This document shows positions 1 to 62,751 of a DNA stretch of 62,751 bases, piece by piece. The position numbers and the translations under genes are program-made. This stretch comes from an uncultured Pseudomonadales bacterium (GTDB lineage Bacteria > Patescibacteriota > Microgenomatia > UBA1400 > UBA1396): contig CAYUUK010000008.1 in assembly GCA_964447905.1 (NCBI GenBank), positions 1 to 62,751 of the forward strand, in the 5' to 3' direction. The notes under the pieces are model-generated. The model was not told where the DNA came from and did no database searches. It saw only the letters and a program-made list of their open reading frames with translations. How positions within the stretch are numbered: position 1 is the first letter of the stretch; the number at the start of each line of letters is the position of its first letter.

Positions 1-1353
1 ACTTTTCTGGGATTCATTACTAGCTTGTCAGTGATAATTATTTCAGGAGTCAATGCTCGTTCAGTGTATTGGGCACAAAGTTGGCAGGCTTTACAAGCAG
101 CTCCCGTATTCGGTTTTGGAGCCGGTGTGTATGGTGAAGTTATTCAAAGATTTGCTCAGACGCCATACTCAGTTTCTTTGTTTGCACACAATCTGTTTTT
201 AGAAATGGCTATTGAGAGTGGGTGGATTGCTAACTTTTTGTGGGGAGTTATCTGTGTCGTTGCTGTATTGCAAAGTTGGTGGCAGAAAAAAGAGTGGGGA
301 ATTGCTCTTACATTCTCTTTTCTTCTCATTTTTACCAAAATGTGGTTTGACTATGATTTTTCTTTATTACCAAATGCTCTCGTGGTGGCGAGTTTGTTGG
401 CCATTCTTTTTCCTGTAAAAAAGCAGAGTAGTCGGCTTGTTGATGTTTTTTTCCGCCTCTGGATTATATTTTTAGGCTTTTGTGGAGTGATCTATGCTAT
501 TTTGTGGATTACAACATCACTACTTCTGTCAAAAGGTTTTGTTCGGCAATCTTTCTCTTTGTTCCCTTATTATTTAGATCATATGAGTATATACGTTACT
601 CAAAAAGACTCGCTTACTGAGAATCAGCGGGGGAATTTAGATGAACTTTATTGGAGTTCTCCGACCTATCTCCGCCGGCATATGAGCGACTCTGTGCAAA
701 TAGCATCCTGGCGAAGAATTGATTATTACCAGAGGCTTGTGCAGATTGATCGTTGGGACAGGTTATTTTTTATTGTGAGTTCAGAGTATGTTCACGAAGG
801 CATGATGGAAGAAGCTGAGTATGAGTTAATTGAAACAGTTCATGTTTTACAGGATATGCGGCAACAAGGGTTTGAACCAGAATATTCAGATGTTCAGAAG
901 ATTGCCTGGCACATGGAAGAACTTTCCTTTGCTTTTTTACAGCAGGGGCAAGTTGATAGAGCAGTGCTTTGGTTAGAACAACGAAATGGAGTTTTTTTTG
1001 ATCCAATGACATACGAATTTTCGCTTTCTCAGTCAAAAATAAGTAGTTCTACTAAATATGCTTTTTTAGCACAGTTGGGTTTCCCGAAGCCAGAAATTTT
1101 CGGTGAAAATGTGTGGGAGTTTGGGGTGACGTATGCTGAGTGGTTGGCCAGTGATATTCGATCAAGTCAAAATTTGGCACAGATTTCCTTTGATCAGAGA
1201 GTCGAGTATCTCGCGCTTTTTCCTGATTGGATGCAACAAGAATCATATTGGATACTTGAATCTGCTTTGGAAGATCGAGCGAGCAATGGTGATGCAGCTG
1301 AGATAGTACTTATTGATAACAATAGATCATTTTTACAGGTGTTGAATAAGTAA
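1..1353 (+). CDS. O-antigen ligase-like (Wzy_C family) polytopic membrane protein, probably 5'-truncated by the window edge
   Basis: Frame 1 is open from nt 1, with no stop before the TTG at 25, so the gene likely starts upstream. The translation carries the Wzy_C-type signature PVFGFGAGVYGE...FAHNLFLEMAIESGW. More TM helices and a ~250-aa soluble tail follow. Confidence 0.7.
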   Translation, partial: TFLGFITSLSVIIISGVNARSVYWAQSWQALQAAPVFGFGAGVYGEVIQRFAQTPYSVSLFAHNLFLEMAIESGWIANFLWGVICVVAVLQSWWQKKEWGIALTFSFLLIFTKMWFDYDFSLLPNALVVASLLAILFPVKKQSSRLVDVFFRLWIIFLGFCGVIYAILWITTSLLLSKGFVRQSFSLFPYYLDHMSIYVTQKDSLTENQRGNLDELYWSSPTYLRRHMSDSVQIASWRRIDYYQRLVQIDRWDRLFFIVSSEYVHEGMMEEAEYELIETVHVLQDMRQQGFEPEYSDVQKIAWHMEELSFAFLQQGQVDRAVLWLEQRNGVFFDPMTYEFSLSQSKISSSTKYAFLAQLGFPKPEIFGENVWEFGVTYAEWLASDIRSSQNLAQISFDQRVEYLALFPDWMQQESYWILESALEDRASNGDAAEIVLIDNNRSFLQVLNK

Positions 1354-1357
1354 TCTT

Positions 1358-2032
1358 TTAGCGTAATGACGCTAACAATTTTGCAATAATATGGCGAGTT
1401 AAATTTACAAAATATCTACTGGTAAGTTTAAGATCATAGAGAATCCCTCCATTTTGCAAGGTTTTTTTCTCAAGATTTTGCCAGTGAGACTGTGAAGCGT
1501 GTTTCTGTGGGGAAAGAGCCCATTCTGAAAAAATTCCAGGAAGTACTTCAAATCTATACTGCCAGCTTGAATCTAGCCGGTGAGATTCTTCAATGGGGAG
1601 CGGTCGGGGACCAACAAAGCTCATTTCACCACGAATAATGTTTATGAGCTGTGGTATTTCGTCAAGACCAGTAAGCGAGAGTATTTTCCCAAATGCCGTG
1701 AATCGCGGATCATGATGCATCTTAAACATAGGAGGAACTGACTCATTCCATTTTTGCAGAAAAGGTTTCCATTGTTCAGCAAGCGGAATCATTGTTCGAA
1801 ATTTATATACCTGGAACGGTTTACCTTTTTTCCCAGTTCTTTTTTGTAAGAACAAAACGGGAGCACCATTTTCAATAAGTATTCCCAAGGAAATAACTAT
1901 AAATAGTGGAGAGAGAAGAATGAGAAGTGTACTAGCAAGAACTCGGTCAAATAGTTTTTTCTTCCAAGAAGTGTAATACGGATGAATTTGAAAAGTCATG
2001 TCAGTAATCTGAAGTTCATTTCTCTGTACCAA
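1358..2032 (-). CDS. Polyprenyl-phosphate sugar-phosphate transferase (bacterial sugar transferase family, WbaP/EpsL-like small form)
   Basis: N-terminal TM helix (LLILLSPLFIVISLGILI), then KRTGKKGKPFQVYKFRTM and DPRFTAFGKILSLTGLDEIPQLINIIRGEMSFVGPRPLP. These are hallmark motifs of the Bac_transf family. Confidence 0.85.
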   Translation of the reverse strand: MVQRNELQITDMTFQIHPYYTSWKKKLFDRVLASTLLILLSPLFIVISLGILIENGAPVLFLQKRTGKKGKPFQVYKFRTMIPLAEQWKPFLQKWNESVPPMFKMHHDPRFTAFGKILSLTGLDEIPQLINIIRGEMSFVGPRPLPIEESHRLDSSWQYRFEVLPGIFSEWALSPQKHASQSHWQNLEKKTLQNGGILYDLKLTSRYFVNLTRHIIAKLLASLR

Positions 2033-2063
2033 GACTATAGCAGTTTCCTAGTGTAAATCCATA

Positions 2064-3689
2064 TTGGGGTTTCGTATACTGAAACACATGTTGAGAGCAG
2101 ATCCAGCAAAGGTTCTTTTTTGGAAGCCCTCTTGGTACGCTGCTATAAAGCAGTACTTTCAACAGGAAAAAAAATACTGGATGGGTGTTTTTTTTATTTT
2201 TTTATTTATCAGCATTGTTTTGACTAGAGGTTTTCAAAATGTGGAACGGATGCAGTGGTTTGATGATGTGGCTCGTGATACCACAATAGCTCGATTAGTA
2301 GCTCAGACGCCAGAATATGATCAAATTCGTCCGCGTTCAGCTGGCTTAGAGAGTTTGCAAAACACCACTCTTTATTTTAATTTTCTTGGATCACTGTACT
2401 CGTTTGCTGGTTCAGATCAAGTATTTTGGTTTCAGTATGGAATTCTCAATGGTGTAATAACGGTGTTTTCTTTATTTGGTATTGGGTACGTTTTATATGG
2501 TTGGAAGGGTGGAGTAGCGCTTTCTTTGCTAGGAGTTATTCATTTCCGTATAAATTTCATGAATATTTCTGTATACCAACGGTACTTGTCGGCAGCGTTG
2601 ACTCCTTTATTTATATGGAGCGTTTTGGTTGCGGTGAAAAAACGTTCTTCTCTATGGTTAACTCTCAGTGCTGTTTTTTACTCAATCTATGTCTATATGC
2701 ATAACTCAGCGTTTACAGTATTAATTCCCTATCTTTTTGCTATTGTCTTTGTGTTTTGGAAAGATAAAAGCATTCAGAAAAAGTTGTTTTTTGCAGTTGT
2801 CGTACTGATTTGTTTAGGAGTGTATTTTCTAACAAGCAACGTGAATCCACTACAAGTATTGAGAGAGTTGCGGCAACCGAGTCAGGCATACTGTGAGTTT
2901 TGTGACCCAATCCATGTAAATATTGATAAATTTTTTAGCTATACCCTACTCGGTGATAGCACACGGTATGGTTTTTTCTTTTTCTTGCCTTTCTTGATCC
3001 TTGAAATTATTAAGAAAAAAAGAATAGAAGAATGGTTCTTTGTTGCTTTTTTATTGAGTTATTTCTTGTTTCAGATAATTACTGTGCTTTTGAACTCTGT
3101 TTATTTGCAAGGTTGGCCGTACTATGTGCATTACACACCACTTTTTATAGGAGTCCCTGTCTTGGCTACATTTGTGCGTTCTCAACAGCATGAGCATCTA
3201 TGGAAGTATATTCAAGTTATTATTTTTTCTTGTATTGGTGTTGTGTATAGTTATTTCTTTCTTCAAATTCTTGTAGCTAATAAGGAGTGGTTTGATTTCA
3301 ATGAAGTAAAAAATATCGTACAAATTATTTCGGTCGATATTCAGAGAAGAGGAGTTTCTCAATATGCATTGGTTGATTACACGCCTATATATTCAACTCC
3401 AGACTGGTTTTCACCCGCATATAATTATTTCCTTTTTGAGCCTGAAGAAATTTATGGTTTGTCAGAATATGACAATAATCTCTGGCGCTCTCATTCAAAA
3501 GTAGATACGGTCTACTTAATTTGCAGAGACTGGGCAATAGATGAAAATAGTACTCTTTATAACAAATGTGTGGTTCCATTTATGGAAAAATATAGTGATT
3601 ACTATCTTATTCAAGATGCAAGTAAGTATGAACTAGTAGAGTATCTCCGAGGGGAACCCTGGGTTACTGAAATATATATAATTGAGTAA
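2064..3689 (+). CDS. Large polytopic membrane protein, possibly a GT-C-type (ArnT/PMT-like) glycosyltransferase
   Basis: 541-aa ORF with more than 10 hydrophobic segments and a ~150-aa soluble C-terminal region. It sits beside a sugar transferase and a Wzy_C gene. The function is inferred from topology and context only. Confidence 0.5.
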   Translation: MGFRILKHMLRADPAKVLFWKPSWYAAIKQYFQQEKKYWMGVFFIFLFISIVLTRGFQNVERMQWFDDVARDTTIARLVAQTPEYDQIRPRSAGLESLQNTTLYFNFLGSLYSFAGSDQVFWFQYGILNGVITVFSLFGIGYVLYGWKGGVALSLLGVIHFRINFMNISVYQRYLSAALTPLFIWSVLVAVKKRSSLWLTLSAVFYSIYVYMHNSAFTVLIPYLFAIVFVFWKDKSIQKKLFFAVVVLICLGVYFLTSNVNPLQVLRELRQPSQAYCEFCDPIHVNIDKFFSYTLLGDSTRYGFFFFLPFLILEIIKKKRIEEWFFVAFLLSYFLFQIITVLLNSVYLQGWPYYVHYTPLFIGVPVLATFVRSQQHEHLWKYIQVIIFSCIGVVYSYFFLQILVANKEWFDFNEVKNIVQIISVDIQRRGVSQYALVDYTPIYSTPDWFSPAYNYFLFEPEEIYGLSEYDNNLWRSHSKVDTVYLICRDWAIDENSTLYNKCVVPFMEKYSDYYLIQDASKYELVEYLRGEPWVTEIYIIE

Positions 3690-3755
3690 TCTGCTATTAC
3701 ATGAATCCTTTTTTTATAAATTTATACGAAATACCTGTCTTCCCAAAACTCATAC

Positions 3756-3783
3756 TTGCACCCGTCCGCATGGATGGTATACT
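3756..3783 (+). promoter_or_regulatory. Candidate sigma70-type promoter upstream of the 23S rRNA
   Basis: TTGCAC (3756-3761), a 16-nt spacer, then TATACT (3778-3783). It lies ~350 nt upstream of the 23S 5' end, so the long leader makes this tentative. Confidence 0.3.
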
Positions 3784-4135
3784 ACAAATCCTCTGCACAT
3801 GACACTGTTTCGGTCAGGCAGATGAGAGACGAACCTTCACCGGTCTCTATCTCATTTACCACAGAAACAAATTTACTTGATACATGCTCAAGTTCATACG
3901 TGAACGAGCCCCTGTACACGTCATACAGCATTATGCCTATGGCGAGTATGTGTATTGTGCGGGGAGCAAAGTGGTGACACTTTGTCGCTCGTGAACAAGT
4001 AGAGATTCAACAAGAATTAATATTAAACATAAGTAAAGTTTTCAAAAACGGTCGCTGCGATTGTTTTTTGCGTTTGCAAGAAACAATCAATATATATCAG
4101 CAGTAGTTTCATGAGAATTGATCAAATATATCGCA

Positions 4136-7031
<2,896 letters not shown>

Positions 7032-7268
7032 TATGTTGATCAGTCCGTGTGAAACGGACGTCACAAGATCTTCGGTTTTTACTGAAGACCTAAAATACGC
7101 AATTGCTGATATTCAGATGATCGTAGCTGAGAAGAGCACTTACGGATTCTATTGATATCTCTACTTGTTCAGGGGTGATGATTCTGTCATCCTGATCATG
7201 TACATAAGAAAAGTTTCTTGTCCAGTCACCTGACTGGCCAACATACTTTTCACAGCGAAGACGCTTTT

Positions 7269-7388
7269 ATTCCGGTCTCTGGAGCGCAGTGGAACCAACT
7301 CTTTCCATTCCGAACAGAGTCTTGAAACGCTGCAGCGGTGAAGGTACTGCACGGGCAACTGTGTGGTAGAATAGCTCGAGGCCGGAAT
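7269..7388 (+). rRNA. rrf: 5S ribosomal RNA
   Basis: ~120 nt containing CCATTCCGAACAGAG...GAAACGC...GGTACTG. The terminal helix pairs ATTCCGG with CCGGAAT. It lies ~240 nt after the 23S end and is followed by a T-run. Confidence 0.85.
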
Positions 7389-7454
7389 AAAGGCGTTTTT
7401 TTGTGCCAAAAAAATTATTTGTATTTACAAATGAGTGCTTTTTTATAGTAACTT

Positions 7455-8696
7455 TTAGTCCCAGAGTTGGTTGAGTAATGCAGCAGCTTCACTTGCCTCA
7501 TTGCGCCCAGGTTGATTTCCCGCACCAAGCCACTGAATAGGTTGGTAAAGATCTTCTGACTCTTCCCAGTTGCCTTCTCCAGCTTCAAGAATAAAGAGAA
7601 TGTCTTGATTCATTTCTTGTGCCGAATTGTATTCTCTTTGTTCAGCAATATCCGAGATAATTTCTAAAATATCAGTGAAATCGTAGGAAACTTCTCCTCG
7701 AATACTGGAAAGCCGAGCGCGAAGGCTTTCACTCATTTGTGCCTCAGCAATCGTTGCCGCATTCAGAACAATAGACAAGTTTTCTGCTTGCGGCACATTG
7801 TACCGCGGTGCTTCACGTCCTGGAGGCCAGTTTTGCATGCCATTCCAGCCAGCTTCCCAGCCTTTAACAGCAGTTGTTGCTGCTCCTTGAGCCAAGCCAC
7901 CGACAGCGCCTCGAAGCAGTCCTCCGGTGGCAAACCAAACAGCGCGACGGCTTTTATTGAGAATGGAGCCAGTAGTTGAAAGGGTGTCCCAAATTTTATT
8001 TCTCAAGAAATAGAAAGCAGTTCCAGTTCCAATCGCTGCTCCGAGCATGACCGATATTGTAGAAATAAGTACCCATGGAGTTTCGGTGAATTTCTCTTCG
8101 GGTCGAGACATTTCTTCTAAATTTTGGGCAGTTTGTACAAGGTAAGTTCGCATTTCTTGAATAAATTGATTCAGTTGTTCCGTACTTTGTCGAAGAGCTT
8201 CTTGTTGTTCTGGGGTAATGCCATCCACTTGAGGAAGTGATCCAGCTGAGTGGAACATACTGCCATCGAGAATACTTTGGAGAAGAGGAACTTCGGCCAT
8301 GCTTCCAGAAGCTGCCATGGCAGAGAGTACGCCAGCTGCAGAGGAGGAGAGGAAAACGCCCCATTCTACTTTATCGGCTTCAACAGACCTACCGTGCATT
8401 TTGTCGTATGCATTCTTGGCAAGTTCACCACCCAGAGCCATCAAAGAAGAAAGCACAGTGCTCGATAGAAAGATAATATTGGGATCTGGATTTTCTTTGT
8501 TTGCTAATCCAAAAATAATACCAAAGGCCAAGGTAGAGGCAAATTCCATCACGTCGCCGCGGCGAACACCGAATCGTTTCTCAGTATTTCTGGTGGTTTC
8601 TGTACTGCGGTGAGAGGCCTCAGGAGCCGTGCGTTCACTTTGTGAAACGAGTGCTGGTTGGCCAGCTTCTGTAAAGGGTGTAATTCTTCTAGCCAT
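7455..8696 (-). CDS. Hypothetical membrane-associated protein (413 aa)
   Basis: Long ORF with hydrophobic segments (FASTLAFGIIFGLA, WVLISTISVMLGAAIGTGTAFYF) and a central coiled-coil-like stretch. It starts 3 nt after the stop of the upstream gene on the same strand. I recognised no family. Confidence 0.6.
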   Translation of the reverse strand: MARRITPFTEAGQPALVSQSERTAPEASHRSTETTRNTEKRFGVRRGDVMEFASTLAFGIIFGLANKENPDPNIIFLSSTVLSSLMALGGELAKNAYDKMHGRSVEADKVEWGVFLSSSAAGVLSAMAASGSMAEVPLLQSILDGSMFHSAGSLPQVDGITPEQQEALRQSTEQLNQFIQEMRTYLVQTAQNLEEMSRPEEKFTETPWVLISTISVMLGAAIGTGTAFYFLRNKIWDTLSTTGSILNKSRRAVWFATGGLLRGAVGGLAQGAATTAVKGWEAGWNGMQNWPPGREAPRYNVPQAENLSIVLNAATIAEAQMSESLRARLSSIRGEVSYDFTDILEIISDIAEQREYNSAQEMNQDILFILEAGEGNWEESEDLYQPIQWLGAGNQPGRNEASEAAALLNQLWD

Positions 8697-8698
8697 AC

Positions 8699-9079
8699 TT
8701 ATCCTTTCAAAGTGGCCTGTTGAGCCAGGCGAGCAATGGATTGCTTTTGTTCATCACTGAGATCATTGTGAAGTGTAGAGAAGTAGTATTGCATAACGTC
8801 ATGCGTTGCTTGTTGTACTTTTGACTGAATAGCCTCTAGGCTAGCAGTGTCTGTTTCGGAAAGAGTATCAAGAGAAGATCCCTCAGCTAGAGCCGTGAGC
8901 ACTCGAGTAACATCGATGGTTTTCACCTCTTGTGAAAGTGCAATATCGGCGGTCGTAATGAGAGAAACCTGCTGCCAAAATGCTTGGGCTATTGTTTCTG
9001 CTTCTTCATCATTATGCCCAACCACCCGCAAAATAGCGCGGAATAAGTCGAGTGGTGTGCTGATTTCTTGAGTATCCAT
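8699..9079 (-). CDS. Hypothetical small acidic protein (126 aa)
   Basis: The tracked ORF runs to 9148, but its first 23 codons overlap the intergenic palindromic repeat. I placed the start at the ATG at 9077-9079 (MDTQEIS...). It is tightly coupled to the downstream 413-aa gene. Confidence 0.5.
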   Translation of the reverse strand: MDTQEISTPLDLFRAILRVVGHNDEEAETIAQAFWQQVSLITTADIALSQEVKTIDVTRVLTALAEGSSLDTLSETDTASLEAIQSKVQQATHDVMQYYFSTLHNDLSDEQKQSIARLAQQATLKG

Positions 9080-9128
9080 GGATTTATTGTACCATATTTT
9101 TAGTCGGGAGGTGGGGAGGAGCTCTTCT

Positions 9129-9212
9129 AGGGGAACCCTCTCTAACAACTACGCCTGGAAGGGGAATCCTAGGATTCCCCTTCCAGAGTTAGTTCAACAG
9201 TAGGGTAAACCT
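9129..9212. repeat. Intergenic palindromic repeat, copy A (full)
   Basis: Left flank AGGGGAACCCTCTCTAACAACTAC. Perfect 32-nt palindrome at 9155-9186 (CTGGAAGGGGAATCCTAGGATTCCCCTTCCAG). Partially complementary right flank ending in TAGGGTAAACC. Related copies are at 15518, 18122 and 24836. Confidence 0.85.
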
Positions 9213-9239
9213 ATAGGGCGGTTTTCTCCCCACCAGATA

Positions 9240-9248
9240 TGATATAAT
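9240..9248 (+). promoter_or_regulatory. Extended -10 promoter element (TGATATAAT) for rpsA
   Basis: TGnTATAAT at 9240-9248. It lies 31 nt upstream of the rpsA ATG, which is preceded by the AAAGGAG ribosome-binding site. Confidence 0.45.
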
Positions 9249-9279
9249 GCAACTTCTCGAGAAAGGAGAACCCCACTAC

Positions 9280-10488
9280 ATGGCAGAAACCAAATCTACC
9301 AAAAACACACAACAAACCGCTTCCGATCAGGCGCAAGACGCTCCTGCAGAAGCAAAAAAGACTGAATCTCAAGCAGTCAAAGAAACAAAAAAATCTTCCG
9401 AGCAGCCCATCACGATGGAACAATTGCTCGCACAATCTGATTACAATCTCCACATTCCAGAAGAAGGTGACATCATCACCGGTACTATTATTGAGATCAC
9501 CAAGAAAATGGTGCTCGTTGATATTGGTGCAAAAACCGAAGGTCTCGTTTTAGACCGTGAATTTCAAGCTGCTAGCGACATGATCTCCAGTCTCAAGGCT
9601 GGTGATAAAGTCGATGCTTTTGTTCTCGACGGTGACAACGCCCACGGACAAATTCTTTTGTCCCTGAAGCGCGCCGCTCTCGACAAGAAGTGGGATGAAC
9701 TCGTGAAGGCCCAAGAAGCCGAAGAAACCGTTACCGTAGAAGGCCTCGATGTGAACCGAGGTGGTATGGTGGTCTCTATTGAAGGCTTGCGTGGATTTAT
9801 TCCCACCAGCCAATTTGGTCGCCAAGTAACCGGAAAACTCAATGCCCTCGTTGGCAAAACCCTCGACGTTAAAGTCTTGGAAGCCGACAAAGACAAAAAC
9901 CGCCTCATTTTCTCTGAACGCCTCGTTTCCGAAGCCGATGAGATTGCCAACAGTGATGCCGCTCTGAGCAACGTCAGTGTGAACGACGTCGTTAAGGGAA
10001 CCGTCACCGGCGTGAAGCCATTTGGTGTCTTTGTAGCTGTAGAAGTTCCGCTCGACGAGTCTGGTGAAAACCTCGGTGTGCTCGAAGGCATGGTCCACAT
10101 TTCTGAAGTGTCCTGGGACAAGGTCGATGACCTGACCGCGCTCTTCGAAAAAGGCCAAGAGATCGAGACCAAAGTGGTTTCTGTCGACAAAGACCAAAAG
10201 AAACTCACTCTCTCTACCAAGCGTTTGCAAGATGATCCATGGGAGCAGCTCTCGGAAGAGTGTCCTCCTGGAACCACCATTTCTGGTACGGTCACTCGTA
10301 TTGTGCCATTTGGTGTGTTTGTATCGATTGCCGATGGTGTCGATGGCTTGATTCACGAAAGCAAACTCAGTGGTCAAAATTACTCGGAAGGTGACTCCAT
10401 CTCAGTAGTAGTCGACTCGATTGACACGGATCAACGCCGCGTCAGCTTGTCCCCAACCATTGACGAACTGCCAGTTACCTACAAATAA
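9280..10488 (+). CDS. rpsA: 30S ribosomal protein S1 (short, ~4 S1 domains)
   Basis: Repeated S1/OB motifs (GDIITGTIIEITKKMVLVDIG, GGMVVSIEGLRGFIP, VKGTVTGVKPFGVFVAV, ISGTVTRIVPFGVFVSI). The start is set at ATG 9280 behind AAAGGAG; the tracked ORF start at 9247 overlaps the -10 box. Confidence 0.9.
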   Translation: MAETKSTKNTQQTASDQAQDAPAEAKKTESQAVKETKKSSEQPITMEQLLAQSDYNLHIPEEGDIITGTIIEITKKMVLVDIGAKTEGLVLDREFQAASDMISSLKAGDKVDAFVLDGDNAHGQILLSLKRAALDKKWDELVKAQEAEETVTVEGLDVNRGGMVVSIEGLRGFIPTSQFGRQVTGKLNALVGKTLDVKVLEADKDKNRLIFSERLVSEADEIANSDAALSNVSVNDVVKGTVTGVKPFGVFVAVEVPLDESGENLGVLEGMVHISEVSWDKVDDLTALFEKGQEIETKVVSVDKDQKKLTLSTKRLQDDPWEQLSEECPPGTTISGTVTRIVPFGVFVSIADGVDGLIHESKLSGQNYSEGDSISVVVDSIDTDQRRVSLSPTIDELPVTYK

Positions 10489-10560
10489 GCGCGAAAGGAT
10501 GGGCACTGTCCCATTTTCGGGCAGCGTGTATACTCAAAGCACGCACTCAGAAAGGAATAC

Positions 10561-10764
10561 ATGGCAAAACAATACATGGTAGTCAATGACGATCAAATCT
10601 TGGTCGACATGGAACTCATTTTCTCAGCCATTCGCGATGCGGACGGCGACTGGGAACAAGTCGAACAAGACCTCTTGGACGTCATGAACACCGTTCAAGG
10701 CATGGTCGACACCTCCGATGAAGACGAAGAGTCAGATGACGAGGATACCGACGACGAAGAGTAA
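10561..10764 (+). CDS. Small, highly acidic hypothetical protein (67 aa)
   Basis: ORF with the C-terminal tail DTSDEDEESDDEDTDDEE. A hairpin plus T-run follows it. No family recognised. Confidence 0.45.
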   Translation: MAKQYMVVNDDQILVDMELIFSAIRDADGDWEQVEQDLLDVMNTVQGMVDTSDEDEESDDEDTDDEE

Positions 10765-10782
10765 ACAAACAAAAACGAAAAA

Positions 10783-10809
10783 AGGGCTGTTGCAAGACAG
10801 TCCTTTTTT
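10783..10809 (+). terminator. Rho-independent terminator candidate
   Basis: AGGGCTGT-TGCAAG-ACAGTCCT hairpin (one mismatch) followed by TTTTTT. Confidence 0.5.
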
Positions 10810-10827
10810 ATTGAAGGAAAATAACAT

Positions 10828-11712
10828 ATGCGCAGACCACCTGTAAGTGAAGTACAACAAAGAGAGAGAAAGGCTGCTATGCAGATTCAAAAAGACTTTA
10901 GTTTTTTGGCCCAAGAAGACTGGCAAGCCCACTTAGGTGAGCACTTCAATACAGAGAATGAAACATTTTTTATTGAGCAATTGGTGCCAGTAGAAGCTGA
11001 TGGAATTGGATACTGTGTTGACGAACGCCCTAAAATGAATGTCCCAGAAATGCAGGACTACAAGCGTAAAGCTGCTTTTGTCGGTGGTGCCGCTGGTTGG
11101 GTTGCCTTGTACATGGGCTTTGGGCAGTCACAAAATGAAGCTTTCGCTTCTACTCGCAAGATGTACAAATCTTTAGGGTGGGAAAACCTTGAGTTCCATA
11201 TTGATAACGAACACGGACATATTCATGACACTAAAGAGTTAGCGAATCGCAATAGTGGTTGTGGTTTCTTGGGTGTTGCTACGCAAGTATTTGCCAACAT
11301 GAAAGAACTTTTCGCAGATTCTTATGATGGTCTGCAAACGCCTGAGATAGATGGCTCAAGCGTTATCTCCACTGCTCGCAGTGCCGGTGATGTGATTGTT
11401 CCTTTAGATGGAGATCACAAAACAGCTAATTACGAAGCACGAGTAGTGGTCAACACCCATGATGGTAAGACCCTTGATCGTGATGCTCTGTATGCCGAAA
11501 CCCCTGCCTTTTTATGGGATGCCTGGGCAACGGTAAATCCAAAAGTGTTAGCAGCTTTTAACGAAATCTCTGGGGAAAGCCTTTCTCATGAAGAGTTCTA
11601 TCGTTTGCAAGTTGCGCTGCACTTGATTACGTGTGCCCGCTTAAATGCCTTGAATTTGGGAGAGAAGAGTAACAATCTGGTGCTCTTATCTGCTGGAGTT
11701 TCGGTTCGTTAA
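10828..11712 (+). CDS. Hypothetical soluble protein with conserved Cys/His clusters (294 aa)
   Basis: Long ORF. Possible metal or active-site motifs are YCVDERP, HIDNEHGHIHD and NSGCGFLG. An alternative start is at ATG 10879. No confident family assignment. Confidence 0.55.
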   Translation: MRRPPVSEVQQRERKAAMQIQKDFSFLAQEDWQAHLGEHFNTENETFFIEQLVPVEADGIGYCVDERPKMNVPEMQDYKRKAAFVGGAAGWVALYMGFGQSQNEAFASTRKMYKSLGWENLEFHIDNEHGHIHDTKELANRNSGCGFLGVATQVFANMKELFADSYDGLQTPEIDGSSVISTARSAGDVIVPLDGDHKTANYEARVVVNTHDGKTLDRDALYAETPAFLWDAWATVNPKVLAAFNEISGESLSHEEFYRLQVALHLITCARLNALNLGEKSNNLVLLSAGVSVR

Positions 11713-11730
11713 TTCTATTTGAAAAGAAGA

Positions 11731-11763
11731 AAAACAGCTCGGAGTAATCCGGGCTGTTTTTTT
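11731..11763 (+). terminator. Rho-independent terminator candidate
   Basis: CAGCTCGG-AGTAAT-CCGGGCTG hairpin (one G-U pair) followed by TTTTTTT, directly after the stop at 11712. Confidence 0.55.
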
Positions 11764-11882
11764 ATCGATTGTCAGGAAGTATGCCACCTTTTTTATGACA
11801 ATGGGCATACTGGAGTATTCTTTTTTACTAGTGTAGCACTTGTTTCATTTCCGTTAGTCTTCTGTGCTACACTCCTCACACG

Positions 11883-13250
11883 ATGCCAAAGAAGTCTGCC
11901 AAACCCAAAGTTGCCTACGTGTGTGAAGCGTGTGGGGCGGAGTTTCCGAAGTGGTCTGGTCAGTGTACGCAGTGTGGAGCCTGGAATAGCCTTTCTGAGA
12001 CGATTTCCTCGAGTAGTAAGTCGAACAACTCGAGTGGAGCAGCGCTCATGTACGGTACGAGCGAAGATATCATTGTTTCCGCGGCCGATGTGCTTACCAA
12101 ACACTCCAAAACAGCGCAGCGCTTGCCCACCGGTATGTATGAACTCGACCGAGTTTTTGGTGGCGGTATCGTGTTTGGTTCGGTTATTTTACTCGGTGGT
12201 GAACCGGGAATTGGTAAGTCAACAATTCTTACTCAAATGTTGATAAAAATATTGTCAGAACATGATAAGTTAAAAGCACTTTATGTGGCTGGAGAAGAGA
12301 GTCCGCAACAAATATCGCAGCGAATACAACGCATGGCGGGGAAGAGTGCCAAGCAAGAATCAGATTGGCAGTCCCGCCTCACCTTCTTTTCCAGCTCGAA
12401 TGTGGACCAATTGGTGGCCTATATTAAGAAAGAAAAGCCAGATATTTTGGTCGTCGACTCGGTGCAAACCCTGGTAACTGAGGATCTTTCCGGCATGCCA
12501 GGTTCTGTTGGTCAGTTGCGCGAGGTTACTAGTCGCCTTGTTTCGGTGGCCAAACAATTCAATATTCCTACCTTCTTGGTAGGACACGTCACCAAAGATG
12601 GCGACATCGCGGGGCCAAAAGTGCTTGAACACATTGTTGACTCAGTTTTGCAGATCAGTGGCGCGCGCAACGAAGAAGTGCGTTTGCTGCGTTCTTTGAA
12701 GAACCGTTTTGGTCCTACCGATGAAGTCGGCCTGTTCCGTTTGACGAGCGATGGTGTGGAAGAGGTCCACAATCCCGCGGAAATATTTTTGGAAGAGCAA
12801 ACAATTGGGAAACCGGGTTCCGCACTGGCACTTTGCATGGAAGGAAGTAGGCCAGTGGTGGTTGAAGTCCAAGCACTCGCGGTTCATTCATTTTTGCCCA
12901 GTCCGCGTCGCGTGGCAAAAGGAGTGAAGATTTCCAAACTGCATTTACTCCTCGCTGTTTTGCAAAAACATGCCAAGCTCGATTTAAGCCAAGATGATGT
13001 CTACGTAAACGTAGTGGGAAGCTTAGAATTTTCCGATCCGGCTATCGACTTAGCCATTGCTGCGGCTCTCTTGTCCACAAAATCCGGAAAGTCACCAGGC
13101 AAAAGCACCGTCTACTGCGGTGAAATCGGCTTGCTTGGTGAAATTCGAAGTGTAGTCAGCCTCGATAGGCGACTCAAAGAGGCAAAACGCCTCGGGTATC
13201 CGGATGTCGTGAGCACGCAGAGTATCAAAAACGTTTCGCAACTTACCTAA
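11883..13250 (+). CDS. radA: DNA repair protein RadA/Sms
   Basis: N-terminal zinc ribbon (CEACGAEFPKWSGQCTQCGAWNS), Walker A (GGEPGIGKST), the KNRFG motif and a Lon-protease-like C-terminal domain. Confidence 0.93.
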   Translation: MPKKSAKPKVAYVCEACGAEFPKWSGQCTQCGAWNSLSETISSSSKSNNSSGAALMYGTSEDIIVSAADVLTKHSKTAQRLPTGMYELDRVFGGGIVFGSVILLGGEPGIGKSTILTQMLIKILSEHDKLKALYVAGEESPQQISQRIQRMAGKSAKQESDWQSRLTFFSSSNVDQLVAYIKKEKPDILVVDSVQTLVTEDLSGMPGSVGQLREVTSRLVSVAKQFNIPTFLVGHVTKDGDIAGPKVLEHIVDSVLQISGARNEEVRLLRSLKNRFGPTDEVGLFRLTSDGVEEVHNPAEIFLEEQTIGKPGSALALCMEGSRPVVVEVQALAVHSFLPSPRRVAKGVKISKLHLLLAVLQKHAKLDLSQDDVYVNVVGSLEFSDPAIDLAIAAALLSTKSGKSPGKSTVYCGEIGLLGEIRSVVSLDRRLKEAKRLGYPDVVSTQSIKNVSQLT

Positions 13251-13830
13251 TTTTTTCTGTATTTCTCAGATTGGTCTCTCACCCGTAAAGTGGCTCTTTT
13301 TTGTGCGTGGGGAGTAGAAAAGTGTATTGCTACACAAAAATAAGCCAAATAGACGCAATGAAGATCGTCATGTTCACAGGAAAGTATTGCGGAGTGGAGA
13401 AGTGTTTAAAAGTTTTCCACATTTTTGTTCTATGTCTGATTATTGTGTGAACTCCAGAGTAAATTGTGCGCTTATATTATTATAGGGTAGTGTATTTTCA
13501 GTAATAGAAAATACTATAGGATTAACAAAAAATAAAAAAGTGTTATATAATACAAAAACAACAAGCGTCCGCCCACAAAGATATTTCCCAAAATACCTCT
13601 ATCTAAGTGGAGTGATCATGAAATGAGAGAAGCTGGTTCTGCAGAAGAGAATCAAGCAAAAAAAATGAAAAAGGCATCATTACCGCTGGTAAACCACGAA
13701 TAACAATGCCTCTTTCAAAACGTATCAGTGTCCAAGTAGGGCAGGAGGACACTAAGCCTTAACATAGACTATTTGGGGGAAAACGCAACCCACAGTAAAT
13801 ACGAATAGCTTTTTTACTCGAGAAAATAGT

Positions 13831-13880
13831 GTGGAGGTTCGGGAGTTGGGCAGGCCTCCGAACTTCCACAGTGTTTTTTT
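13831..13880 (+). terminator. Orphan rho-independent terminator inside a long non-coding region
   Basis: GTGGAGGTTCGG pairs with CCGAACTTCCAC (12 bp, one G-U) and is followed by GTGTTTTTTT. It lies ~580 nt downstream of the radA stop with no convincing ORF in between. Confidence 0.5.
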
Positions 13881-14116
13881 GAGTGAGTATTGAAGGTACA
13901 TTTCAAATGAGGAGCATGCCTCTTCAAAAGTACGGGGTACAGTGTGTGATACAATGTATCTCGCCGTTGATTTGTGCAACGGAAATCCAATAATTTCGTA
14001 GAATTTCAAAAAATTAGATCAAAAAAAAACTACCTACAGTATAGAAACAGTATTTTAGCTTGCGCGAAACCTCATGTGACTTTTCTGGTTTCCGCAGAGA
14101 TATACAAAGGAGGAAT

Positions 14117-15502
14117 ATGGCTGATACAGCCGAAGAAGTAAAAAAAGAATCCCCGGCTGAAACCGCCGATTCAACTTCATCTCAACCAGAAGAAAAGAAC
14201 GCTTCAGAGTCGTCATCTGATACATCAGACTCTCATTCTCAGAGTAAATCGAACAATTCTTCTGGACGTCGTTCTCGCTCCAGCAACTCTCGCTCTTCGC
14301 GAGGAAGCAAAAGCAGTAGTAGAAATAGCAGTAAGAGTTCATCTTCCGATTCTTCATCTTCCAATTCTTCTCAGAATTCATCGTTACAAGAGATTACTGG
14401 TTATATTGATCTCTCACCAGATGGTCATGCCGTGGTTCGAGAAGGATTTTCACAGAGTCGCACCGATGCCTATTTGAGTATCTCCGTAGTGCGTAAGCTC
14501 CATTTGCGGGCTGGCGACAAGGTTGAAGGTGTGGCCAGAGAGCCGCGCGAAAATGATCGATACTGGGGAATGAAAGACATCTACACCGCCAACGGTGTGC
14601 CGGTAGACAGTTTGGGTCGTCGTCCACGATTTGAAGAAATGGTTCCGGTCTATCCCAACGAAAAAATTACTCTTGAGACCGGTCCAGAGCCTATTTCCAG
14701 CCGTTTGATTGATCTCGTGGCTCCTATCGGAAAAGGCCAGCGTGGTTTGATTGTGGCCCCTCCAAAAGCTGGTAAGACCACTATCATGAAAGAAATGTCT
14801 TCTGGTATTGCTGAGAACTTCCCAGAGATTCATCTCATGGCGGTTTTAATCGGTGAGCGTCCAGAGGAAGTTACCGATATTGCCCGCCACATTTCCAGCA
14901 TTACCGATGGCAAAGGGGAAACCGCTGCCTCCAACTTTGATGAACCAGCAGAAGAGCAAACCCGTGTGGCCGAAGTTGCCCTGGAGCGTGCAAAACGCCT
15001 GGTAGAAGAGGGCAAAGATGTGGTCATTTTACTGGACTCGATCACTCGTCTGGCTCGCGCGTATAACTTAGCTATCCCAACTTCTGGTCGTACACTCTCT
15101 GGTGGTTTTGACCCCGCTGCCTTATACCCGCCAAAGCGCTTCTTTGGTGCGGCTCGTAACTTTGAAGGACCGGGAAGTTTAACCATTATTGGAACCGCTT
15201 TAGTCGAAACAGGCTCGCGCATGGATGACCTGATCTACGAAGAGTTTAAAGGTACCGGTAACATGGAACTCCATCTGGAGCGAAGAATGGCTGAGCGTCG
15301 AATCTATCCAGCCATTAACTTACAACGTTCTGGCACCCGCCGCGACGATCTTCTGTTTGATAACGGTCAATACCAAAGCATTATTGTCTTGCACCGCATG
15401 CTCGGTATGCTCAACGACGACGAACGAACCGAGATGGTTATTCGCCGGCTGAAGGAAACGAAGAATAATAAGCAGTTTTTGGCGAGTCTTAAGGACGGCT
15501 AG
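14117..15502 (+). CDS. rho: Transcription termination factor Rho with a Ser/Arg-rich low-complexity N-terminus
   Basis: The start is ATG 14117 behind AAAGGAGGAA. A CSD-like RNA-binding region is present (ITGYIDLSPDGHAVVRE...RAGDKVEG), as are Walker A (PPKAGKTTIM) and RMAERRIYPAINLQRSGTRR. The first ~105 aa are low complexity. Confidence 0.93.
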   Translation: MADTAEEVKKESPAETADSTSSQPEEKNASESSSDTSDSHSQSKSNNSSGRRSRSSNSRSSRGSKSSSRNSSKSSSSDSSSSNSSQNSSLQEITGYIDLSPDGHAVVREGFSQSRTDAYLSISVVRKLHLRAGDKVEGVAREPRENDRYWGMKDIYTANGVPVDSLGRRPRFEEMVPVYPNEKITLETGPEPISSRLIDLVAPIGKGQRGLIVAPPKAGKTTIMKEMSSGIAENFPEIHLMAVLIGERPEEVTDIARHISSITDGKGETAASNFDEPAEEQTRVAEVALERAKRLVEEGKDVVILLDSITRLARAYNLAIPTSGRTLSGGFDPAALYPPKRFFGAARNFEGPGSLTIIGTALVETGSRMDDLIYEEFKGTGNMELHLERRMAERRIYPAINLQRSGTRRDDLLFDNGQYQSIIVLHRMLGMLNDDERTEMVIRRLKETKNNKQFLASLKDG

Positions 15503-15517
15503 GCCAAAGGTTCCTTT

Positions 15518-15559
15518 AGGGGAACCCTGCTATACAACTACCTCAAGAGGGGGAAACCC
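15518..15559. repeat. Intergenic palindromic repeat, copy B (left half only)
   Basis: AGGGGAACCCTGCTATACAACTAC plus CCTCAAGAGGGGGAAACC. This matches the left flank and left palindrome arm of copy D in reverse complement. The sequence diverges at the palindrome centre. Confidence 0.75.
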
Positions 15560-15609
15560 ACCAGCAATAGTCCTGTATAATAATCCCACAACCCCCAACC
15601 CACCCCTCT

Positions 15610-16797
15610 ATGCCACTCAAATTCCTACAATTCCAGTCCCAGCGACCCGCTCGCAAAAAGAGCCAAGAGGATGCTCTTTGGTGGCGCGAATGGTTGCAGA
15701 TAGGTGAGTTTGATCGGTTTCTGCAGTTTTTTGGTGGGTACCTGTACAAACGTGGATACTTCTTTTTCTCGTATTTAGAGTTAGGAAAAGACTTGGTTGT
15801 GGGAATTTTGTACAAGCGGCGCGGAAAGTTTGCGCGTCCATTTTTACATACGGCGCTGATGAGCGTGTTGTTTGTGGGAATTACGTTTGGACCACTGTTG
15901 GTGCAGAAGGCTACAGCAGAAGAGACCAATGTTGCGGAACTGCCGTCAGCAGTTTTGCGTACCTCTACAGGTGATACCGTGTTCTTAACAGAGCAGAGTG
16001 AGGACGTGGCTCGTTTTCGCGGTGGAGAAGTCATTGAGCACGTAGTGGTCGAAGGGGAAACCATCTCGACGATTGCGCAGCGCTACAATTTACAGCAAGA
16101 CACCATTCTCTGGGAAAACGACCTAACGGCGAAGAGCAGTATCAAGCCAGGCGACCGCTTGCGCATCTTGCCGACTGATGGCGTGTGGCACCGAGTCCAA
16201 AAAGGTGAGACCGTGTATACGCTTGCCAAAAAGTACGGATTGGGAGACGACGACGCGGCTGCTCAGGCGATCATTTCTTTTCCGTTTAACACCTTCGCCG
16301 ATGATGACACTTTTGCGCTGACTACCGGGCAAAGCCTCCTCGTTCCAGGTGGTCGCCCGCCAGCTAAGGCTGTCACCACGCCAGTAAATACGTATGCGCG
16401 TGTTACCACGCCAGATGCGGGTGCAGTTTCCGCTACTGGTCAGTTTGTCTGGCCGGCTTCTGGATACATTTCTCAGGGATACTTCTGGTATCACCAGGCT
16501 TACGATATTGCGAACCGTGGTGGTGGGAAGATTCTGGCAGCAGACTCCGGTACGGTCATTGTGGCTGGTTGGGTTGATAATTCTGGATACGGAAACCGGA
16601 TCATGATTGATCATGGCAATGGCTTCGTCACGTTGTATGCTCACTTGTCTGTGGTTCGGGTACGAGTTGGCCAAACAGTTAACAAGGGTGATGTGATTGG
16701 TGACATGGGATCGACCGGTCGTTCGACTGGTGTCCACTTGCACTTTGAGGTCCGACAGGGTGGCGCGCTCTTGAATCCAGCAAACTTCCTGCGCTAA
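15610..16797 (+). CDS. M23 family metallopeptidase with LysM domains (cell-wall hydrolase)
   Basis: N-terminal TM helix. Two LysM-like motifs (GETISTIAQRYNL, GETVYTLAKKYGL). M23 core GYGNRIMIDHGNGFVTLYAHLS...GSTGRSTGVHLHFEV. A TATAAT box at 15576-15581 precedes it. Confidence 0.88.
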   Translation: MPLKFLQFQSQRPARKKSQEDALWWREWLQIGEFDRFLQFFGGYLYKRGYFFFSYLELGKDLVVGILYKRRGKFARPFLHTALMSVLFVGITFGPLLVQKATAEETNVAELPSAVLRTSTGDTVFLTEQSEDVARFRGGEVIEHVVVEGETISTIAQRYNLQQDTILWENDLTAKSSIKPGDRLRILPTDGVWHRVQKGETVYTLAKKYGLGDDDAAAQAIISFPFNTFADDDTFALTTGQSLLVPGGRPPAKAVTTPVNTYARVTTPDAGAVSATGQFVWPASGYISQGYFWYHQAYDIANRGGGKILAADSGTVIVAGWVDNSGYGNRIMIDHGNGFVTLYAHLSVVRVRVGQTVNKGDVIGDMGSTGRSTGVHLHFEVRQGGALLNPANFLR

Positions 16798-16908
16798 GCC
16801 GCTCGTCAAAAAGTAGCACAAAATATGTTGATAGTGTTTGCAGAAAAATACACAAATAAATAGAAAAGTAAGGAAAAGTATATTCTGATATACTTATATA
16901 CACAAGAT

Positions 16909-18114
16909 ATGGTTGATACATCTTTTTTTACAGTTAAAGCAGGCAAGGGCGGCGATGGCCGCGCAACTTTCCGTCGCGAAAAATATGCGCCCAAAGGTGG
17001 GCCAAATGGTGGCGATGGTGGTAACGGCGGATCGGTCTACATTGTGGCCGACGAGCACAAAAACACTCTCCGCGACTATGCGGGGAAGACGTTTTTCCAA
17101 GCCGAGAATGGCGAGCCTGGTCAAAAACAGCAAAAATCCGGCAATAACGGCGCTGACCTCGAGTTAGAAGTGCCAGTCGGCACCGTAATTTGGGAAGTCA
17201 CCGACGAAAAGGCCTTCCGCGCCGGCGACAAGTCCGCGCGCACGCTGCTCGGTGAGATTATGGACGCCGATGATCGTTTGCTGGTGGCCAAAGGTGGACT
17301 TGGTGGTCGCGGAAACGTGCACTTTAAGAGTTCGACTAACCGCACACCGCTCGAATACGAAATTGGCGGCGAGGCACAAGAGAAGAAGTTGTTTTTAGAA
17401 TTAAAGCTCTTGGCCGATATTGGTTTTGTCGGTCTGCCGAACGCGGGGAAGAGTACTTTGCTGTCTGTTCTGACCGATGCTCGCCCCAAAGTGGCTAACT
17501 ATCCCTTTACTACTTTGGAACCACACCTGGGAGTGATGTCCGTGGGTGGCGACAAAGAAACCACGCGCTATGTGCTGGCTGATGTCCCAGGTTTGATCGA
17601 GGCCGCCAGTGCTGGTAAGGGTCTTGGACACCAATTTTTACGCCACATCGAGCGCTGCCGCTTGCTGACATACGTGTTGGCTCCCGATGAGACGCTGGCA
17701 TATGACTCCGAAACGTCCGCGCAAACTGTGGCCGATTCTATTCTCGAGCAGTGGAAGACGCTGCGCACGGAGCTCAAAAACTACAACCCAGAACTGCTGG
17801 AGCGCCCAGTAGTGATTGTGATGAATAAGCAGGACATGTTGTCCGAAGAGGATCGCCAAGCTGTATTGAAAGCTATCCAGGCGGAAACGGTGGAGAAAAA
17901 AGCCGTGGATGGAGTAGTGGTGACTACCTCAGCCATTACACAAGAAGGAATTGAAGAACTGAAAAATAGACTGCATGAAATGCTTCTGCAGCACCCTACA
18001 ATTGATACTGCTGTCGATACAGCAGCGGACTCGATTCCAGTATATACACCCGAATCCGACGCTGGCAAGCCCACGCTGACGCGGAAGGAGGTGGGGAATT
18101 GGCGGAAGCTGTAA
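16909..18114 (+). CDS. obg: GTPase Obg/CgtA
   Basis: Obg fold with glycine-rich repeats (KAGKGGDGRATFRREKYAPKGGPNGGDGGNGGSVY). G1 is GLPNAGKST, G3 is DVPGLIEGA-like, and G4 is NKQD. Confidence 0.93.
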   Translation: MVDTSFFTVKAGKGGDGRATFRREKYAPKGGPNGGDGGNGGSVYIVADEHKNTLRDYAGKTFFQAENGEPGQKQQKSGNNGADLELEVPVGTVIWEVTDEKAFRAGDKSARTLLGEIMDADDRLLVAKGGLGGRGNVHFKSSTNRTPLEYEIGGEAQEKKLFLELKLLADIGFVGLPNAGKSTLLSVLTDARPKVANYPFTTLEPHLGVMSVGGDKETTRYVLADVPGLIEAASAGKGLGHQFLRHIERCRLLTYVLAPDETLAYDSETSAQTVADSILEQWKTLRTELKNYNPELLERPVVIVMNKQDMLSEEDRQAVLKAIQAETVEKKAVDGVVVTTSAITQEGIEELKNRLHEMLLQHPTIDTAVDTAADSIPVYTPESDAGKPTLTRKEVGNWRKL

Positions 18115-18121
18115 ACCTTTA

Positions 18122-18208
18122 AGAGGGTTACCCTGCTTCACAACTACCTCAAGAAGGGGAATCCTAGGATTCCCCTTCTTGAGAAAACTAAACAGCAGGG
18201 GAAACCTC
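18122..18208. repeat. Intergenic palindromic repeat, copy C (full)
   Basis: Left flank GAGGGTTACCCTGCTTCACAACTAC. Perfect 36-nt palindrome at 18148-18183 (CTCAAGAAGGGGAATCCTAGGATTCCCCTTCTTGAG). The right flank AGCAGGGGAAACCTC is partly complementary to the left flank. Confidence 0.85.
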
Positions 18209-18218
18209 CAAGAAGAGG

Positions 18219-18227
18219 TGCTATAAT
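18219..18227 (+). promoter_or_regulatory. Extended -10 promoter element (TGCTATAAT) for tRNA-Ala(GGC)
   Basis: TGnTATAAT ends 19 nt upstream of the tRNA 5' end. Confidence 0.45.
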
Positions 18228-18245
18228 ACCTCCTCTAAACCAAAA

Positions 18246-18318
18246 GGGCCCATGGCGCAGCTGGTAGCGCGTCTGTATGGCATACAGAAGGTCAGGGGTT
18301 CGAGTCCCCTTGGGTCCA
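18246..18318 (+). tRNA. tRNA-Ala (anticodon GGC)
   Basis: Manual cloverleaf: acceptor GGGCCCA/TGGGTCC with the G3:U70 alanine identity pair, D stem GCGC/GCGC, anticodon loop ATGGCAT, T arm AGGGG-TTCGAGT-CCCCT, discriminator A. CCA is not encoded. Confidence 0.88.
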
Positions 18319-18326
18319 CACGTAGA

Positions 18327-18351
18327 AAAGACACCGAGAGGTGTCTTTTTT
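18327..18351 (+). terminator. Rho-independent terminator after tRNA-Ala(GGC)
   Basis: AAAGACACC-GAGA-GGTGTCTTT hairpin followed by a T-run. Confidence 0.65.
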
Positions 18352-18430
18352 CTTGAGATTCCCAAAAAAGAGGAAAAGCGCTCAAGTAACTAGCTCAAGT
18401 TGAAAACACATAACTCGGCACCCTTTCTTC

Positions 18431-18439
18431 TGGTAGAAT
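18431..18439 (+). promoter_or_regulatory. Extended -10-like element (TGGTAGAAT) for tRNA-Ala(CGC)
   Basis: TGnTAGAAT lies 27 nt upstream of the second tRNA. Confidence 0.35.
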
Positions 18440-18465
18440 ATCCTTCCAGGCATCTATTCTTGTTT

Positions 18466-18536
18466 GGGCCTATAGGTAAGGGGTATACCGCAGCATTCGC
18501 ATTGCTGAGTCCCGAGTTCGATTCTCGGTAGGTCCA
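18466..18536 (+). tRNA. tRNA-Ala (anticodon CGC)
   Basis: Acceptor GGGCCTA/TAGGTCC with G3:U70, D stem GGTA/TACC, anticodon loop TTCGCAT, T arm CCGAG-TTCGATT-CTCGG, discriminator A. Length 71 nt. Confidence 0.82.
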
Positions 18537-18689
18537 CTTTTTCTTTTATAGTAGACTGGTTGTATGAGAAGAGATTGGAATTCATTTGTAGGCCGCGGTT
18601 TGCTAGAGCGTGGCGAAAGAGACACTCGTAAATCTGCTGATGTTAAAGTAGTGCGTCAACTACTAAAGTAGGCAGAAACTTTAGATTTC

Positions 18690-19223
18690 ATGAAAAAACC
18701 ATTGCTACAGCAATTGGCTATACTTTTAAATTCTTCAACAACATCGAGAGCTGAAGGTGTTTTAGTTCAAAAAGCAGTATTACACTCTAATGTAAAGCTA
18801 ACTCCCGGAGAAAGAGAGGAGATTTCGCAATTTAGTAAACTAGCATCCAGTCTAAATGATTGTGGTGTTTTTTTAAAAGTATCCACAGATAGAATTGGAA
18901 TTTCTTATTCTGGTGGAAGTGAAGAAACAATTGCAGAGGGAATCGATGTCTATCAAAGTCAGGAATATGTTAATGCAAGTGTAAATATTTCTGAGAGACG
19001 TGTTTATATGCGACCAATTGAAGATTGGTTTGACTTAATAACCTTTCTTCATGAGAAAGCTCACATTGAATTTTATGAAGAAGAGAATATAGACAACCGT
19101 GGCGTAGAAGATGTACTTGTAAAATTTCATTTTTTATTAAGATTTATGGATGCCAAAAAAAAGCCATCAAAAAGCGAGATAATAGAAATAGCAGAAAAAA
19201 ATCTGTTTCCATCAGTAGATTGA
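18690..19223 (+). CDS. Hypothetical protein with an HExxH motif (possible small zinc metallopeptidase), AT-rich gene
   Basis: 177-aa ORF containing FLHEKAHIEF (H-E-x-x-H). Its composition is visibly more AT-rich than the flanking genes, and it lies directly after the tRNA-Ala pair. Confidence 0.55.
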   Translation: MKKPLLQQLAILLNSSTTSRAEGVLVQKAVLHSNVKLTPGEREEISQFSKLASSLNDCGVFLKVSTDRIGISYSGGSEETIAEGIDVYQSQEYVNASVNISERRVYMRPIEDWFDLITFLHEKAHIEFYEEENIDNRGVEDVLVKFHFLLRFMDAKKKPSKSEIIEIAEKNLFPSVD

Positions 19224-19516
19224 TAGAACCAATAACTGAACAAGAGGCAAATCTAATTCTTATACATGAAGAAAATGCAAACAAAAAAGTTCCCAAAAAA
19301 TTAAGATTTATTGTGCAGAAAAGTACAATAGCTGACGGGGAAAGAGATCTGCTTATAGAAGATGCGGCAGCCTTACTAGAAGCACAGTTGCAATCATATA
19401 AGAAGTCGGTAGAAAAAGTTTTAGAGCATGGTCAAGTTCTATCTACTGAATTAACAGATCTGATGTCGAAAGCAGATAGCCCAAGCGATGATGTTATTGG
19501 TAATTCATTTTTTTAA
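19220..19516 (+). CDS. Hypothetical protein (98 aa), translationally coupled to the HExxH gene
   Basis: The TTG start overlaps the upstream TGA stop as TTGA. The gene is AT-rich. No family recognised. Confidence 0.45.
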   Translation: MIEPITEQEANLILIHEENANKKVPKKLRFIVQKSTIADGERDLLIEDAAALLEAQLQSYKKSVEKVLEHGQVLSTELTDLMSKADSPSDDVIGNSFF

Positions 19517-19562
19517 ATTCTTCGATAGTCTTTTTCATTACAAACTGGCATACTATTTCTAA

Positions 19563-20204
19563 ATGCCACGCATCTTTTCCACAAAAACGAGCGCTCGTAT
19601 GCGCCGTGGCCTCACGCTCATCGAGATGCTGATTGCCATGACGTTTATTGCCATCATGATGGTGGTGGCGTTTATGCAGGTTTCTCGATATATCAACCAG
19701 AGTAGAGATGTGGAGCGGAAGGCCGATCTTGAGAAGTATCGCATCGCGCTTGAAGAGTATTTTGCCGATTACGGTCAGTATCCGCCGACCGCGCTGATGC
19801 AAGATTGTGGTTCCAAAGATATTGTGCCGTACTTGCCAGAGGTGCTGTGTGATCCGCTCACTGGTGATCCCTATCGCTATGTGCGTACGCAGAATGGCGC
19901 GCATTATGAGTTGTGGACGTTCTTGCACACCGAAGGAGATCCCGTTATTGAACTGCGCGGGTGCGATGTCGGCTGTGGCCCCGATGACAACGGCGACGGC
20001 GCTGGTGACTACAACTACGGCATTAGTGATGAGCAAGTGGCCACCGGCGAAGGCTCGGAAGCTGGGTTTGTGCAACCGTTCTGTTCCTCTGGTGGAGTGA
20101 ACTACTGTATTGCCGGGCAATGCTCAAATTGCTGTCCGGGAGATATCTATCGGTGTAACAGTACCGGGACCGCGTGTTATATTGACTACAGTTGCCGCGA
20201 GTAG
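19563..20204 (+). CDS. Type IV pilin-like protein with a Cys-rich C-terminal domain
   Basis: Prepilin-type N-terminal cleavage/methylation signal MRRG|LTLIEMLIAMTFIAIMMVVAF. The C-terminal ~110 aa carry about 14 Cys (CDVGCGPDD..., CSSGGVNYCIAGQCSNCCPGDIYRCNSTGTACYIDYSC). Confidence 0.85.
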   Translation: MPRIFSTKTSARMRRGLTLIEMLIAMTFIAIMMVVAFMQVSRYINQSRDVERKADLEKYRIALEEYFADYGQYPPTALMQDCGSKDIVPYLPEVLCDPLTGDPYRYVRTQNGAHYELWTFLHTEGDPVIELRGCDVGCGPDDNGDGAGDYNYGISDEQVATGEGSEAGFVQPFCSSGGVNYCIAGQCSNCCPGDIYRCNSTGTACYIDYSCRE

Positions 20205-20217
20205 CTGGCAGCAGGGT

Positions 20218-20784
20218 ATGCGCACAAAACAGAGATTTTCATCAGAAATTATTTCCACAATTGGGTTTACGCTGATCGAGTTGATGGTGGTAATCTCGAT
20301 TATTGGGATTTTGACCGCCGCCATTGGTGGGAATTATATGACTTCGCGGACTCGCGCTCGCGATAGCGAGCGCAAAAACGCCCTCACTCAAATGCGGAAC
20401 GCTTTGGAAATTTATTTTAATGATCATGGATACTATCCAGAAGCAATTGATGGCAGGATTCTTGGTTTAGAATGGGGTGGACCGCTTATCGACTCCAATA
20501 CCACGGTGTACATGGTTCAGTTGCCCAAAGACTCCCGTGACCCAGACATTACTTTTTACTACGAAGTGGATGGTACGAGTTCATCATTGACTGATCAACT
20601 GAAGTACCGCATCTACGCTCGGCTCGAGAATCCCACCGACGGTGATACCGACCTCGATGATGACGGCGAGCTCGGTGATGAGTACGACGGTACAGTAGGT
20701 GATGGCGAAGCAAAATTCTGCGGTGACAGTTACTGTAACTACGGTATTCCATCACCCACCACTACGATGGAGGAAGTATGGTAA
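20218..20784 (+). CDS. Type IV pilin-like protein
   Basis: The start is set at ATG 20218 (MRTKQRF...), after the stop of the preceding pilin. The class III signal is TIG|FTLIELMVVISIIGILTAAI. The C-terminus is acidic and Asp-rich. Confidence 0.85.
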   Translation: MRTKQRFSSEIISTIGFTLIELMVVISIIGILTAAIGGNYMTSRTRARDSERKNALTQMRNALEIYFNDHGYYPEAIDGRILGLEWGGPLIDSNTTVYMVQLPKDSRDPDITFYYEVDGTSSSLTDQLKYRIYARLENPTDGDTDLDDDGELGDEYDGTVGDGEAKFCGDSYCNYGIPSPTTTMEEVW

Positions 20785-21299
20785 AAACACCCCAATTTGG
20801 AGTTTATTCAGGTCAAAAGAGTCGTGATGGCTTCACTTTGGTGGAGTTACTCATTGTGATCTCGATAATCGGTATTTTGGCGCGTTTTCTTTTCGTGAAC
20901 TTCGCCGAAGTTCGTATCCGCGGACGCGACACACAGCGCAAGAGTGATTTGGTGCAGATTAAGCGCGCCTTACGTTTGTACTACAACGACTTCCAGCGGT
21001 ACCCTGCGAATGATGGGGCGAATCGTGTTCTCGGGTGTGGAGACGACGGGCTTGAGCCCTGCGCCTGGGGCGGAACTTTTGAATCAGGTTCTACTACCTA
21101 CATGGGCGAACTACCCGCTGACCCAATCAATATTGGTGCACAGGTCTATTCTTATGAACAAGTCGATGGAGGAGAAGACTTCCATCTTGTCGCAATTCTC
21201 GAAAACAGATCCGACCAACAAGCTGTTCCTAGTCAAGAGCGCTGCGGCATAGCCGAAGAAGAAATTGATACCCAAACCTTTATGGTGTGTGCTAATTAG
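20778..21299 (+). CDS. Type IV pilin-like protein
   Basis: GGAGGA ribosome-binding site. Signal RDG|FTLVELLIVISIIGILA. It overlaps the previous pilin gene by 7 nt, suggesting one operon. Confidence 0.85.
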   Translation: MVKTPQFGVYSGQKSRDGFTLVELLIVISIIGILARFLFVNFAEVRIRGRDTQRKSDLVQIKRALRLYYNDFQRYPANDGANRVLGCGDDGLEPCAWGGTFESGSTTYMGELPADPINIGAQVYSYEQVDGGEDFHLVAILENRSDQQAVPSQERCGIAEEEIDTQTFMVCAN

Positions 21300-21460
21300 T
21301 CTCATACAGAGAAAGCAAAGATATTAAAATATTGGATTGTTTTAAGCGATTTGCTATGAGCAAAACAAATACTGACCCTGCGCCAGTGGTTTTTTTGCAT
21401 TCCTTTTCTGTCAACTGGTGAGTTCTAACTCTTCACGGCAATTGAGTGCAATCTTGTCAC

Positions 21461-23647
21461 TTAAAAGCCGACATCCTCTGGTAAGACAATGGCGCCAGAG
21501 TCGTTTTGTTCTGGGGCGCTCGACTCGTCAGAAGATCCTTGTGGTTGTTCCTGAAGGGGATCGCTCTCTAAGAGTTGATCAAATGTTGGACCTTGACCGT
21601 CAGCGGGTTGATTCTCTGGTACGGTTGGTTGTTCTGTGTCGAGCACAGCGGCGTTTTCACTGCCTTCTTCGGCGGTGCCAGCTGGGCTGGTGTTCTCAGC
21701 TTGTTGAGCGGCTGCAGCGGCTTGCGCTTCAGTGAGAGCGTTTTGCACGAGTGCATAGTCGCTGGCGTCTTCCTCAAGAAGGGACAAGGCTCTTTGGAAT
21801 GCTTGCACAGCCAGACCTGGTTGCTCCATAGCTTGGAGCGCCACACCATACTGGTAGTACGCTACGTGCCAATCCGGTTTGAGCTGGATTGCTTGTTCGT
21901 AGTAGCGTAAGGCCTGGTCTGGTTGCTGGAGCGCAACATACAAGTTTCCGAGCTGGGCGCGCATTTGTGGAGAGAGCGGATCCGTTTGGATTGCCTGGAT
22001 CAAAGCCGCTGTGGCCCAACGAGAGGAACCTTCCACATCAAGAATATTGCTGTAGAGGCTTGAGAGGTGTTCCCAGTTTTGTGTTTCGGTGGGATTAATT
22101 TGCGCGGCCATGCGTGCCTCGCGAATAGATTGTTGCAGGAGTTGCGCAAATACTTGTCTTTGTTCCTCAGTCAGGTCTCCATTTTGGGCCAGCGCTCGCG
22201 CTATCGCCAGGTTTGTTGACGAGTAGGAACGGCGGTACTGCGTGTTATATGGAGCCAAACGAATGGCCATTTGTTGCAGGTCATACGTCTTGGTAGCTTC
22301 GTTATTTTGTGCCGTAAGGAGAGAGCGGGAGTACAGCACTGTTGCCGCGTAGGTTCTGCCAGCAAAGTAGGACAAAACAATCAATCCAGCGCCCAAGACT
22401 CCAGCGGTGGCGTACGCAAAGCCAGCATGCGTCTTTTTTGTTTTGAGTTGTCCGGAAGGTCCGAGCTGAATGGCGGATAAAAGAACAACCACATCTTGTG
22501 CTGTGGTGGGATCGTTCTCGCGCGCTTCATTCATAATGACCAGGAGCGTGAGGGCCAGAACAGTGATAGTGGTTACGCTCAGTGGCGCGACCCAGAAAAG
22601 AAGCACTTGCACTGCAAAAAATACCAGGAGAGCTGGGTGGGCACGGAATATTTTTCGTCCTGTCCACGCTCCAGCTACGTAGAGACCAATCCATGAGGCA
22701 AAACCAGCCATACCGATTGTAGTTATGGAATGGAGTGCTTCTGAACTGCTTGCTCTAAAGCGCAAGGCCCAGAGATCAGTCATGTTGTAGGTCACGTCGC
22801 GGAAGCGGTGGAATGCCTGCAAGAAGTTCTCCGGTCCAATACCAAAGGCTAAACGCGGGAGTTGTTTCCAGTTCTCAATGGCAATACCCCAACCAAATTG
22901 GTAGGGCAGCAGCACGGGTCTTGCTTCTGGAGTGAGCAGCAAGCTGATACTCAGTCCGGATATGGTGGCAAAAAGAAATCCAGTGAGACCGAGACGAAGT
23001 TGGTGGTTTACCAGACTCTCCTCAGTATGAGCAGTTTTTTTACTCGAACGAAAATGTTTCCAGAGAAGTACAGCGTTGGCCAGCAGAACAGGAGTGAGTA
23101 GGGCAAAGAGGACTGCTGGTGACTCAGCCAGTGAAAAACTGACGTTGGTAGCAAGCTGCGAACCAGTAAAGCGATTGATGAGCCCGCTCAGCGTAAACGA
23201 ATCTGGCAGGACAATTTGCCACCACACTACGATTGAGAGGATGGCTGATCCCCAGGTGAGTCCGCTGAGCAGATGGCGCCAGCGGAAACCGCTGAAGGTG
23301 CTAAATCCAAACAGGAGAAGAAAACTCATTGCCAGGAAAGTAAGAAATCTCCCACTCAGCTGGGCTGGAGTGTTTGTGGCCAGACCGGCGGAAATACCCG
23401 CTGAAAGGAGCAGAGCTCCTGAGGCAATTGTGACAGGAGAAAGGGAGAAAAGCACCCGTTTTTCTCTTACCACGCGGTACATCCAGATGCCCGCTAGCAC
23501 AAAAGAGAGTGCTACAAAGAGAAACTGCTTATGAGCGGCGATGCTGTCCGGCACTACTGGCACAAACCACATGGGAATGAGCACTGCAAGCAGTGAGAGG
23601 ATGATGAAGCTGATTTTGTTTGAGCTCATAGGCATACGGTTCGACAT
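21461..23647 (-). CDS. Wzy_C (O-antigen ligase-like) membrane protein fused to C-terminal TPR repeats
   Basis: More than 10 TM helices with LAFGIGPENFLQAFHRF and a large periplasmic-type loop. The C-terminal TPR-like units include ALRYYEQAIQLKPDWHVAYYQYGVALQAMEQPGLAVQAFQRALSL. It is convergent with the pilin operon. Confidence 0.8.
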   Translation of the reverse strand: MSNRMPMSSNKISFIILSLLAVLIPMWFVPVVPDSIAAHKQFLFVALSFVLAGIWMYRVVREKRVLFSLSPVTIASGALLLSAGISAGLATNTPAQLSGRFLTFLAMSFLLLFGFSTFSGFRWRHLLSGLTWGSAILSIVVWWQIVLPDSFTLSGLINRFTGSQLATNVSFSLAESPAVLFALLTPVLLANAVLLWKHFRSSKKTAHTEESLVNHQLRLGLTGFLFATISGLSISLLLTPEARPVLLPYQFGWGIAIENWKQLPRLAFGIGPENFLQAFHRFRDVTYNMTDLWALRFRASSSEALHSITTIGMAGFASWIGLYVAGAWTGRKIFRAHPALLVFFAVQVLLFWVAPLSVTTITVLALTLLVIMNEARENDPTTAQDVVVLLSAIQLGPSGQLKTKKTHAGFAYATAGVLGAGLIVLSYFAGRTYAATVLYSRSLLTAQNNEATKTYDLQQMAIRLAPYNTQYRRSYSSTNLAIARALAQNGDLTEEQRQVFAQLLQQSIREARMAAQINPTETQNWEHLSSLYSNILDVEGSSRWATAALIQAIQTDPLSPQMRAQLGNLYVALQQPDQALRYYEQAIQLKPDWHVAYYQYGVALQAMEQPGLAVQAFQRALSLLEEDASDYALVQNALTEAQAAAAAQQAENTSPAGTAEEGSENAAVLDTEQPTVPENQPADGQGPTFDQLLESDPLQEQPQGSSDESSAPEQNDSGAIVLPEDVGF

Positions 23648-23699
23648 AAGGGTCTATCCTTCTGTTATAAGGACGTTGTTTTTCGGTAGGTTTGGTGTT

Positions 23700-24776
23700 T
23701 TACTCGACGATTCTCCAGAACAGCGTAACATTTTCCTCGAGAGGATTAAAGCTCTGGATGCTGAATCCTTCTCCACTTTTTCGGCTGGCTACGCGCAGAG
23801 GCGTATTGGGTCGGAACGAAGAGTTGGGTGAAATTTTCACAGAAATGGTCATGCTGTCGGTGAGAGCAGGCAACTCAACGAACACTTCGATTTCGCCCGC
23901 CGCGAGAACGACTTCACCTTGTTGGGCGTTATCGCTTGCGGTGGTTTGTACGCTGGTGTTGGTTCCTTCTTCGGCGTCAGCAATAACGGGGCCACCCGCC
24001 AGTAATTGAGCTTGTTGAGTGGGGAGTTGGTCGATGACCTCCTGCGTTAAGATGTCTGAGTTTTGTACGCCGAGTGCTTGAGCAATAACAATGTCTTGGT
24101 CAGCCTTGGCGGTGAGGGTTGGGTCGATGGCGCTGGCAGTTTTGTAGATGCGAGCGCGAAGCAGGAAGCCCAGTCCGTTGGCTGGGTCGAGGTCGATGGC
24201 CTGGTTTACAGAAGCGAGGGCTTGATCCAAGTACTGCATGATGGCCTCTTGGTCTGCTGGAGTTTGCGTTCTGGCGGTGGACTGAGATACTTGCACCGCT
24301 TTTTGCATAAATCCTTGGGCGAGGGTGAGGTGATAGCGATAGGCTTTTTCCTCGGTACTTAACAGAGTATTGTCAGAACCAGAAACGGTGTTTATTGGGA
24401 CCGAGTCCGCCGCAACGAGGTTGGCGGCAATCGGTGCAGAACTCGGCTCTGGACTTTCACCCTCATTGAAAGATTCTGTGTTTTCTGTCTGTGCACTGGC
24501 CACAAACTGGCCGCTTCTTTGTTGTTGGGCCAAGTAACTGCTGACAAGCTGCTGGTTGTGCGCCCTCAGTTGTGGGGTAACTGGCTGCGCCCAAAAGAGG
24601 AGCCCAAGTGGTAAAACCGAGACAACCGCCAGAGCAATCCAAGGACGTACTTGAGGAGAGTTTACCTGTGTTGCTGACGAAAGAAAGGCATCAACTCGAG
24701 TCCTCCAGAGAGGCTGAGGAGCGGCTAAATGCGCTGTGTTGAGCGCAGCAATTTCTTGTGGGGGCAGACCATGCAT
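23700..24776 (-). CDS. Hypothetical single-pass membrane protein with a TPR-like region and a C-terminal domain shared with the giant protein
   Basis: TM helix WIALAVVSVLPLGLLFW. TPR-like stretch LDQALASVNQAIDLDPANGLGFLLRARIY. The C-terminal ~75 aa align with the C-terminus of the 5,139-aa protein (details in findings). Confidence 0.65.
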   Translation of the reverse strand: MHGLPPQEIAALNTAHLAAPQPLWRTRVDAFLSSATQVNSPQVRPWIALAVVSVLPLGLLFWAQPVTPQLRAHNQQLVSSYLAQQQRSGQFVASAQTENTESFNEGESPEPSSAPIAANLVAADSVPINTVSGSDNTLLSTEEKAYRYHLTLAQGFMQKAVQVSQSTARTQTPADQEAIMQYLDQALASVNQAIDLDPANGLGFLLRARIYKTASAIDPTLTAKADQDIVIAQALGVQNSDILTQEVIDQLPTQQAQLLAGGPVIADAEEGTNTSVQTTASDNAQQGEVVLAAGEIEVFVELPALTDSMTISVKISPNSSFRPNTPLRVASRKSGEGFSIQSFNPLEENVTLFWRIVE

Positions 24777-24787
24777 AGCGTATGTTC

Positions 24788-24816
24788 AGTATGGCGTTTT
24801 CCTGGGGTGGTGTCAA
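24788..24816 (-). promoter_or_regulatory. Sigma70-type promoter (TTGACA-17-CATACT) for the 358-aa gene
   Basis: On the minus strand there is a perfect TTGACA (24811-24816), a 17-nt spacer and CATACT (24788-24793). The ATG at 24776 lies only ~12 nt past the -10 box, implying a very short leader. Confidence 0.5.
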
Positions 24817-24835
24817 GATGGGCGCGTTCTTTGTT

Positions 24836-24919
24836 GGGGTTACCCTAAGCTTTATTTTCCTCAAGAGGGGGAAACCTAGGTTTCCCCCTCTTGAGGTAGT
24901 TGTTGAGTAGGGTAACCCC
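24836..24919. repeat. Intergenic palindromic repeat, copy D (full, opposite orientation)
   Basis: Perfect 38-nt palindrome at 24859-24896 (CCTCAAGAGGGGGAAACCTAGGTTTCCCCCTCTTGAGG). It is flanked by GGGGTTACCCT and, on the other side, GTAGTTGTTGAGTAGGGTAACCCC. It lies 16 nt past the stop of the giant gene. Confidence 0.85.
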
Positions 24920-24934
24920 AAACCGGTGGTTTTG

Positions 24935-27900
24935 TTAGTTGATAATCCACCAATTAAAGCTCACATCCTGGTCAACTTCCCCATCAAGCACCACTTCAAA
25001 GTAGCCTTCATTTTCGTCGGTGTCTGGGTTTTCGCCTGATTTTGATCCAATGTACAGAACGCGGTTTTTGGTAGAGCTGGTTGGTGTCAGGTAGATGAGG
25101 GAGTCGTTGGAGATGACGGTGTTGCGCACGACGAACTTGGTTTGGCCAGCGGCGATGGTGCCGGTGCCCGTGGTCGAGTTGGTGACTACTGAGGTAGAGA
25201 TTTCTTCATCGGTGGAAGTGGCTTCTTCAGCAGCAATTATGAGGCGGCGGAAGCGGGAAGAGCCGGAGGCGGAGAAGGCGGCGATTTCTTGGTTATCGAT
25301 GCCGCGCAGGACGAACTCGCTCGGGGTGATTTCGGACTGTGCTTCGCCGGAGTCAGTCAGGGAAGTGTTTAAGCTGTTGGAGCTGGCCAGTTGGACCTCA
25401 AGGTTGTTGTTGGGCAGTGGTTGCAGGAGAGAGGCGAAGAGTGATTGCTCGGCGATGGTTTCGCCGGCCAGGGTGGTGCGGCCGTTGATAATGACGTCTT
25501 CGTTGATTACCACGCCGCCGTTTTCAGAGATGACGACGGCATCGGCCATCAAGGAGAGGCGACCGGTGCCGGTCGATTGAATAGCGAATGTTTCGCTGCT
25601 GAAGGCGAGTTCGGTGCCCGAGAGACTGGTGCCATTTACCAGGAGGGCGCTGTTGAGAGAGAGGCCTTGGGCGGTGATGATGCCGTCAATGTTGACGTCC
25701 ATGGCAATGTTCCAGGCAGTGGATCCAGTGGCTGGGGCGGGTGTGGTAACAATGGTGCCAAAGTCGTCGTTGGAGGAGGGTTGGGTGGTGGCAGTTTCTT
25801 CCAGCAAGGACGCGATCAACGATTTTAGTTCGTCATTTTCTGGGACAGAAACTTCCGCTGAGCTGGTGGCTACCGCTTCTCGTTCGCGGGAGACGATGGT
25901 GCGCACGCGGTCTTCCAGACCGGAGATGCTGTCCGAAGAAATGGTGCCTTCGATGCGGTTGGCGTAGAGGGTGCCGGAGATGGAGGCATCGTTGCTGGCG
26001 AGTTGCTCGAAACGGGCGGACTGGGCGGTGAGGTTGCCGGAGATTGAGGCGTTGCCGGTGACGCTGAGGAGTTCTTGAACGGTGAGGAAGCGGTTCTCGA
26101 GGTCAGTGATGACGGCTTGTTTGGTGCGCAGTCCGGAGTTGTCGATGGTGGCGAGCTGCTCGCCGGCTTGGTTAAAGATAGCGAATTGGCCGGACTCGGA
26201 GGCGCCTTCTTGGCCGATTTCGACGATGACATCAGCGTTCTCGAGTGGAGTAATCATGTTGGTGCGCGTTACGGTGGCCGCCAGGTTGTCGGTCTCGATA
26301 TTTCGAGCAAATAATGTGTCCATTACTCTGGCGTTGGCCACGTTGAGCTCGCGTAGGGCGAGAGTACCAAGTGTTTTCAATCGAGCGAGGGCGGCATCCA
26401 TGACTGATTCGCGTTGGGCCAAAAGGGCGGATGGGCTCGCACTTTGTGTGGCAGTAGGAATGTCACCAAACTGGCCGAGAGCGACGTTCCAGTTGGCAGT
26501 GCCGGAGTCACGCAGGACGTCGACGATGTCGAAGGAGTAGGCACCGAGGCCGATGAGCTTGCCGGAGCCGTCGATGGCGAAGGTGCCGTCGCCGGCAGAA
26601 GCGGTTTGTGTTGTTGAGTCGTAAGATGGGTCGAAGTAGCTGGTGTTGACGAAGGCCATGATGGTACCGATGCCGTTGTCGAGTTCGGCGTAGGCGTTTT
26701 TCTCGAGTTCGCTGAGGATACCGGAGGCGGTGGCGTTGTCGCTGTTGACGTCGACAGCAGCGGAGCCCGAGGCGGTCAGGGCGGTGATGTCACCGCTCAA
26801 GTCGACGTTGGCGTCGGCGAGGCCAATGATGGTGCTCGTGCCATCGAAGCGCTCCATGGCTTTTCCGATGGTGGGACCGGCGGAAATGGCTTTTACGGCT
26901 ACACCTGGAGTGCTGCCGGTGGTGAGGTAGTCGCCTGGTTCGATTGGACCGTTTTCGAGAGAGACTTTTACGGGAACACGACCAGCCAAAGCCACTTGCA
27001 CGGCAGTGGCGGCGCCGCGGGTAAGTTGTGGGTCACTGTCGTAGCCAGGAGTAAGACCACTGGCATCACCGAGAGTGATGGCTGGTTGCGTGGCGATGAT
27101 ACCGATAGCTTTGGAGTCTTGCGGACGGTCTGAGCGGACAACTTTTATGTCGCCACTGGGGTCGACGCTGACAATTTCACCGGCTTGTAGAGAGGTATCA
27201 TCCGTGCCGTACCACTCAGCTAAGTCAGCACCGCCTGAGAAGTTACCTTCCGGCAATGCTTGGTTGTAGCTACCAATGGACATCCAGGTGAAACAGGTGA
27301 CGGTGTTGGCAATACTCTCGACTGCGGTAAATTTGTTTTCGCGGATGCTCGAGGCATAGAGGTCATTGCTGCCGGAAAGATCAGTACATTGGCTCAAGGT
27401 GGTGGGGTTGCGGAGCGTTGAATTGAGTGAGCCCGCTACCGAGAGGAAAACGAGCGGCGGCGTGTTGTAAGAAATACCATAATGCACTTCTTTGGATGTG
27501 TCGTTAGATTCGAGCCAGCTCCAGCCTTTGCGGATGACTTGGGCCGTGGTGTCTTGGCTGTCGGTGCCGTTGTCGTCTTGGGTGTAGTTGGAGAAGATGG
27601 TGCCGCCAATGGCTTGTTGGAGTTTGTCCACGGCCTCAAAGAGCGTGTCGCCAATTTTTTCGCGCCAGTAGAGTGTGCTGCTGGTGATTAAGAGGTTGTC
27701 TTGCGTGGTTTCGATGCCGACCACGTTGTCGTAGCCAGAGGTGGAATCCCAAGCCGTACCAGCGTCATCGGTTTTGCCGGCGGAGGCGTGGTAGTAGTCG
27801 GTGACGTAGGCAGACTGAGCATCTAAGCGGACGACACCGCCGCCGTTAGAGCCGTCATTCAAGCCTACGAAGATGTCATTGGCTTCGATGCGTAGGGCTT

Positions 27901-30900
27901 TGGTCTGGCTCGTCGAACCAGGTAAAGCCCATGGTCGGACGCGGAAGTCTGAGGTGCTGTCAGGGAATGTCGACCAGGCAGGGGCAACAGTGAGGGAATC
28001 AGTGTTATTTTTGGTGATCAAGCGAGTTTGGCCCGCGCCGGTGCCGCCGGTGATTTCCAAAATCAGACCGCTGTATTTGTTGGATTCCAGGCTGAGAGTG
28101 GTTTTCCCGATGGTGGTGCTGGAGGCAATATCGGCGTCGGAAGCGGAGAAGGAGTCGGTGCCAGAGCCTTGGCGGTATATGGCGGCGATTTGGTTGGGGG
28201 TGAGGTAGTCAAAATGTAAGAACATTTCATCCAAATCACCTTGGAACCAGTTGGTATTGCTCGGGCCGGAGGAACCAAATTGCAAGTTGCCACCGTCAGT
28301 AATGCTGCCGACAGAGAAGGTTTCGCGCAGTTCGCCGTTGATGTAGAGTTCACCCACATTGTTGCGTTCTTGGACCACGACGTGGTGCCAGGCATCGGAG
28401 GTGAGCTGGGTTTCAAATTTCTCAGTTGGACAGCCGCCGCCGTCGGTGCCAGGACACATGCCAAAAATGGGAGAATTGGAGTCGAAGAACCCAAGGTACC
28501 AGCCTTCATAACAGTTGGTGCCGGCACACGTGTTGTAGGTGCCCATAGCATGGCGAGTGCTGGCAGCTCCCGAATTATCTAAATAGACCCAGCCTCCCAC
28601 TGCCCAGTCAGTGTTTCCGAGATTGCCCACCAAGTTGTCGTTGACGGCTACGTAGTCGCCTTGGCTGGAGTCAAAGGACATGGCGCGACCCACAGCACCG
28701 CTGCTGATTGGGGTAGGATTGCCGTCAGCGTCGCCAAGGTTGAGGGTGTAACTGGGGGCACTTTCCAAACCGTAGTCGTTGAGTTTGCCTTCGCTGTCAG
28801 ATGTTTCCATGGGGTAGTAGTGACTGAGACCGAACTGGTTGATCACGTTGTGTGTGGTGTTGATACTGCCGCTCAATCCAACCAGGTTCAAAAAATCGGG
28901 ATCGGGGGTGGTGGCTAAGTTGATAATATCGGTGCCGTAGCGATGCCCGAAGTAGACTTTGCCGCCGTCGACTTCCATGGCGTACTTGGTGTTGTACTCG
29001 GGGATACCGGTGAGGGCGGGGTAGTTTAAGACGTCGGTGCCGTCGTACATGCCAGGGGTGGAGTCGAGAGAAACATCGGCGGTAGCGTCGACTTCTTTGG
29101 ATTTTCCGTAGATATCGTCTGGCTCGACTTCGGAGTTGTCCTGGTTCCAGATGTTGTAGAAGATGTCGACGGTGCCTTTGCTGGCATTGGCGCCTACCAA
29201 AGTGCTGCCGGAGAAGCGCACGTTTTGGTAACGGCCACCGACAAAGGAGAGTTCGTCAATGCGCAGCTGAGTGCCACCATTATTAGCGTCGGCAGTGAAG
29301 CGATAGTATTGGTACTCGTTGCTGTTGCCGAAGTGGATGGACTGGATTTGACCCATGCCGTCGCGCGTGGCCAGTTCGGTCCAGGTGAGGCGGTCGTTAC
29401 TGCCCGAGACGGTGATGTCGCGGGGGCCGGAGACGTCAGAGGCAGTACTAGCCTGCCAGCGCACGCCAGAGACGGTTTGGGCGGAGCCGTAGGGGAAGTG
29501 GCGCTCCACGTAGAAGCCATCACCATTGTTTTCTGCTTGGGAGTTGTAGGCACTGTGGTCACCGCGGTCGATGGTGAAGAATGCTGAGTTAGCAGAGTCG
29601 CCGTTGACGGAGTTGGAGAACATGCGTTCGCTGTCACCGAGGAGCCAGAAGCCTTTGGTCTCGACGTAGGAGTCGCCACCGTTGCGCGAGATATTGAGGC
29701 GGTAGTAGCGGTACGCAGTCGAGTTACTGAAGGTGTATGTAAGGATATCTTCCGTGTCGGAGAAAGGATTACCGGTATCGGCTTTGCTGTGGAGGGAGGT
29801 CCAGTTGCTGCCGTCGTTACTGCCTTCGAGAGCCCAGGCCTCTATTTGGCGGCCACTGGTGACGTATCCTTTTACAGCGTAGCTATTGAATATTCGTGGT
29901 GAGGTGGCGCCGTAGTCGTAGCGGATCCATTCGCTACAGTTGCCGCTACTACAGCTAGAGGTCGAAAGCCAGCGGTAGTTACCGGAGGCTTGGGCATCGT
30001 CAAAAATGACGTTAGTTTCGTCAGCAGTCGTGTCGTTGTTGCTGGAGCTCGCAGTAATTACTGGCGCTCCCATCTGGAACTCGCTGACGTCAAGGAGGGC
30101 GCTGTCGCCGCCGTTTGCCGAAACATCGAGTCGATAGTGCTGATAGGCCGTGCTATTACTGAAGGTGTAAGACTTGTAAACGTATTTGTCAAAAGTCTGG
30201 CTGGAGCGGGTGTCGAGCGAGGTCCAGGTAACGGCGTCGTTACTGCCGTAGAGGGTCCAGTCAGCAGGGTAGGAGTTAGCGTCATTAGAGCGGACGAGGC
30301 CGTACTGGGTCATAACGAGTGGCTCTGGGTAGCTTACTTGCACCCAGCCGTTCGTGTCACCATTGGCGGTGGTGTGGAACTCACCGTTGTTGTTGGTGCG
30401 GCGCCAGTCGTTAATGTGGCGGGTGCTGATGGTGGTGGTATTTCGCGCAGAGCTGGCACGTGGTTTGGCCTTCATGAACTCGCTGCCGTAGAGTTTGACG
30501 GCTGATTTTTCGTGTTTGGTCTGCAGGAACATGTCGGCAATCCAAACTTGGTCGGCACTGGCACTTACTGGGTCCGTGACCACTATGCGGTAGTAGGAGT
30601 AGGCTGTGCCGCTAGAGTTGATTTCACCCCAGCGCACGGTGGGGAGTGCGCCCAAGTCGCGGTATTGGGCGTTGGTTACCGTTTCTAAGGTGGTCCAGGA
30701 GCTGCCGTTGTTGCTGGCTTGGAAGGTCCAGTCCTCTGGAGCTTCATTGTTGGAGGTATTGTCAGAAGGGCGCACTCCGTAGCGTTGAATGGCTTTGGCG
30801 CTGGCGAACTGGTAGGTCACGGTGAGAGTGTTGTTGGCAGCGTCGGAGCGGACGTAGGTGGTTTCATCGAAGTCGAAAGCGTTGACGGCGTCATCGCTGC

Positions 30901-33900
30901 CGGAACTGCCGTCGTCGGTGATGGTGTCACCGGAGTTGAGCGCGCTGGCGGCGTGGCGGTATTCGTACTGGATAGGTTGGTCGAGGTTGACTACATTGAG
31001 ACCACCGTCGGTGGCTACACCGAGGTGGCGTTGGTTGGCGTGATAGGTGATGTCGAGGTCGTTGACTTTGTTGTTGGTGAGGGCAAAGCGGGTGTGGTTG
31101 TTTTCGCTGAAGACGTTGTCGCCGCTGTTGCGCTCTGAAATAGTTTGGGTGCTTTCGGAGCGGTCGGTGGTGTCCCAGTAGGCTACGGTGTCGGTGGTGA
31201 AGTCGAGTTCGTAGATGCCGGTTTCTGAGGAAGTACCGTTGGTTCCTACGTAAATGTGACCGTCACGAGCCGTGACTGAGCTGATGTCGTTGTTACTGGT
31301 GTCGCCGAGGGCATTGCCGCTGCCTTGTTCGAACTTCATCCAGAGCGAGTTGGTCGAGATGTCGAAAATGTAGAGTTCGTCGGCGGTCCAGACGATGTTG
31401 GCCTTGGTGGGGAAGTGGTTGTTGCCGCAGCGGTCGTCAGAGGCGAGCGTACAGCTTTTTCCGATACCGTCGTCTTTTCTTTCACGGTACCAGCTGAGGG
31501 TTTTGGCCACGGAGGATTTGCGCCAGTTGCCACCGTCGGAGTCGCGCGAAGTGTCGTAGAGGTAGGAGCCCAAAATGCTGGTGACGTCGGTGTTGATACG
31601 CGTTTCGTCTGGGGAGAAGATGTCGCCGTAGACCGTGAGCTTGACGTCGTTGTTTGTGCTGCTGCCGAACTCGACGTTTCCTTGCACGTCGACCTTCAAG
31701 AGTTGTTCTCCTTCGTTGGTGAGCTTGAAGACGTCACCACTGTTGGTGGCTTCTACATGGAGTGTGGCCTCGGTGTCGACAATGCCGATGCCCACGTCAT
31801 GACCGTATTGTTGTAAGATGAGCGGTCGGTGGTTACGCAGTTGGATGTCGTAAATGACTGGTGTGTCGGTACGGGTGCTGCCGGTGTCGAGGTAGGCAAG
31901 GACGCGCCAGTAGTAGCGGTCGTTATTCCAGTTGTTCATGGAGCTTCCTGCGGCCGCTACATCGGCAGTGATGTCGAGTTCTTCGCCTGAGTTGATGTCG
32001 TAGGTACCGCCGTCTTGGTAGTAGGTGCCGTCACCATCTGGGAGCGTAACCGGAGCGGCAAACGTGTTGTTGGTGGAAACCTGGATTTGGAATTTCGGAG
32101 CGATGTTGTCTGTGCCATCGAGGTCCCAAGTGGCTTTGAAGCGGTTCGGTTGGCCGAAGCTCAAGTCTTGGGTTTGGTGACCGGTGCCACTCATGATGTA
32201 GTTAGAAGTCCATGAACGCTCGCCAGGCAAGAAGGAAGCTGAACCGATCAGAGAAATATCTTGAACAGTCGGTGTGTCGCTAGTGGTGGCGCCGGTGTTG
32301 AGGATCGCGCGCACGCGCCAGTAGCGATGGGCGGTGTTGACTTGGCCGCTGACATCGAGTTCTACGCCATCATTAATATCGTAGGTACCGCCGTCTTGGT
32401 AGTAGGAGCCGCCGCCATTTGGATAAATGGTCTCTTCACCGGCGAAAGCACCAGTATTAGAGCCCAGAATTTGGAACTGTGGAGCGGTGTTGTCACTGCC
32501 ATCGAGCGTCCAGTTAATAAGGAGGCTGGCTGGAAGGAAGTTACCAACTGCGCCGGCATCGTACGAGGCAGATGTCCAGGTTTCATCGCCAGTAGCGAAG
32601 TCCACGGTTTCCTCGGAGCCTGGGCTAGCCACAGCTGGAGTTGGGTACGTAAATTGACGCATCTGGGCGTAACCGGTCATATTGTGTTCGCCGTCGGTAT
32701 CGATCTGCTGGTAGTAGGCGTAGACGGGTTTGTCACATTCAAGGCGCCAGTTATCGGTAACGTAGCTGGAAGAGTTTCCGGTGCCAAAGCCGAGGTGATT
32801 CACCGTTGTGTTTGATCCACCTGCGATGGTACCGATTGTTGATGCACCTTGGTGCACAGAACAAGTTGTGCTGGCGTATGGTGCGGCCACAGAAATGTAA
32901 TCGGCACCGTTCGGGGCACCCCAGACAGTACTTAGTTCTTTGCGCTCGTAGAACATGGTGGCTTCAATGCCGTCACTGTCACCATGTTGCTGGGCAGAGA
33001 TGGAGGCGTCTGTAGAAATGAGGCGGCTGGCGGGGGCAGCACCAAAATTTCCGCCGGAAGCTAAATCTGAGCTACTGGCAGAGAGGGAGAATGTTCGGTT
33101 GCCCCCAGCACTGTCGACTTCCGTGGTGTTGGAGGTTGAGGCCTCCGGACCAGCGTTGGTGGCCAAAGATTGGGAGCCAATACCGTAGAGGTACTCATTT
33201 TTGACCAGTGGGGTCAATGGCATGATGTCGTGGGCGCCGCCATCGTTGACAGCTAGGATAGGAATGTCGCTGGTTACTCGAATATTTGTATTGTTTGTGC
33301 TTGAAGTGTCGATACAGGTTCCACTTGAGGTCACTGATCCAGCGCGATCAACGGATCCGCCAGCATAAATGGTGTAGTTTGCCGTTCCCCAGGGACTTAC
33401 CATACAGATAGTGTTGATGCCATTATTGCGGTCGTAGAAGGCAAATTCTTTCGAGGCAAAACTGACTGGAACAATCGTATCAGTGAACGATACATCTGCA
33501 TCTGCTTGGAAGAGACCTTTCGCCGATACAGCCGAGCCTTCTGAGAAGAAGCCAGCCGTGAGGGAACCATTGTCGTACTGGTCGAGAGCCACGGTGCCGC
33601 TGCCAATAGTGATCGAGTTTCCATTCATCATGCTGAAAATGTCGATCGTGGATGCGGCCAAGGTGTCGTGGACAACATACCCAATAGTGCGCTCGGAATC
33701 GTAGGAGAAGGTATCAGCCATGCTGGATTCGCTCGTGGCGCTGCTGTTGCCGTAGAACATATAGATCGTTTCACCAGAGCTGGTAAAGGACTCGGTTTGT
33801 ACCCAAACTTCGGTGTCGGCGGTATTACAGGTGTTTTCTACGATGTAGTAGTTGAGTTCGTTGCCGGCGTCGTCACCGAAGCGCATGTCGGAACAGTCGC

Positions 33901-36900
33901 TTTCCATTTTGCTGCCCGAGATGAGCGAGGCGGTGTCGATGTTGTCGAGCAGAACTTGGTATTCTTGCAGGGTTTCGCCGCCAGTGTAGGTGATGTCGAT
34001 GGGTTGGCGGTAGTTCCAGTTGCGGTAGCTCCAATCGGTGTCAGTGGTAGCGAGGGCGAGTTCGTTGTTGGTGGAGGGGTCCTCAATGCCGGATGTTTTG
34101 GTGCCAGTTTCGAAGTCGGCGGTGCTGGTCCAGCTTTGGGTGAGAGAACCAGAGTTACCATAAAGTTTCAGCTCGTCATTGCGCGCCGGATCTTGCAGGC
34201 CAGTTTGGAAGATGGTGCCGCTGGCGTTGAAGTCGTAGGAGGTGGTCCAGATTTTGTTGAGGGAACCGGTGTTTTGCGTGTAGATTTCGCCAGATTGCTC
34301 GCCAATGGAGTAGACCTTGATGTTGTCGGTGGCGTTCACGAGACCACTGAAGCGGGTTTCGTCAAAGTCCTCATCGAGCGTGATGATGACATCACCCTGG
34401 TATTCTTTGTAAATATCACCACCCTGTACGCGCAAGTCAGGCTCTACGTAGAGGTAGTCACCAGTAGAAGTGATCTGCAGATTTGCGTTACCGGTAATTG
34501 GTTCGGTGCCTTCGTAAATACGGTGCTTTTGTTCGCCGAGCCAGATAGATCCATCGGCTTGACTCAATCGGATCTTGGCAGAGTCCGTAGAGTAGCCACC
34601 GATGAGGATGTCAGGAGTAATGTTGCTCGGGCGGATGACGCCATCAGCGGTATCGAGATACCAGATGCTGCCAGAAGAAGAACTCAGGGCTCCCCACTGC
34701 GTGCCGTCAAAAAGGTACATTTGGTTGTCGCTGGTGTTGAAGTAGAGAGAACCGGCGCCGATAGCAGTCGGGTCGGTGCCAAAGTTCCCAATGCGCAGCT
34801 GATCTTGGGTGACGACAGAGCTCGAAAAAGTAGCGGCGCGAGCGGTGATATCGCCAGTGTCAGCGTTGACGTGGAACTTAGCCGAGGCGGTGCTGCCACC
34901 ACCGATAAGGAGATCAGCCTCAAGGTTTCTGGGGTAAATAGTGGTATCAGCTTCGTTAAAGTACCAGTTCGTGGCGCCTTCGCCAGTAAGTTCCAACCAG
35001 TTGGAGCCGTCAAAGTATTTCACTACATTGTTGCTGGAGTCATAGGCCAGAGCACCGGAACCAATGCCTGTGCCTGGGTCACCAGCGTAGTTACCGAGCT
35101 GGAGTTGTTGGGAGAGCGAGATGTCGCCGTCAACATAGAACTCAATATCGGCTGGCAATGTGTCACCGTCACTATCAATGACGATGCCGACTGCCGAAAC
35201 AAACTGGTCTTCTGTCTTTAAGACGTTGGCGGCTGGTCGGAAGAGATTGGTGTCATTTCCCCAGGTAATACCGTTTTCTTGATCGGTGTTTCCCGCATCT
35301 TGGTAGAGTGCCAAACGGGAAGTTGGTGCAGTACTGCTGCCGATGCGGAGGAAGCCTTGCTCATCGAGCAACATAAAGGTGTTGTCGTTATTGCGGAAGT
35401 GGATATCGCCACCGTTGGGGGTGTTGAGGTAGGTGTCGGAGCCGTTTCCTGCCAAGGAGTAGTTTCCGCTTGTCAGGGTGCTGGCAAACCCGATGCGGCC
35501 GATAGCAGAGTTGCTGCCCGCGTCACCCATCAGGATTTGGGCTCCGCCTGATCCGTCAACTACATGGAACTTAGCACCTGGTGCTGCCGTGCCCACACCA
35601 ATAAAGGTATTGCTGGTGTCGAAGCTCAAGAGATCTGAACCGAAGTTGAGCGCATCCACACCACTCGTGAGGGAAACATCCACGCTCTGAGTAGAGAGGT
35701 CAATAAGAGGGCTGTCAATGTCGATGGCAGTGCTGCCAACTAATTGAATTGTCGGTTCGGTGAGTGCGAGCGTGTTGTCAACGGTGTTGTCGATAGTAGC
35801 GCCGTAAGCCAGTGTGAGCAGGCCATTTGCACCTACGGTGAATCGGGTCGTGCCAGAAGATGAGGCCGTTAAAATGTCATTTCCAAAGGTGTCATTCAGC
35901 GTGACTAAAGCATTGCCGCCAAAGCCGCCTTCTACATTCAAGAGTGACGCCGGCGAGGTAGTACCGATACCCACGTTCCCGTTTTCATCAATGACCATAC
36001 GACCATTGAGAATATCGAGGCTGGTAAAGCCAGAAGCAGCCAGTAAGAGGTCCTCATCACTGCCGCCGGTAGAACCAAAGAGGTACTCAGAGGCACTCAA
36101 GCGGTACGCGGTGCTGCCGGAAATGGTGCCGGCCACCGAAAGCTCGTAGTTTGGTGCGGCGGTGCCGATGCCGACTCGACCGTTGCTCGTGTCGAGGCTC
36201 ATGAGGTCGGAACCAAAATTCAAGGCGTCAATGCTGGTGGCTAGGGAAACATCTACGTTTTGCGTGGAAAGGTCGAGAGTGGCGGAGTCAATGTCGAAGG
36301 CAGTTGAAGCGGTGAGTTGTAAGGTATCTGTGGTTTGGTTGTTGAGAACTACACCGTTGGCGAGAGTGACGTCGCCAGTAACGGCGTTGACGTGGAACTT
36401 GGCTGAAGCGGTGGACGAGCCGCCAACAGCAATGGACTCATAGGATTGGTTGGGCGAGAGCAGGCCGTTGCTGTTACGACTCCAGTACGAGTCACCACCA
36501 CCGCCACCACTGCCAATGTTGTTGTAGAGGTAGTTGAGCGCGTCGATGATGCCTCGGTCAGCGGCGTCAAACAGGTCGAGGTTCGTGTCGGTCAGGGAAA
36601 GCGGAATGGCGTAATCGACATTGCCGTCTTGCAGGCTCAAAGTGCCGGCGGAGTTGAGAGCGATGTTGCCAGATGTGGTGGTGGTAATGTCGAGGTTGCC
36701 GCCGGCGCGCGTGAGGGTTCCTCCAGAGAGGTTCAGTGTTCCGGCAATATCGCTGGTACCGACTCCGTTAATGTCGAGTACCCCGGCGCCGGTAATGTTG
36801 TTCAAGTTTCCATTTCCAGAGGCGTCAACGTAGTAGGTAGTTCCACCGCCCACACTAATACCATTGCTGAACTGCACGTAGTTGGCCAATCCCGTAAGCG

Positions 36901-39900
36901 TGTTGCTGTTCGGAAGGGTGAGGGTGCCGTAGGTGGTGATATTCTGGGAGCCGTCAAAGGTAATTGCCACACCTGTGCTGTCGTAGATGTCGTTCCCCAA
37001 GACTTGCAGATCATCATCAATGGAAAGTGTGCCGTCGCTCAGATCAGCCAAGGAGCCCTCAATGAACAAATTTCCTGTTCCATCCAGGTTGGCAACAGTA
37101 GTTCCAGAGGCGGAAGCTGTGAGTATATTTTGTGTTCCTCTTTCATCTATGACCAGGGCGGCGTTGCCAGCACCACCGCGAATGTTCACCATGCCGCCAG
37201 CGGCAGAGGTTTGGCCAATGGTGACTCTGTCTGGAATAATGAAGTCGTCGCCAGTAATGTCGAGGAAGAGGTCGGTGGAGAAGTTGGAGAAGGTGGCAAA
37301 GCCAGCGCCGCCGTCTCTGAGGGCGATGTCGGCGCCGTCGGCGTCGAGAATGATGTCACCGCTGCTGTCGATGGTGGCATTTCCTGTGGAGTTGAGTGTG
37401 AGCGTGCCTGTTGGGGTAATGCGCAAGTTACCATCTGATGTGATGTCGTCACCATTTACCGCGATGTCACCGCTAGTGGCGAGGTTTCCAGTGATATTTA
37501 CCTGACCACTCAAGAGCTCAATCAAGTCAGCATCGCTCGTGGAACCAACATATTGATTTACCGCTAAGTTTCCGGTGCTCGAGATGTAGGCAATGTCTGA
37601 TCCGCCCGAGTTACGCCAGCTGGAAAGATAGGCACTTTGCCCAGATACACCGCGGATTATCTGGCCGATTTCGGTATCAACCGTGGTGCGAACTTCGAGT
37701 TGTCCCCCTGGAGCTGTGGTGCCCATGCCAATGCCGATGTTTCCGCCTGAGGTAATTGCCAAAGCCGTACCAGAGCCGAACGTGCCGTTGTTTACATTGA
37801 GTTGAATACCGTTACCGGTGCCAGCTTGCAAAACGGCGAAGGCATTGTCGTATCCAACAAATCCTCGGTCGCCGGCAAAGGTAGTGTAGACGCTTGCGTC
37901 AGTGCCATCACCAACACTGATAGCGCCACCGTTGCCGCCTACGTCGAGTAAGGCGCCCGGGTTGGCGCTGCCGATTCCGAGATTACCGCTTTCGTCAATG
38001 ACTACCAGATCATTTCCAGAGGAATCCTGCCAGGAAGAGAGGTTAGCAGTTTGTCCGGCTGAACCTTGAACAGTCAGGGCTGAGCGGTGGGCGAGTTGAG
38101 ATGACAGCGTGGCACCGCGTGCCTGTAAGTAGCCGGCATCTTCCCCAATTCCAAAAATCTGAGCAACGGCAGAGCTGGTGGCGGTGCCACCAATGGCGAG
38201 ATCAAACGCAGAGTTCGCAGGAGAAAGGACATTTTGGTTTTCTTGCCAGAGCTGTATGGCTGGAGTGACCTCTTGGCCATTTACAAATAACTGTCCGCCG
38301 ACTTCGAGGATGTCTTCAATGTAGAGGTCATTGTCGGTGCTCGCCTGGGAAGCCGTGCCACCATCAGAAATTGCGTTGTAGGTTTGCGGAGAAATACCGC
38401 CAATTGCCAGGATGGTTGCCTGGAGGTTGTTGGTCACGGTGAGGTTGTCACCAATGGTGAAGCTGTCGTCGGTGGCCAGCGTGTCGGCAGCAGAACGGTA
38501 GATGTTGGTGTCGCCGCCAATGACAATACCGCCGCTTGAGCCTTGAGTGTCCAGGCTCAGTTGGCCGTTGTTATTGACTGTGAGGATTTGTCCGCCGGTG
38601 CCGTTGATTACCAGTGGGTTACTGCCTGCGTAGGTCGCGCTCAGCGTAGCGCCCGGAGCAGCTAGGTAGCCGTCAATTGTTGTGTTTCCCAAGGCATCGA
38701 CCACAAATTTCTCATCGAGCGAAGAGCCGCCAGCCAAAGAAATGAGGTTGTGGGTCGTGTTGTCGTTGCCGACTTCGCCGCGGATCAGGTTGCCGCTGGT
38801 GAGGTTGGAGTTAGAGATGTAGAGAGAGTCATTGGTGCTGGTAGAAGAGAGGACTTGTACTGAACCCTCACCATCTGGTTGGAAAGAAATGTCACCGTCA
38901 CTACCGGTCTCTGTTTGGAAGAGGAGCGATTCGCCTTGAATTAAAAACGCACCAGATGAAGCAATCAAGCTCGGGTTGTCGGCACCAATGATTATCTCGC
39001 CGAGTGCGTTAATAACCGGAATAGAGTTGATACCTCCATCCAGATCTACTGGGAATCCCTGCACGGTTTCCGAGTTTAAGGCGTACGGTACAGAGGCAAT
39101 TCGCTGACGAGGTGAGAGAATCTCACTCGAGACCTGAACTTCGAGCCAGACCTCGGTATTTTCGCTAAAGACGTTTTCAGTAATCTCATCTCCACAGCCA
39201 TCCACTGATTCACCCAGAAGAATAGAGAAGATACCGTCCTGATCAGGGTCAATAGAACAGGCGCCTGCGTCTGAAGAGTCCCAGAGTACGTTTCCACTTG
39301 TTTCGGCGTCGTAGAGGCGGAAGGTGAAGTTAATGGGGGTAGTAATTGGCGTCCGGCCTGAGTCAGTCAAGCGACCCTGGAAGTTGAGGATTCTCCCTGG
39401 TCGACTCGCTTCGCTCGGGTAGGCGAACTGTTGATCAACATTCACATAGAACTGTTGGTACCCAAACAGTCCAATCATCACCGAGAAGACAACCAAGATA
39501 CCTAAATGCAGGTAGCTAGAGATTTTCCAGGAGTGGTACTGGTCATACCAGCCAAGTAAGCTTCTCTGCACAGTGAGCGCACCAGCTGTCTGAGCAACCT
39601 GCTCTGATTTTCCACCAGATACAGACGAAGGCAGGTTGCCTGTTTTTCGTTTTTCAAACAGTGCTAACGGGGTGAAGGCATCGATAACCGCTTGTTTCTG
39701 TTTATCGAACCAAGTTTGGTAAGGATTCTCGGATATAAACTCCTCTTTGGCCGCCCATTGGCAGAAGCGCTTCAGACTGGCTTCTTTTCGTTGCACAGTA
39801 CTGCGCGTAAGGCCTTTGTTGCGGCGTTCGTTAGTCAGGTACTCGGCAATTTTGGGTTTTCGGCATATTTCGTCAAATGACTGCGCTGGATAGGCATCAC

Positions 39901-40354
39901 CGAAAAGTTTTGTGTCGGTAACATAATTTTTGACTGTGGTTTCCTTGCACCCGCTACTGCGGAGTGCTAATCCAAAGCGTTGCACAATCTTGCTCTTGGC
40001 AAGTTCGTGTTTTTGCGGGGAAAAACTAGTTTCGGGATGGATGAGAGTGGGCCAAGAAGGGTGTTTGTAGGCCAAAAAGTCATTAAAACGGCGCAATGAC
40101 GCAAAGTGTCGTTTGATGGTGCTCTCTGGTGAGCCCATGTTTTCCAGATGTGAGCGATAGCTTGCTAGAGCACGCCACTCAGTCGTCTCGGCAGAGGAAG
40201 CGGAAAAATGCTCGTGTGCCCACTCGGACCAGCGGTGCACATCGGAAACGTAGTTCTTAATCGTTTTTTTGGAAAGATTTTGATTGCCAAGCCACTGCCG
40301 AAATTCTTTCAGCGATTCTGCAAAGCTGTGCAGTGATGTTTTTGGGTTTGGCAT
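24935..40354 (-). CDS. Giant (5,139 aa) membrane-anchored, fibre/adhesin-like surface protein
   Basis: Uninterrupted 15,420-nt ORF with a GAGGA ribosome-binding site ~13 nt upstream. The architecture is a cytoplasmic N-terminal region, one TM helix and then ~4,800 aa of repeat-rich Gly/Ser/Thr/Asn/Asp-rich sequence with recognisable carbohydrate-binding-type modules (sub-features below). Confidence 0.9.
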   Translation of the reverse strand: MPNPKTSLHSFAESLKEFRQWLGNQNLSKKTIKNYVSDVHRWSEWAHEHFSASSAETTEWRALASYRSHLENMGSPESTIKRHFASLRRFNDFLAYKHPSWPTLIHPETSFSPQKHELAKSKIVQRFGLALRSSGCKETTVKNYVTDTKLFGDAYPAQSFDEICRKPKIAEYLTNERRNKGLTRSTVQRKEASLKRFCQWAAKEEFISENPYQTWFDKQKQAVIDAFTPLALFEKRKTGNLPSSVSGGKSEQVAQTAGALTVQRSLLGWYDQYHSWKISSYLHLGILVVFSVMIGLFGYQQFYVNVDQQFAYPSEASRPGRILNFQGRLTDSGRTPITTPINFTFRLYDAETSGNVLWDSSDAGACSIDPDQDGIFSILLGESVDGCGDEITENVFSENTEVWLEVQVSSEILSPRQRIASVPYALNSETVQGFPVDLDGGINSIPVINALGEIIIGADNPSLIASSGAFLIQGESLLFQTETGSDGDISFQPDGEGSVQVLSSTSTNDSLYISNSNLTSGNLIRGEVGNDNTTHNLISLAGGSSLDEKFVVDALGNTTIDGYLAAPGATLSATYAGSNPLVINGTGGQILTVNNNGQLSLDTQGSSGGIVIGGDTNIYRSAADTLATDDSFTIGDNLTVTNNLQATILAIGGISPQTYNAISDGGTASQASTDNDLYIEDILEVGGQLFVNGQEVTPAIQLWQENQNVLSPANSAFDLAIGGTATSSAVAQIFGIGEDAGYLQARGATLSSQLAHRSALTVQGSAGQTANLSSWQDSSGNDLVVIDESGNLGIGSANPGALLDVGGNGGAISVGDGTDASVYTTFAGDRGFVGYDNAFAVLQAGTGNGIQLNVNNGTFGSGTALAITSGGNIGIGMGTTAPGGQLEVRTTVDTEIGQIIRGVSGQSAYLSSWRNSGGSDIAYISSTGNLAVNQYVGSTSDADLIELLSGQVNITGNLATSGDIAVNGDDITSDGNLRITPTGTLTLNSTGNATIDSSGDIILDADGADIALRDGGAGFATFSNFSTDLFLDITGDDFIIPDRVTIGQTSAAGGMVNIRGGAGNAALVIDERGTQNILTASASGTTVANLDGTGNLFIEGSLADLSDGTLSIDDDLQVLGNDIYDSTGVAITFDGSQNITTYGTLTLPNSNTLTGLANYVQFSNGISVGGGTTYYVDASGNGNLNNITGAGVLDINGVGTSDIAGTLNLSGGTLTRAGGNLDITTTTSGNIALNSAGTLSLQDGNVDYAIPLSLTDTNLDLFDAADRGIIDALNYLYNNIGSGGGGGDSYWSRNSNGLLSPNQSYESIAVGGSSTASAKFHVNAVTGDVTLANGVVLNNQTTDTLQLTASTAFDIDSATLDLSTQNVDVSLATSIDALNFGSDLMSLDTSNGRVGIGTAAPNYELSVAGTISGSTAYRLSASEYLFGSTGGSDEDLLLAASGFTSLDILNGRMVIDENGNVGIGTTSPASLLNVEGGFGGNALVTLNDTFGNDILTASSSGTTRFTVGANGLLTLAYGATIDNTVDNTLALTEPTIQLVGSTAIDIDSPLIDLSTQSVDVSLTSGVDALNFGSDLLSFDTSNTFIGVGTAAPGAKFHVVDGSGGAQILMGDAGSNSAIGRIGFASTLTSGNYSLAGNGSDTYLNTPNGGDIHFRNNDNTFMLLDEQGFLRIGSSTAPTSRLALYQDAGNTDQENGITWGNDTNLFRPAANVLKTEDQFVSAVGIVIDSDGDTLPADIEFYVDGDISLSQQLQLGNYAGDPGTGIGSGALAYDSSNNVVKYFDGSNWLELTGEGATNWYFNEADTTIYPRNLEADLLIGGGSTASAKFHVNADTGDITARAATFSSSVVTQDQLRIGNFGTDPTAIGAGSLYFNTSDNQMYLFDGTQWGALSSSSGSIWYLDTADGVIRPSNITPDILIGGYSTDSAKIRLSQADGSIWLGEQKHRIYEGTEPITGNANLQITSTGDYLYVEPDLRVQGGDIYKEYQGDVIITLDEDFDETRFSGLVNATDNIKVYSIGEQSGEIYTQNTGSLNKIWTTSYDFNASGTIFQTGLQDPARNDELKLYGNSGSLTQSWTSTADFETGTKTSGIEDPSTNNELALATTDTDWSYRNWNYRQPIDITYTGGETLQEYQVLLDNIDTASLISGSKMESDCSDMRFGDDAGNELNYYIVENTCNTADTEVWVQTESFTSSGETIYMFYGNSSATSESSMADTFSYDSERTIGYVVHDTLAASTIDIFSMMNGNSITIGSGTVALDQYDNGSLTAGFFSEGSAVSAKGLFQADADVSFTDTIVPVSFASKEFAFYDRNNGINTICMVSPWGTANYTIYAGGSVDRAGSVTSSGTCIDTSSTNNTNIRVTSDIPILAVNDGGAHDIMPLTPLVKNEYLYGIGSQSLATNAGPEASTSNTTEVDSAGGNRTFSLSASSSDLASGGNFGAAPASRLISTDASISAQQHGDSDGIEATMFYERKELSTVWGAPNGADYISVAAPYASTTCSVHQGASTIGTIAGGSNTTVNHLGFGTGNSSSYVTDNWRLECDKPVYAYYQQIDTDGEHNMTGYAQMRQFTYPTPAVASPGSEETVDFATGDETWTSASYDAGAVGNFLPASLLINWTLDGSDNTAPQFQILGSNTGAFAGEETIYPNGGGSYYQDGGTYDINDGVELDVSGQVNTAHRYWRVRAILNTGATTSDTPTVQDISLIGSASFLPGERSWTSNYIMSGTGHQTQDLSFGQPNRFKATWDLDGTDNIAPKFQIQVSTNNTFAAPVTLPDGDGTYYQDGGTYDINSGEELDITADVAAAGSSMNNWNNDRYYWRVLAYLDTGSTRTDTPVIYDIQLRNHRPLILQQYGHDVGIGIVDTEATLHVEATNSGDVFKLTNEGEQLLKVDVQGNVEFGSSTNNDVKLTVYGDIFSPDETRINTDVTSILGSYLYDTSRDSDGGNWRKSSVAKTLSWYRERKDDGIGKSCTLASDDRCGNNHFPTKANIVWTADELYIFDISTNSLWMKFEQGSGNALGDTSNNDISSVTARDGHIYVGTNGTSSETGIYELDFTTDTVAYWDTTDRSESTQTISERNSGDNVFSENNHTRFALTNNKVNDLDITYHANQRHLGVATDGGLNVVNLDQPIQYEYRHAASALNSGDTITDDGSSGSDDAVNAFDFDETTYVRSDAANNTLTVTYQFASAKAIQRYGVRPSDNTSNNEAPEDWTFQASNNGSSWTTLETVTNAQYRDLGALPTVRWGEINSSGTAYSYYRIVVTDPVSASADQVWIADMFLQTKHEKSAVKLYGSEFMKAKPRASSARNTTTISTRHINDWRRTNNNGEFHTTANGDTNGWVQVSYPEPLVMTQYGLVRSNDANSYPADWTLYGSNDAVTWTSLDTRSSQTFDKYVYKSYTFSNSTAYQHYRLDVSANGGDSALLDVSEFQMGAPVITASSSNNDTTADETNVIFDDAQASGNYRWLSTSSCSSGNCSEWIRYDYGATSPRIFNSYAVKGYVTSGRQIEAWALEGSNDGSNWTSLHSKADTGNPFSDTEDILTYTFSNSTAYRYYRLNISRNGGDSYVETKGFWLLGDSERMFSNSVNGDSANSAFFTIDRGDHSAYNSQAENNGDGFYVERHFPYGSAQTVSGVRWQASTASDVSGPRDITVSGSNDRLTWTELATRDGMGQIQSIHFGNSNEYQYYRFTADANNGGTQLRIDELSFVGGRYQNVRFSGSTLVGANASKGTVDIFYNIWNQDNSEVEPDDIYGKSKEVDATADVSLDSTPGMYDGTDVLNYPALTGIPEYNTKYAMEVDGGKVYFGHRYGTDIINLATTPDPDFLNLVGLSGSINTTHNVINQFGLSHYYPMETSDSEGKLNDYGLESAPSYTLNLGDADGNPTPISSGAVGRAMSFDSSQGDYVAVNDNLVGNLGNTDWAVGGWVYLDNSGAASTRHAMGTYNTCAGTNCYEGWYLGFFDSNSPIFGMCPGTDGGGCPTEKFETQLTSDAWHHVVVQERNNVGELYINGELRETFSVGSITDGGNLQFGSSGPSNTNWFQGDLDEMFLHFDYLTPNQIAAIYRQGSGTDSFSASDADIASSTTIGKTTLSLESNKYSGLILEITGGTGAGQTRLITKNNTDSLTVAPAWSTFPDSTSDFRVRPWALPGSTSQTKALRIEANDIFVGLNDGSNGGGVVRLDAQSAYVTDYYHASAGKTDDAGTAWDSTSGYDNVVGIETTQDNLLITSSTLYWREKIGDTLFEAVDKLQQAIGGTIFSNYTQDDNGTDSQDTTAQVIRKGWSWLESNDTSKEVHYGISYNTPPLVFLSVAGSLNSTLRNPTTLSQCTDLSGSNDLYASSIRENKFTAVESIANTVTCFTWMSIGSYNQALPEGNFSGGADLAEWYGTDDTSLQAGEIVSVDPSGDIKVVRSDRPQDSKAIGIIATQPAITLGDASGLTPGYDSDPQLTRGAATAVQVALAGRVPVKVSLENGPIEPGDYLTTGSTPGVAVKAISAGPTIGKAMERFDGTSTIIGLADANVDLSGDITALTASGSAAVDVNSDNATASGILSELEKNAYAELDNGIGTIMAFVNTSYFDPSYDSTTQTASAGDGTFAIDGSGKLIGLGAYSFDIVDVLRDSGTANWNVALGQFGDIPTATQSASPSALLAQRESVMDAALARLKTLGTLALRELNVANARVMDTLFARNIETDNLAATVTRTNMITPLENADVIVEIGQEGASESGQFAIFNQAGEQLATIDNSGLRTKQAVITDLENRFLTVQELLSVTGNASISGNLTAQSARFEQLASNDASISGTLYANRIEGTISSDSISGLEDRVRTIVSREREAVATSSAEVSVPENDELKSLIASLLEETATTQPSSNDDFGTIVTTPAPATGSTAWNIAMDVNIDGIITAQGLSLNSALLVNGTSLSGTELAFSSETFAIQSTGTGRLSLMADAVVISENGGVVINEDVIINGRTTLAGETIAEQSLFASLLQPLPNNNLEVQLASSNSLNTSLTDSGEAQSEITPSEFVLRGIDNQEIAAFSASGSSRFRRLIIAAEEATSTDEEISTSVVTNSTTGTGTIAAGQTKFVVRNTVISNDSLIYLTPTSSTKNRVLYIGSKSGENPDTDENEGYFEVVLDGEVDQDVSFNWWIIN
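26840..27240 (-). other. Giant protein: GADLAEWY...GRVPVKV...GDYL segment resembling tail-fibre/neck-appendage autoproteolytic (Peptidase_G2/IMC-like) domains
   Basis: GADLAEWYGTDDTSLQAGEIVSV...SKAIGIIATQPAITLGD...VALAGRVPVKVSLENGPIEPGDYLTTGSTPGVAVKA. The assignment is from memory of this motif in phage-fibre-like proteins and has not been searched. Confidence 0.35.
28170..28690 (-). other. Giant protein: LamG / concanavalin-A-like lectin module
   Basis: MSFDSSQGDYVAV...DWAVGGWVYLD...WHHVVVQERNNVGELYINGEL...QFGSS...WFQGDLDEMFLHFDYLTPNQI is the typical LamG pattern (F-D-G...D-F-T-x-x-x-W-V...W-H-H-V-A...L-Y-V-D-G...F-x-G-x-I-D-E-V-R-I-Y). Confidence 0.6.
29240..30890 (-). other. Giant protein: four tandem discoidin (F5/8 type C)-like modules
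   Basis: Four ~130-aa units each contain a Y-G/A-(V/L) motif, then (D/E)W-(T/A)-(F/L)-x-(A/G)SN(D/N)G..(W/T)W(T)-x-L, and end with ..Y-x-(Y/H)YR(I/L/F)... Examples are PEDWTFQASNNGSSWTTL, PADWTLYGSNDAVTWTSL, IEAWALEGSNDGSNWTSL and RDITVSGSNDRLTWTEL. Confidence 0.6.
31835..32585 (-). other. Giant protein: two tandem ~125-aa repeats
   Basis: The first unit reads WTSASYDAG...INWTLDGSDNTAPQFQILGSN...YYQDGGTYDINDGVELD...YWRVRAILNTGATTSDTPTVQDISL. The second reads WTSNYIMSG...ATWDLDGTDNIAPKFQIQVST...YYQDGGTYDINSGEELD...YWRVLAYLDTGSTRTDTPVIYDIQL. Confidence 0.8.
33730..34020 (-). other. Giant protein: DUF2341-like module
   Basis: WNYRQPIDITYTGGETLQEYQVLL...CSDMRFGDDAGNELNYYIVE...TEVWVQT...GETIYMFYGN matches my recollection of the DUF2341 pattern (W-x-Y-R-x-P-I...D-I-R-F...Y-Y-I-E...W-V-K...I-Y-M-Y-Y-G-N). 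Confidence 0.55.
39455..39525 (-). other. Giant protein aa ~278-300: single transmembrane helix
   Basis: ISSYLHLGILVVFSVMIGLFGY is the only strongly hydrophobic segment in the protein. Confidence 0.7.
39719..40327 (-). other. Giant protein aa ~10-212: two tandem phage-integrase SAM-like (core-binding) domain look-alikes
   Basis: SLKEFRQWLGNQNLSKKTIKNYVSDVHRWSEWA...FASLRRFNDFL, then a second copy RFGLALRSSGCKETTVKNYVTDTKLF...EASLKRFCQWA. This follows the F-x2-(W/Y)L...S-x2-T-x3-Y pattern of XerC/D N-terminal domains. No catalytic R-K-H-R-H-Y domain follows. Confidence 0.5.
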
Positions 40355-40728
40355 GGCAGGCCGTTTTCCTCTGGTATTAGACCGGATTAGACAGCTTTCA
40401 GTGTAGCGATTTTTGGTTTGAGATACAAGAGGTCTCCCAGGCTAAACGGTGGATGCAATAAAATGGGCTTTGCGGGAAATAAAGAACAGTTTCTTTGTTT
40501 TCACGAGGTAATAACTGTATGTAAATGTATCAACTTTTACACTTTCCCCCGGTTATCAACAGGAAAACATAGAGTGTGGGTTGTTTTGTTTGCGTAAAAT
40601 AGATTACAATTAATAAAACATCTGTTAGTAACCAGAGGAAAATGCACAACAGGTCAATGTGAATTTAGTAGCAACCGGCCCTCCGTCTGGTAAGGTTTAT
40701 TGCAAATACCACGCAAGGAGTGTGAAAA

Positions 40729-41526
40729 GTGAGAAGAGTATTACGGGAATCATTATTTTTACTGACTGCCGGTCAGATTGGCTCACTTGTCCGTGGCGGA
40801 CAGCCCAGAACCCAGCTATCACTCAGTTATGAGGACTTTCAGAAGTTGCAGCCAGATATGGCTGACTCATCATGGCGTGGTGCTATGTCCAAAGCGCGAC
40901 AACGTAAGTGGGTGCAGAGCCGCTCATTTTCGGGCCTGACACGCTTCCAGTTAACCAAGTATGGCAAAGAGCATATTTCTATCGATTTCACTGCCTATGA
41001 GCAGGTGAAACACCAGTCTTCGTTGTGGACTCTCCTTATCCTTCAGCCACAAGAGGGTGCGAAGCAGCAGTACGTAGCGCTCAAACGCTTACTCGATGAG
41101 CAGGGCGCTGCTCTGGTAGTACCGAGCGTGTATGCCTGGCCCAATGATCTCTATAGCCAGGCGCTGACCGCAAGTATCGAACAACTCGGTTTCCTGCCGT
41201 GCTTTATCCCGCTTGACCCTCGTAGATCTCGGCCCCTGCAACTAGATGCATTTTGGAGAAATGGCTCAGTTTATCAGAACAAAATACGAAAACTCGAGCA
41301 AATTAGCAAAGAAGCTCGTGCTCTGATAGTGAAAATACGATCAAAAAAAGAGCTGCACTATCAGCAAGAAAAGAAGATTGGAGGCCTGATGCTGTCGGGT
41401 ATATCGGTTTTGGCCCAATTTCAGTGGTATGAGCTCGATTCTGAGCTTTTAGAGCGCCTTATTGTGCCGTTTGCCGACGATTTGGACACGCTTGCCGGGT
41501 TGTACGAGTTTACCTCAAGATCCTGA
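40729..41526 (+). CDS. Hypothetical protein, possibly a PaaX-like / Cas2-fold regulator
   Basis: GTG start behind AAGGAG. The central motif WTLLILQPQEGAKQQYVALKRLLDEQGAALVVPSVYAWPNDL resembles the W-x-(I/L)V-x-F...R...L...GF...L-x-x-SVW-x-x-P core of PaaX/Cas2-like proteins. It is divergent from the giant gene. Confidence 0.45.
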   Translation: MRRVLRESLFLLTAGQIGSLVRGGQPRTQLSLSYEDFQKLQPDMADSSWRGAMSKARQRKWVQSRSFSGLTRFQLTKYGKEHISIDFTAYEQVKHQSSLWTLLILQPQEGAKQQYVALKRLLDEQGAALVVPSVYAWPNDLYSQALTASIEQLGFLPCFIPLDPRRSRPLQLDAFWRNGSVYQNKIRKLEQISKEARALIVKIRSKKELHYQQEKKIGGLMLSGISVLAQFQWYELDSELLERLIVPFADDLDTLAGLYEFTSRS

Positions 41527-41806
41527 GGGCGATATTTATTGCAAATTAACGCATCCTAAGATAAATTGCCTGCAACAAAAATTGCGTGGATTTTGCGGTA
41601 TTCACAGGATTGTTTTTCTTGCATTGCTTGTGAGGGAATACTTTTACACTTTTTGCTCCAATTGATATATATATGATGGTATTAATATACTTATAAATAA
41701 CTTCACTAAATGCAAGTATCTTCTACTCTGGATGCGTTAATAATCAAGAATAATACTCACGAAATTCACGCGAGAATAGTGGGGGTTTCTTCTGTCTATG
41801 AGGAAG

Positions 41807-42577
41807 TTAGTAAGTGGGAAGCGCGATGTAATCGATTGTCGTGGAGTAGTTTCCAGCTGCTTGGAGTCCTGGAATTGCTGCTCGGTAGACTACGGTGAGC
41901 GTGTCGTCGCGTACGACGCTGTTGTGCGCGGCGATGGTTTGTGGAGAGTCTCCATCTTCAACGTCGGCAAAGGGCCGAAAATAGGTGTTGTTAATGAAAT
42001 CTGATGCAGCGTGTGTTCCAGAAACATGAAAGCCAAAACCAGGGTTTTGCGGGTTTGTCCACTCACCAGCAGTGGAGAGAGAACAGCCGCTATCGCAGCT
42101 AGTATGCGCAATCGCCGCCGCTCCAGATCCGCCAGGTCGCCGCAGCTCATGCTGGGCCTGAGCCAAAAGGGAGTACCCGCCTGAGCGTGTGGTCACGATG
42201 AGTTGGTGACTGTTTTCGGCAAACTGGTCATCATAGAGTTCCCCGAGCGGCATACTGAGGTTAGTAATTCGGAACTGGAACTGCGGTATGGCGTAAATAT
42301 ATTGAAAGCCGGCAAAAACCTTGTACCCTGTGCTGTCATACTCTCCTGGTGCTAGCTGCCCGACAGTATCAGTTACAGTGTACCCGCCACCTGACTTTTC
42401 TCCAGATGTTGTGTTGAAGTTGCCCATCTGAATAATAAAACTGTCAGATGACATACTTTCGGTTTGTTGTGCCTGAAGGAGTTGCGGGGCGCCGAGTCCG
42501 AGCAGAATCAGGACTAAGCAGAGGAGAGCCCATTTTTTGGCTCGGGCGGCAGTAAGGTACGAAGAATGCTCAGACAT
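41807..42577 (-). CDS. Secreted beta-rich hypothetical protein (256 aa)
   Basis: Signal-peptide-like N-terminus (KKWALLCLVLILLGLGAPQLLQA). The body is Gly/Ser/Thr/Tyr-rich (SDSFIIQMGNFNTTSG...GYTVTDTVGQLAPG...GYKVFAGFQYIY) and the C-terminus reads AGNYSTTIDYIALPTY. It starts 5 nt after the stop of the upstream membrane-protein gene. Confidence 0.6.
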   Translation of the reverse strand: MSEHSSYLTAARAKKWALLCLVLILLGLGAPQLLQAQQTESMSSDSFIIQMGNFNTTSGEKSGGGYTVTDTVGQLAPGEYDSTGYKVFAGFQYIYAIPQFQFRITNLSMPLGELYDDQFAENSHQLIVTTRSGGYSLLAQAQHELRRPGGSGAAAIAHTSCDSGCSLSTAGEWTNPQNPGFGFHVSGTHAASDFINNTYFRPFADVEDGDSPQTIAAHNSVVRDDTLTVVYRAAIPGLQAAGNYSTTIDYIALPTY

Positions 42578-42581
42578 AGAT

Positions 42582-43283
42582 TTACGCAGTTATTGGTGGC
42601 TGTGAAGGTTCGTCGAGAGTGTCGGTGGCGGAGTCTATCTCCTGCATGGCCTGGGTGACTTCTTGCTCAAGCAGAGAGAGTTGCTTGCTCGCCGCAGGGA
42701 TGTTTTCAGAGAGTTGGAGAAGCTGACGGATGTAGGAAAGTTTGGGCTTTACGTACGTCCCGAGGAATAACAGTATGTGGGACTCTTGTTGCTTGAGGAG
42801 ATCATCCTCGAGTTGGTGCATATGGCGTTCTTCGCGGGCTTCTTCAAACTCCAGGCGAGCAAAGATCATGAGTGGCATCAAGAAGGGCAGAGAGAGTAAC
42901 TCGATCCACATGCCACGAGTAAGTGGGTGTACAGAAGTACTCCAGAGGAAGATGGTCAGTCCAATCATCTTGATGATGTTGGCTTCCAGGCTAATTGTCA
43001 GGACGCTCACAAACAGAATAATGTGAAATAAGGGCAAGAACGGTGACTCCAGGCTCCCGGTAGAACCAATGATCACCGCCACCGCTGTGGTGAGCAGAGC
43101 AGTTTCAAAACTTTCTGGCTTTGGGAGAATGTGGTGGAGTCGGTTGGCGGTAAAGCGTTTCGAGAGAAAGTAGACAAGCAGGAGGCCGCCGGTGAGTTGC
43201 AAAGAAATATCTCGGAGTTCCGGAACAGAAACCCAGATGTAGCTCAGAGAGAGCGCAATGATGATGAGAAGTGGTTGTAGCAT
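42582..43283 (-). CDS. Membrane protein with a C-terminal coiled-coil-like tail (233 aa)
   Basis: The tracked ORF extends to 44015, but its 5' part is antisense to leuS. I placed the start at ATG 43281-43283 (MLQPLLIIIALSL...). It has ~6 hydrophobic segments followed by EEAREERHMHQLEDDLLKQQ. Confidence 0.55.
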   Translation of the reverse strand: MLQPLLIIIALSLSYIWVSVPELRDISLQLTGGLLLVYFLSKRFTANRLHHILPKPESFETALLTTAVAVIIGSTGSLESPFLPLFHIILFVSVLTISLEANIIKMIGLTIFLWSTSVHPLTRGMWIELLSLPFLMPLMIFARLEFEEAREERHMHQLEDDLLKQQESHILLFLGTYVKPKLSYIRQLLQLSENIPAASKQLSLLEQEVTQAMQEIDSATDTLDEPSQPPITA

Positions 43284-43358
43284 GGCAGGCTCACCAAAAG
43301 TATAGCACGCACTTTTCTTGCTCCAAGCCCTGGTAGTGCATGCTACAATTGCGCTATC

Positions 43359-45923
43359 ATGAAACACTATACTCCCACCGCTATCGAGGAAAAGTACCGT
43401 CAATTGTGGGAACAGGAGCTTGTTTACACGCCCGACATGAGCGCGGCCAAAAAGCCGTATTACAACCTCATGATGTTCCCATATCCTTCCGCGGAAGGTC
43501 TTCATGTGGGCAATATGTACGCCTTTACCGGAGCTGATGTGCACGGACGCTTCCGCCGTCAGCAGGGATTTGACGTGTTTGAGCCAATTGGTCTGGACGG
43601 CTTTGGTATTCACTCTGAAAACTACGCCATTAAAGTGGGTCGCCATCCGGCAGAGCAGGCCAAGGTTTCGGAAGAGAATTTTTATCGCCAGCTCGGCATG
43701 ATTGGCAATGGTTTTGCCTGGGATCACCGTCTGGAAACCTATGACCAAGACTACTACCGCTGGACGCAGTGGCTTTTCGCCGAGATGTTCCGCCATGGTT
43801 TGGCGTACCAGGCAGAGGCCAAGGTTAACTGGTGTCCGCACTGTAAGACGGTGTTGGCTGATGAGCAGGTAGAAGATGGCCAATGTGAGCGCTGTAAGAC
43901 GGAAGTCGTGCGCCGCGAAATGACCTCTTGGTACCTGAAGATTACCGAGTATGCCGACCGCTTGCTCGATAATATCGACAACTACGAGTGGACCGATGCC
44001 CATGCCGAAAAGCACGTGGGTCTCGACTGGCCGAAAAAAGTGACCATCGCCCAGAAGAACTGGATTGGTCGCTCGACTGGTCTGGATATTGATTTTGCGG
44101 TTGCTGAAGAAAGTCCCGCCGCTGGCGAGACCATCACGGTCTGGACCAAATTCTGGGAAACCGTGTTTGGTGTGACCTATCTGGTTTTAGCTCCAGAGCA
44201 CGAACTCGTGGCCAAGATGACCACTCCAGATCAAGAAGCAGCTGTTGCTGAGTACCTGGAAACGGCGCAAAACAAAACCGAGCAAGAACGCAAAGAAAAC
44301 CGCGAGAAGACCGGTGTCTTTACAGGTTCATACGTGGTGAATCCAGTGAACGGGCAAAAAGTCCCAGTCTGGGTAGCGGACTACGTTTTAACCGACGTGG
44401 GTACCGGCGCTGTGATGGGTGTGCCCGCCCACGATGCGCGCGACTTCGAGTTTGCCAAGCAGTATGATTTCGAAATTATTCAGGTTGTGTCCTACGAAGA
44501 CGCGGAAATTAATGCCGCCGTCGCTCGAGGAGAGCAGTCGCACGAAAGTGAAGGCTCACTGGTGAATTCTGGCGATTTTTCTGGGCAAGACGCTTGGGGC
44601 GCCGGCAAGCAGGCCATGAAGGACTGGATGATTGAGCAGGGCTTTGCCCGCATTCGCACGGACTACCACCTCCGAGACTGGCTGATTTCTCGCCAGCGCT
44701 ACTGGGGACCACCGATTCCGATGGTCTTTTCCCAAGAAGCGGCTGATCAGGGCATTGGCGAAGTCGACGGCCTTCCCGGTTGGTTTGCCGCCGAAAACGA
44801 TTCCTTGCCAGTGGTTTTGCCACATATCGACGAGTACAAGCCAGAAGGCGACGGAACCTCACCACTCGACAACGCTCCAGAAGACTGGAAAACGGTGCAG
44901 ATCAACCACCCCAAGTTCCAGGGCGAAGGAATGCGCGAGACCAACGTTTCCGATACTTTCCTGGATTCTGCTTGGTACTTTTTGCGCTATCCAGCTTTGA
45001 ACCGCGCTGATGCCAACGAAACCCCATTTGGACAAGTCAATGAATCACCGTCTTGGTTCCCAATCGATGCCTACATCGGTGGTGCCGAGCACGCTGTCTT
45101 GCACTTGTTGTACGCCCGTTTCATCACCATGGTGCTGTACGACTGGGGTTTGGTGCCGTTTGAAGAGCCGTTCCCGTTCTTATTTGGCCATGGCTTGATT
45201 ATCAAAGACGGTGCCAAGATGAGTAAGTCCCGCGGCAACGTAGTGAATCCTGACGAGTACATCCAGAAATACGGCGCTGACGCCCTGCGCACGTATCTCA
45301 TGTTTTTAGGGCCGTATGATCAAGGTGGTGACTTCCGCGATTCCGGTATGCACGCTATGTACAAGTGGTTAGCGCGTGTGTGGGAGACGGTCCAATCCGT
45401 GTCCAAAGACGCCAAAACCGACGCCGAATTTGCCTCACAGCTCCATCAGACGATCGCCGCCAACACGTCCGAAATGGCTCAATTAAAGTACAACACCTGT
45501 ATCGCTCGGCTTATGGAACTCGTAAATCTGTGGCGCGAAGGCAAAACCATCTCACCAGAGGACGCAGTAGCCTTCTTGCAACTTTTAGCACCTTTTGCAC
45601 CATACCTGACCGAAGCGTTGTACCAAGATATGATCGTAGATTTTGACCTTGCCGCATCTTCCGATAACGGGTTTGCTTCGATTCACACTAGCGCCTGGCC
45701 AAAAGTCGATGAGAGCAAGATCCAAACGCACTCAGTGGTGATTGCCGTACAAGTAAACGGTAAACTGCGTGACACGCTGACCGTGCCAACCGAGTCTGCT
45801 AGTGATAAAGCCTGGTTAGAAGCGCAGGCACGCGCCCTGCCAACAGTAGCGAAGTACCTTGCAGAAGGCACAGAGAAGAAGGTGATTGTTGTCCCCGCGA
45901 AAATTGTAAATTTCGTGATATAG
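43359..45923 (+). CDS. leuS: Leucine--tRNA ligase
   Basis: MMFPYPSAEGLHVGNMY (HIGH-type), a zinc-binding CPHC...CERC, the CP1 editing-domain region and KMSKSRGN. Confidence 0.95.
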   Translation: MKHYTPTAIEEKYRQLWEQELVYTPDMSAAKKPYYNLMMFPYPSAEGLHVGNMYAFTGADVHGRFRRQQGFDVFEPIGLDGFGIHSENYAIKVGRHPAEQAKVSEENFYRQLGMIGNGFAWDHRLETYDQDYYRWTQWLFAEMFRHGLAYQAEAKVNWCPHCKTVLADEQVEDGQCERCKTEVVRREMTSWYLKITEYADRLLDNIDNYEWTDAHAEKHVGLDWPKKVTIAQKNWIGRSTGLDIDFAVAEESPAAGETITVWTKFWETVFGVTYLVLAPEHELVAKMTTPDQEAAVAEYLETAQNKTEQERKENREKTGVFTGSYVVNPVNGQKVPVWVADYVLTDVGTGAVMGVPAHDARDFEFAKQYDFEIIQVVSYEDAEINAAVARGEQSHESEGSLVNSGDFSGQDAWGAGKQAMKDWMIEQGFARIRTDYHLRDWLISRQRYWGPPIPMVFSQEAADQGIGEVDGLPGWFAAENDSLPVVLPHIDEYKPEGDGTSPLDNAPEDWKTVQINHPKFQGEGMRETNVSDTFLDSAWYFLRYPALNRADANETPFGQVNESPSWFPIDAYIGGAEHAVLHLLYARFITMVLYDWGLVPFEEPFPFLFGHGLIIKDGAKMSKSRGNVVNPDEYIQKYGADALRTYLMFLGPYDQGGDFRDSGMHAMYKWLARVWETVQSVSKDAKTDAEFASQLHQTIAANTSEMAQLKYNTCIARLMELVNLWREGKTISPEDAVAFLQLLAPFAPYLTEALYQDMIVDFDLAASSDNGFASIHTSAWPKVDESKIQTHSVVIAVQVNGKLRDTLTVPTESASDKAWLEAQARALPTVAKYLAEGTEKKVIVVPAKIVNFVI

Positions 45924-45992
45924 CAATTCATAATTTGCCAACTGTTTGCGTCTTGTGTAATTCCTGTGCGAATTGCGGTGTTTACTGCAAAC

Positions 45993-46655
45993 ATGAAATC
46001 ACTGTGGCAAAGGGTTACTCGACTACCGTGGACTGCACTATGGCATGGAGCACTGACTTGTGCTGGTCTGCTAACGGTCAGTTTTGGCGGATTGTTTACG
46101 TATAAATCGCATTTTGAACATCCCAAGCTTTCGTATATTCCTACGGATGACGTGTGGCAGCAGCATTTACACCAGCTCGTATCCGCTTCCCAGGCAGAAG
46201 AGAGTCTGGTAGCCAGCCCGAGCGCTGTTCTGGTCGATATCTCTGGTGCTGTGTTGTCACCAGGTGTGTACAGTCTCAGTGAAGGTTCTCGAGTTCAAGA
46301 CGTTGTGTTGCAGGCAAATGGTTTTTTAGAGAGTGCAGACCAGGCATATATTCATAAAGACCTGCAGTTAGCCAAGAAGATACGAGACCAAGAAAAAATT
46401 TACATTCCATTTCAGGGGGAATCTGCGCCAAATGTGGTTGTTTCTCCGGAGGGAGGTGAGCGTGAAGTTTCCTCAGGTACAAAGTCACTCAACCAGGCTA
46501 CTCAAAAAGAACTTGATGCTGTTGCGGGAATAGGAGAGAAGCGAGCAGAAGAAATCTTACAGGACATGCCATATACGAGCTGGTCAGATTTTGAGGCAAA
46601 AGTAAGTATTCCCGCCAATATTCTTGCAGAACTCAAGAATATATATATATTTTGA
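45993..46655 (+). CDS. comEA: Competence protein ComEA (SLBB + helix-hairpin-helix DNA receptor)
   Basis: N-terminal TM helix. SLBB-like VLVDISGAVLSPGVYSLSEGSRVQDVV. C-terminal HhH region LNQATQKELDAVAGIGEKRAEEIL. The start is set at ATG 45993; the ORF is open from the GTG at 45966. Confidence 0.85.
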   Translation: MKSLWQRVTRLPWTALWHGALTCAGLLTVSFGGLFTYKSHFEHPKLSYIPTDDVWQQHLHQLVSASQAEESLVASPSAVLVDISGAVLSPGVYSLSEGSRVQDVVLQANGFLESADQAYIHKDLQLAKKIRDQEKIYIPFQGESAPNVVVSPEGGEREVSSGTKSLNQATQKELDAVAGIGEKRAEEILQDMPYTSWSDFEAKVSIPANILAELKNIYIF

Positions 46656-46941
46656 TATATTAATATTAACGCACAATATAAGTTTAAGTATATTATTAAC
46701 GCAAATTAGTAATAATTTGAAAAGAAATCAAAACGGGCAGGTGAGGGAGCATCGTGATTGTTTCTTGGCTTTGTAGGAATGGTGGGTTGGCGGAGCGTAT
46801 GTGACTCCAAATTTCTTACCAGTCTAAATAGCCTGGAGAGCGAGACCAAGTTCATTGGAAAATGAATAAAAACACGATAATAACCCAAAAACAAAAGAAC
46901 AAAATAAGGTAAGTGATACGTAAGAAAAAAATAAGAAAAGA

Positions 46942-47898
46942 TTGAATCCGAAGTCTATTCGACAAAATGGCAGGAAAGTCGCTTTGGGTTTTTCTCCGTT
47001 TTTTATGAGCACAGATTCTCTTGCATTGGCTGAAGGCTTCCTACTCGGGTTGGATGATGGTTTCACCACTGAGTTCAAAATCCTTGTGAAGGAGACAGGT
47101 GTGCTTCATCTGGTAGCCGCGAGCGGAGCTAACCTGGCTTTCCTCGAGAGCCTGCTCATTCCGTACTTCTTTTTCTTGGGTTTTAAGGGAAAGAAAATTG
47201 TTTTATTTGTTTTTGTATTAGCATATTTTTTCATTGTTGGAGAAAGCGGGTCGCTCTGGCGGGCGCTCGTTATGTGGATTTTAGCCTGGACGGGACAGTG
47301 GTGTGGTCGACGCACATCGCTCGGCATCCTGCTTTTCCAGGCTGTGGTGTTTACAGCGATTTTTGCAACAGAGTTGCTTTCATCAGCGAGCTTTTGGCTT
47401 TCTTGGCTTGCCATGGTGGGAATGTGGTTTTCTTGTCAGGTGAATATTCGTGAAAAATATTATCGCTTTTCTCCGAACTGGAAAAAATATGTTTTTTTGA
47501 ACCAACAGTCGTTTTTTGTTGGTTGGTGTATTTTGTGGTTGGTCTCGCTATGGCTGTGGACTCAGTACGAAGTATTTCAGCCGCAAGGCATCGTAGTCAC
47601 TATGGGTATCGAGCCGTTCATTCCGATCTATATGGTGGTTGCGGTTTTTTGGAAGTGTTTCCATTTTTTGAGCGAGTTGTTGCCCGGGCCCGTTTTTGCA
47701 TTCGCCGAGATGGGTGCGGTGCAGTTTTTAGATTTTTTGTTTTTGCCAATTCACTGGTGGCTGAGATTGTGGCGGAGTGCGATGGCGTCGCGGGGAGTAG
47801 GACCGGCAGTGCAGTCGGCAATTGTCCTATTCGGCACAACGCTGCTTTTCCGAAATCTCACAGAGTTACGAAAGTGGCGACAAAGACGAACTTCATGA
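46942..47898 (+). CDS. comEC: ComEC/Rec2 channel (Competence) domain protein, N-terminal part of a split comEC
   Basis: TGVLHLVAASGANLAFL and surrounding TM helices match the ComEC Competence-domain motif (H-L-x-A-I-S-G-x-H). No DUF4131/OB-fold region precedes it. The ORF stops at 47896-47898. Confidence 0.7.
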   Translation: MNPKSIRQNGRKVALGFSPFFMSTDSLALAEGFLLGLDDGFTTEFKILVKETGVLHLVAASGANLAFLESLLIPYFFFLGFKGKKIVLFVFVLAYFFIVGESGSLWRALVMWILAWTGQWCGRRTSLGILLFQAVVFTAIFATELLSSASFWLSWLAMVGMWFSCQVNIREKYYRFSPNWKKYVFLNQQSFFVGWCILWLVSLWLWTQYEVFQPQGIVVTMGIEPFIPIYMVVAVFWKCFHFLSELLPGPVFAFAEMGAVQFLDFLFLPIHWWLRLWRSAMASRGVGPAVQSAIVLFGTTLLFRNLTELRKWRQRRTS

Positions 47899-47926
47899 AA
47901 TTTGTGAAAGTTGTGAAAAGAGAACT

Positions 47927-48790
47927 GTGAACATAATCACCAGCAACACACCACACCGTATTTTATTGCAACTGTGTTGTTTTATGGCCGTGATTTCAAT
48001 TTTACTTGGTACTTTTGTGATTCTTACAATACCGCCAGAAATAGAAGTCACTGCTTGCGACGTAGGGCAAGGTGACGCGACACTCATTCGTTACGGTCAG
48101 TCATATATTTTGATCGACACGGGTCCAAATTCAGCCGTTCTACGCTGTCTCCAGAGGAACGTATTTTGGTTAGATAGAACTCTCGACGCAGTCGTGCTCA
48201 CGCATCCCGACAAAGATCACATTGGTGGCTGGGAAACAGTGCAGCAGCACTATGCTGTTTCACAGCTATTCACAAATGGTCAATCAGACAACCCAGAGTA
48301 CACATCTGGAAAGAATGTCGCTCATACCGGAGACCTCTTCAAGTTCCCAGGCTTAAATGCCAGCATCGTATGGAGCGCAGATGCGTATGATGTTCTCGCT
48401 AACTCTGGAGAATCAGAGGAAGAGAGAAATCAAAGATCCGTGGGTTGGTATATGTGGAGTAACTGTTTCGGGTTTTTAAGCCTCGGAGACCTAGAGTGTG
48501 CCCAGGAATTAGCAGTCACTGGTAATAGACTGCTAAGTTTCGTGAGTCTTTTAAAAGTGTCGCATCACGGGTCAAAATCGTCTACTTGTGAGAATTTTCT
48601 CCAAAAAATACAAACCGAAGCGGCTCTGCTCTCTGTTGGCAAGAATAATTCCTATAATCATCCAGATAAAAATGTCCTTATTAGCCTGGAGAAGTATGGA
48701 GTTGTTGTCTATCGAACCGACAAGTATGGGGAAATTCATATTTTTCCTCACAGCAAAACATGGTGGACGGTTTTGAGAGAGAGACCTTAA
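47927..48790 (+). CDS. comEC: ComEC C-terminal metallo-beta-lactamase domain protein (separate ORF)
   Basis: One TM helix, then TACDVGQGDATLI...ILIDTGP, VLTHPDKDHIGG and LKVSHHGSKSS (MBL motifs). The ORF is open from 47822 in a different frame from the upstream part. The GTG at 47927 is the first start after the upstream stop. Confidence 0.7.
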   Translation: MNIITSNTPHRILLQLCCFMAVISILLGTFVILTIPPEIEVTACDVGQGDATLIRYGQSYILIDTGPNSAVLRCLQRNVFWLDRTLDAVVLTHPDKDHIGGWETVQQHYAVSQLFTNGQSDNPEYTSGKNVAHTGDLFKFPGLNASIVWSADAYDVLANSGESEEERNQRSVGWYMWSNCFGFLSLGDLECAQELAVTGNRLLSFVSLLKVSHHGSKSSTCENFLQKIQTEAALLSVGKNNSYNHPDKNVLISLEKYGVVVYRTDKYGEIHIFPHSKTWWTVLRERP

Positions 48791-48926
48791 GGCTTGTTAG
48801 TGACGAGAGCTGCCTACATTTATCTTGATGATGCGAATAAAACACGAATAATTTATCTTTGCGTTTCCTACGGGTAGGTGTTTTTTTGGAAACTAAAAAG
48901 AATCTTATAAAAAAACAAAAAAGTCT

Positions 48927-50210
48927 CTATCGACTATCATTTAAAAATAAAAAATACGTTACAAAAAGTATGATGAAAAAACCGCTCAACTGAGTATATA
49001 AATAATGATCCAGGCTAAAAATAGGTGATAGGAGCAGTATTGTCATGAATATTTTAGGGTAATTAAATTGTACAATAATTGAAAAAGCGAAGAGTAAAAA
49101 TATTGTCCAAAATCCATTTTCTAAAGCGAAAATTACCCAAACATTGTGAATGGGCTGTAAGAAGCCTGGTTGCAGCAAGGCTCTTTCTCGAGGAGTGTAG
49201 ACAGCTATGTGTTGATTCCAGCCTGTTCCCCAGGGGTGGGAACAAAGTTCTTGCAAACCAATCGTTGTAAGAATTTGTCGTCGTTCGAGTGATGAAACGT
49301 CAACAAAGTTTCGGGTATAGAGATGAGTAGAGGACAAAAATGGGAGAAGACTCAGGAAAATTCCCATGAGGACAGCGAAAAGGGCGATTTTTTTTGGCGA
49401 TTGTTTGAAAATCCAAGGGAAACCGATACACAAGGCAGCGGCAATCCAGGCAGATACGGACTCGGTCAGGAGCAAAACTGAGAAAAACAAGATGAATCCA
49501 GAGATTCTTGCTATTTGTGAGACGTATTTTTTAGAAAAGTGAAGTACATAGATGCCTAGCACCATCCACCCAGCCAAGATATTTGGGTGCGGGGTTCCTC
49601 CATACGGCAGTACTCGAGATTCTAGCCAGAAATTACTGGTAGTTAACAGATTTTTATATAAAAATACTGGTTCTCCGAAGAGCCAGTACGGGGCAATATT
49701 TATTTGAAACACAAACTGGAGGAGTCCGAGTATCGCTTGTAGTGAAATACCAGAGAGAAGTCCGAGAATGACCAGGCGGGGAGATGGTTTTTTTCTCCAG
49801 AGGTACACACCAAGAAGGACCGGACCGAGCACCAGAGTTGCGAGCCAAATAAAAGCGGGCCAGGGGTGAGCACTCCATATTTGTCGCAAAATCAGCATTC
49901 CGACTCCAATAAGGAGAATCCATTGCTTCCAATGAATCTGAGAAAACCGAAATTGCGGCCTTTGAAGCGGTTTTCCTCTGTTAGCAAGTCTGGAAATACC
50001 GGTAAAGAGCCACAGAGTGGCAATAAGCACTTGAGAAAGATACATCTTTGGGGCCCAGTAGTCGATGAAGCGACTATCAAGATAGGACCATTCCGGCTTG
50101 AAAACAAGGAAGACGTTCAGTGAAAGAGAGGAAAGTGATGCAAATAGTAATACTAGTTGTGCTTTATGTATAAATTGATGTTTATTTATATACTTGTTTA
50201 TACTTATCAT
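48927..50210 (-). CDS. Wzy_C (O-antigen ligase-like) polytopic membrane protein, AT-rich gene
   Basis: ~11 TM segments with HPWGTGWNQ...LQPIHNVWVIFALENGFW, which fits the G-x-G...H-N-x-x-L-x-x-x-x-E-x-G pattern. Confidence 0.7.
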   Translation of the reverse strand: MISINKYINKHQFIHKAQLVLLFASLSSLSLNVFLVFKPEWSYLDSRFIDYWAPKMYLSQVLIATLWLFTGISRLANRGKPLQRPQFRFSQIHWKQWILLIGVGMLILRQIWSAHPWPAFIWLATLVLGPVLLGVYLWRKKPSPRLVILGLLSGISLQAILGLLQFVFQINIAPYWLFGEPVFLYKNLLTTSNFWLESRVLPYGGTPHPNILAGWMVLGIYVLHFSKKYVSQIARISGFILFFSVLLLTESVSAWIAAALCIGFPWIFKQSPKKIALFAVLMGIFLSLLPFLSSTHLYTRNFVDVSSLERRQILTTIGLQELCSHPWGTGWNQHIAVYTPRERALLQPGFLQPIHNVWVIFALENGFWTIFLLFAFSIIVQFNYPKIFMTILLLSPIFSLDHYLYTQLSGFFIILFVTYFLFLNDSR

Positions 50211-50301
50211 TATATTTACTCACTTTGATATGCCTAATCGGGTCCAAAAGGAGGGAACTGAACGTTGTTTCTCGAGCCATCTGGCGGTACAATGCCGAGA
50301 C

Positions 50302-51576
50302 ATGCAGTATTATGTTTCCACCCTTCCCAACAATCTTACCGTACTTCGAGTGGCTATGCCGGGAGTGAAAAGTGTGACCGCTTTGGATCTCGTCAATACG
50401 GGTCGCCGGTATGAAGACGAAAAGTTTGCGGGTATTTCGCACTTTTTGGAACATATGGTCTTTAAAGGTACCGACAAATATCCAACTGCACAGGATGTTG
50501 CGGCTGCTATTGATGGTGTGGGTGGAGAGTTCAATGCCTTCACTGGCAAAGAATATACTGGCTATTACGTAAAATTAGCCTCACGATTTTTGGATACCGC
50601 GCTCGATGTGGTTACCGATATGCTTTGTGTGCCGGCGCTGCGTCAAGATGATATCGATCGAGAGTCTGGTGTGATCGTGGAAGAAATCAATATGTATGAA
50701 GATATGCCCATGCGGCAGATTCATAGCATTTTTGATGAGCAGGTTTTTGCGGGTTCCAATTTGGCTGGTCCAATCTTGGGTCGTAAAGAAGTAGTCACCG
50801 CATTGAAGAGTGATGACTTCAAAAACTATATGAATGAGTGGTATGGCTTCGGCAATGTGGTGTTCATTGTGGCCGGCGATGCCGATGTGGTGAGCGACGA
50901 AGGATTGGTGGAAAAAATTGGTCAGCTGGTAGAAAAGGGTGGAAAAGAGCGAGAATCCTCATCTCAAAAACCTTTCTACACTGCAAAATATTCTGACAAT
51001 CGAAAACAAATTGTCTATAAAAAAACCGAGCAAGCGCACTTTAAAATGGGCTTTCCGGCGTTTGGTCGTACTGATGAGCGCAAGTACGCGATGAGCATTT
51101 TAGAAACCCTCATGGGGACAACCATGAGTTCACGCCTCTTTACCGAGATCCGTGAGAAACGCGGATTGTGTTACTACGTCAAAGCCGACATGGATTACTA
51201 CCAAGATGTTGGTGTCTTCACTGGATACGCCGGCGTAGACCCGAGTAGAGTGAACGAAGCTGTGGAAACCATGAAGAATGAATTAATGGCTCTAGTAAGT
51301 GAAAAACCAGCAACTGAACAAGAAGTTGACTCAGCAAAGCGAAACGTCATTGGACAGTTGGCTTTAGAGTTAGAAGACTCGCAAAGTGTGGCGATTTGGT
51401 ACGGCATGAAACAGCTCTTGCAAGACGGCATTGAAACCGAAGAAGAGTTGGTCAAAAAGATCGAAGCGGTAACCTTGCAAGAAGTGCAAGAATTAGTAGG
51501 CGATATTATTCGTGAGGATGCGCTGCATTTTGCTTTGATTGGGCCGTTCAAAGAGGCCGACATTACAGCACTCTAA
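50302..51576 (+). CDS. M16 family (insulinase/pitrilysin-like) zinc peptidase
   Basis: GISHFLEHMVFKGT (inverted zinc motif HxxEH), followed by the downstream E of the M16 signature and typical M16_C sequence. The start is set at ATG 50302; the ORF is open from 50194. Confidence 0.85.
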   Translation: MQYYVSTLPNNLTVLRVAMPGVKSVTALDLVNTGRRYEDEKFAGISHFLEHMVFKGTDKYPTAQDVAAAIDGVGGEFNAFTGKEYTGYYVKLASRFLDTALDVVTDMLCVPALRQDDIDRESGVIVEEINMYEDMPMRQIHSIFDEQVFAGSNLAGPILGRKEVVTALKSDDFKNYMNEWYGFGNVVFIVAGDADVVSDEGLVEKIGQLVEKGGKERESSSQKPFYTAKYSDNRKQIVYKKTEQAHFKMGFPAFGRTDERKYAMSILETLMGTTMSSRLFTEIREKRGLCYYVKADMDYYQDVGVFTGYAGVDPSRVNEAVETMKNELMALVSEKPATEQEVDSAKRNVIGQLALELEDSQSVAIWYGMKQLLQDGIETEEELVKKIEAVTLQEVQELVGDIIREDALHFALIGPFKEADITAL

Positions 51577-51629
51577 AAAGCACAGTACAATACAGACAGA
51601 AAAGACAGAGAGAAAAAGAAAGGACGTTC

Positions 51630-52094
51630 ATGGAACAGTCAGTAGTCTTAGTCAAACCAGATGGTTTGCAACGTGGTTTGATCGGGGAGATCATCGCTCG
51701 CTTCGAGCGCAAAGGTTTGAAGTTGGTAGCCATTAAAATGGTCAACTTAGATGACGAAGTTTTGGATGAATGGTACGGTCACCACAAAGAAAAGCCGTTT
51801 TTCCCTAAGCTGAAGGGCTTCATGATGCAGACCCCAATTATTGCGATGGTATGGGAAGGTTTGGACTCTATCGACACTATTCGTAAGCTCGTGGGTGTTA
51901 CCAAAGGCCGCGAAGCTGAAGGTGGTTCGGTCCGTGGCGACTTTGCCATGTCTATGTCCAACAACTTGATCCACGCTTCCGATTCCAAAGAATCTGCCAG
52001 CAAAGAAAAAGGATTGTTATTTGCTGACGAAGAAGTGTTTGAGTACGTCAGTGCTCTCGATATGCTGGTCTACAGCGAAGAAGAGCGCGAGTAA
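51630..52094 (+). CDS. ndk: Nucleoside diphosphate kinase
   Basis: EQSVVLVKPDGLQRGLIGEIIARFERKGLKLVAIKM and the active-site NLIHASDS. Confidence 0.95.
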   Translation: MEQSVVLVKPDGLQRGLIGEIIARFERKGLKLVAIKMVNLDDEVLDEWYGHHKEKPFFPKLKGFMMQTPIIAMVWEGLDSIDTIRKLVGVTKGREAEGGSVRGDFAMSMSNNLIHASDSKESASKEKGLLFADEEVFEYVSALDMLVYSEEERE

Positions 52095-52110
52095 GTTTTT
52101 ACACCGCGTA

Positions 52111-52147
52111 AAAAAGAAAGTGAGGGGGAAGACCCCTCACTTTTTTT
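52111..52147. terminator. Bidirectional rho-independent terminator between convergent genes
   Basis: An A-run, then the AGTGAGGGG-GAAGA-CCCCTCACT hairpin, then TTTTTTT. Confidence 0.7.
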
Positions 52148-52160
52148 GCTGTTTTTTCAT

Positions 52161-52538
52161 TTAACGAGTAAGTTTTTTTTCAACTCGGCTGGTAAATTCG
52201 GCCATGGTAACGCCGCGATCCTCAAAGAGTTTTTTCAAGATTGGATTCAAGTAGGTTGCGTTTCTCAGGGATATTGTTGTGGCTGGGATAGCTCCACGGT
52301 TCGAAGGGGTTGTAATTTCAGAAGCAAGTATACATAGGTATAATTCAATAGCTTGATCAAGTAGATCTTCAGTAAATACTTCATCTTCAGAGTATCGCTC
52401 GGCTATTTCCAGAATGAAGGGTTCTACAGCAAGCAAGTTTTGTCCTGATATAAACTCAGGAAGATCTTGAATTTCTTGCGCAAGTTGTCCTGCTGATAAG
52501 CTGGCGAGCTCGGTTGTTGTTTTTTCTGGTGTTGTCAT
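52161..52538 (-). CDS. Hypothetical soluble protein (125 aa)
   Basis: The start is set at the ATG behind AGGAG (MTTPEKTT...), downstream of the EamA stop. No family recognised. Confidence 0.5.
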   Translation of the reverse strand: MTTPEKTTTELASLSAGQLAQEIQDLPEFISGQNLLAVEPFILEIAERYSEDEVFTEDLLDQAIELYLCILASEITTPSNRGAIPATTISLRNATYLNPILKKLFEDRGVTMAEFTSRVEKKLTR

Positions 52539-52566
52539 GTTCGCTCCTAACGTTTTCGCCAGTGTA

Positions 52567-53616
52567 TCATGTTTTTTTCTTTTTCCTCTTTCGGTTTTTC
52601 TGCCGCAACTGTTTCCAGCGCATTTCACCGACAAGTACGCCGATCGCAATGGTGATCACGGCCAAGAGCATCGGCCAGGTGACGCGTTCATCTAACAAGA
52701 GGGTGGCAAGGGGGATGGCCACGAGCGGTTGCAGATAGGTGAACAAACTTGCTTCCGAGGCCTCAATGCCATCTTGCCCCCAGATGTACGCGGTCAGTCC
52801 AATTATGGAGCCAAAGAGGGCCATGTAGAGCGCTGGCCAGAGAACAGTGGCCTGGGAAAGTTCGCTAATGGCTGTATTCAACAAAGTCGGAGCCGACACG
52901 CTCAGCTGCCACATGCTTAAAGCAATAAAGCTTACGATTCCTACATAAAAGCTGACACTGGTCGCGAAAAATTTTGGAATGCCGCGGTAGTATTTTTTCG
53001 CTAAAACGTAGTACGCCGCAATTGCGATATTTTGCAAAAAGACGAGCAGGTTTCCGCTCAACGAAAACGTGGCGTGGGCACTGCGGCCAGTAAGTAGTGG
53101 TTCGAGCGCGAGTAAGACCGTGCCAGCGAGGGCAATGGCCAATCCAATCCATTCGTGGCGCTCTTCTTTTTCGCGCAGGTAGAGAATGCCGCCCAGCGTG
53201 GTAAAGAGTGGCGTGGTGGCGGCAATCAGGCTGGCTTCTAGCGAAGAGGTACGGGCGAGTCCAGAGTAGAGTAAACCGAGAGCAACGGTTGTTCCCAAAA
53301 GTTCCAAGACCACGATGACTGGTATTTTCTTAATGAGGGCGCGTTGTTTCCAGAGGTAAAATCCTAAAATCGGCAACGAAAACAGGGCCGCAAAAGCAAA
53401 GCGGTACAGTAAAAATTGGAAAGGAGTGGTGGTGGTAAACGCCGGTTTCGAAATAGGTAGGGCCGCGCCCCAGACCATCGTGTTGAGGAGGAGGAGGGCG
53501 ATTGATGGCCAGCGGGTGTGAGAAGTTTGCTTTTTCACTCTGGAATCATTGTACGGGGTTGGATATGATTTGTCAGAGAGGAAGCGAAATGCCAAAAGAT
53601 ACAGGAGATGTTTCAA
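52567..53616 (-). CDS. EamA/DMT-family transporter
   Basis: Ten hydrophobic segments in two halves, with typical N-terminal LLLLNTMVWGAALPISK and EamA-like repeats. The exact start is uncertain, because the ORF start overlaps the divergent gene. Confidence 0.75.
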   Translation of the reverse strand: MKHLLYLLAFRFLSDKSYPTPYNDSRVKKQTSHTRWPSIALLLLNTMVWGAALPISKPAFTTTTPFQFLLYRFAFAALFSLPILGFYLWKQRALIKKIPVIVVLELLGTTVALGLLYSGLARTSSLEASLIAATTPLFTTLGGILYLREKEERHEWIGLAIALAGTVLLALEPLLTGRSAHATFSLSGNLLVFLQNIAIAAYYVLAKKYYRGIPKFFATSVSFYVGIVSFIALSMWQLSVSAPTLLNTAISELSQATVLWPALYMALFGSIIGLTAYIWGQDGIEASEASLFTYLQPLVAIPLATLLLDERVTWPMLLAVITIAIGVLVGEMRWKQLRQKNRKRKKKKT

Positions 53617-54371
53617 GTGTTGAAGGTGGCTTCATCAGTCGAGAAGAAGAAGGAGATCTTTCTTCTGAAGACTTGCGTGTGAAACGACTCTTACAAGAGT
53701 GGGCTATAAAAACTGAAGTGTCATTTGATTTTTCTCGGGGAGGGTTGAAGAATAAAGTCGATAATCTATCAATTATTTCTCCTGCGGTGAAACAAGCATT
53801 GCAAAGTCCAGACAAACTAACGGATCAGCTCATTCAAGAGTTGGGAGAGACACTTCTGGGTACAAATTACAAATTATTGACAAGTAAAGTACTGCGGAAA
53901 CAGTTAGCAGAGTTAGGCAATCTTTTTTTTCGTATTCAGGTGGATCATACACTTCCTAATACCACATATAAAGAGAATCATCAAAAGAAGAAGGCGATTG
54001 TTTTAGCTATTTTTGAAAAAGCAGGACAAGAAATCGTGGATATTTTATTGACAGGAGAATCATTGCAGGTGAGTTTGCAAGAGTTTTCGAACAGTTATTT
54101 CCCGACCGTTATAGCTAATCTCAATTTTACATTAGAGCATGCTATTGCTGGAAATGAGGAAGTTTGTCGTGAGGTAATCCAAAAAATTCAGGATTTTAAG
54201 CAAACTCTAGATGCTCGCGGGAATATTTTAGTGCGAAAACAAGATCTGGACACAATACAAGAATTTCTCGATCTTAGTATACAAGTGAGATTTCAATCTT
54301 CTGGCGGAATACGAGTAGACTTTAATCAAGAGGAGTATCAGAAAGCTGTTGCAATGCTCAAGAGTGTCTAG
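53589..54371 (+). CDS. Hypothetical soluble, helical protein (260 aa), AT-rich
   Basis: The start is set at the ATG behind GAGGAAG (MPKDTGD...). No family recognised. Confidence 0.5.
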   Translation: MPKDTGDVSSVEGGFISREEEGDLSSEDLRVKRLLQEWAIKTEVSFDFSRGGLKNKVDNLSIISPAVKQALQSPDKLTDQLIQELGETLLGTNYKLLTSKVLRKQLAELGNLFFRIQVDHTLPNTTYKENHQKKKAIVLAIFEKAGQEIVDILLTGESLQVSLQEFSNSYFPTVIANLNFTLEHAIAGNEEVCREVIQKIQDFKQTLDARGNILVRKQDLDTIQEFLDLSIQVRFQSSGGIRVDFNQEEYQKAVAMLKSV

Positions 54372-54541
54372 AGACCTGATTGATGTTCTATTTCCTCGTA
54401 AAGGGAGTAAGAAGAGTGGGCCATACCTGCAAGACCGTTTGGTCAAATTTTTCTAACCAGTTCATCATTGTAGCCAAAACTCTTTCCCAGTGAGATGGTT
54501 CCATTCCTGCACCCGTTTGCGCCCCAAGCACGCTACCTTCT

Positions 54542-55450
54542 TCATAAAAAATGAGTTGCGCGGTGGTGGTGGAGCCGAGCGCGGGGGCTTGGTTCAGGTG
54601 GGCGGTCTGTGAGGTCGGTATCTACCAGGAGTGTGTTGGACGTTGGGGTTTCGGCTTGGGCTTGCGGGGCAATATCTTCGATTGATTCCGGCAGAATTAA
54701 GTAAGAAACTGACGGAAATTCTTTGAGCACATCTGTGCCTCGGCCGTCATTGGCCAAGACACGGGAGGAGGGGAGGAACTCAATCTGTGTAACTCCCGGC
54801 TCTTTGGCCCGGAAAAAGACAGTGGCAAAAACACCACTCTCTTCAGAGTAGCCAGGATTGGGGAGTCCGCCGGTTAAGCGTGCCCAGCCAACTTCGTTGT
54901 TCATTTCTTTCTGGATGAAAATACTGGCGAAAGAATTCTCGGTTGAGATATCAACGACTTCTACTTGACTGGGGTCAAAGCCAATATCGGCTTGAACGGC
55001 GTTGATAGTGGTAGGCAAATCAGTTAGCTCGATCTTCATGGAAAACACTTCGCCCAAAAGATACTGTCCACGAGTGGGGATGCGGAAGGTGGCGGTTTGG
55101 GCAGAGGTTTGCCAGGTACTGCGGAAGAGTAGTTGGTTTTCGAGGAAAACAAAGCCGATTGAAAGCACCGACATAACAGCAATAACCGCACTGTTCACCA
55201 GCACCGAGCGTAAATTTTGTGGTGTTTGTGTGCCGGCGTGTTTTTTGTGAATGCGGTGATTGCAGGCCCAACACTTCTCCCCGTCTTCGCGCATGCGGCA
55301 AAAGAAGCAGACTGTTTTGGTGGGCATAAAGAGCCACCAAATCGGATACGCGAGGGCCATGAAGAAGCCAAACAACGCTAAGCCGTGCACAATGAGCCAA
55401 GAAACCGCTAAAAACACTACTGCGCTAATGAGGAGTCTTGCAAATTTCAT
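54542..55450 (-). CDS. Membrane protein with a Cys4 zinc-ribbon loop and an extracellular cohesin-like domain
   Basis: Two N-terminal TM helices, CFFCRMREDGEKCWACNH, a third TM helix, then VFSMKIELTDLPTTINAVQADIGFDPSQVEVVDIS...GWARLTGGLPNPGYSEESGVFATVFFRAKEPGVTQIEFLPSSRVLANDGRGTDVL. This matches the pattern of non-cellulosomal cohesin domains. Confidence 0.7.
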   Translation of the reverse strand: MKFARLLISAVVFLAVSWLIVHGLALFGFFMALAYPIWWLFMPTKTVCFFCRMREDGEKCWACNHRIHKKHAGTQTPQNLRSVLVNSAVIAVMSVLSIGFVFLENQLLFRSTWQTSAQTATFRIPTRGQYLLGEVFSMKIELTDLPTTINAVQADIGFDPSQVEVVDISTENSFASIFIQKEMNNEVGWARLTGGLPNPGYSEESGVFATVFFRAKEPGVTQIEFLPSSRVLANDGRGTDVLKEFPSVSYLILPESIEDIAPQAQAETPTSNTLLVDTDLTDRPPEPSPRARLHHHRATHFL

Positions 55451-55463
55451 ATATCAATATTTT

Positions 55464-56264
55464 TTAACTCTCTACATAGTATAGAAGAACCGAGAAGTCT
55501 TGCGTATTGCAGGTTTCGTCTTGGTTGAGGTCGCAGGTTTTTTCGGTGGTATTTGTGTTGGGAGTTTGACGAGACGATTCTAGTGGAAAGTTTGCGGGTG
55601 AGGAGTTACGAGTTGAAGGCGACAGGGAAGAATCAGAGAGCGCCACTTTTTTCCATTCTTCTACCCAAGTAGAGATCACCGGTTCTAATTGTGTTCGTGG
55701 AATGGCATTGGGAGTGGACGCGACACCATTACGCTGTAAAACGGGGGAAATTAAAGTGAGAAGTGGTGGTGGCAGGGAAGGTCCGGAAGGTTGAGGTTGA
55801 GCAGGTGCTGGTTGCAAAAATGGTAAGGAAAAGAGTCGATTGACGATTGGTGTGACGGTGGGAGTTGGAGTGGCTGCGTCACTGGGTGTTTGAGAACTAG
55901 AGTCTGGTGTAGGTTGTGGGCTCGGCGACTGGGTGGGTTCTGGAGATGGCGTCGGGGGAGGAGTTGGAAGAGGTGTGGGTGTTGGAGTGGGTGGTATGCA
56001 GTTGCTGGTGTCGAAGGAGCAGGCGGTATCGCATGTGAGCGAGCCGCTAGCGTACCCTATGCTGGTGCAGCTCTGGGAGTTGAGGTTTGCACTTTCGCAG
56101 TCCTCTGGGCCTTCAATTACGCCGTCACCGCAGACACTCAGGCGAACAGTTGTATCGATAGTTGTGGCAGCCGTTTGTGCTCGGATTTGCCAAGCGAAGG
56201 TGCAGGAAATGGTCGCCATAACTGCAACTGCACTAAACCGGTAAAAAAGATGAGTCGTGTTCAT
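55464..56264 (-). CDS. Secreted Cys-rich-repeat / Pro-Thr-linker protein with a C-terminal dockerin-like segment
   Basis: Signal peptide. CGDGVIEGPEDCESANLNSQSCTSIGYASGSLTCDTACSFDTSNC is a myxococcal-type Cys-rich repeat pattern. A long PTPTPTPLPTPPPTPSPEP linker follows. The C-terminal CDLNQDETCNTQDFSVLLYY fits a single dockerin/EF-hand-like D-x-N-x-D-x3-N-x2-D-x3-L segment. Confidence 0.6.
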   Translation of the reverse strand: MNTTHLFYRFSAVAVMATISCTFAWQIRAQTAATTIDTTVRLSVCGDGVIEGPEDCESANLNSQSCTSIGYASGSLTCDTACSFDTSNCIPPTPTPTPLPTPPPTPSPEPTQSPSPQPTPDSSSQTPSDAATPTPTVTPIVNRLFSLPFLQPAPAQPQPSGPSLPPPLLTLISPVLQRNGVASTPNAIPRTQLEPVISTWVEEWKKVALSDSSLSPSTRNSSPANFPLESSRQTPNTNTTEKTCDLNQDETCNTQDFSVLLYYVES

Positions 56265-56932
56265 TCATCCTGATCTTCGGAAGCGTGTTTTTTTGCATCG
56301 GAAGAGTGGGTAGAGGATGAGTTCTTTTTTGATTTTTTAGCTGGTTTTTTGAGATCGATCTCGATATTGAAATATGTCTTGAAAAGGATGGCAGCTGCCG
56401 CGGCCACCAAAACAATCAAGGCGCGTTGTGGCCAGGGAGCATACACATTCCAGAAAGAAATCGCGCGGTAATACATGCCTACCAAAACGTTGGCGGACTC
56501 GACTGAGAAGAACAGTTTGGACGCTGCGGCAATGCCGATACTTGCTTCACCTTCGGCTCCATTGCGTTTGGTAGGAGAGGCTTCTAGGTAGGTAAAATAC
56601 TCGCCTGGTTCTGTGCGGAAAGGTAAGTTCAGTTTTACGTCCACATTTTGAACTTGACCGGGTTCTAGTTCAAAACTTCGGGGAGAAAAGGCAAACCAGT
56701 TTTCGGGAGGGCGCAGCTCTGGCTGGTCTTCATGGTAGGCAATACTGACTTCATAGGTGGCCGTTTCGTCGCCGGTATTGAGAACTGTGAAGACCGGCAA
56801 AGAGTAGATGGTGCCTGGTTTTAAAACTTCATCGACTGTAATTTTTCCGGTACCGACACCGACGCCAACAGTCGCCAGAGCCATACTTGGTACGAAGAGA
56901 AGGGTTAAGAGGAGAAGAACGATTTTTTTCAC
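56261..56932 (-). CDS. Membrane-anchored surface protein with a CARDB/NEW3-like (DUF916-like) beta-sandwich
   Basis: Signal peptide, then LKPGTIYSLPVFTVLNTGDETATYEVSI...FELEPGQVQNVDVKLNLPFRTEPGEYFTYLEA, a C-terminal TM helix and a Lys-rich tail. It overlaps the downstream gene by 4 nt. Confidence 0.65.
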   Translation of the reverse strand: MKKIVLLLLTLLFVPSMALATVGVGVGTGKITVDEVLKPGTIYSLPVFTVLNTGDETATYEVSIAYHEDQPELRPPENWFAFSPRSFELEPGQVQNVDVKLNLPFRTEPGEYFTYLEASPTKRNGAEGEASIGIAAASKLFFSVESANVLVGMYYRAISFWNVYAPWPQRALIVLVAAAAAILFKTYFNIEIDLKKPAKKSKKNSSSTHSSDAKKHASEDQDE

Positions 56933-56968
56933 AGCGGTCCCAGTATATCAGCTCAGGCAAGCTTCGTT

Positions 56969-57518
56969 TTATGATGACGAAGCTTGCACCGTGATGTCGG
57001 CAGATTGCTGGTCAAAGCTCGTTGAAGAGCTGGGGGTGTTGATCTGCAGATCGAAATCTTGGGTGCCGCTGGCGGAAACTCCGGAAGCGAGGGTTTGGTA
57101 GCTAGTGGTGAGGGCGGTCCAGCTGGGGGGAGCTATCGCAGTCTGTAGTACAGAAATCGTGTTTGTATTGGTCGGCGCCAACACTAGAGGCTAAGGTCCA
57201 GTCAGCAGTATCTTGGCCGCGAATGTTGAAGTCTACTGATACGTTTCCGTCGTTGGTGGCGGATTGTGAATCGTCTAAATTGCCAGAAGTTGTGTCGTTG
57301 GTAGAGCTCGTAGAGAGAATGCCGTAGGCCACAGAACCGTCACTTACCGACACAGAAATGTTCTGCACAGTAACGGTAGCGGTGACCGTGGCGGTGGTGG
57401 CAGCAGAGGTTGGCAGGACCGGAGCTATGAGACCAAGCGCCAAAAGAAAGAGGGTTCCTGCTGCGTAGCCAGTCGATTTTTGGGCGGCTTGTTTTTTGAT
57501 CGTAAACGATACTTTCAT
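56969..57518 (-). pseudogene. Secreted beta-rich protein interrupted by a frameshift at a C6 (plus-strand G6) tract; paralog of the C-terminal domain of the 658-aa protein
   Basis: ORFs 57102..57518 and 56969..57184 overlap in different frames. Both halves align to consecutive parts of ...DWFFGGSVGYKSYIQEFSTNAGTNWTSF...DFDIRLQVP...TFTVTVQA in the upstream gene. Removing one G from GGGGGG at 57125-57130 restores a 182-aa ORF. Confidence 0.6.
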
Positions 57519-57669
57519 ACTTCTCCTTTTTTAATGAGACATCACTCTTTGGCCAGTAAACACAAAAAAATGGATCGAGTCAAGTGAATTTGTTTTGGTG
57601 TTATAGGTTGCTTAGTCAAGAGGCCATAATTCCTCTCACTTACCAAGAGCAGGAAAAGAAATCCATTTT

Positions 57670-59646
57670 TTACGGCTCAACCGCCTGCACGGTTACCGTA
57701 AATGTTTGTTCGTTGGTGTTATCAACTTCGGTAGGTACCTGCAAACGAATATCAAAATCAATGGTGTCGCTGTCATTTACGTCTTCGGCGAGTGTGTAGT
57801 AGGTGTCCGCGTCGGCAAAAGAAGTCCAGTTGGTACCAGCATTCGTGGAGAATTCTTGGATATAACTTTTGTATCCCACCGATCCGCCAAAGAACCAATC
57901 CTGCGTTTTGGTGGTTTTGATGTTAATGGTTGCGCCGGAATCACCGTCGTATTGCAGGGTTTGGGTGTCGGACAGATCGAGCGTGCTGATGGTATCGCCC
58001 AAGCCAACGCTGCCAAAAGCAATCACGCCATCGCTCGTAATGCTCACCGATACACTTGGTGGATCAGTAGCCGTGGCTTTGATGAGGATTTGTGCACCAG
58101 AGCCACTCGGAGCTTGGTTGGAAACGTATCCAGTGGCCGTGGAGGTAAAGGTGGGCTGTACCGAGCCAGAACCAGCGGTAATGCGCGAACTCACCACTTC
58201 TAGAGTCATGTCGTTGCCCACATCTGAGCGGCGAATGGTGTCCTGCGTGACTTCCCCAAAGGTGAAGCCGCCTTGGCTAAATGCGTGGTTGGAGTAGGTG
58301 TACTCATCAGTGTTGATGGAGCTCATGGCCAGGAAGAGGTCGCCCACTGCACCGGTTCCGGGTGCACCCCAATAGTTGAGTTGCCACGTGGTGCTGATCT
58401 GCCAGTGACCACCAAAGCCACCAGCGAATGACCACTCGTCGGCGTAGTCTCGGTGTACGGCCATGATTTGTCCGACAGCGGTATTTGGATTCGACGAGTT
58501 GAGCGTGATGTTATAGGTGCCGGTTTTAATGGCCGATACTTCTTGGTAGTGAATAGTAGTCTGCGAGCTTCCAGAATCTTCACCTAATCCATTGCCATAG
58601 CCACCGGAAGCTAAGTGCGTCCAGCCGTCGACTTGGATGGATCCACTCGGCCGGTGGCCGATAAACAGCACGAGCATGTCACCGACTTCATGCTCGGGGT
58701 ACGGAATCGAGAGTGAAGTAGTGCCGGTGACCGACGGTCCCATCCCGCGAATCCATAAGTCACTGCGATTATCGCCGGCACCTTGGCGAATTCGTAGAGC
58801 GGAGATGACGCCTGAAACCGCACTCGACTGCGCGAGTGAGATCGTGGGAGTAGTGCTGCTTGTACCGGACCACACTAGGTTTGAGGCTACGCCTATTTCT
58901 AGGTCGTTACCGGTGTCGGTGGAAAATTCACGGTGTTCGTTGACCGTGCTTTTGAGATTGATACCGGTGGCAGAAAAGTTCCAGCCAGAAGTGTTAGAAA
59001 GGTCGCCATTTTGAGCGGCGGCGAAGAGGACTGCGTCGTCTTCGGTGAGGCCGATATCGGTGTCAAGGGTGCCGTTCCAGGTGGTAGTATCGCTATTTTT
59101 GCTGTAACCGCCGGCCGAGACGTCGTAGGTACCGGTGGCTGAGCGAGCGCGGGCAATCGAGCCTCCCCACACCGAAGTAGTGCCACTTTCTGTAAATGTT
59201 TGCGTGCCCAAACCCTCGGTGCCATCGGCGACTTTGTAAAACCAGTAGTAGCGCACCGAGCCAGTATCTTCGCCTTCGCTGCCGCCGTCATTGGCGGTCC
59301 AGGAACCAGCGGAACTCCAGCCACTCGGCGTGTTGACGGTGCTGGTGGACGGACGAATAGCGATGGAGGCAACCATGAGGTCGCCATCTTGTGGGTCAGG
59401 ATAGGTGAGTGCCAGGTCACTATCACCGGTGCTTGACCAGTAGGAGGCTGGAAAGATACCGACGACCGGGTCGTGCGCCGCCTGTGCTTCGGGCACATTT
59501 TCCATGGTGAATTTGAGCGGTGTATCTTGCAGCGCTGGCGACCAACTGAAGAAAAGGAGTCCGCTCACCAAGAATAGAAAAATCAGGTGATTCAAAATGT
59601 TTTTGACTTTGGCGGAGGCGGAGCGCATGTAGGGAGAGTATAACAA
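57670..59646 (-). CDS. Large N-terminally anchored surface protein (658 aa)
   Basis: N-terminal TM/signal anchor (LNHLIFLFLVSGLLFFSW). The body is Gly/Ser/Thr/Trp-rich. The C-terminal ~130 aa are homologous to the downstream frameshifted gene. Confidence 0.7.
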   Translation of the reverse strand: MLYSPYMRSASAKVKNILNHLIFLFLVSGLLFFSWSPALQDTPLKFTMENVPEAQAAHDPVVGIFPASYWSSTGDSDLALTYPDPQDGDLMVASIAIRPSTSTVNTPSGWSSAGSWTANDGGSEGEDTGSVRYYWFYKVADGTEGLGTQTFTESGTTSVWGGSIARARSATGTYDVSAGGYSKNSDTTTWNGTLDTDIGLTEDDAVLFAAAQNGDLSNTSGWNFSATGINLKSTVNEHREFSTDTGNDLEIGVASNLVWSGTSSTTPTISLAQSSAVSGVISALRIRQGAGDNRSDLWIRGMGPSVTGTTSLSIPYPEHEVGDMLVLFIGHRPSGSIQVDGWTHLASGGYGNGLGEDSGSSQTTIHYQEVSAIKTGTYNITLNSSNPNTAVGQIMAVHRDYADEWSFAGGFGGHWQISTTWQLNYWGAPGTGAVGDLFLAMSSINTDEYTYSNHAFSQGGFTFGEVTQDTIRRSDVGNDMTLEVVSSRITAGSGSVQPTFTSTATGYVSNQAPSGSGAQILIKATATDPPSVSVSITSDGVIAFGSVGLGDTISTLDLSDTQTLQYDGDSGATINIKTTKTQDWFFGGSVGYKSYIQEFSTNAGTNWTSFADADTYYTLAEDVNDSDTIDFDIRLQVPTEVDNTNEQTFTVTVQAVEP

Positions 59647-59720
59647 GTTTTTCGCTTCGGTTTTTAAGATGGAACTGTTTTATAATCCGCCCACACAGAA
59701 AAGTAGTAAGAGAAAGAAAT

Positions 59721-60002
59721 ATGCCGGAAAATGAGAGAGATAGTATCAATATCGATGCACCCGCAGCAAAATACACGCTAGTTGTAAAGCAGGTTATACC
59801 GAACATAAATATTGGCGCTACTACTGTGATTTGTACAGTTCCAGGTAGAAATGAGCTGAGAAGTTTTTGGTTTACTGTGGATTCTTTTCCCAATACTCCA
59901 ATCACCTATGAAAGAATACAAGCGCTTCAGCCGGGACAAAAAATACAGCTCGAAAATGCAGTAGACAGCGGCATTCCTGTTGCAGTTCATGGGTTGCGGT
60001 AA
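59721..60002 (+). CDS. Hypothetical protein (93 aa)
   Basis: ORF only, in an AT-rich region. No family recognised. Confidence 0.4.
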   Translation: MPENERDSINIDAPAAKYTLVVKQVIPNINIGATTVICTVPGRNELRSFWFTVDSFPNTPITYERIQALQPGQKIQLENAVDSGIPVAVHGLR

Positions 60003-60049
60003 ATGTATTCTTTGAAGCCAGGTAATTTTGCCCTATTCTCAAAAATCCT

Positions 60050-60595
60050 GTGATACAATCTCCAAATATGACACTTACAGCCGAAATTATGCGATCTCAA
60101 TCTGAAATGATGTTTGATTCCAAAGCTCGGGACTCTGATGTTTCTCACTTGAATCGTGAGCAGCTACAAGATTATTTAATTGCCTGTATGACCGGACAGG
60201 AGTTTTCGGTATACTTCCGTATAGATTTTTTAGTGAGTAGTACTCGATTTGATGTAGAGCGTAACTGGGGAAGTAGTATGGGAAGATTACTGCATTTTGC
60301 TTCTTCGAATGAAGCGGCAGAAAGAGATTTAGATGCCGACTTTCCGTCCAAGTTGTATCATGTTCTTTTTGTGTTTTTAAGAGAGATGATCGCTGATCCC
60401 GAAAATATGCTCGATTTTGTTCTCCTGACCGACGGAACCTCAGGGCCCGGTATCGACGCTGAGTGGAGAGCGCGTTTTGTGAGTGCAATGGTAAAAGGTG
60501 TTTTAGAGTTAGTTGCAGGTGTTGTCCATTGGGATGGCGGTGAGCAAAGTATTCATAGCGAACTCGCTCAATTAGTAAGTGATATGAGCACTTAG
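60050..60595 (+). CDS. Hypothetical protein (181 aa)
   Basis: ORF only. An alternative start is at the ATG at 60068. No family recognised. Confidence 0.45.
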   Translation: MIQSPNMTLTAEIMRSQSEMMFDSKARDSDVSHLNREQLQDYLIACMTGQEFSVYFRIDFLVSSTRFDVERNWGSSMGRLLHFASSNEAAERDLDADFPSKLYHVLFVFLREMIADPENMLDFVLLTDGTSGPGIDAEWRARFVSAMVKGVLELVAGVVHWDGGEQSIHSELAQLVSDMST

Positions 60596-60740
60596 AACCC
60601 AAGACAACCTCTTGACCAGGAAGCGCTTAGACGAGCGTTTGCCACAGCAGGTAGTGGTTTTAATGCTGATCAGCTCGGACTCTTACACTTAGCAGCAGAA
60701 CTGAAGCGTCATCCTAAAATACAAATGCAAATGCAGGAAT

Positions 60741-61244
60741 ATGCTAGAGAGTTTATGGCGCTACAACAGTATTTTGATAAGATTATGCCGAGATAAACTT
60801 GAAGTAAGCCAAAGCAAAGAAAATGAGGATGTATGCGTCTTAGAAATACTTTTTGGTCGTAGAGATGGTTTCCAAGAGGCACCGCTTAAAGAAGAAACAG
60901 CCGCTGCAGAGAATGTCGAAGCAACTCCTACGATTATAGAGATTGATGGTACTTATTATGAAGATCTTGATGGTGGCTATTTCGATCGATTCGATAGAGA
61001 TGAGCGAGAAGCTGCTTTAGAAGAAACTTCGCGAACATATGGTATTACTGCGAGTGGAGATTGTTTGCATCAATTAACACAAGAACAATTGGTGTTTTTA
61101 GCGAAGAAAATTTTTAAAAATGCAAATATTGACTTTGTTGTGTTAAAGAAGACAAGAAATGAAATGGATGGTTGGGATGACTGGACTCACGACTGCGTTC
61201 GCCCCCGTTTATACCCATTAGGGTGCTCACTTCGCATGCACTAG
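60741..61244 (+). CDS. Hypothetical acidic protein (167 aa)
   Basis: The ORF is followed by a strong terminator. The start is uncertain. No family recognised. Confidence 0.4.
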   Translation: MLESLWRYNSILIRLCRDKLEVSQSKENEDVCVLEILFGRRDGFQEAPLKEETAAAENVEATPTIIEIDGTYYEDLDGGYFDRFDRDEREAALEETSRTYGITASGDCLHQLTQEQLVFLAKKIFKNANIDFVVLKKTRNEMDGWDDWTHDCVRPRLYPLGCSLRMH

Positions 61245-61265
61245 GGTTATCTCGCATGTATGTAT

Positions 61266-61302
61266 AAAAAGGACGATCCTTCATGGAAGGTTCGTCCTTT
61301 TT
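61266..61302 (+). terminator. Rho-independent terminator
   Basis: AGGACGATCCTTC-ATG-GAAGGTTCGTCCT (13-bp stem, one mismatch) followed by TTTTT. Confidence 0.7.
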
Positions 61303-61463
61303 CCTTCCAGAAGGTATGCTCGATCCCGTCGCGAACCAATTGCTTTTTGTAAGGTGTCTGGATCACTGCTCGGCGTTAAACGCCTCCCAGTACTAGCCAT
61401 GTGCGTCTACGACATGCACTTGGCGGCGTCGAACGTGGCTCGATCCACCATTCCACAACCATT

Positions 61464-61490
61464 AAAAAACTGACCTATTGGTCAGTTTTT
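61464..61490. terminator. Bidirectional rho-independent terminator next to tRNA-Pro
   Basis: AAAAAA-CTGACC-TATT-GGTCAG-TTTTT. Confidence 0.65.
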
Positions 61491-61496
61491 CAATAG

Positions 61497-61569
61497 TCGG
61501 GATGACTGGACTCGAACCAGCGACCTCAGCGTCCCGAACGCTGCGCGCTACCATCTGCGCTACATCCCG
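61497..61569 (-). tRNA. tRNA-Pro (anticodon CGG)
   Basis: The reverse complement folds as acceptor CGGGATG/CATCCCG (C1:G72, A73), D stem GCGC/GCGC, anticodon loop TTCGGGA (CGG, G37) and T arm GCTGG-TTCGAGT-CCAGT. Length 73 nt; CCA is not encoded. Confidence 0.88.
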
Positions 61570-61658
61570 TATGGAGGAGATTATACTGCACCTAACCAGA
61601 TATTTGCCAGCGGTTGCAGAGTGATTTACAATAGGCATAACAAGCAAGAGAGGAATCC

Positions 61659-62300
61659 ATGGCCACCAAAAGCACAGCAGTAGCCAATAAACCAGGTTTT
61701 TTTATCGGTGAAACACTCCGCGAGGCATGGAAGATCCTCCGCGAAAATGTGGCTGAGATTGTAGCGATCTATCTTCTTGGAATTATTTTGCCCCAAGGAA
61801 TTATCATGGCTCTGCAAGGGTGGGGCAATGACGGTGGCGTTTTCTTTGCCATCCTGAACCAAATTGTGAGTATGGTTTTATCTTTTGCGGTGATGAAAGC
61901 CATGCTTGATGTGGTGCGGGGGAGAGAGATTGATGTTTCCCTCACTTGGAAAGAACCAAAACGACTCTGGAACTATTTCTTGGGAAGCTTGCTGTATGCA
62001 ATTATTGTTCTGGTTGGATTTGTACTCTTTATTATTCCCGGAATCATTTTCAGCATTAAGTACCGCTACATGATCTACTTGATTATCGAAGAAGATCTCG
62101 GACCGCTGCAAGCGCTCAAGCGCAGTGCCGAGATTACCAAGGGTGTGAAGTGGGACATTTTGGCTTTCGACTTTGTTACTGTAGCTTTGACTCTCGCTGG
62201 CTTCTTCGCCCTGTTGGTCGGTCTTGTAGTGGCTATCCCGTTGACTGCGCTTGCGCAGGTGGTGCTGTATGTCCGCTTGGTGGAGCGGGAAGAGATTTAA
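61659..62300 (+). CDS. Integral membrane protein (213 aa, ~5 TM)
   Basis: Hydrophobic segments throughout (IVAIYLLGIILPQGIIMAL, LLYAIIVLVGFVLFIIPGIIF, FVTVALTLAGFFALLVGLVVAIPL). The topology is reminiscent of DUF975/YciC-type proteins, but this is not verified. Confidence 0.6.
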   Translation: MATKSTAVANKPGFFIGETLREAWKILRENVAEIVAIYLLGIILPQGIIMALQGWGNDGGVFFAILNQIVSMVLSFAVMKAMLDVVRGREIDVSLTWKEPKRLWNYFLGSLLYAIIVLVGFVLFIIPGIIFSIKYRYMIYLIIEEDLGPLQALKRSAEITKGVKWDILAFDFVTVALTLAGFFALLVGLVVAIPLTALAQVVLYVRLVEREEI

Positions 62301-62629
62301 GGGTTGTTCCACCATTGTTTGTTTTTTTTAGGAATATGCAGTGTATTACAAATGGCTTCAGCCTTTTGTCGTAGGCTGAAAAGTTCTGTATGTGTGGTGT
62401 GTTTATCCAAAGTAGGGTATAAGGAAACGTTGAAATTGTCCTGATCTGTTGGTGAAATTATTCCGCTCATTTTCATGGCTTGTGGATTGAACCAAACATC
62501 ACCTTGGGTCAAATAATCAATAAAAAGTAAACCTTTGGTATTCCCACTGTGGAGTGGTATCTTAATTCTCGTGTTTAATGGCATCCTATATGGTTCTTCA
62601 GCAATTTTTTGTGCACTTTTTTTCAGCAT
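62297..62629 (-). CDS. Hypothetical protein (110 aa)
   Basis: ORF only, AT-rich. It overlaps the convergent gene end by 4 nt. Confidence 0.35.
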   Translation of the reverse strand: MLKKSAQKIAEEPYRMPLNTRIKIPLHSGNTKGLLFIDYLTQGDVWFNPQAMKMSGIISPTDQDNFNVSLYPTLDKHTTHTELFSLRQKAEAICNTLHIPKKNKQWWNNP

Positions 62630-62751
62630 TGCATATTGTTTCCGAATGGGTACTGTTCGACACCCTTTTTCTCCAGAGTGAAGAATGGCTTCTCTATTTT
62701 TTTAGAAGGTTGCTCGGGACTTTTGTTAATAGCATTAATGAAATGCCGTTT

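Follow-up and report, generated by a model that had tools for sequence, protein, structure and literature searches.

A candidate attachment fibre in ultra-small Candidatus Woesebacteria: a giant membrane-anchored, phage-tail-fibre-like protein with conserved ends and variable lectin cargo

An ultra-small member of Candidatus Woesebacteria (Patescibacteria/CPR) encodes, within the 62,751-nucleotide stretch of DNA analysed here (the window), a single giant protein that we consider moderately likely to be a type-II membrane-anchored, tail-fibre-like surface fibre recognising or holding a partner cell or its glycans. The protein is a good candidate for the means by which Woesebacteria grip host cells. 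Patescibacteria account for much of bacterial diversity, and for most of them a life attached to other cells is assumed; to our knowledge, attachment molecules are known only for a few cultured Saccharibacteria and Absconditabacteria. The gene and the element that follows it are:

24935..40354, minus strand: whole giant gene, a single open reading frame of 5,139 aa (~546 kDa), with P0001 as collinear orthologue
24859..24896, no strand: 17-bp perfect palindromic hairpin, ~40 nt past the stop codon of the giant

The frame opens with ATG and runs for 5,139 codons with zero internal stops, in agreement with an earlier reading of this DNA from its letters alone (the sequence-only reading), which had described it as uninterrupted. 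The hairpin is a likely transcription stop. The protein is repetitive and the contig metagenomic, as would suit an assembly chimera or pseudogene in which repeat collapse fused several genes, but we give this explanation next to no credence: the protein repeats are merely 41–47% identical, the longest DNA repeat within the gene measures 73 nt at 82% identity, and beyond that length the gene showed no near-identical DNA repeat. P0001 (5,069 aa), which comes from independent samples and an independent assembly, is collinear with the giant end to end at 60–74% identity, and P0002 is likewise collinear at 85% identity. Both conserved ends of the protein lie in one frame, as they do in the 82 of 120 homologues that share both with it. 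Given the collinearity of P0001 and the lack of any long near-identical DNA repeat, assembly collapse is unlikely.

The giant belongs to a family with a conserved chassis and variable cargo. The chassis consists of two core-binding-like domains, a transmembrane (TM) helix, a domain resembling the N-domain of mosaic adhesive trimer (MAT) fibres and a C-terminal module of ~765 aa; between these ends lie ~3,800 aa of cargo, namely a shaft, a DUF2341 module, four CBM32-like modules and a LamG module. When residues 1–5000 of the giant were used as the query of a whole-protein search, 117 of the 120 homologues covered aa 300–500 and 108 ended with the C-terminal module, with 2–40 covering aa 600–4300. 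All three chassis parts were also found in 46 of 120 further representatives, and the smallest complete members, P0282 and P0286 (~1,260 aa), are the chassis alone. No part of the family is better conserved than the C-terminal module, which always stands at the very end; at E ≤ 1e-30, a profile search with it retrieved 4,601 cluster representatives. In GTDB species genomes, 420 loci were located by N-terminal patterns, and among these the credibly labelled organisms are Patescibacteria, mostly Microgenomates. Relatives are labelled site-specific integrase or XerD in databases, which is an annotation error. The sequence-only reading knew of no described family of this kind. For the literature searched this still stands, as no description was found of an architecture joining a SAM-like head, a TM helix, a MAT-N-like domain and a Peptidase_G2-like C-terminal module, but the sequence databases hold a very large family. 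Giant Patescibacteria proteins were already suspected of host adhesion in two reports (PMC11809585, PMC13059738).

The N-terminal end of the chassis comprises a head and an anchor:

40064..40324, minus strand: SAM-like (tyrosine-recombinase core-binding) domain 1, cytoplasmic, aa ~11–97 (Pfam Phage_int_SAM_1, 8.7e-15)
39740..39997, minus strand: SAM-like domain 2, cytoplasmic, aa ~120–205 (Pfam Phage_int_SAM_4, 1.9e-11)
39455..39523, minus strand: single TM helix (signal-anchor), aa 278–300 (Kyte-Doolittle mean 2.02)

Both Phage_int_SAM matches, at aa 23–95 and 124–205, lie above the Pfam gathering score, and the two domains share 29% identity. Domain 1 is predicted as a four-helix fold (pLDDT 80–91), and the head model finds the N-domains of Xer, IntI and Cre in the PDB, where all fold matches of our monomer AF2 models have E ≥ 0.007. 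Sequence and predicted fold both match the DNA-binding-like head suspected earlier to core-binding domains. The recombinase catalytic domain PF00589 (R-H-R-Y) had no Pfam match anywhere in the giant, which consequently cannot be a recombinase; the XerC/XerD models score 54–57 bits against cut-offs of ~330. The head is conserved in the family alignment, including a KNY.SD motif, and some relatives carry a single SAM-like domain or a split head. One family member matches FliZ in the NCBIfam scan of family members. FliZ is a stand-alone, core-binding-like regulator that binds DNA.

A single 19-residue window, starting at aa 278, exceeds a Kyte-Doolittle mean of 1.6 (next best 1.39), so the lone TM helix placed at about aa 278–300 by the sequence-only reading holds. 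The region is conserved in the family alignment (YLHLAILV.F...G.FGYQQF) and is modelled as a long helix spanning aa 254–304. The head (aa 1–277) is basic, with a net charge of +14 and a pI of 9.6, and the ectodomain is acidic (pI 4.1), a contrast that fits an N-in/C-out (type II) topology. The head may merely anchor the fibre, or it may couple the fibre to cytoplasmic nucleic acid.

Beyond the membrane, the predicted ectodomain begins with a conserved domain, followed by the shaft and the cargo modules:

39035..39421, minus strand: membrane-proximal beta domain 'ectoN', aa ~312–440, conserved, with motifs LSFQGRLTD, PDQDGIF and YALN.ET.QG
34505..38677, minus strand: fibre shaft, aa ~560–1950, with five capping-loop motifs and internal duplications
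33704..33898, minus strand: DUF2341 module, aa 2153–2217 (Pfam 4.5e-13)
31844..32650, minus strand: two tandem ~130-aa repeats, aa 2569–2837 (2569–2700 versus 2691–2837, 41% identity over 149 aa)
29255..30820, minus strand: four discoidin (F5/8 type C, CBM32-like) modules, aa ~3179–3700 (Pfam F5_F8_type_C 1.5e-17, four stretches)
28184..28663, minus strand: LamG/concanavalin-A-like module, aa 3898–4057 (Pfam Laminin_G_3 6.1e-16)

The ectoN domain is covered in 117 of the 120 homologues, contains many invariant alignment columns and is modelled at pLDDT 80–86. Its residues 319–387 match positions 13–79 of the NCBIfam model Bdello_MAT_N (NF053851) with an E-value of 3.4e-5; the score of 23.7 bits falls short of the model's cut-off of 60. 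The same model is matched by 14 of 15 family members, with a best E-value of 1.6e-9 and all scores below the cut-off. These weak but consistent matches suggest that the ~130-aa ectoN may be distant kin of the N-domain of Bdellovibrio MAT fibres.

The shaft carries the GxxGIG...P...LxV motif at aa 790, 871, 1392, 1459 and 1584, with a degenerate sixth copy at aa 2854; the sequence-only reading had counted at least six copies of G-N-(V/L/I)-G-I-G-T, of which five are regular. The motif regular expression finds these five copies, whereas 500 shuffles average 0.008, and the motif is present in 114 of the 120 homologues (median 7 copies). Its phage-fibre-like character, proposed in that reading, gains a structural counterpart: in its capping-loop form, V-G-G/N-pi-x-x-P-x-x-x-L, the motif aligns with both loops of the solved MAT fibre Bd3182 (8ojn). 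Tiled self-comparison of the giant also recovered the repeats that had been noticed by eye. The long internal duplication pairs aa 1296–1407 with 1481–1598 at 47% identity over 119 aa (the DIDSATLDLSTQ... pair), the YF(D/N) units pair aa 1750–1836 with 1852–1937 at 43% identity, and the two repeats first put at ~125 aa are the tandem pair listed above. The DUF2341, four discoidin and LamG modules, proposed earlier by likeness, all match above the Pfam gathering score. The discoidin region also shows repeats in the tiled self-comparison and matches a PHROG tail-protein family (1e-40) and, in the PDB, the GH92 mannosidase 7nsn (3e-21). From their sequence families, the discoidin and LamG modules are expected to bind glycans.

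The C-terminal module opens with GA|DLAEWY at aa 4375 and comprises two parts:

26837..27232, minus strand: Peptidase_G2-like beta domain, aa 4375–4506 (family profile versus phi29 gp12; pLDDT 80–90)
24938..26836, minus strand: conserved distal fibre, aa 4507–5139, the C-terminal end shared by 108 of the 120 homologues

The GADLAEWY...GRVPVKV segment with ~750 residues after it, as first described, lies at aa 4375 and 4458, and 757 residues (4383–5139) follow GADLAEWY. Direct Pfam, NCBIfam and PHROG scans returned nothing in the last 900 aa; the GADLAEWY segment of the giant has no Pfam match even at E ≤ 10, and Peptidase_S74 (PF13884; SDxxxK) has none in aa 4240–5139. IMPDH, the sole PDB match of the single C-terminal sequence, was judged a chance hit. 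The link to phi29 became apparent only after a family profile was built. The best PDB match of this profile, a weak one (E 0.04), is the phi29 pre-neck appendage gp12 at its maturation site, in line with the phage-appendage likeness that the sequence-only reading had proposed. D4377 and E4380 align with gp12 D692 and E695, where the maturation site is S691|D692; D692 is the first residue of the solved C-terminal fragment (3gqh), and mature gp12* ends at residue 691 (PMC6542822). D4377 and E4380 are both present in all 29 aligned family sequences, and G4458-R4459 is likewise invariant in the family. By this alignment, A4376|D4377 is the predicted scissile bond.

Pfam Peptidase_G2 (PF11962) is matched by 8 of 29 family members at E ≤ 1, and two homologues narrowly exceed its cut-off of 25 at the aligned position, P0011 with 25.1 bits and P0077 with 26.3. 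The giant itself is connected to Peptidase_G2 through these homologues, the weak profile match and the predicted structure. Against BFVD, the model of the C-terminal module has a 'preneck appendage protein' as its top match (E 7e-9) among 34 viral matches at E ≤ 1e-3, and its best PDB folds are the phage tailspike Pam1 (7eea) and the K1 capsule lyase (7w1c). The latter two align over 82–91 columns at rmsd 2.3–3.6 and E ≥ 0.009, with the aligned part not reported; they may belong to the terminal 88-aa beta-sandwich (aa ~5051–5139, ...VSFNWWIIN), which is modelled at pLDDT 80–88. The two AF2 monomer models average a pLDDT of 53 and 66; they fall below 50 in the shaft and are confident for the globular parts alone.

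Upstream of the giant, the window contains leuS, comEA and a partner gene, and it also carries rRNA and tRNA genes:

41807..42577, minus strand: conserved upstream partner gene for a hypothetical, secreted protein of 256 aa rich in beta structure; 72 of 87 related loci have it upstream of the giant

The partner has a hydrophobic N-terminal segment and no Pfam domain was found in it; its homologues are all unnamed hypotheticals. The search for orthologues and conserved synteny proposed in the sequence-only reading yielded related loci with a shared neighbourhood. Within 10 kb, leuS occurs in 44 and comEA in 31 of the 87 loci, and the arrangement (leuS, comEA and the partner, with comEC where the flank suffices) recurs down to ~30% identity. 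The recurrent neighbourhood and the rRNA and tRNA genes in the window support a cellular, vertically inherited gene. Downstream, the C-terminus of a 358-aa protein seemed to resemble the terminal domain of the giant, a match of 5.4 bits alone that was discarded.

In the mechanism that we favour, we infer a surface-exposed, trimeric, adhesive and cleaved fibre. Three giant chains would intertwine into a beta-helical fibre, perhaps 100–250 nm long. An intramolecular chaperone like that of phi29 gp12 (Peptidase_G2) would start folding at the C-terminus and then cleave A4376|D4377 using D4377 and E4380, and the lectin-bearing part would remain anchored to the cell. The cargo would determine partner specificity and would be swapped between lineages by recombination. 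At 763 aa, the C fragment is about five times as long as that of phi29 gp12 (163 aa) or the T5 pb1 chaperone (133 aa). As the sequence after the site resembles more fibre and a tip domain, the C fragment may not be discarded. Why an adhesin needs two cytoplasmic DNA-binding-like domains is unexplained by our best reading.

The same surface fibre could instead keep its end: the G2-like domain may be a non-cleaving structural or trimerisation knot and the distal ~630 aa the working tip, binding a conserved target or a conserved assembly partner while the lectin cargo decorates the shaft. We regard this as possible, if somewhat doubtful. Fibre-like units and the confidently modelled terminal beta-sandwich follow the G2-like domain, the best PDB matches of the module are the tailspikes and capsule lyase whose aligned region is unreported, and the module, always terminal, is what the family conserves best. 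The C-terminal auto-chaperone of the P22 tailspike stays uncleaved (PMC4690869). Some relatives also contain PF13884, and P0008 has an extra Peptidase_S74 downstream of its G2-like domain, an arrangement that would make little sense were the whole stretch past the G2 site thrown away with this second processing module. The D..E pair, however, is invariant exactly where phi29 is cleaved, and in phage and MAT fibres assembly falls to the conserved ends, with the variable parts forming the tips (PMC10769870).

It is unlikely, in our estimation, that the head binds the chromosome or incoming DNA and links outside contact to regulation or DNA uptake, in the manner of ToxR-type membrane-bound regulators or alongside the neighbouring competence genes. 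Such a two-sided machine, coupling partner binding to the chromosome or to DNA entering through ComEA/ComEC and a pilus, carries the same low likelihood. It would account for a basic head that matches DNA-binding core-binding domains, for conservation of that head and its KNY.SD motif, and for the FliZ match. It would also suit the proximity of leuS and comEA, the comEC, comEA and pilin genes that flank the closest orthologues, and dprA near P0005. Yet such synteny may merely mirror the conserved gene order of small genomes, cleavage at the predicted site, outside the cell, would leave the head unreleased, and some relatives have one SAM-like domain or a split head. A phage or prophage tail-fibre gene, or mobile-element cargo in the chromosome, would suit the 'integrase' label, the PHROG tail-protein matches of the discoidin repeats, the phage-like motifs and fold matches, and the GC content of the gene, which exceeds that of its flanks. 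This origin is highly improbable and largely refuted: the recombinase catalytic domain is absent and the XerC/XerD scores fall far below their cut-offs, an N-terminal TM anchor with a cytoplasmic head is no feature of a virion protein, the neighbours include leuS, comEA, pilin and rRNA genes in a locus conserved over hundreds of species, and a tblastn search of 50,697 phage genomes gave no match to the 763-aa C fragment.

As a putative membrane-anchored surface fibre, the giant offers a concrete, testable candidate attachment molecule for Microgenomates, within a family of thousands of sequence clusters that combines a fixed chassis, swappable lectin cargo and a fixed chromosomal address. Comparison of cargo across genomes could forecast partner specificity, and the conserved ends are usable for antibodies, tags and profile searches. 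The integrase and XerD labels of relatives expose a systematic annotation error. The phage-derived design of a fibre plus autochaperone, represented in bacteria so far by Bdellovibrio MAT, would be extended to monoderm ultra-small bacteria, and in the giant it gains a DNA-binding-like cytoplasmic head, the most novel part. If coupling across the membrane were true, a membrane-spanning adhesin and DNA-binding protein without described counterpart would open a direct way into host sensing and exploitation by CPR bacteria.

The closest bacterial comparison is with the MAT fibres of Bdellovibrio bacteriovorus (structures 8OJN, 8ONB and others; Caulton et al. 2024, PMC10769870). Like them, the giant is predicted to be a bacterial tail-fibre-like surface fibre with capping-loop motifs on the shaft, variable, exchangeable adhesive modules and a C-terminal chaperone/protease module, the last found in many MATs; its conserved beta-rich base domain next to the export signal may be a counterpart of theirs, with weak but consistent matches that all stay below the NCBIfam cut-off. 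MAT proteins, from a diderm predator, are ~1,000 aa long and lose their signal peptide by cleavage, whereas the giant has 5,139 aa, an uncleaved TM helix and a 277-aa cytoplasmic head of two core-binding-like domains. Its putative site is of the G2 type (DxxE), with a 763-aa C-terminal module, in contrast to the SDxxxK site of the S74 type. In phi29 gp12 (Peptidase_G2; 3GQ7, 3GQH, 3SUC, 6QZ9), WS|DFAEYF corresponds to GA|DLAEWY and the beta domain after the site is similar, but gp12 is an 854-aa virion protein that releases a 163-aa fragment; the copy in the giant falls short of the Pfam threshold, and its putative site has 763 aa of a cellular membrane protein after it. Giants of other Patescibacteria, in the portions available of three reports, likewise exceed 4,000 aa and carry DUF2341, LamG or concanavalin-type modules; they are presumed host adhesins for which domain reshuffling has been proposed, and those portions define no comparable head, C-terminal module, cleavage motif or conserved locus (PMC11809585, PMC13059738, PMC8080830). 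With XerC/XerD the giant shares the N-terminal core-binding four-helix domain, in two copies and, unlike them, with no catalytic domain. The S74 fibres and spikes (K1F endosialidase, T5 pb1) and eukaryotic MYRF have capping loops and a C-terminal, trimerisation-dependent self-processing logic that may also apply to the giant, which differs in having no detectable S74 domain, although P0008 and others have PF13884. The capping-loop consensus, derived from MAT fibres, extends past bacteria and phages to the S74-containing MyRF (PMC10769870). In MYRF, such modules occur together with a DNA-binding domain and a TM helix (PMC8326128); there, the processing and DNA-binding domains lie on the same side of the membrane and the latter is released, whereas in the giant they would lie on opposite sides.

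A single uninterrupted reading frame encodes the giant protein, as the sequence-only reading had it. It sits on a 62,751-bp chromosomal contig, together with rRNA (23S and 5S) and three tRNA genes, leuS, comEA and three genes for pilin-like proteins:

4135-7387: 23S and 5S rRNA genes
19563-21299 (+) and 45966-46655 (+), flanking the locus: three pilin-like genes with N-terminal methylation motifs, and comEA (SLBB and HHH)
23700-24776 (-): 358-aa membrane protein, directly downstream of the giant
24816 to 24788 (-): sigma-70-like, promoter-like site ahead of the 358-aa gene
24834-24920: hairpin about 40 nt past the giant's stop, a 17-bp perfect palindrome (inner stem 24859-24896) within a longer palindrome
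24935-40354 (-): giant gene, intact, ATG start, 5,139 codons
41807-42577 (-): 256-aa secreted, beta-rich hypothetical protein
42582-44015 (-): 477-aa reading frame
43359-45923 (+): leuS

Misassembly or pseudogene status is unlikely, because a search within the gene found no long near-identical DNA repeats and because the gene is collinear with two orthologues from independent assemblies (P0001, 60-74% identical along its entire length; P0002, 85% identical). The probability that the giant is an assembly artefact, whether chimera or pseudogene, is thus close to nil. The GC content of the gene is 0.52-0.57 (24000-40000), against 0.37-0.53 for most of the window, with a strong strand skew; as the locus is conserved, this probably reflects a Ser/Gly/Thr/Ala/Asp-rich composition rather than foreign origin.

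The head (aa 1-277) is modelled as two four-helix domains (pLDDT 80-91). By sequence profile as well as by predicted fold, their matches are core-binding domains, those of Xer, IntI, Cre and Tn1549 Int. A recombinase catalytic domain is absent from the protein, with XerC and XerD models scoring 54-57 bits against cut-offs of about 330, and an identity as tyrosine recombinase was rejected for this reason. The best PDB sequence match of the head profile (E 4e-7) is chain 14 of 9i5v, a 401-aa protein with an N-terminus resembling an integrase SAM-like domain and with the deposited name 'ribosome-associated translation inhibitor RaiA'; either the chain is mislabelled or it hints at ribosome or RNA binding by SAM-like domains. 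Only one segment reaches transmembrane-grade hydrophobicity, from aa 278 (Kyte-Doolittle mean 2.02; runner-up 1.39), in agreement with the single helix proposed earlier. The head is basic (net +14, pI 9.6) while everything past the helix has a pI of 4.1, a difference that fits an N-in/C-out topology.

Beyond the helix, conservation is highest in the base domain (aa ~312-440), which contains LSFQGRLTD, PDQDGIF and YALN.ET.QG motifs and is modelled as a beta domain (pLDDT 80-86). The NCBIfam model Bdello_MAT_N is matched by 14 of 15 family members, at best with 1.6e-9 and always under the curated cut-off. Along the shaft, the GxGIG..P..LxV motif occurs in five copies plus one degenerate copy, where shuffling predicts 0.008. 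In alignments, the GxVGIGT..P...L.V motifs fall on both capping loops of the solved Bdellovibrio mosaic adhesive trimer (MAT) fibre Bd3182 (8ojn), for which the consensus is V-G-G/N-pi-x-x-P-x-x-x-L; the same feature is found in the S74-containing MyRF (PMC10769870). The variable cargo comprises DUF2341, two ~130-aa repeats, four discoidin modules and LamG. In an HMM scan, two Phage_int_SAM, DUF2341, four F5/8-type-C stretches and Laminin_G_3 pass the Pfam gathering scores, bearing out the modules named in the sequence-only reading, and the internal duplications it listed, the ~130-aa repeats included, are 41-47% identical. Among solved structures, the discoidin modules come closest to their counterpart in a GH92 mannosidase (3e-21).

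Homologue mapping reveals a chassis-and-cargo design. Searching with aa 1-5000 yielded 138 proteins. The best 120 of them are 2,758-7,143 aa long, nearly all with N-terminal SAM-like Pfam domains, and are usually labelled 'site-specific integrase/XerD'; their named sources are Woesebacteria, Collierbacteria, Pacebacteria, Shapirobacteria or 'Patescibacteria'. Among these 120, aa ~120-560 of the giant are covered by 94-117 and the last ~740 aa by 51-108, the C-module forming the exact C-terminal end in 108, whereas aa 600-4300 are covered by just 2-40. A C-module profile scored against 1.84 billion cluster representatives matched 26,622 at E<=1e-3 and 4,601 at E<=1e-30; head, base domain and C-module occur together in 46 of 120 further representatives, the smallest being chassis only (~1,260 aa). 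Two family-specific peptide patterns retrieved 420 loci from GTDB species genomes, and those credibly labelled are all Patescibacteria, mainly Microgenomates; we read the 'Pseudomonadales' labels of binned co-assemblies as placeholders. The closest genome is a Candidatus Woesebacteria MAG, with a giant 80% identical over the N-terminus and a LeuRS 94% identical.

Some relatives depart from this plan. In about 11 GTDB relatives (L047, L049, L050, L059, L066, L068, L070, L073, L075, L079 and L082, near locus position 10,000) a reading frame of its own, 160-200 aa long, encodes the first SAM-like domain, and the remainder of the giant comes immediately after it, reflecting either a MAG frameshift or a genuine split gene. 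The homologue P0026 contains an intein/Hint module within its fibre (aa 764-1022), and P0008 (locus L005) a Peptidase_S74 domain at aa ~5794-5846, after its G2-like domain and ahead of the last ~490 aa; with the G2-like domain, the family thus has three kinds of self-processing module.

Gene order is conserved in the two closest orthologue loci, P0001 and P0003: comEC, comEA (not called in P0003), leuS, genes of ~230 and ~256 aa, a divergent ~265-aa gene and the giant, then a ~358-aa membrane protein, a TPR membrane protein and two or three pilin-like genes with N_methyl motifs. In three distant relatives (down to ~30% identity, 3,083-6,346 aa) the giant is still near comEA, in two of them also near leuS and comEC, and in two the genes after it encode more large proteins, Gly-rich or with LamG or DUF2341. 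Upstream of the giant in 87 loci, many too short for more, the 256-aa secreted protein is found in 72, leuS in 44 and comEA in 31. The 256-aa protein, the most constant neighbour, has no Pfam domain, and its homologues are all unnamed. In the orthologous loci L001-L005 comEC lies beyond comEA, and in L004 dprA is near the giant.

The giant is a vertically inherited cellular gene. That it belongs to a prophage is essentially excluded: tblastn with the C fragment found nothing in 50,697 phage genomes. The hairpin after its stop and the promoter-like site before the next gene suggest that it may be transcribed alone. The 358-aa protein (ending ...VTLFWRIVE) aligns end to end, very weakly (5.4 bits), with the giant's terminal 88-aa domain (...VSFNWWIIN); the two may share a C-terminal domain or resemble each other by chance. 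The 477-aa frame overlaps leuS on the opposite strand; probably just the final ~230 aa, which form a multi-TM protein, are the real gene, as gene calls in the orthologous loci have it. The 4 kb upstream of the 23S-5S pair (1-4134) holds low-GC frames and no 16S gene, which appears to be unlinked.

The GADLAEWY segment, found at aa 4375, opens the C-module. The best PDB match of its 29-sequence profile is the phi29 pre-neck appendage protein gp12, a weak one (E 0.04), which aligns D4377 with D692, the first residue of the solved C-terminal fragment 3gqh; mature gp12* ends at residue 691 (PMC6542822). Within the profile D4377, E4380 and the GR of GRVP are invariant. Pfam Peptidase_G2 is matched by 8 of the 29 members, and two homologues exceed its gathering score at the aligned position; the giant's own region has no match above that score. 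A model of aa 4362-5139 is confident only in the G2-like beta domain and the last ~90 residues. It has 34 viral fold matches at E<=1e-3, led by a 'preneck appendage protein' (E 7e-9, TM 0.60 on target); the top PDB matches, at E >= 0.009 and with the aligned part of the model not given by the output, are the Pam1 tailspike, K1 capsule lyase and then capsid cement proteins.

The giant is, in our judgement, probably a signal-anchored lectin fibre with an envelope-fixing base and a self-cleaving C-terminal chaperone. The fibre, probably a homotrimer, would be held at the envelope by its conserved base domain and exposed at the surface, where the variable lectin cargo would adhere to partner-cell glycans. 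The C-module would act as an intramolecular chaperone, as in phi29 gp12, K1F, T5 and MAT fibres, nucleating trimer folding from the C-terminus and then cutting at A4376|D4377. Of this picture, the analysis establishes the architecture, its homologies and how conservation is distributed along the protein. The main rival, to which we give a distinctly smaller chance, is the same fibre uncut: the distal part resembles further fibre plus a tip domain, its 763 aa are about five times the length of the T5 pb1 chaperone or the phi29 gp12 fragment, and P0008 has its extra S74 domain ahead of it. Compatible with either fibre, yet rather improbable, is a DNA-binding head through which partner contact would act on regulation or DNA uptake, as its basic, core-binding-like character and the neighbouring competence genes might suggest.

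As far as computation allows, the analysis supports a lectin-studded fibre and candidate adhesin. A literature search found no description of the architecture, cleavage motif or conserved locus, in line with the earlier claim that no described family combines such a head, helix and fibre; as a sequence family, however, it is large (those 4,601 representatives). PMC11809585 and PMC13059738 presume that giant proteins of Patescibacteria carrying DUF2341, FhaB or concanavalin-type domains are adhesins, and also propose domain reshuffling. What CPR specialists gain is a testable candidate for host recognition, in the form of a large, wrongly annotated family with an odd head. The principle is not new, since phage-like fibres with autochaperones are already known on bacterial surfaces. 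The closest characterised system is the Bdellovibrio MAT family, which shares the conserved base, capping-loop shaft, swappable tips and C-terminal chaperone or protease. The giant is nevertheless not a member, because it has a TM anchor and cytoplasmic head instead of a signal peptide, is about five times longer, carries a G2-type rather than S74-type site and has base-domain scores under the NCBIfam cut-off.

What the first reader, a model, noticed from the sequence alone, without database searches (positions are those of the whole stretch)
39455..40354. Cytoplasmic head of the giant protein looks like two integrase SAM-like core-binding domains without a recombinase domain
Residues ~10-97 and ~122-212 each follow the XerC/XerD/phage-integrase N-terminal pattern:
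- first copy: ..EFRQWLGNQNLSKKTIKNYVSDVHRWSEWA....FASLRRFNDFL
- second copy: ..RFGLALRSSGCKETTVKNYVTDTKLF....RKEASLKRFCQWA

Instead of a catalytic tyrosine-recombinase domain, a linker follows, then the only TM helix and the extracellular fibre. A DNA-binding-type four-helix module fused to the inside end of a surface fibre is unusual.

Inference: possible roles are tethering or sensing nucleic acid at the membrane, acting as a release-activated regulator, or serving as a protein-protein docking module.
Basis: partly seen in the sequence, partly recalled or inferred. Interest (0 to 1): 0.7.

Follow-up and report, generated by a model that had tools for sequence, protein, structure and literature searches.

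The report
Integrase DNA-binding domains anchoring giant fibre
A 5,139-residue surface fibre of an ultra-small (CPR/Microgenomates) bacterium starts with two copies of the DNA-gripping domain of tyrosine recombinases but has no recombinase enzyme, and this cytoplasmic head turns out to be the standard, so far undescribed, inner anchor of well over a hundred such giant fibres.

Summary
The minus-strand ORF 24935-40354 (5,139 aa) begins with two tandem core-binding (SAM-like) domains: aa 11-101 and aa 120-212. Pfam Phage_int_SAM_1 scores E=3e-16 and Phage_int_SAM_4 scores E=2e-13, both above threshold. A single TM helix follows (aa 278-300), then an acidic fibre of about 4,800 aa. No recombinase catalytic domain is present in the protein, in the window, or in 151 relatives.

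It is not a one-off. An exhaustive search found 589 related cluster representatives. Of the 102 long proteins among the best 150, 97 share the layout CB-CB, TM, huge ectodomain, and none has a CB domain beyond the TM. Heads are net basic in 97% and ectodomains net acidic in 99%, which fits a cytoplasmic head. The TM and the first ectodomain are also conserved. That first ectodomain is homologous to the N-terminal domain of Bdellovibrio MAT trimeric fibres.

The relatives carrying organism names are Microgenomates. Databases label some of these giants "XerD". I found no paper describing the architecture.

The function is inferred only. I favour a non-catalytic DNA-binding platform linking the fibre anchor to the nucleoid, with a ToxR/CadC-like topology. 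A protein-docking role is a serious rival.

The parts
24935..40354 (-). Giant gene, 5,139 aa: cytoplasmic head, single TM helix, ~4,800-aa acidic extracellular fibre.
   Evidence: ORF list and translation. Start codon supported by the ortholog P0006, which begins MPQSKTPLH at the same position. Composition and charge.
40052..40324 (-). CB1: first core-binding (SAM-like) four-helix domain, aa 11-101. Signature T-I-K-N-Y-V-S-D (helix B) and T-I-K-R-H-F-A-S-L-R-R-F (helix D).
   Evidence: Pfam PF02899 E=3.2e-16. Family CB HMM E=8e-28. pLDDT 90-97 in the helices.
39998..40051 (-). Flexible inter-domain linker, aa 102-119.
   Evidence: Low pLDDT in the models: about 42-43 for aa 101-120 in the single-sequence model and 60-72 with the alignment. 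17-33% identity to relatives.
39719..39997 (-). CB2: second core-binding domain, aa 120-212. Signature T-V-K-N-Y-V-T-D and T-V-Q-R-K-E-A-S-L-K-R-F.
   Evidence: Pfam PF13495 E=2.1e-13. Family CB HMM E=1e-24. BLASTP CB1 vs CB2 E=5e-7.
39524..39718 (-). Cytoplasmic linker, aa 213-277, with two family-conserved short motifs: F-x-P-L-A-x-F-E-K-R (aa 227-236) and W-Y-x-x-Y-H (aa 269-274) just before the membrane.
   Evidence: Invariant or conserved columns in A1, A2 and a 97-member alignment. Otherwise low pLDDT.
39455..39523 (-). The only TM helix, aa 278-300 (ISSYLHLGILVVFSVMIGLFGYQ). Its polar and Gly positions (Y281, H283, G295, Y299) are conserved across the family.
   Evidence: Kyte-Doolittle 2.02, next best 1.39. 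57-91% identity to relatives, higher than the CB domains.
39035..39400 (-). Fibre base, aa ~319-440 (P-x-R-x-L-N/S-F-Q-G-R-L-T-D ... P-R-Q-x-I-A-S-V-x-Y-A-L-N-S-E-T). A beta-rich domain homologous to the N-terminal domain of Bdellovibrio MAT trimeric fibres.
   Evidence: NCBIfam Bdello_MAT_N E=1.9e-6 for the window, and 17/17 family members match (best E=9e-11), all below the curated cut-off. The most conserved part of the protein: 57-96% identity, dN/dS 0.024.
33704..33898 (-). DUF2341 domain (aa ~2153-2217) in the fibre.
   Evidence: Pfam PF10102 E=7e-13. This domain is noted in Patescibacteria giant proteins (PMC11809585).
29669..30058 (-). Best of three F5/8 type C (discoidin) carbohydrate-binding-type domains (aa ~3433-3562).
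   Evidence: Pfam PF00754 E=4.5e-16, 3 stretches; PF22633 E=1.2e-15.
28184..28663 (-). Laminin_G_3 / concanavalin-like lectin domain (aa ~3898-4057).
   Evidence: Pfam PF13385 E=1.4e-15.

Best explanation
SHOWN (confidence ~0.9):
- The first 277 residues are two tandem core-binding (CB, 'SAM-like') domains of the tyrosine-recombinase type, with no catalytic partner domain.
- They are joined through conserved juxtamembrane motifs and one conserved TM helix to a MAT-like surface fibre.
- This CB-CB-TM-base unit is a lineage-wide N-terminal cassette. Fibres of very different length (up to 6,346 aa among the relatives listed) and domain content are built on it.

INFERRED topology (~0.85): head in the cytoplasm, fibre outside.

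INFERRED mechanism (~0.4): the head is a non-catalytic DNA-binding platform.
- Helices B and D of each CB domain carry conserved polar and basic residues (T-x-K-N-Y-x-S-D and T-x-x-R-K/R-x-S-S-L-R-R-F). They keep the same net positive charge as the CB domains of genuine recombinases from the same lineage, so they should lie in the DNA major groove as in Xer, Cre and IntI.
- If the fibre is a trimer, as its MAT-type base and the S74 chaperone domain in a relative suggest, six CB domains sit together under the membrane. They could then hold chromosomal DNA at the fibre's anchor point.
- This gives the same bitopic logic as ToxR/CadC-type transmembrane regulators: DNA-binding domain inside, one TM helix, sensor or adhesin outside.
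- The recognition-face residues are nearly identical in both copies and across divergent family members. I therefore expect generic or common-motif DNA binding, meaning a fibre-to-nucleoid tether or contact signal, rather than a set of gene-specific regulators.

Whether the output is signalling, positioning or mechanical anchoring is not resolved.
For: Domain identity:
- Pfam, NCBIfam and PDB profile hits.
- AF2 model and Foldseek hits to IntI, XerA, Cre and Tn1549 Int CB domains.

No catalytic domain:
- Whole protein scanned with Pfam.
- A catalytic-domain HMM built from lineage recombinases finds nothing in 151 family proteins or in the window ORFs, while its positive controls score E=1e-71 to 1e-106.

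Family and topology:
- 589 cluster representatives at E<=1e-3; the best 150 have no recombinase among them.
- Of 102 long proteins, 87 have two CB domains, 97 have a TM within 400 aa after the last CB, and none has a CB domain C-terminal of the TM.
- Heads are net positive in 97% and ectodomains net negative in 99%.

DNA-binding plausibility:
- Head CB domains have median net charge +4 and 93% are positive. True recombinase CB domains of the same lineage are +1 to +6, mostly +3 to +4.
- Conserved basic columns lie in helices B and D.
- The closest true recombinase (P0215) carries the same TVKNYLSD / NRRIQSLRRF motifs.

Selection: dN/dS for CB1 is 0.13 and for CB2 0.11.

Trimer inference:
- Bdello_MAT_N match in 17/17 members.
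- Peptidase_S74 trimerisation chaperone in member P0017.
- MAT biology from PMC10769870.

The chromosomal context is housekeeping. It is not a mobile element and has no recombinase nearby.
Against: - No DNA-binding assay or DNA-complex model was possible. The conserved signature residues are also the fold-defining residues of CB domains, so their conservation does not by itself prove DNA binding.
- The head evolves faster than the TM, the base and even the fibre. Against the closest ortholog, CB1 is 64% and CB2 75% identical while the base is 96% and the fibre 85-90%. dN/dS is 0.19 for the head, 0.024 for the TM plus base, and 0.06-0.075 for the fibre. That is not what one expects of a generic DNA clamp and would fit a co-evolving protein partner.
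- No candidate binding sites stood out in the upstream intergenic region.
- Foldseek E-values are not significant on their own.
- A positive charge next to a membrane can have other causes.
- In one related clade the head is encoded in two pieces split inside CB2. That shows the module also works as a protein-protein assembly.
Confidence: 0.4

Rival explanations
1. Protein-docking or assembly module. The CB fold has been re-used as a cytoplasmic platform that binds a conserved protein rather than DNA. Candidate partners are a secretion or assembly factor for the enormous ectodomain, a type IV pilus or competence component, a cytoskeletal or polar landmark, or neighbouring subunits.
For: - The head evolves faster than the rest of the cassette, as co-evolving interfaces often do.
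- There are conserved short linear motifs (PLAxFE and WYxxYH) and a conserved polar TM helix, typical of interaction sites.
- In a related clade CB2 is split between two polypeptides, so the half-domains must associate as proteins.
- Pilin, ComEA and ComEC genes lie nearby, and the LeuRS-ComEA-ComEC flank is syntenic in the one relative where it was seen (L001).
Against: - No partner was identified.
- The basic charge is at recombinase level, and helix-B/D basic residues are conserved.
- Every characterised relative of the domain binds DNA.
- The synteny may only reflect relatedness of the genomes.
Confidence: 0.3
2. Release-activated regulator. The head is a latent soluble DNA-binding factor held at the membrane. 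When the fibre engages a host cell it is freed by intramembrane or juxtamembrane proteolysis, as with anti-sigma factors and membrane-bound transcription factors. In the split-gene clade it would be freed by dissociation.
For: - The topology matches RseA/RsgI-type and ToxR-type proteins.
- The TM has conserved Gly and polar residues, and there is a conserved juxtamembrane motif that could be a cleavage or recognition site.
- The split clade makes a free 158-172-aa CB1 plus half-CB2 protein.
Against: - No site-2 protease or other processing enzyme was found next to the gene in the window or in the related loci.
- Near-invariant recognition residues across hundreds of fibres argue against target-specific regulators.
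- There is no evidence of cleavage.
Confidence: 0.12
3. RNA- or ribosome-directed module. The head is the first part to emerge from the ribosome. It would bind RNA or the translation and targeting machinery to keep synthesis of the 15.4-kb message coupled to the membrane translocon.
For: - The head is basic.
- SAM-type folds can bind RNA (general knowledge, not tested here).
- The position at the extreme N-terminus of a very long co-translationally exported chain is suggestive.
Against: - There is no precedent for CB domains binding RNA.
- The one apparent precedent is PDB 9i5v 'RaiA', which has an N-terminal CB domain. It is a 400-aa Porphyromonas protein of which only 34 residues (RaiA part) were modelled on the ribosome, so it says nothing about the CB part.
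Confidence: 0.08
4. Evolutionary relic or artefact. The head would be a decayed integrase gene fragment fused by chance or by misassembly to the fibre gene, with no function of its own.
For: - Databases name some such giants 'site-specific recombinase XerD'.
- The head is the least conserved folded part.
Against: - The same architecture appears in about 100 of the 150 best cluster representatives, on independent contigs up to 1 Mb.
- dN/dS is 0.11-0.19, meaning purifying selection.
- The fold is predicted at high confidence.
- The orthologous locus L001 is syntenic and has the same start.
Confidence: 0.03

Closest known systems
Core-binding (N-terminal SAM-like) domain of tyrosine recombinases (XerC/XerD/XerA, integron integrase IntI, Cre, lambda and Tn1549 integrases; Pfam PF02899, PF13495, PF13102)
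   Same: Homologous domain. It scores above the Pfam thresholds and has a four-helix bundle. It keeps the canonical helix-B (T-x-x-N/A-Y-x-x-D) and helix-D (R-x-x-S-x-x-R-x-F) signatures and a similar net positive charge. The nearest true recombinases (P0215-P0217) share the same KNYxSD / SLRRF motifs.
   Different: It is duplicated in tandem. No catalytic domain is present in cis, in the window or in any family member. It is tethered to the membrane and followed by ~4,800 extracellular residues. It therefore cannot recombine DNA by itself.
ToxR / CadC / TcpP-type transmembrane transcription regulators (bitopic one-component systems; survey in PMC10269533)
   Same: Same layout: an N-terminal cytoplasmic DNA-binding-type domain, a single TM helix and a C-terminal extracytoplasmic domain.
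   Different: The DNA-binding fold is CB/SAM-like, not winged-helix or HTH. 'Integrase', 'recombinase' and 'Phage_int' do not occur in the main text of that survey (supplementary tables not checked). The outer part is a giant adhesin-like fibre rather than a small sensor domain. No regulatory target is known.
Bdellovibrio bacteriovorus MAT (mosaic adhesive trimer) fibres (PMC10769870; NCBIfam NF053851)
   Same: A beta-rich cell-proximal N-terminal domain directly after the membrane-targeting segment. Fibre bodies and tips are variable and mosaic. A family member carries the S74 trimerisation chaperone.
   Different: MATs start with a cleavable signal peptide and are ~1,000 aa long. Here a signal-anchor TM is preceded by a 277-aa cytoplasmic head, and the fibre is five times longer. 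The match is below NCBIfam's curated cut-off.
Giant (>4,000 aa) Patescibacteria surface proteins with DUF2341 / FhaB domains (PMC11809585)
   Same: Same phylum-level group, same size class, DUF2341 present, and a presumed role in adhesion or host interaction.
   Different: The word 'integrase' does not occur in that paper's main text. No N-terminal head or shared anchor cassette appeared in the passages I retrieved, which reported no full-length homologues.
RsgI / RseA-type membrane anti-sigma factors
   Same: A small N-terminal cytoplasmic domain, one TM helix and an extracellular sensing domain, with signalling by regulated proteolysis. This comparison rests on general knowledge.
   Different: The cytoplasmic domain there binds a sigma factor and is unrelated in fold. 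No sigma factor or protease gene accompanies this gene.

Membership tests
Tyrosine recombinase / phage integrase (XerC/XerD type) | N-terminal core-binding (SAM-like) domain | tested here: met
   PF02899 E=3.2e-16 and PF13495 E=2.1e-13, both above gathering scores. The family profile hits PDB XerA, XerD, 3nrw and 2key. Foldseek hits IntI, XerA and Cre CB domains at probability 0.9-1.0.
Tyrosine recombinase / phage integrase (XerC/XerD type) | C-terminal catalytic domain (PF00589) with the R-K-H-R-H/W pentad and the tyrosine nucleophile | tested here: not met
   No PF00589 hit in a Pfam scan of all 5,139 aa. NCBIfam XerC and XerD models match only profile positions ~2-90 of ~290-295 and score 58-59 bits against cut-offs of 330-335. 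A lineage catalytic-domain HMM gives no hit at E<=1 in the giant, in 150 relatives or in the window ORFs.
Tyrosine recombinase / phage integrase (XerC/XerD type) | Soluble protein of ~300-400 aa acting on paired DNA core sites | tested here: not met
   5,139 aa with a TM helix at aa 278-300. No dif- or att-like repeats were detected upstream.
Pfam Phage_int_SAM domain families (PF02899 / PF13495) | Score above the curated gathering threshold; four-helix bundle | tested here: met
   59.8 bits vs 22.3 and 50.9 bits vs 27. Two helical bundles: four main helices in the first, four plus a short extra turn in the second, with pLDDT 90-97 in the helices.
Transmembrane transcription regulators (ToxR/CadC-like) | Topology: cytoplasmic DNA-binding domain, single TM helix, extracytoplasmic domain | tested here: met
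   One TM helix. No signal peptide. Head net +14 and ectodomain net -363. In the family, 97% of heads are positive and 99% of ectodomains negative. Topology is inferred, not measured.
Transmembrane transcription regulators (ToxR/CadC-like) | Recognised transcription-factor DNA-binding domain (OmpR-type winged helix or HTH) | tested here: not met
   Only Phage_int_SAM families are significant in aa 1-437. HTH_48 scores E=0.039, below its cut-off.
Transmembrane transcription regulators (ToxR/CadC-like) | Demonstrated DNA binding and control of target promoters | not testable with these tools
   Needs EMSA, DAP-seq or genetics. The organism is uncultured.
Bdellovibrio MAT fibre family (NF053851) | Conserved ~130-aa beta-rich N-terminal domain | tested here: inconclusive
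   The window scores E=1.9e-6 and 27.8 bits against a cut-off of 60. All 17 family members tested match, best E=9.3e-11. This shows homology of the domain, not family membership.
Bdellovibrio MAT fibre family (NF053851) | Cleavable signal peptide; trimeric fibre with an S74 or other tip domain | tested here: not met
   There is no N-terminal signal peptide; a signal-anchor lies at aa 278-300. No Peptidase_S74 is found in the window protein, although relative P0017 has one.
Patescibacteria giant DUF2341-containing surface proteins | >4,000 aa, DUF2341 and/or FhaB domains, Patescibacteria genome | tested here: met
   5,139 aa with DUF2341 at E=7e-13. Relatives occur in Woesebacteria, Levybacteria and Microgenomates records. 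Description in PMC11809585.

The most novel reading that the evidence does not exclude
Giant host-contact fibres of Microgenomates (CPR) bacteria are wired directly to the chromosome. A trimeric fibre would present six catalytically orphan recombinase core-binding domains under the membrane, and these would bind DNA. Engagement or tension on the fibre outside the cell would then be transmitted to the nucleoid by a single polypeptide, as gene regulation, locus positioning or transertion, or mechanical anchoring. This would be a new class of transmembrane DNA-binding receptor built on a recombinase domain. In one clade it would exist as a two-piece, split-domain version that could release its DNA-binding half.
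Probability: 0.3. Interest if true: 0.8.

Novelty: new variant of a known kind. Interest (0 to 1): 0.6.

Why it matters
CPR/Patescibacteria are a large, mostly uncultured part of bacterial diversity, and they live attached to other cells. Their giant surface proteins are the prime candidates for host contact, yet nothing is known about how these proteins are anchored or whether they signal.

This analysis gives three usable results:
- Many of these fibres share one conserved inner module: CB-CB, TM, MAT-like base. That gives a handle to find, classify and correctly annotate them, since several are currently labelled 'XerD'.
- A recombinase DNA-binding domain has been detached from catalysis and moved to the membrane, which is a new evolutionary use of that fold.
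- The hypothesis is directly testable. The ~215-aa head is predicted to fold on its own and can be expressed and tested for DNA binding without culturing the organism.

If the head binds DNA, it would be a one-protein link between the cell surface and the nucleoid in some of the smallest known cells.

Tried and rejected
1. The word-indexed homologue search with the head alone gave only five weak short hits and wrongly suggested an orphan. The exhaustive HMMER search showed a large family. Both later word-indexed searches were biased towards short proteins and fragments.
2. PDB 9i5v chain '14' ('RaiA', 401 aa) was the best PDB sequence hit. I considered it as a precedent for a CB domain on the ribosome. 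The paper (PMC12123416) shows that only 34 residues (RaiA part) were modelled, so I rejected it as uninformative.
3. I looked for binding-site-like repeats, promoters and dif-like sites in the 374-nt upstream intergenic region. Only short two-copy repeats at chance level were found, and no promoter-like site.
4. The search for related loci with the 17-sequence alignment failed because there was no conserved stretch to search with. A 4-sequence alignment worked. It used the only genome-contig scan, so the number of paralogues per genome could not be counted.
5. In one subfamily a second hydrophobic segment lies between CB2 and the TM. As a true TM it would flip the topology. I judged it a re-entrant or interfacial segment, for two reasons. 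It has a central Asp and Pro, and the loop that follows contains many Lys and Arg residues (by inspection), which suggests a cytoplasmic location. The window protein lacks this segment.
6. TFIIB and cyclin-repeat hits in Foldseek have probability 0.1-0.25 and were rejected.
7. Nine literature searches found no description of a membrane-anchored, catalytic-domain-less CB head. They covered CPR giant proteins, Phage_int_SAM with Patescibacteria, core-binding domain with transmembrane, DUF2341, transmembrane regulators, MAT fibres and 9I5V. Absence from this library is not proof of absence.
8. The divergent upstream gene (40729-41526) has only a sub-threshold PaaX_M hit (E=0.0085). It is conserved next to the giant gene in the closest relative (60% identity) but not in more distant loci. 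I did not use it as evidence.
Full report
**What is there**

The finding's coordinates (39455-40354) are the first 300 codons of a minus-strand ORF, 24935-40354, which encodes 5,139 aa. The quoted motifs are present.

Pfam places Phage_int_SAM_1 at E=3.2e-16 (two stretches, best aa 23-95). It places Phage_int_SAM_4 at E=2.1e-13 (best aa 124-205). Both are far above their gathering scores. NCBIfam XerD, XerC and XerA models match only with their N-terminal ~80-90 positions and fall far below their full-length cut-offs.

The two copies resemble each other (29% identity, E=5e-7). A single-domain HMM built from family members finds exactly two copies: aa 11-101 (E=8e-28) and aa 120-212 (E=1e-24). 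It finds nothing else among the 567 six-frame ORFs of the window.

AlphaFold2 predicts two helical bundles joined by a flexible linker: four main helices in the first, and four plus a short extra turn in the second. Mean pLDDT is 70 for aa 1-309 without an alignment and 85 for aa 1-215 with 68 sequences. Foldseek against the PDB puts the CB domains of IntI, XerA, Cre, Tn1549 Int, lambda Int and Brujita Int at the top with probability 0.9-1.0. For such short domains the E-values are only 0.06-2. A family profile also hits PDB XerA, XerD and two stand-alone integrase N-domains by sequence.

**What is absent**

No Phage_integrase catalytic domain occurs anywhere in the 5,139 residues. I built a catalytic-domain HMM from genuine recombinases of the same lineage. 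It scores those recombinases at E=1e-71 to 1e-106. It finds nothing at E<=1 in the giant, in 150 relatives or in any ORF of the window.

The neighbourhood is ordinary chromosome, not a mobile element:
- 23S and 5S rRNA, S1, RadA, Rho, an M23 peptidase and Obg
- three type IV pilin-like genes and a TPR membrane protein
- LeuRS, ComEA, ComEC, an M16 peptidase and NDK

**Topology**

There is one TM-grade segment, aa 278-300 (Kyte-Doolittle 2.02; next best 1.39). There is no N-terminal signal sequence. The head has net charge +14, and the 4,837 residues after the TM have net charge -363. The distal part carries DUF2341, three discoidin domains and a LamG-type lectin domain. All of this places the head inside and the fibre outside. 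This is an inference, because no dedicated topology predictor was available.

**It is a family, not a curiosity**

The word-indexed search suggested an orphan. The exhaustive HMMER search found 589 cluster representatives at E<=1e-3 and 67 at E<=1e-10. The best hits are proteins of 1,700-6,346 aa that match over the whole head plus TM.

Among the window protein and the 150 listed, 102 are at least 600 aa long. Of these:
- 87 have two CB domains, 14 have one and one has three.
- 97 have a TM helix within 400 residues after the last CB domain.
- None has a CB domain on the far side of the TM.
- Heads are net positive in 97%, and ectodomains net negative in 99%.

The conserved unit extends beyond the CB domains. 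It includes an F-x-P-L-A-x-F-E motif, a P-x-W-Y-x-x-Y-H motif at the membrane, a TM helix with conserved Y, H, G and Y positions, and then a domain starting L-S-F-Q-G-R-L-T-D. That last domain matches NCBIfam Bdello_MAT_N in 17 of 17 members tested (best E=9e-11, below the curated cut-off). In Bdellovibrio, this ~130-aa beta-rich domain follows the signal peptide of 21 trimeric 'mosaic adhesive trimer' fibres. It is thought to sit next to the cell surface (PMC10769870). One family member (P0017, 4,633 aa) also carries the Peptidase_S74 trimerisation chaperone. The fibres are therefore probably trimers, which would put six CB domains at each anchor.

Beyond this cassette the fibres are mosaic. 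Only the N-terminal ~560-890 residues and the C-terminal ~400-500 residues align well with relatives P0007 and P0008.

**Taxonomy**

Relatives with organism names are Candidatus Woesebacteria, Levybacteria or Levyibacteriota, Woykebacteria and 'Microgenomates group'. Three GTDB records are titled 'uncultured Pseudomonadales', which I did not verify. The closest ortholog is P0006, with 68% identity over the 315-aa head-plus-TM query and 85% overall. It lies in a syntenic locus: ComEC, ComEA, LeuRS, small genes, then the giant.

**Constraint on the head**

In comparisons with five relatives, the TM (57-91% identity) and the base (57-96%) are the most conserved parts. The CB domains are less conserved (28-75%) and the linkers least (17-55%).

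| Region | dN/dS against the closest ortholog |
|---|---|
| CB1 | 0.13 |
| CB2 | 0.11 |
| Whole head | 0.19 |
| TM plus base | 0.024 |
| Fibre | 0.06-0.075 |

dS is near saturation, so these ratios are rough. The head is clearly maintained by selection, but it is the fastest-evolving folded part.

The helix-B and helix-D signatures are nearly invariant across the family and between the two copies. These are T-x-K-N-Y-x-S-D and T-x-x-R-K/R-x-S-S-L-R-R-F. The conserved basic columns lie in these helices. Head CB domains have the same net charge (median +4) as the CB domains of true recombinases of the lineage (+1 to +6). The nearest true recombinase, P0215, carries the same motifs.

From my memory of Cre-loxP and Xer-dif structures (not tested here), helices B and D are the ones that enter the major groove. 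The conserved K, N, S and R positions align with known DNA-contact positions.

**Mechanism**

I commit to a non-catalytic DNA-binding platform. The head keeps what a CB domain needs to sit on DNA. It cannot cut or join DNA. It is held at the inner face of the membrane at the foot of a probably trimeric fibre. This is the ToxR/CadC logic (PMC10269533) with a different DNA-binding fold and a giant adhesin in place of a sensor domain.

Because the recognition faces hardly vary, I expect generic or common-motif binding, meaning a fibre-to-nucleoid link. I do not expect a repertoire of specific regulators. I put this at about 0.4.

The main rival, at about 0.3, is a protein-docking or assembly role. 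It is favoured by three things: the faster evolution of the head, the conserved linear motifs and TM helix, and the split-domain clade. A release-activated regulator (0.12), an RNA- or ribosome-directed role (0.08) and a functionless relic (0.03) follow.

**Comparison and novelty**

The domain is a member of the Phage_int_SAM families. The protein is not a tyrosine recombinase, because the defining catalytic domain was tested for and is absent. Its outer part belongs with Patescibacteria giant DUF2341 proteins (PMC11809585), and its base is homologous to the MAT N-domain.

None of the papers I could search describes the head or the shared cassette. The term 'integrase' is absent from the main text of both the transmembrane-regulator survey and the Patescibacterium paper. 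IMG calls some of these 3,600-4,600-aa proteins 'site-specific recombinase XerD', which is an annotation error.

I rate it a new variant of a known kind: a known domain and a known class of giant adhesin in an undescribed, lineage-wide combination with an open function.

Noticed in passing
L007 8001-8700; L011 3001-3800; L012/L013 3001-4700 (related loci, not the window): In one Microgenomates clade the head is encoded in two pieces. A 157-173-aa ORF holds CB1 plus helices A-B of CB2; the members inspected end at the same point (...RHFLxWLExx*). A variable spacer follows: 105 nt in L007, 190 nt in L011 and ~1 kb in L012. The giant ORF then starts with helices C-D of CB2, followed by the TM and the LSFQGRLTD base. 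About 40 clusters of this length class exist, annotated 'site-specific integrase' or 'XerD'. In L007 the two ORFs are in the same frame with a single TAA stop and no other stop in the spacer. In L011 and L012 they are not in frame.
   Followed up: partly
L012 ~5800-6519 (giant gene of a related locus): The giant fibre gene of this relative contains an intein. There is a Pfam Intein_splicing hit, and the sequence reads ...SKLHVEGQ|CVTGDTLLPIV.... An ORF resembling a 23S rRNA-intervening-sequence protein may lie inside it; this is by eye only and was not searched.
   Followed up: no
Proteins P0017 (4,633 aa) and P0022 (3,620 aa): JGI/IMG names these giant membrane fibres 'site-specific recombinase XerD', evidently from the N-terminal CB head alone. 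This is a systematic mis-annotation that will inflate recombinase counts in CPR genomes.
   Followed up: partly
window 39035-39400 (aa ~319-440) and proteins P0231-P0319: The fibre-base domain (LSFQGRLTD...PRQxIAxVxYAxNSE) is widespread outside the CPR. It occurs in 260-330-aa proteins of Omnitrophota, Yanofskybacteria and others, some with a phage tail Collar (PF07484) or collagen repeats. Only a few of those hits carry the CB head. The base therefore looks like the older, broadly distributed part, and the head like a lineage-specific addition.
   Followed up: partly
window 19563-21299 (+), 45966-48790 (+): Three consecutive type IV pilin-like genes (N_methyl motif) lie 3.6 kb downstream of the giant gene's 3' end. 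ComEA and ComEC (the latter split into a Competence ORF and a following ORF that is Lactamase_B in the syntenic locus L001) lie 5.6 kb upstream of its start. The LeuRS-ComEA-ComEC flank is conserved in L001, and LeuRS is also upstream of the giant in L007.
   Followed up: partly
window 41807-42577 (-) and 40729-41526 (+): A 256-aa secreted protein with no Pfam family is conserved between LeuRS and the giant gene, even in the distant locus L007 (32% identity, E=9e-31). The divergent 265-aa gene next to the giant's start is conserved only in the closest relative (60% identity). It has a sub-threshold PaaX_M hit.
   Followed up: partly
window 4135-7387 (+): 23S and 5S rRNA genes are present, with protein-coding ORFs rather than a 16S gene in the 4 kb upstream. 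The rRNA genes therefore look unlinked, which I recall as common in CPR genomes. Two tRNA-Ala genes (GGC and CGC) lie 150 nt apart at 18246-18537.
   Followed up: no
Family subfamily, e.g. P0061 aa 235-275, P0150 aa 245-280: Some relatives have an extra ~20-residue hydrophobic segment with central Asp and Pro (F-x-D-x-L-x-I-x-P) after an F-P-P-L-R-L-x-Q-K motif. A loop containing many Lys and Arg residues follows before the real TM. It is probably a re-entrant or interfacial membrane segment. The window protein lacks it.
   Followed up: partly
window 42582-44015 (-): This listed 477-aa ORF overlaps LeuRS (43359-45923) on the opposite strand in its first half. Only its C-terminal ~230 aa look like a real multi-TM protein with a coiled-coil tail, so the true start is probably an internal Met. 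A 233-aa gene sits at the equivalent place in L001.
   Followed up: no

Follow-up and report, generated by a model that had tools for sequence, protein, structure and literature searches.

Introduction

Two described systems are the closest known to the locus analysed here, the WxL clusters of Firmicutes and the Pam pili of CPR bacteria. WxL clusters encode a small one-domain protein, a large protein that joins a variable N-terminus to a C-terminal copy of that domain, and an Ig-like protein with a C-terminal transmembrane (TM) helix; for WxLIP, insertion of one of its strands into WxL has been predicted (PMC10599100). Pam pili are donor-strand pili with membrane-anchored PapD-like chaperones and an anchor protein that carries an N-terminal strand (bioRxiv 10.64898/2026.03.03.709456). 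Beta-strand complementation is the principle of chaperone-usher pili, of CPR Pam pili and, in static form, of WxL complexes.

We analysed five genes (products P1 to P5) in a window, the whole stretch of DNA under analysis, of 62,751 nucleotides. The P2/P1/P3 architecture exactly matches the gene logic of WxL clusters, and the P3 model matches WxLIP in Foldseek (9i1y, E 8.8e-6; 9i25, about 1e-5); the analogy to WxL loci drawn in an earlier, sequence-only reading is therefore apt both as gene logic and at the level of the fold. Membership in these families by sequence, on the other hand, was not borne out: WxL, DUF916 and DUF3324 were matched neither by P1-P3 (E<=1) nor by 47 P3 homologues (E<=0.1) or 50 P2 homologues (E<=0.5), so that the assignment is unsupported at sequence level in the roughly 100 family members scanned. 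No sequence-level link to the Pam, WxL or chaperone-usher families was found. P3 also differs in having one domain, as opposed to two in every known pilus chaperone, in PamC/D and in WxLIP. The novelty presumed for the locus is lower than first thought, since a CPR donor-strand pilus with membrane-anchored PapD-like chaperones has already been described.

A conserved five-gene module

The five ORFs lie on the minus strand at 57670-59646, 57102-57518 (continued at 56969-57184), 56261-56932, 55464-56264 and 54542-55450, and their coordinates agree with the spacing reported before (gaps of 151, 36 and 13 nt and one 4-nt overlap). Using the P3 profile, we retrieved 79 loci from other Patescibacteria genomes, at which the order is kept: large P2-domain protein, P2, P3, P4, P5. 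The small and large P2-domain genes stand upstream of P3 in nearly all of them. The P4 homologue starts at most 150 nt after the P3 end in 71 of the 78 loci with enough downstream DNA, often overlapping it as in the window copy, and a P5-like cohesin protein follows within 4.5 kb in 61 of 70 loci, spread over many CPR classes. Clustering of the neighbouring ORFs across these loci returned four conserved families only (in 75, 81, 72 and 66 loci), with no further family in more than six loci and unconserved flanks. All five gene families occur together, in one conserved order, at about 80 Patescibacteria (CPR) loci, an arrangement far from what chance would give, and the genes in the window are one copy of a self-contained module that occurs throughout Patescibacteria. 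No usher, sortase or ATPase is part of it.

The large and small subunits

57670-59646, minus strand: P1, large subunit, proposed tip or adhesin (ORF; 658 aa from TTG, 652 aa from ATG at 59628)
59542-59598, minus strand: P1 hydrophobic segment, residues 17-35, signal peptide or membrane anchor (sequence)
58777-59472, minus strand: P1 repeat 1, novel N-terminal domain with motif PDPxxGDLMVAxIAIRPS...TPSGW (BLASTP, alignment A1)
58075-58776, minus strand: P1 repeat 2, the same novel domain (BLASTP, alignment A1)
57673-58053, minus strand: P1 C-terminal P2-like (pilin-like) Ig domain (BLASTP against P2, A3 profile)
56969-57518, minus strand: P2, small subunit, about 182 aa once restored, proposed shaft pilin (ORFs, homologues, AF2, Foldseek)
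57360-57401, minus strand: P2 mature N-terminal extension ATTATVTATVTVQN, residues 40-53, proposed donor strand (family alignment)

P1 consists of a hydrophobic N-terminal segment, two repeats of about 230 aa of an uncharacterised domain (27% identity to each other, BLASTP E 5e-9) and a C-terminal P2-like Ig domain. Its 39 homologues are confined to CPR, and it has no match in Pfam, NCBIfam, PHROG or PDB sequences. Both the A1 and A3 profiles fit P1, the Ig domain corresponding to A3 positions 36-172 (E 2e-20) and extending as far as the final residue. Directly ahead of the conserved domain 'T.P.VGFFSP', alignment A1 shows a conserved AxA motif (AQA|A, residue 55), which suggests that signal peptidase may cleave P1 at this motif. 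The earlier description of P1 as N-terminally anchored is thus uncertain. With about 20 residues between its hydrophobic N-terminus and the putative cleavage site, P1 could stay membrane-bound, which would fit a tip role poorly.

P2 (371 homologues, outside any Pfam family) carries a signal peptide with the cleavage site TSA|A; the mature protein opens with a conserved amphipathic strand, ahead of an Ig-like domain. In the family alignment the CxxxC of this domain is invariant, as is the W of the WTL motif, with T and L at least 90% conserved, which makes the W-x-L tripeptide pointed out earlier a family feature. The view of gene 2 as a paralog of the P1 C-terminal domain is confirmed by BLASTP (E 1e-14, 34% identity over 129 aa). 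Among 1433 representative clusters the P2-type domain is C-terminal in every case; P2 and the P1 C-terminus share one Ig-like domain, always at the extreme C-terminus of the protein. The N-terminal extension (ATVTATVTVQN) is near-invariant, and in the AF2 model of the P2 homologue P0164 (pLDDT 85.5) it is a low-confidence coil. The best Foldseek matches of this model are mostly the chaperone-usher pilins CsuA/B, FimA, PapA, PapE and FimG (E 9e-3 to 0.2; PapE with TM 0.50, prob 0.97), matches that are individually weak (TM 0.3-0.5, none at E<=1e-3) for an Ig-like sandwich that can resemble many folds.

A PapD-like membrane protein

56261-56932, minus strand: P3, proposed membrane-anchored chaperone (homologues, PapD_N, AF2, Foldseek)
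56501-56527, minus strand: P3 last beta-strand, residues 136-144, IAAASKLFF, proposed complementing (G1-like) strand (alignment, AF2)

P3 (361 homologues, one of which carries the source name 'P pilus assembly chaperone PapD') starts with a signal peptide and a single PapD-like beta-sandwich; an interfacial helix then leads to a TM helix (167-187), and the cytoplasmic tail is rich in Lys. Its AF2 model (pLDDT 82) shows one sandwich followed by helices 149-163 and 167-187. Searched against the PDB with Foldseek, the model gave 207 matches at E<=1e-3, led by Caf1M (6e-7), DraB, FaeE, SfaE, SafB and FimC and also including ASH/MSP domains and WxLIP; PapD_N was matched weakly by 22 of 47 homologues. 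Judged by its model, P3 is a PapD-like fold with a C-terminal TM helix behind it. We have set aside its previous identification as a CARDB/NEW3-like sandwich, because these structure matches and the weak PapD_N signal describe the sandwich better. The last strand, which comes after a low-pLDDT loop (121-135), is the most conserved segment of the protein, with A135, A136, A137, L140 and F142 invariant. Two lysines, the invariant K30 of the first strand and K139 of the last (conserved at 90% or more), form a pair which we take to parallel PapD Arg8 and Lys112.

The dockerin-cohesin pair

55464-56264, minus strand: P4, proposed terminator and tether (ORF, synteny, alignment, Pfam)
56133-56177, minus strand: P4 mature N-terminal strand QTAATTIDTTVRLSV, family consensus atvkiSvCG, proposed donor strand (alignment)
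54388-55450, minus strand: P5, about 353 aa once restored (Pfam, family alignment, profile in two frames)
55262-55309, minus strand: P5 zinc-ribbon cysteines C48, C51, C60 and C63, between TM2 and TM3 (at least 90% conserved, 40 aligned homologues)
54788-55054, minus strand: P5 cohesin domain, residues 133-221 (PF00963, 32.5 bits against a cut-off of 24.1)

P4 is built of a signal peptide, an amphipathic strand (30-44), a module with six invariant cysteines (45-89), a Pro/Thr linker and a C-terminal dockerin. The dockerin-like end noted from sequence is genuine in the family, where 17 of 36 homologues score for Dockerin_1 (best E 5.5e-8), but falls below threshold in the window copy (14.6 bits against a cut-off of 22.9), whose first Ca loop is degenerate. 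P5 begins with two conserved TM helices forming a hairpin. Next come a zinc ribbon (CxxC...CxxC) on the cytoplasmic side and a third TM helix, beyond which lie the extracellular cohesin and a helix at the C-terminus that is also conserved. The cohesin-like domain proposed for gene 5 scores above the Pfam threshold, and its core is strongly conserved (NAVQAD...SFAxIFIQKEINN...RLTGGLPNPG). The module therefore has a cohesin on P5 and, in the P4 family, a dockerin.

Proposed assembly

Synteny and domain content support the earlier suggestion of a co-conserved operon for a non-covalent surface complex or appendage with a cohesin/dockerin pair. We give slightly better than an even chance to the reading that the module builds a thin, usher-less cell-surface fibre by beta-strand complementation, tied to the membrane via cohesin and dockerin. 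All module proteins would be exported by Sec, and P3, tethered to the membrane, would use its conserved last strand to cap new subunits, in which the Ig fold would still be incomplete. P1, having a variable head, an acceptor domain and no free donor strand, would start the fibre as the distal tip or adhesin. The shaft would then grow by polymerisation of P2, the conserved N-terminal strand of each subunit slotting into the preceding one, and P4 would terminate it, its P2-like strand plugging the last fibre subunit. The Pro/Thr linker of P4 would span the wall, and its dockerin would bind the cohesin of P5, an integral membrane protein, and so hold the fibre there. Polymerisation, strand exchange and P4-P5 binding are inferred. 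A strict alternating hydrophobicity is common to the P2 N-terminal extension, the conserved P4 N-terminal strand and the last strand of P3. Against the fibre reading count the individual weakness of the P2 matches to pilins, the single domain of P3 and the missing sequence-level link to the Pam, WxL and chaperone-usher families.

Condition of the window copy

57125-57130, minus strand: P2 frameshift site, C6 run on the coding strand (C5 would restore ...CDSSPSWTALTTSYQ...)
54583-54587, minus strand: P5 probable frameshift site, C5 run on the coding strand (C4 would give ...EPSPALGSTTTAQLIFYEEGSVLGAQ...; the exact site, in a variable linker, is our estimate)

Gene 2, previously taken as an ORF of about 182 aa, is not intact in the window: it reads as 138 aa in one frame and 71 aa in another, with profile A3 split between the two by a +1 insertion at the C6 run, the sole G/C run of at least 6 within the whole window. 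One C fewer gives a protein that aligns end to end with intact homologues of 165-190 aa, which are unbroken across the site. Gene 5 had been read as ending at 54542; its conserved C-terminal 65 aa or so continue in a second frame (54391-54621, by profile) and are restored by dropping one C, so that its true end is the stop codon at 54388-54390. Two of the five window genes are thus frameshifted, which counts against the fibre reading.

Given these one-base insertions in C runs and the degenerate P4 dockerin loop, the window copy may be inactive, switchable or touched by sequencing errors. That the module here is a decaying remnant or switched off, with nothing functional assembled in this genome, is a serious but minority possibility. 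Both lesions are single-C insertions at C runs; P2 loses roughly the last three of seven modelled strands, P5 its conserved C-terminal helix and P4 one Ca-binding loop. The identical sequence at the P2 frameshift is present in the Logan assembly of SRR7048223, and a 15.4-kb ORF in the window is unbroken despite nine G/C runs of at least 5, indicating that indel errors are not rampant. On the other hand, both lesions fall in homopolymers, where sequencing errors classically occur; the ORFs of P1, P3 and P4 run to full length, and apart from the lesions all frames are free of stop codons and well conserved, at about 50-70% identity to homologues. Since CCC-C is known to permit +1 slippage, full-length product could still arise to some extent.

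Alternative architectures

We consider it rather unlikely, though worth weighing, that the products form a static WxL-type complex with no fibre, in which P3 permanently holds P2 and P1 by strand insertion into the Ig-like domain, the variable head of P1 binds host or substrate, and P4-P5 serve as an accessory display or tethering pair. The small, large and Ig-like TM proteins follow WxL gene logic (PMC10599100), the P3 matches include the WxLIP-WxL complex 9i25, and the invariant WTL motif of P2 is suggestive; having only one domain, P3 may act to hold its partners and not as a chaperone that is recycled. Such a complex, however, leaves the near-invariant amphipathic extension of P2 and the matching P4 strand unexplained, and the best structural matches of P2 are polymerising pilins, with no WxL chain among the best 50. 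The absence of a Pfam WxL, DUF916 or DUF3324 signal from the roughly 100 scanned family members also counts against it.

It is improbable that two unrelated functions travel together, namely a P1-P2-P3 adhesin set and a separate P4-P5 pair whose role is to present the Cys-rich module or to bring in other dockerin proteins, in the manner of non-cellulosomal cohesin-dockerin systems. Two loci, L002 and L003, have P1-P2-P3 without P5 and with only a weak P4-like gene, upstream, and in more distant loci there are additional cohesin proteins (about 300 and about 580 aa). Against this stand the tight P3-P4 spacing, the retention of P5 over many CPR classes amid unconserved flanking genes, and the resemblance of the P4 N-terminal strand to that of P2.

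We strongly disfavour reading the module as an S-layer, as a pilus of the sortase type or as an enzyme scaffold resembling a cellulosome: neither the module nor anything conserved beside it includes a sortase, an LPXTG motif, an SLH domain, a glycoside hydrolase or another enzyme domain, and there is only one cohesin and one dockerin. Against this can be set the existence of that pair and a single, very weak NCBIfam match of P3 to a putative S-layer protein (E 0.044).

Gene arrangement and conservation

The window carries five minus-strand open reading frames (ORFs) within 54542-59646, and their spacing, with gaps of 151, 36 and 13 nt and one 4-nt overlap, agrees with the figures of the earlier sequence-only reading.

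Genes of the module in the window, in operon order
57670-59646, minus strand: P1, large subunit, 658 aa
57102-57518, minus strand: P2, small subunit; ORF of 138 aa, remainder to 56969 in another frame
56261-56932, minus strand: P3, PapD-like transmembrane (TM) protein, 223 aa
55464-56264, minus strand: P4, dockerin-type protein, 266 aa
54542-55450 as annotated, minus strand: P5, cohesin membrane protein, 302 aa; true stop at 54388-54390

We found 361 homologues of P3 and 371 of P2, all of them from Patescibacteria (CPR) wherever the source was named. A scan with the P3 profile, taking one genome per species, yielded 79 loci from Daviesbacteria, Levybacteria, WWE3, Dojkabacteria, Roizmanbacteria, Woesebacteria, Pacebacteria, Moranbacteria, Komeilibacteria, Nomurabacteria and others. 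Profile searches in the six-frame ORFs of these loci reveal a near-constant order: a large protein that ends with a P2-like domain comes first, followed by P2, P3, the homologue of P4 and a cohesin protein like P5. In 71 of 78 loci no more than 150 nt separate the end of P3 from the start of P4, and a P5-like gene lies at most 4.5 kb downstream in 61 of 70. The operon-like unit that had been read from the window is clearly genuine and strongly non-random, and the same five-gene synteny was found almost everywhere among the 79 fetched loci. When all other neighbouring ORFs were clustered, further families each appeared in six loci at most, and neither usher, sortase, signal peptidase nor ATP synthase was found beside the module in 81 loci. 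Because the order recurs and no other neighbour is conserved, the five genes are a self-contained module that changes genomic context.

The module is intact in, for example, L005 and L008; individual loci show variations on this arrangement. The two with the closest P1 relatives (L002, 8010-13508, and L003, 7482-12981) have the module without P5; P1 there has four repeats in its head or is present as a tandem pair of genes, their P3 ends in two extra TM helices in place of the Lys-rich tail, and a signal-peptide and PT-linker protein with a weak P4 match lies upstream rather than downstream. In L033, L040, L049 and L056 the large P2-domain gene runs divergently from P2-P3-P4-P5 on the other strand, and its co-transcription with these genes is therefore not assured. 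The P2-P3 pair, or P3, is tandemly duplicated in L048, L071 and L077, and the entire pair present twice in L077, with equal lengths and scores, may be an assembly repeat. Distant Parcubacteria-type loci (L038, L043, L046, L047, L055, L065-L068, L073-L075, L080, L082 and others) encode a P4 of ~350 aa and two cohesin-related genes (~300 and ~580 aa) instead of a single P5. Finally, many module contigs, among them those of L004, L015 and L026, bear TPA titles such as 'uncultured Gammaproteobacteria', 'Pseudomonadales' or 'Bdellovibrionales', which are probably taxonomic mislabels of CPR bins.

Two frameshifts in the window copy

P2 had been taken for one intact gene of ~182 aa; its ORF in fact stops after 138 aa and the rest continues in a different frame to 56969. 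The P2 family profile is divided between the two frames in the window, the BLASTP alignment of the P1 C-terminus to the joined P2 crosses the frame junction uninterrupted (E 1e-14), and the P2 homologues listed measure 151-213 aa, none of them shortened like the window copy. Deleting one C from a C6 run at 57125-57130, the sole G/C homopolymer of at least six in the 62.7-kb window, brings P2 back in frame. A second frameshift, overlooked in the sequence-only reading, lies in P5 and leaves its conserved C-terminal ~65 aa out of frame: positions 269-335 of the P5 family profile carry on in a second frame at 54391-54621, and the conserved P5 tail (...ALGSTTTAQLIFYEEGSVLGAQ...) is obtained when the C5 run at 54583-54587 is shortened by one C.

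P2 and P5 of the window copy are thus damaged or mis-sequenced. A Logan assembly of SRR7048223 is identical to window positions 46261-61297, including both frameshift sites, and a 15.4-kb ORF elsewhere in the window is unbroken despite nine G/C runs of at least five. For these two reasons, real mutations are at least as likely as sequencing errors. We rejected a conserved phase-variation tract at the P2 C run: in 36 of 43 homologues the run at this site is three or shorter, in none is it longer than five, and such lack of conservation argues against a conserved phase switch. CCC-C is a context prone to +1 slippage, and some full-length P2 might still be produced by slippage at the C6 run. A family-profile search of the window for additional copies of the module returned the five genes only, and a promoter and terminator scan of 54000-60300 gave sites no more numerous than expected by chance.

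P3 has a PapD-like fold

Searches of all five proteins against Pfam, NCBIfam and PHROGs gave the cohesin domain of P5 as the only match above threshold, and profiles of the P1, P2 and P3 families returned nothing meaningful from PDB sequences. The AF2 model of P3 (pLDDT 82) consists of a signal peptide, a single beta-sandwich at residues 24-144 with a low-confidence loop before its last strand, an aromatic interfacial helix, a TM helix at 167-187 and a Lys-rich tail. The Lys-rich character of this tail indicates that the sandwich faces outward.

Against the PDB, Foldseek returned 207 matches to the P3 model at E<=1e-3, headed by the pilus chaperones Caf1M (6e-7), DraB, FaeE, SfaE, SafB and FimC and by eukaryotic PapD-like ASH/MSP domains, among them OCRL-ASH and HYDIN. 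The PapD-like fold of P3 is supported by E-values of 6e-7 to 1e-5 at a probability of 1.00. The matches also include the 2026 structures of WxLIP from E. faecium, both alone (9i1y, 8.8e-6) and with a long WxL protein (9i25). At the sequence level, 22 of 47 P3 homologues gave weak, sub-threshold matches to PapD_N (best E 5.9e-4), with fn3_5 and NEW3 matched as well. PapD_C is absent among the matches of the homologues, and the single-domain model lacks the two-domain boomerang. Similarly, DUF916 (PF06030) and DUF3324 (PF11797) were found neither in P3 at E<=1 nor in the 47 homologues at E<=0.1; the model has the TM helix of WxLIP and one sandwich, not two tandem Ig-like domains.

Conservation in P3 is highest in the last strand (iGvAAAaKLYFTV). 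The first strand contains an invariant K30, and K139 of the last strand is kept at 90% or more; we take this pair to recall Arg8 and Lys112 of PapD, the residues that hold the C-terminal carboxylate of the pilin.

P2 and the variable P1 protein share a C-terminal domain

The family alignment shows that P2 begins with a signal peptide cut at AxA, followed by a near-invariant extension, A-A-x-T-A-T-V-T-A-T-V-T-V-Q-N, in which hydrophobic residues alternate perfectly. The Ig-like domain behind it contains a CxxxC and a WTL motif, and the former and the W of the latter are invariant. P2 matched no Pfam family and no PDB sequence. AF2 models the extension of an intact homologue as low-confidence coil, unpacked in the monomer (model pLDDT 85.5). 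The Foldseek list for this model is headed almost wholly by chaperone-usher pilins (CsuA/B, FimA, PapA, PapE, FimG, CS20), at E-values of 9e-3 or higher, with nothing at 1e-3 or better.

An exhaustive search of 1.84 billion representatives recovered 1433 clusters with the P2 domain, in two architectures only: a stand-alone protein of ~170 aa, or a larger protein in which the domain ends 1-3 residues before the C-terminus. The same C-terminal rule applies to pilin domains whose C-terminus is docked in the cleft of a chaperone. The WxL domain (PF13731) was found neither in P1 or P2 at E<=1 nor in 50 P2 homologues at E<=0.5, P2 has a single conserved WTL motif as opposed to the dual W-x-L motif of the WxL domain, and no WxL chain (such as that of 9i25) occurs among the best 50 Foldseek matches of the P2 model, all of them weak.

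The head of P1 comprises two N-terminal repeats of ~230 aa with 27% identity to each other (E 5e-9). These repeats were found in 39 proteins and in only 6 of the fetched loci; elsewhere, unlike heads of 150 to 1400 aa bear the same C-terminal P2-like domain. The head is the variable part of P1. It matches no Pfam family: the only match among 28 members of the P1 family was an M23 peptidase, in two N-terminal fusions. In these two Dojkabacteria proteins of the P1 head alignment (P0030 and P0037), the head domain sits behind the M23 peptidoglycan peptidase and an unrelated region of ~300 aa. The fusions hint that the P1 head may be directed at a cell-wall or host-envelope ligand.

The P4 family carries a dockerin and P5 a cohesin

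After its signal peptide, P4 has an N-terminal strand similar to the extension of P2 (family consensus a-t-v-k-i-S-v-C-G), then a module in which six cysteines are invariant, a Pro/Thr linker and a dockerin; in six scanned homologues Big_6 Ig domains take the place of the linker. The dockerin-like end noted earlier proves to be a true dockerin in the homologues, 17 of 36 of which match Dockerin_1 (PF00404) at E<=0.01 (best E 5.5e-8) with both Ca-binding repeats present, but the window copy stays below threshold, at 14.6 bits against a gathering score of 22.9, with the second repeat alone intact. At its C-terminus (window 55476-55700) the first Ca-binding repeat is degenerate (QRNGVASTPNAIPRTQLE, compared with FDxDGDGKIxxxE in homologues). 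The degenerate repeat and the two frameshifts together hint that the module is decaying in this genome.

The cohesin assigned to P5 is confirmed by a profile match above the Pfam gathering score (PF00963, residues 133-221, 32.5 bits against 24.1). P5 starts with a very strongly conserved TM hairpin, SW..H..A..G.F.A.AYP.WWL, followed by a CxxC...CxxC zinc ribbon, a third TM helix, the cohesin domain and a conserved C-terminal helix. In the hairpin (window 55309-55450) a His and several Trp and Pro residues are kept in at least 90% of copies, and its conservation is about on a par with that of the cohesin core. Such conservation suggests that P5 may act beyond a passive anchor, as an assembly platform or in signalling through the zinc ribbon.

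A proposed donor-strand fibre

The five-part combination allows a one-to-one match with the components of a pilus. P3, PapD-like and membrane-tethered, would be the chaperone; P2, Ig-like with a free amphipathic N-terminal strand, the shaft pilin; P1, whose binding head is joined to a C-terminal domain of the P2 kind, the tip adhesin; P4, with only the strand, a linker and a dockerin, the terminator or tether; and P5, a membrane cohesin, the anchor. We lean towards a donor-strand fibre P1-(P2)n-P4 that P3 would assemble at the membrane and that would dock to P5, the strand insertions and bindings being inferred from sequence patterns, folds and precedent.

The main rival, which we consider unlikely, is a static complex resembling those of WxL proteins, with P3 merely keeping P1 and P2 at the surface. 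The WxL clusters of Firmicutes encode small WxL, large WxL and WxLIP proteins, and AF2 predicts that a strand of WxLIP inserts into WxL (PMC10599100); WxLIP itself consists of DUF916, DUF3324 and a TM segment (PMC10599100, PMC1534035). With these clusters the module shares a small domain-only protein next to a large protein with a variable N-terminus and the same C-terminal domain, as well as an adjoining Ig-like protein with a C-terminal TM helix, which in WxLIP is the protein with the predicted strand insertion. The P3 model also matches WxLIP (9i1y, 9i25), and P2 has an invariant W in its WTL. The WxL analogy drawn earlier therefore holds for gene logic and for the fold of P3, but not for sequence membership, the searches with PF13731, DUF916 and DUF3324 being negative. 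WxLIP has two Ig domains whereas P3 has one, and WxL domains are described as peptidoglycan-binding and non-polymeric (PMC10599100, PMC1534035). The fourth and fifth genes of the module encode the dockerin protein and the cohesin membrane protein. The WxL (Csc) clusters of Lactobacillus also encode a small LPXTG-anchored protein, CscD.

Other systems were rejected. A chaperone-usher pilus system proper lacks its usher here, and no further conserved family lies beside the module in 81 loci. For sortase-assembled pili we obtained no sortase or LPXTG Pfam match, no conserved extra gene and no visible C-terminal sorting signal. TasA/SipW-type fibres, an S-layer and a cellulosome fail in that their defining genes or domains are missing.

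Relation to known systems

As judged from its description, the closest mechanistic relative of the proposed fibre is the Pam pilus; its PDB entries 25PZ and 25QA are not among the matches in the PDB copies searched. Pam pili of the CPR bacterium Ca. Mycosynbacter amalyticus are donor-strand filaments by cryo-EM, the genes of their operon include those for PapD-like chaperones that have TM helices at the C-terminus and for an anchor protein with an additional strand at its N-terminus, and distant homologues are reported in Microgenomatia (bioRxiv 10.64898/2026.03.03.709456), the group to which the closest relatives of the window belong. PamA ranks second in abundance among the proteins of its organism. 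Both systems are CPR-specific and Sec-exported and work without usher or ATPase, and in both a C-terminal TM helix keeps the PapD-like chaperones in the membrane. Their subunits are Ig-like; in Pam, and as proposed for the module, a strand of the neighbour fills a truncated C-terminal Ig domain. A terminator or anchor with an extra N-terminal strand is present as PamR in Pam and, we propose, as P4 in the module.

The two also differ. PamC and PamD have two domains and P3 one; the major Pam pilins comprise an NTD, a linker strand and a CTD, while P2 is the strand and CTD alone. PamR carries its own TM helix, whereas the module divides anchoring between the dockerin protein and the cohesin membrane protein, and the Pam preprint (bioRxiv 10.64898/2026.03.03.709456) names neither cohesin nor dockerin. 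The pam neighbourhood is tied to ATP synthase genes, while the module has no conserved flanking family.

With the chaperone-usher pili of diderms (Fim, Pap, Caf1, Csu) the module shares the PapD-like chaperone fold of P3, and P2 shares with their pilins the Ig-like domain, the N-terminal amphipathic extension, the C-terminal pilin domain and an intradomain Cys pair. P1 resembles their two-domain tip adhesin, a binding head followed by a pilin domain. Unlike these systems, the module has neither outer membrane nor usher, P3 is single-domain and membrane-anchored, its sequence matches their chaperones below threshold only (PapD_N, best E 6e-4), and the fibre would be tethered by cohesin-dockerin. 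Non-cellulosomal cohesin-dockerin pairs are similar in having a type-I-like cohesin and, as in the P4 homologues, dockerins with two Ca-binding repeats. In the module, by contrast, the cohesin forms one protein with a three-TM, zinc-ribbon membrane domain of high conservation, and the pair is embedded in a pilus-like operon and not linked to enzymes.

The sequence-only reading, which had proposed a novel surface assembly, was broadly correct in its interpretation; the module varies a type of system that has been recognised recently and is not categorically new. We put forward tentatively, and as more doubtful than probable, that it is a minimal chaperone-pilin machine without usher, present almost universally among Microgenomatia and Parcubacteria, in which a one-domain membrane-tethered PapD-like chaperone would polymerise a one-domain pilin, cohesin-dockerin would clip the fibre to the cell, and the P5 hairpin and zinc ribbon would serve as assembly platform or signal transducer. 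It could then be the sequence-divergent missing link through which the chaperone-usher pili of diderms, the WxL clusters found in Firmicutes and the Pam pili known from Saccharimonadia would form a single ancient family of surface assemblies built by strand complementation. If true, cohesin-dockerin would here serve to anchor a pilus for the first time.

Most CPR bacteria are uncultured; they are ultra-small epibionts whose attachment to the host is poorly understood. Despite the 1433 representative clusters of the P2 domain, Pfam has no family for four of the five module proteins. Should the proposed mechanism be correct, Microgenomatia and Parcubacteria would have in this module a concrete and testable candidate for one of their major attachment fibres, in which the variable P1 heads would be determinants of host specificity. 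The principle described for Pam would then apply to a simpler architecture as well, cohesin-dockerin would gain a new biological use, and there would be comparative data for asking whether chaperone-usher pili, WxL complexes and CPR pili have a common origin.

Other features of the window

Outside the module, a ComEC-like gene on the plus strand (46942-48790) is present as two overlapping ORFs in different frames, 'Competence' and 'Lactamase_B', and may represent another frameshift of the contig. A giant ORF of 5139 aa (24935-40354, minus strand) is probably an adhesin: F5/8 type C and LamG (Laminin_G_3) domains occur in the C-terminal 2000 residues scanned, and its N-terminus matches phage-integrase SAM-like domains. 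This ORF lies in a GC-rich block (0.52-0.57), compared with 0.37-0.48 over the initial 16 kb and 0.42-0.53 beyond 40 kb.
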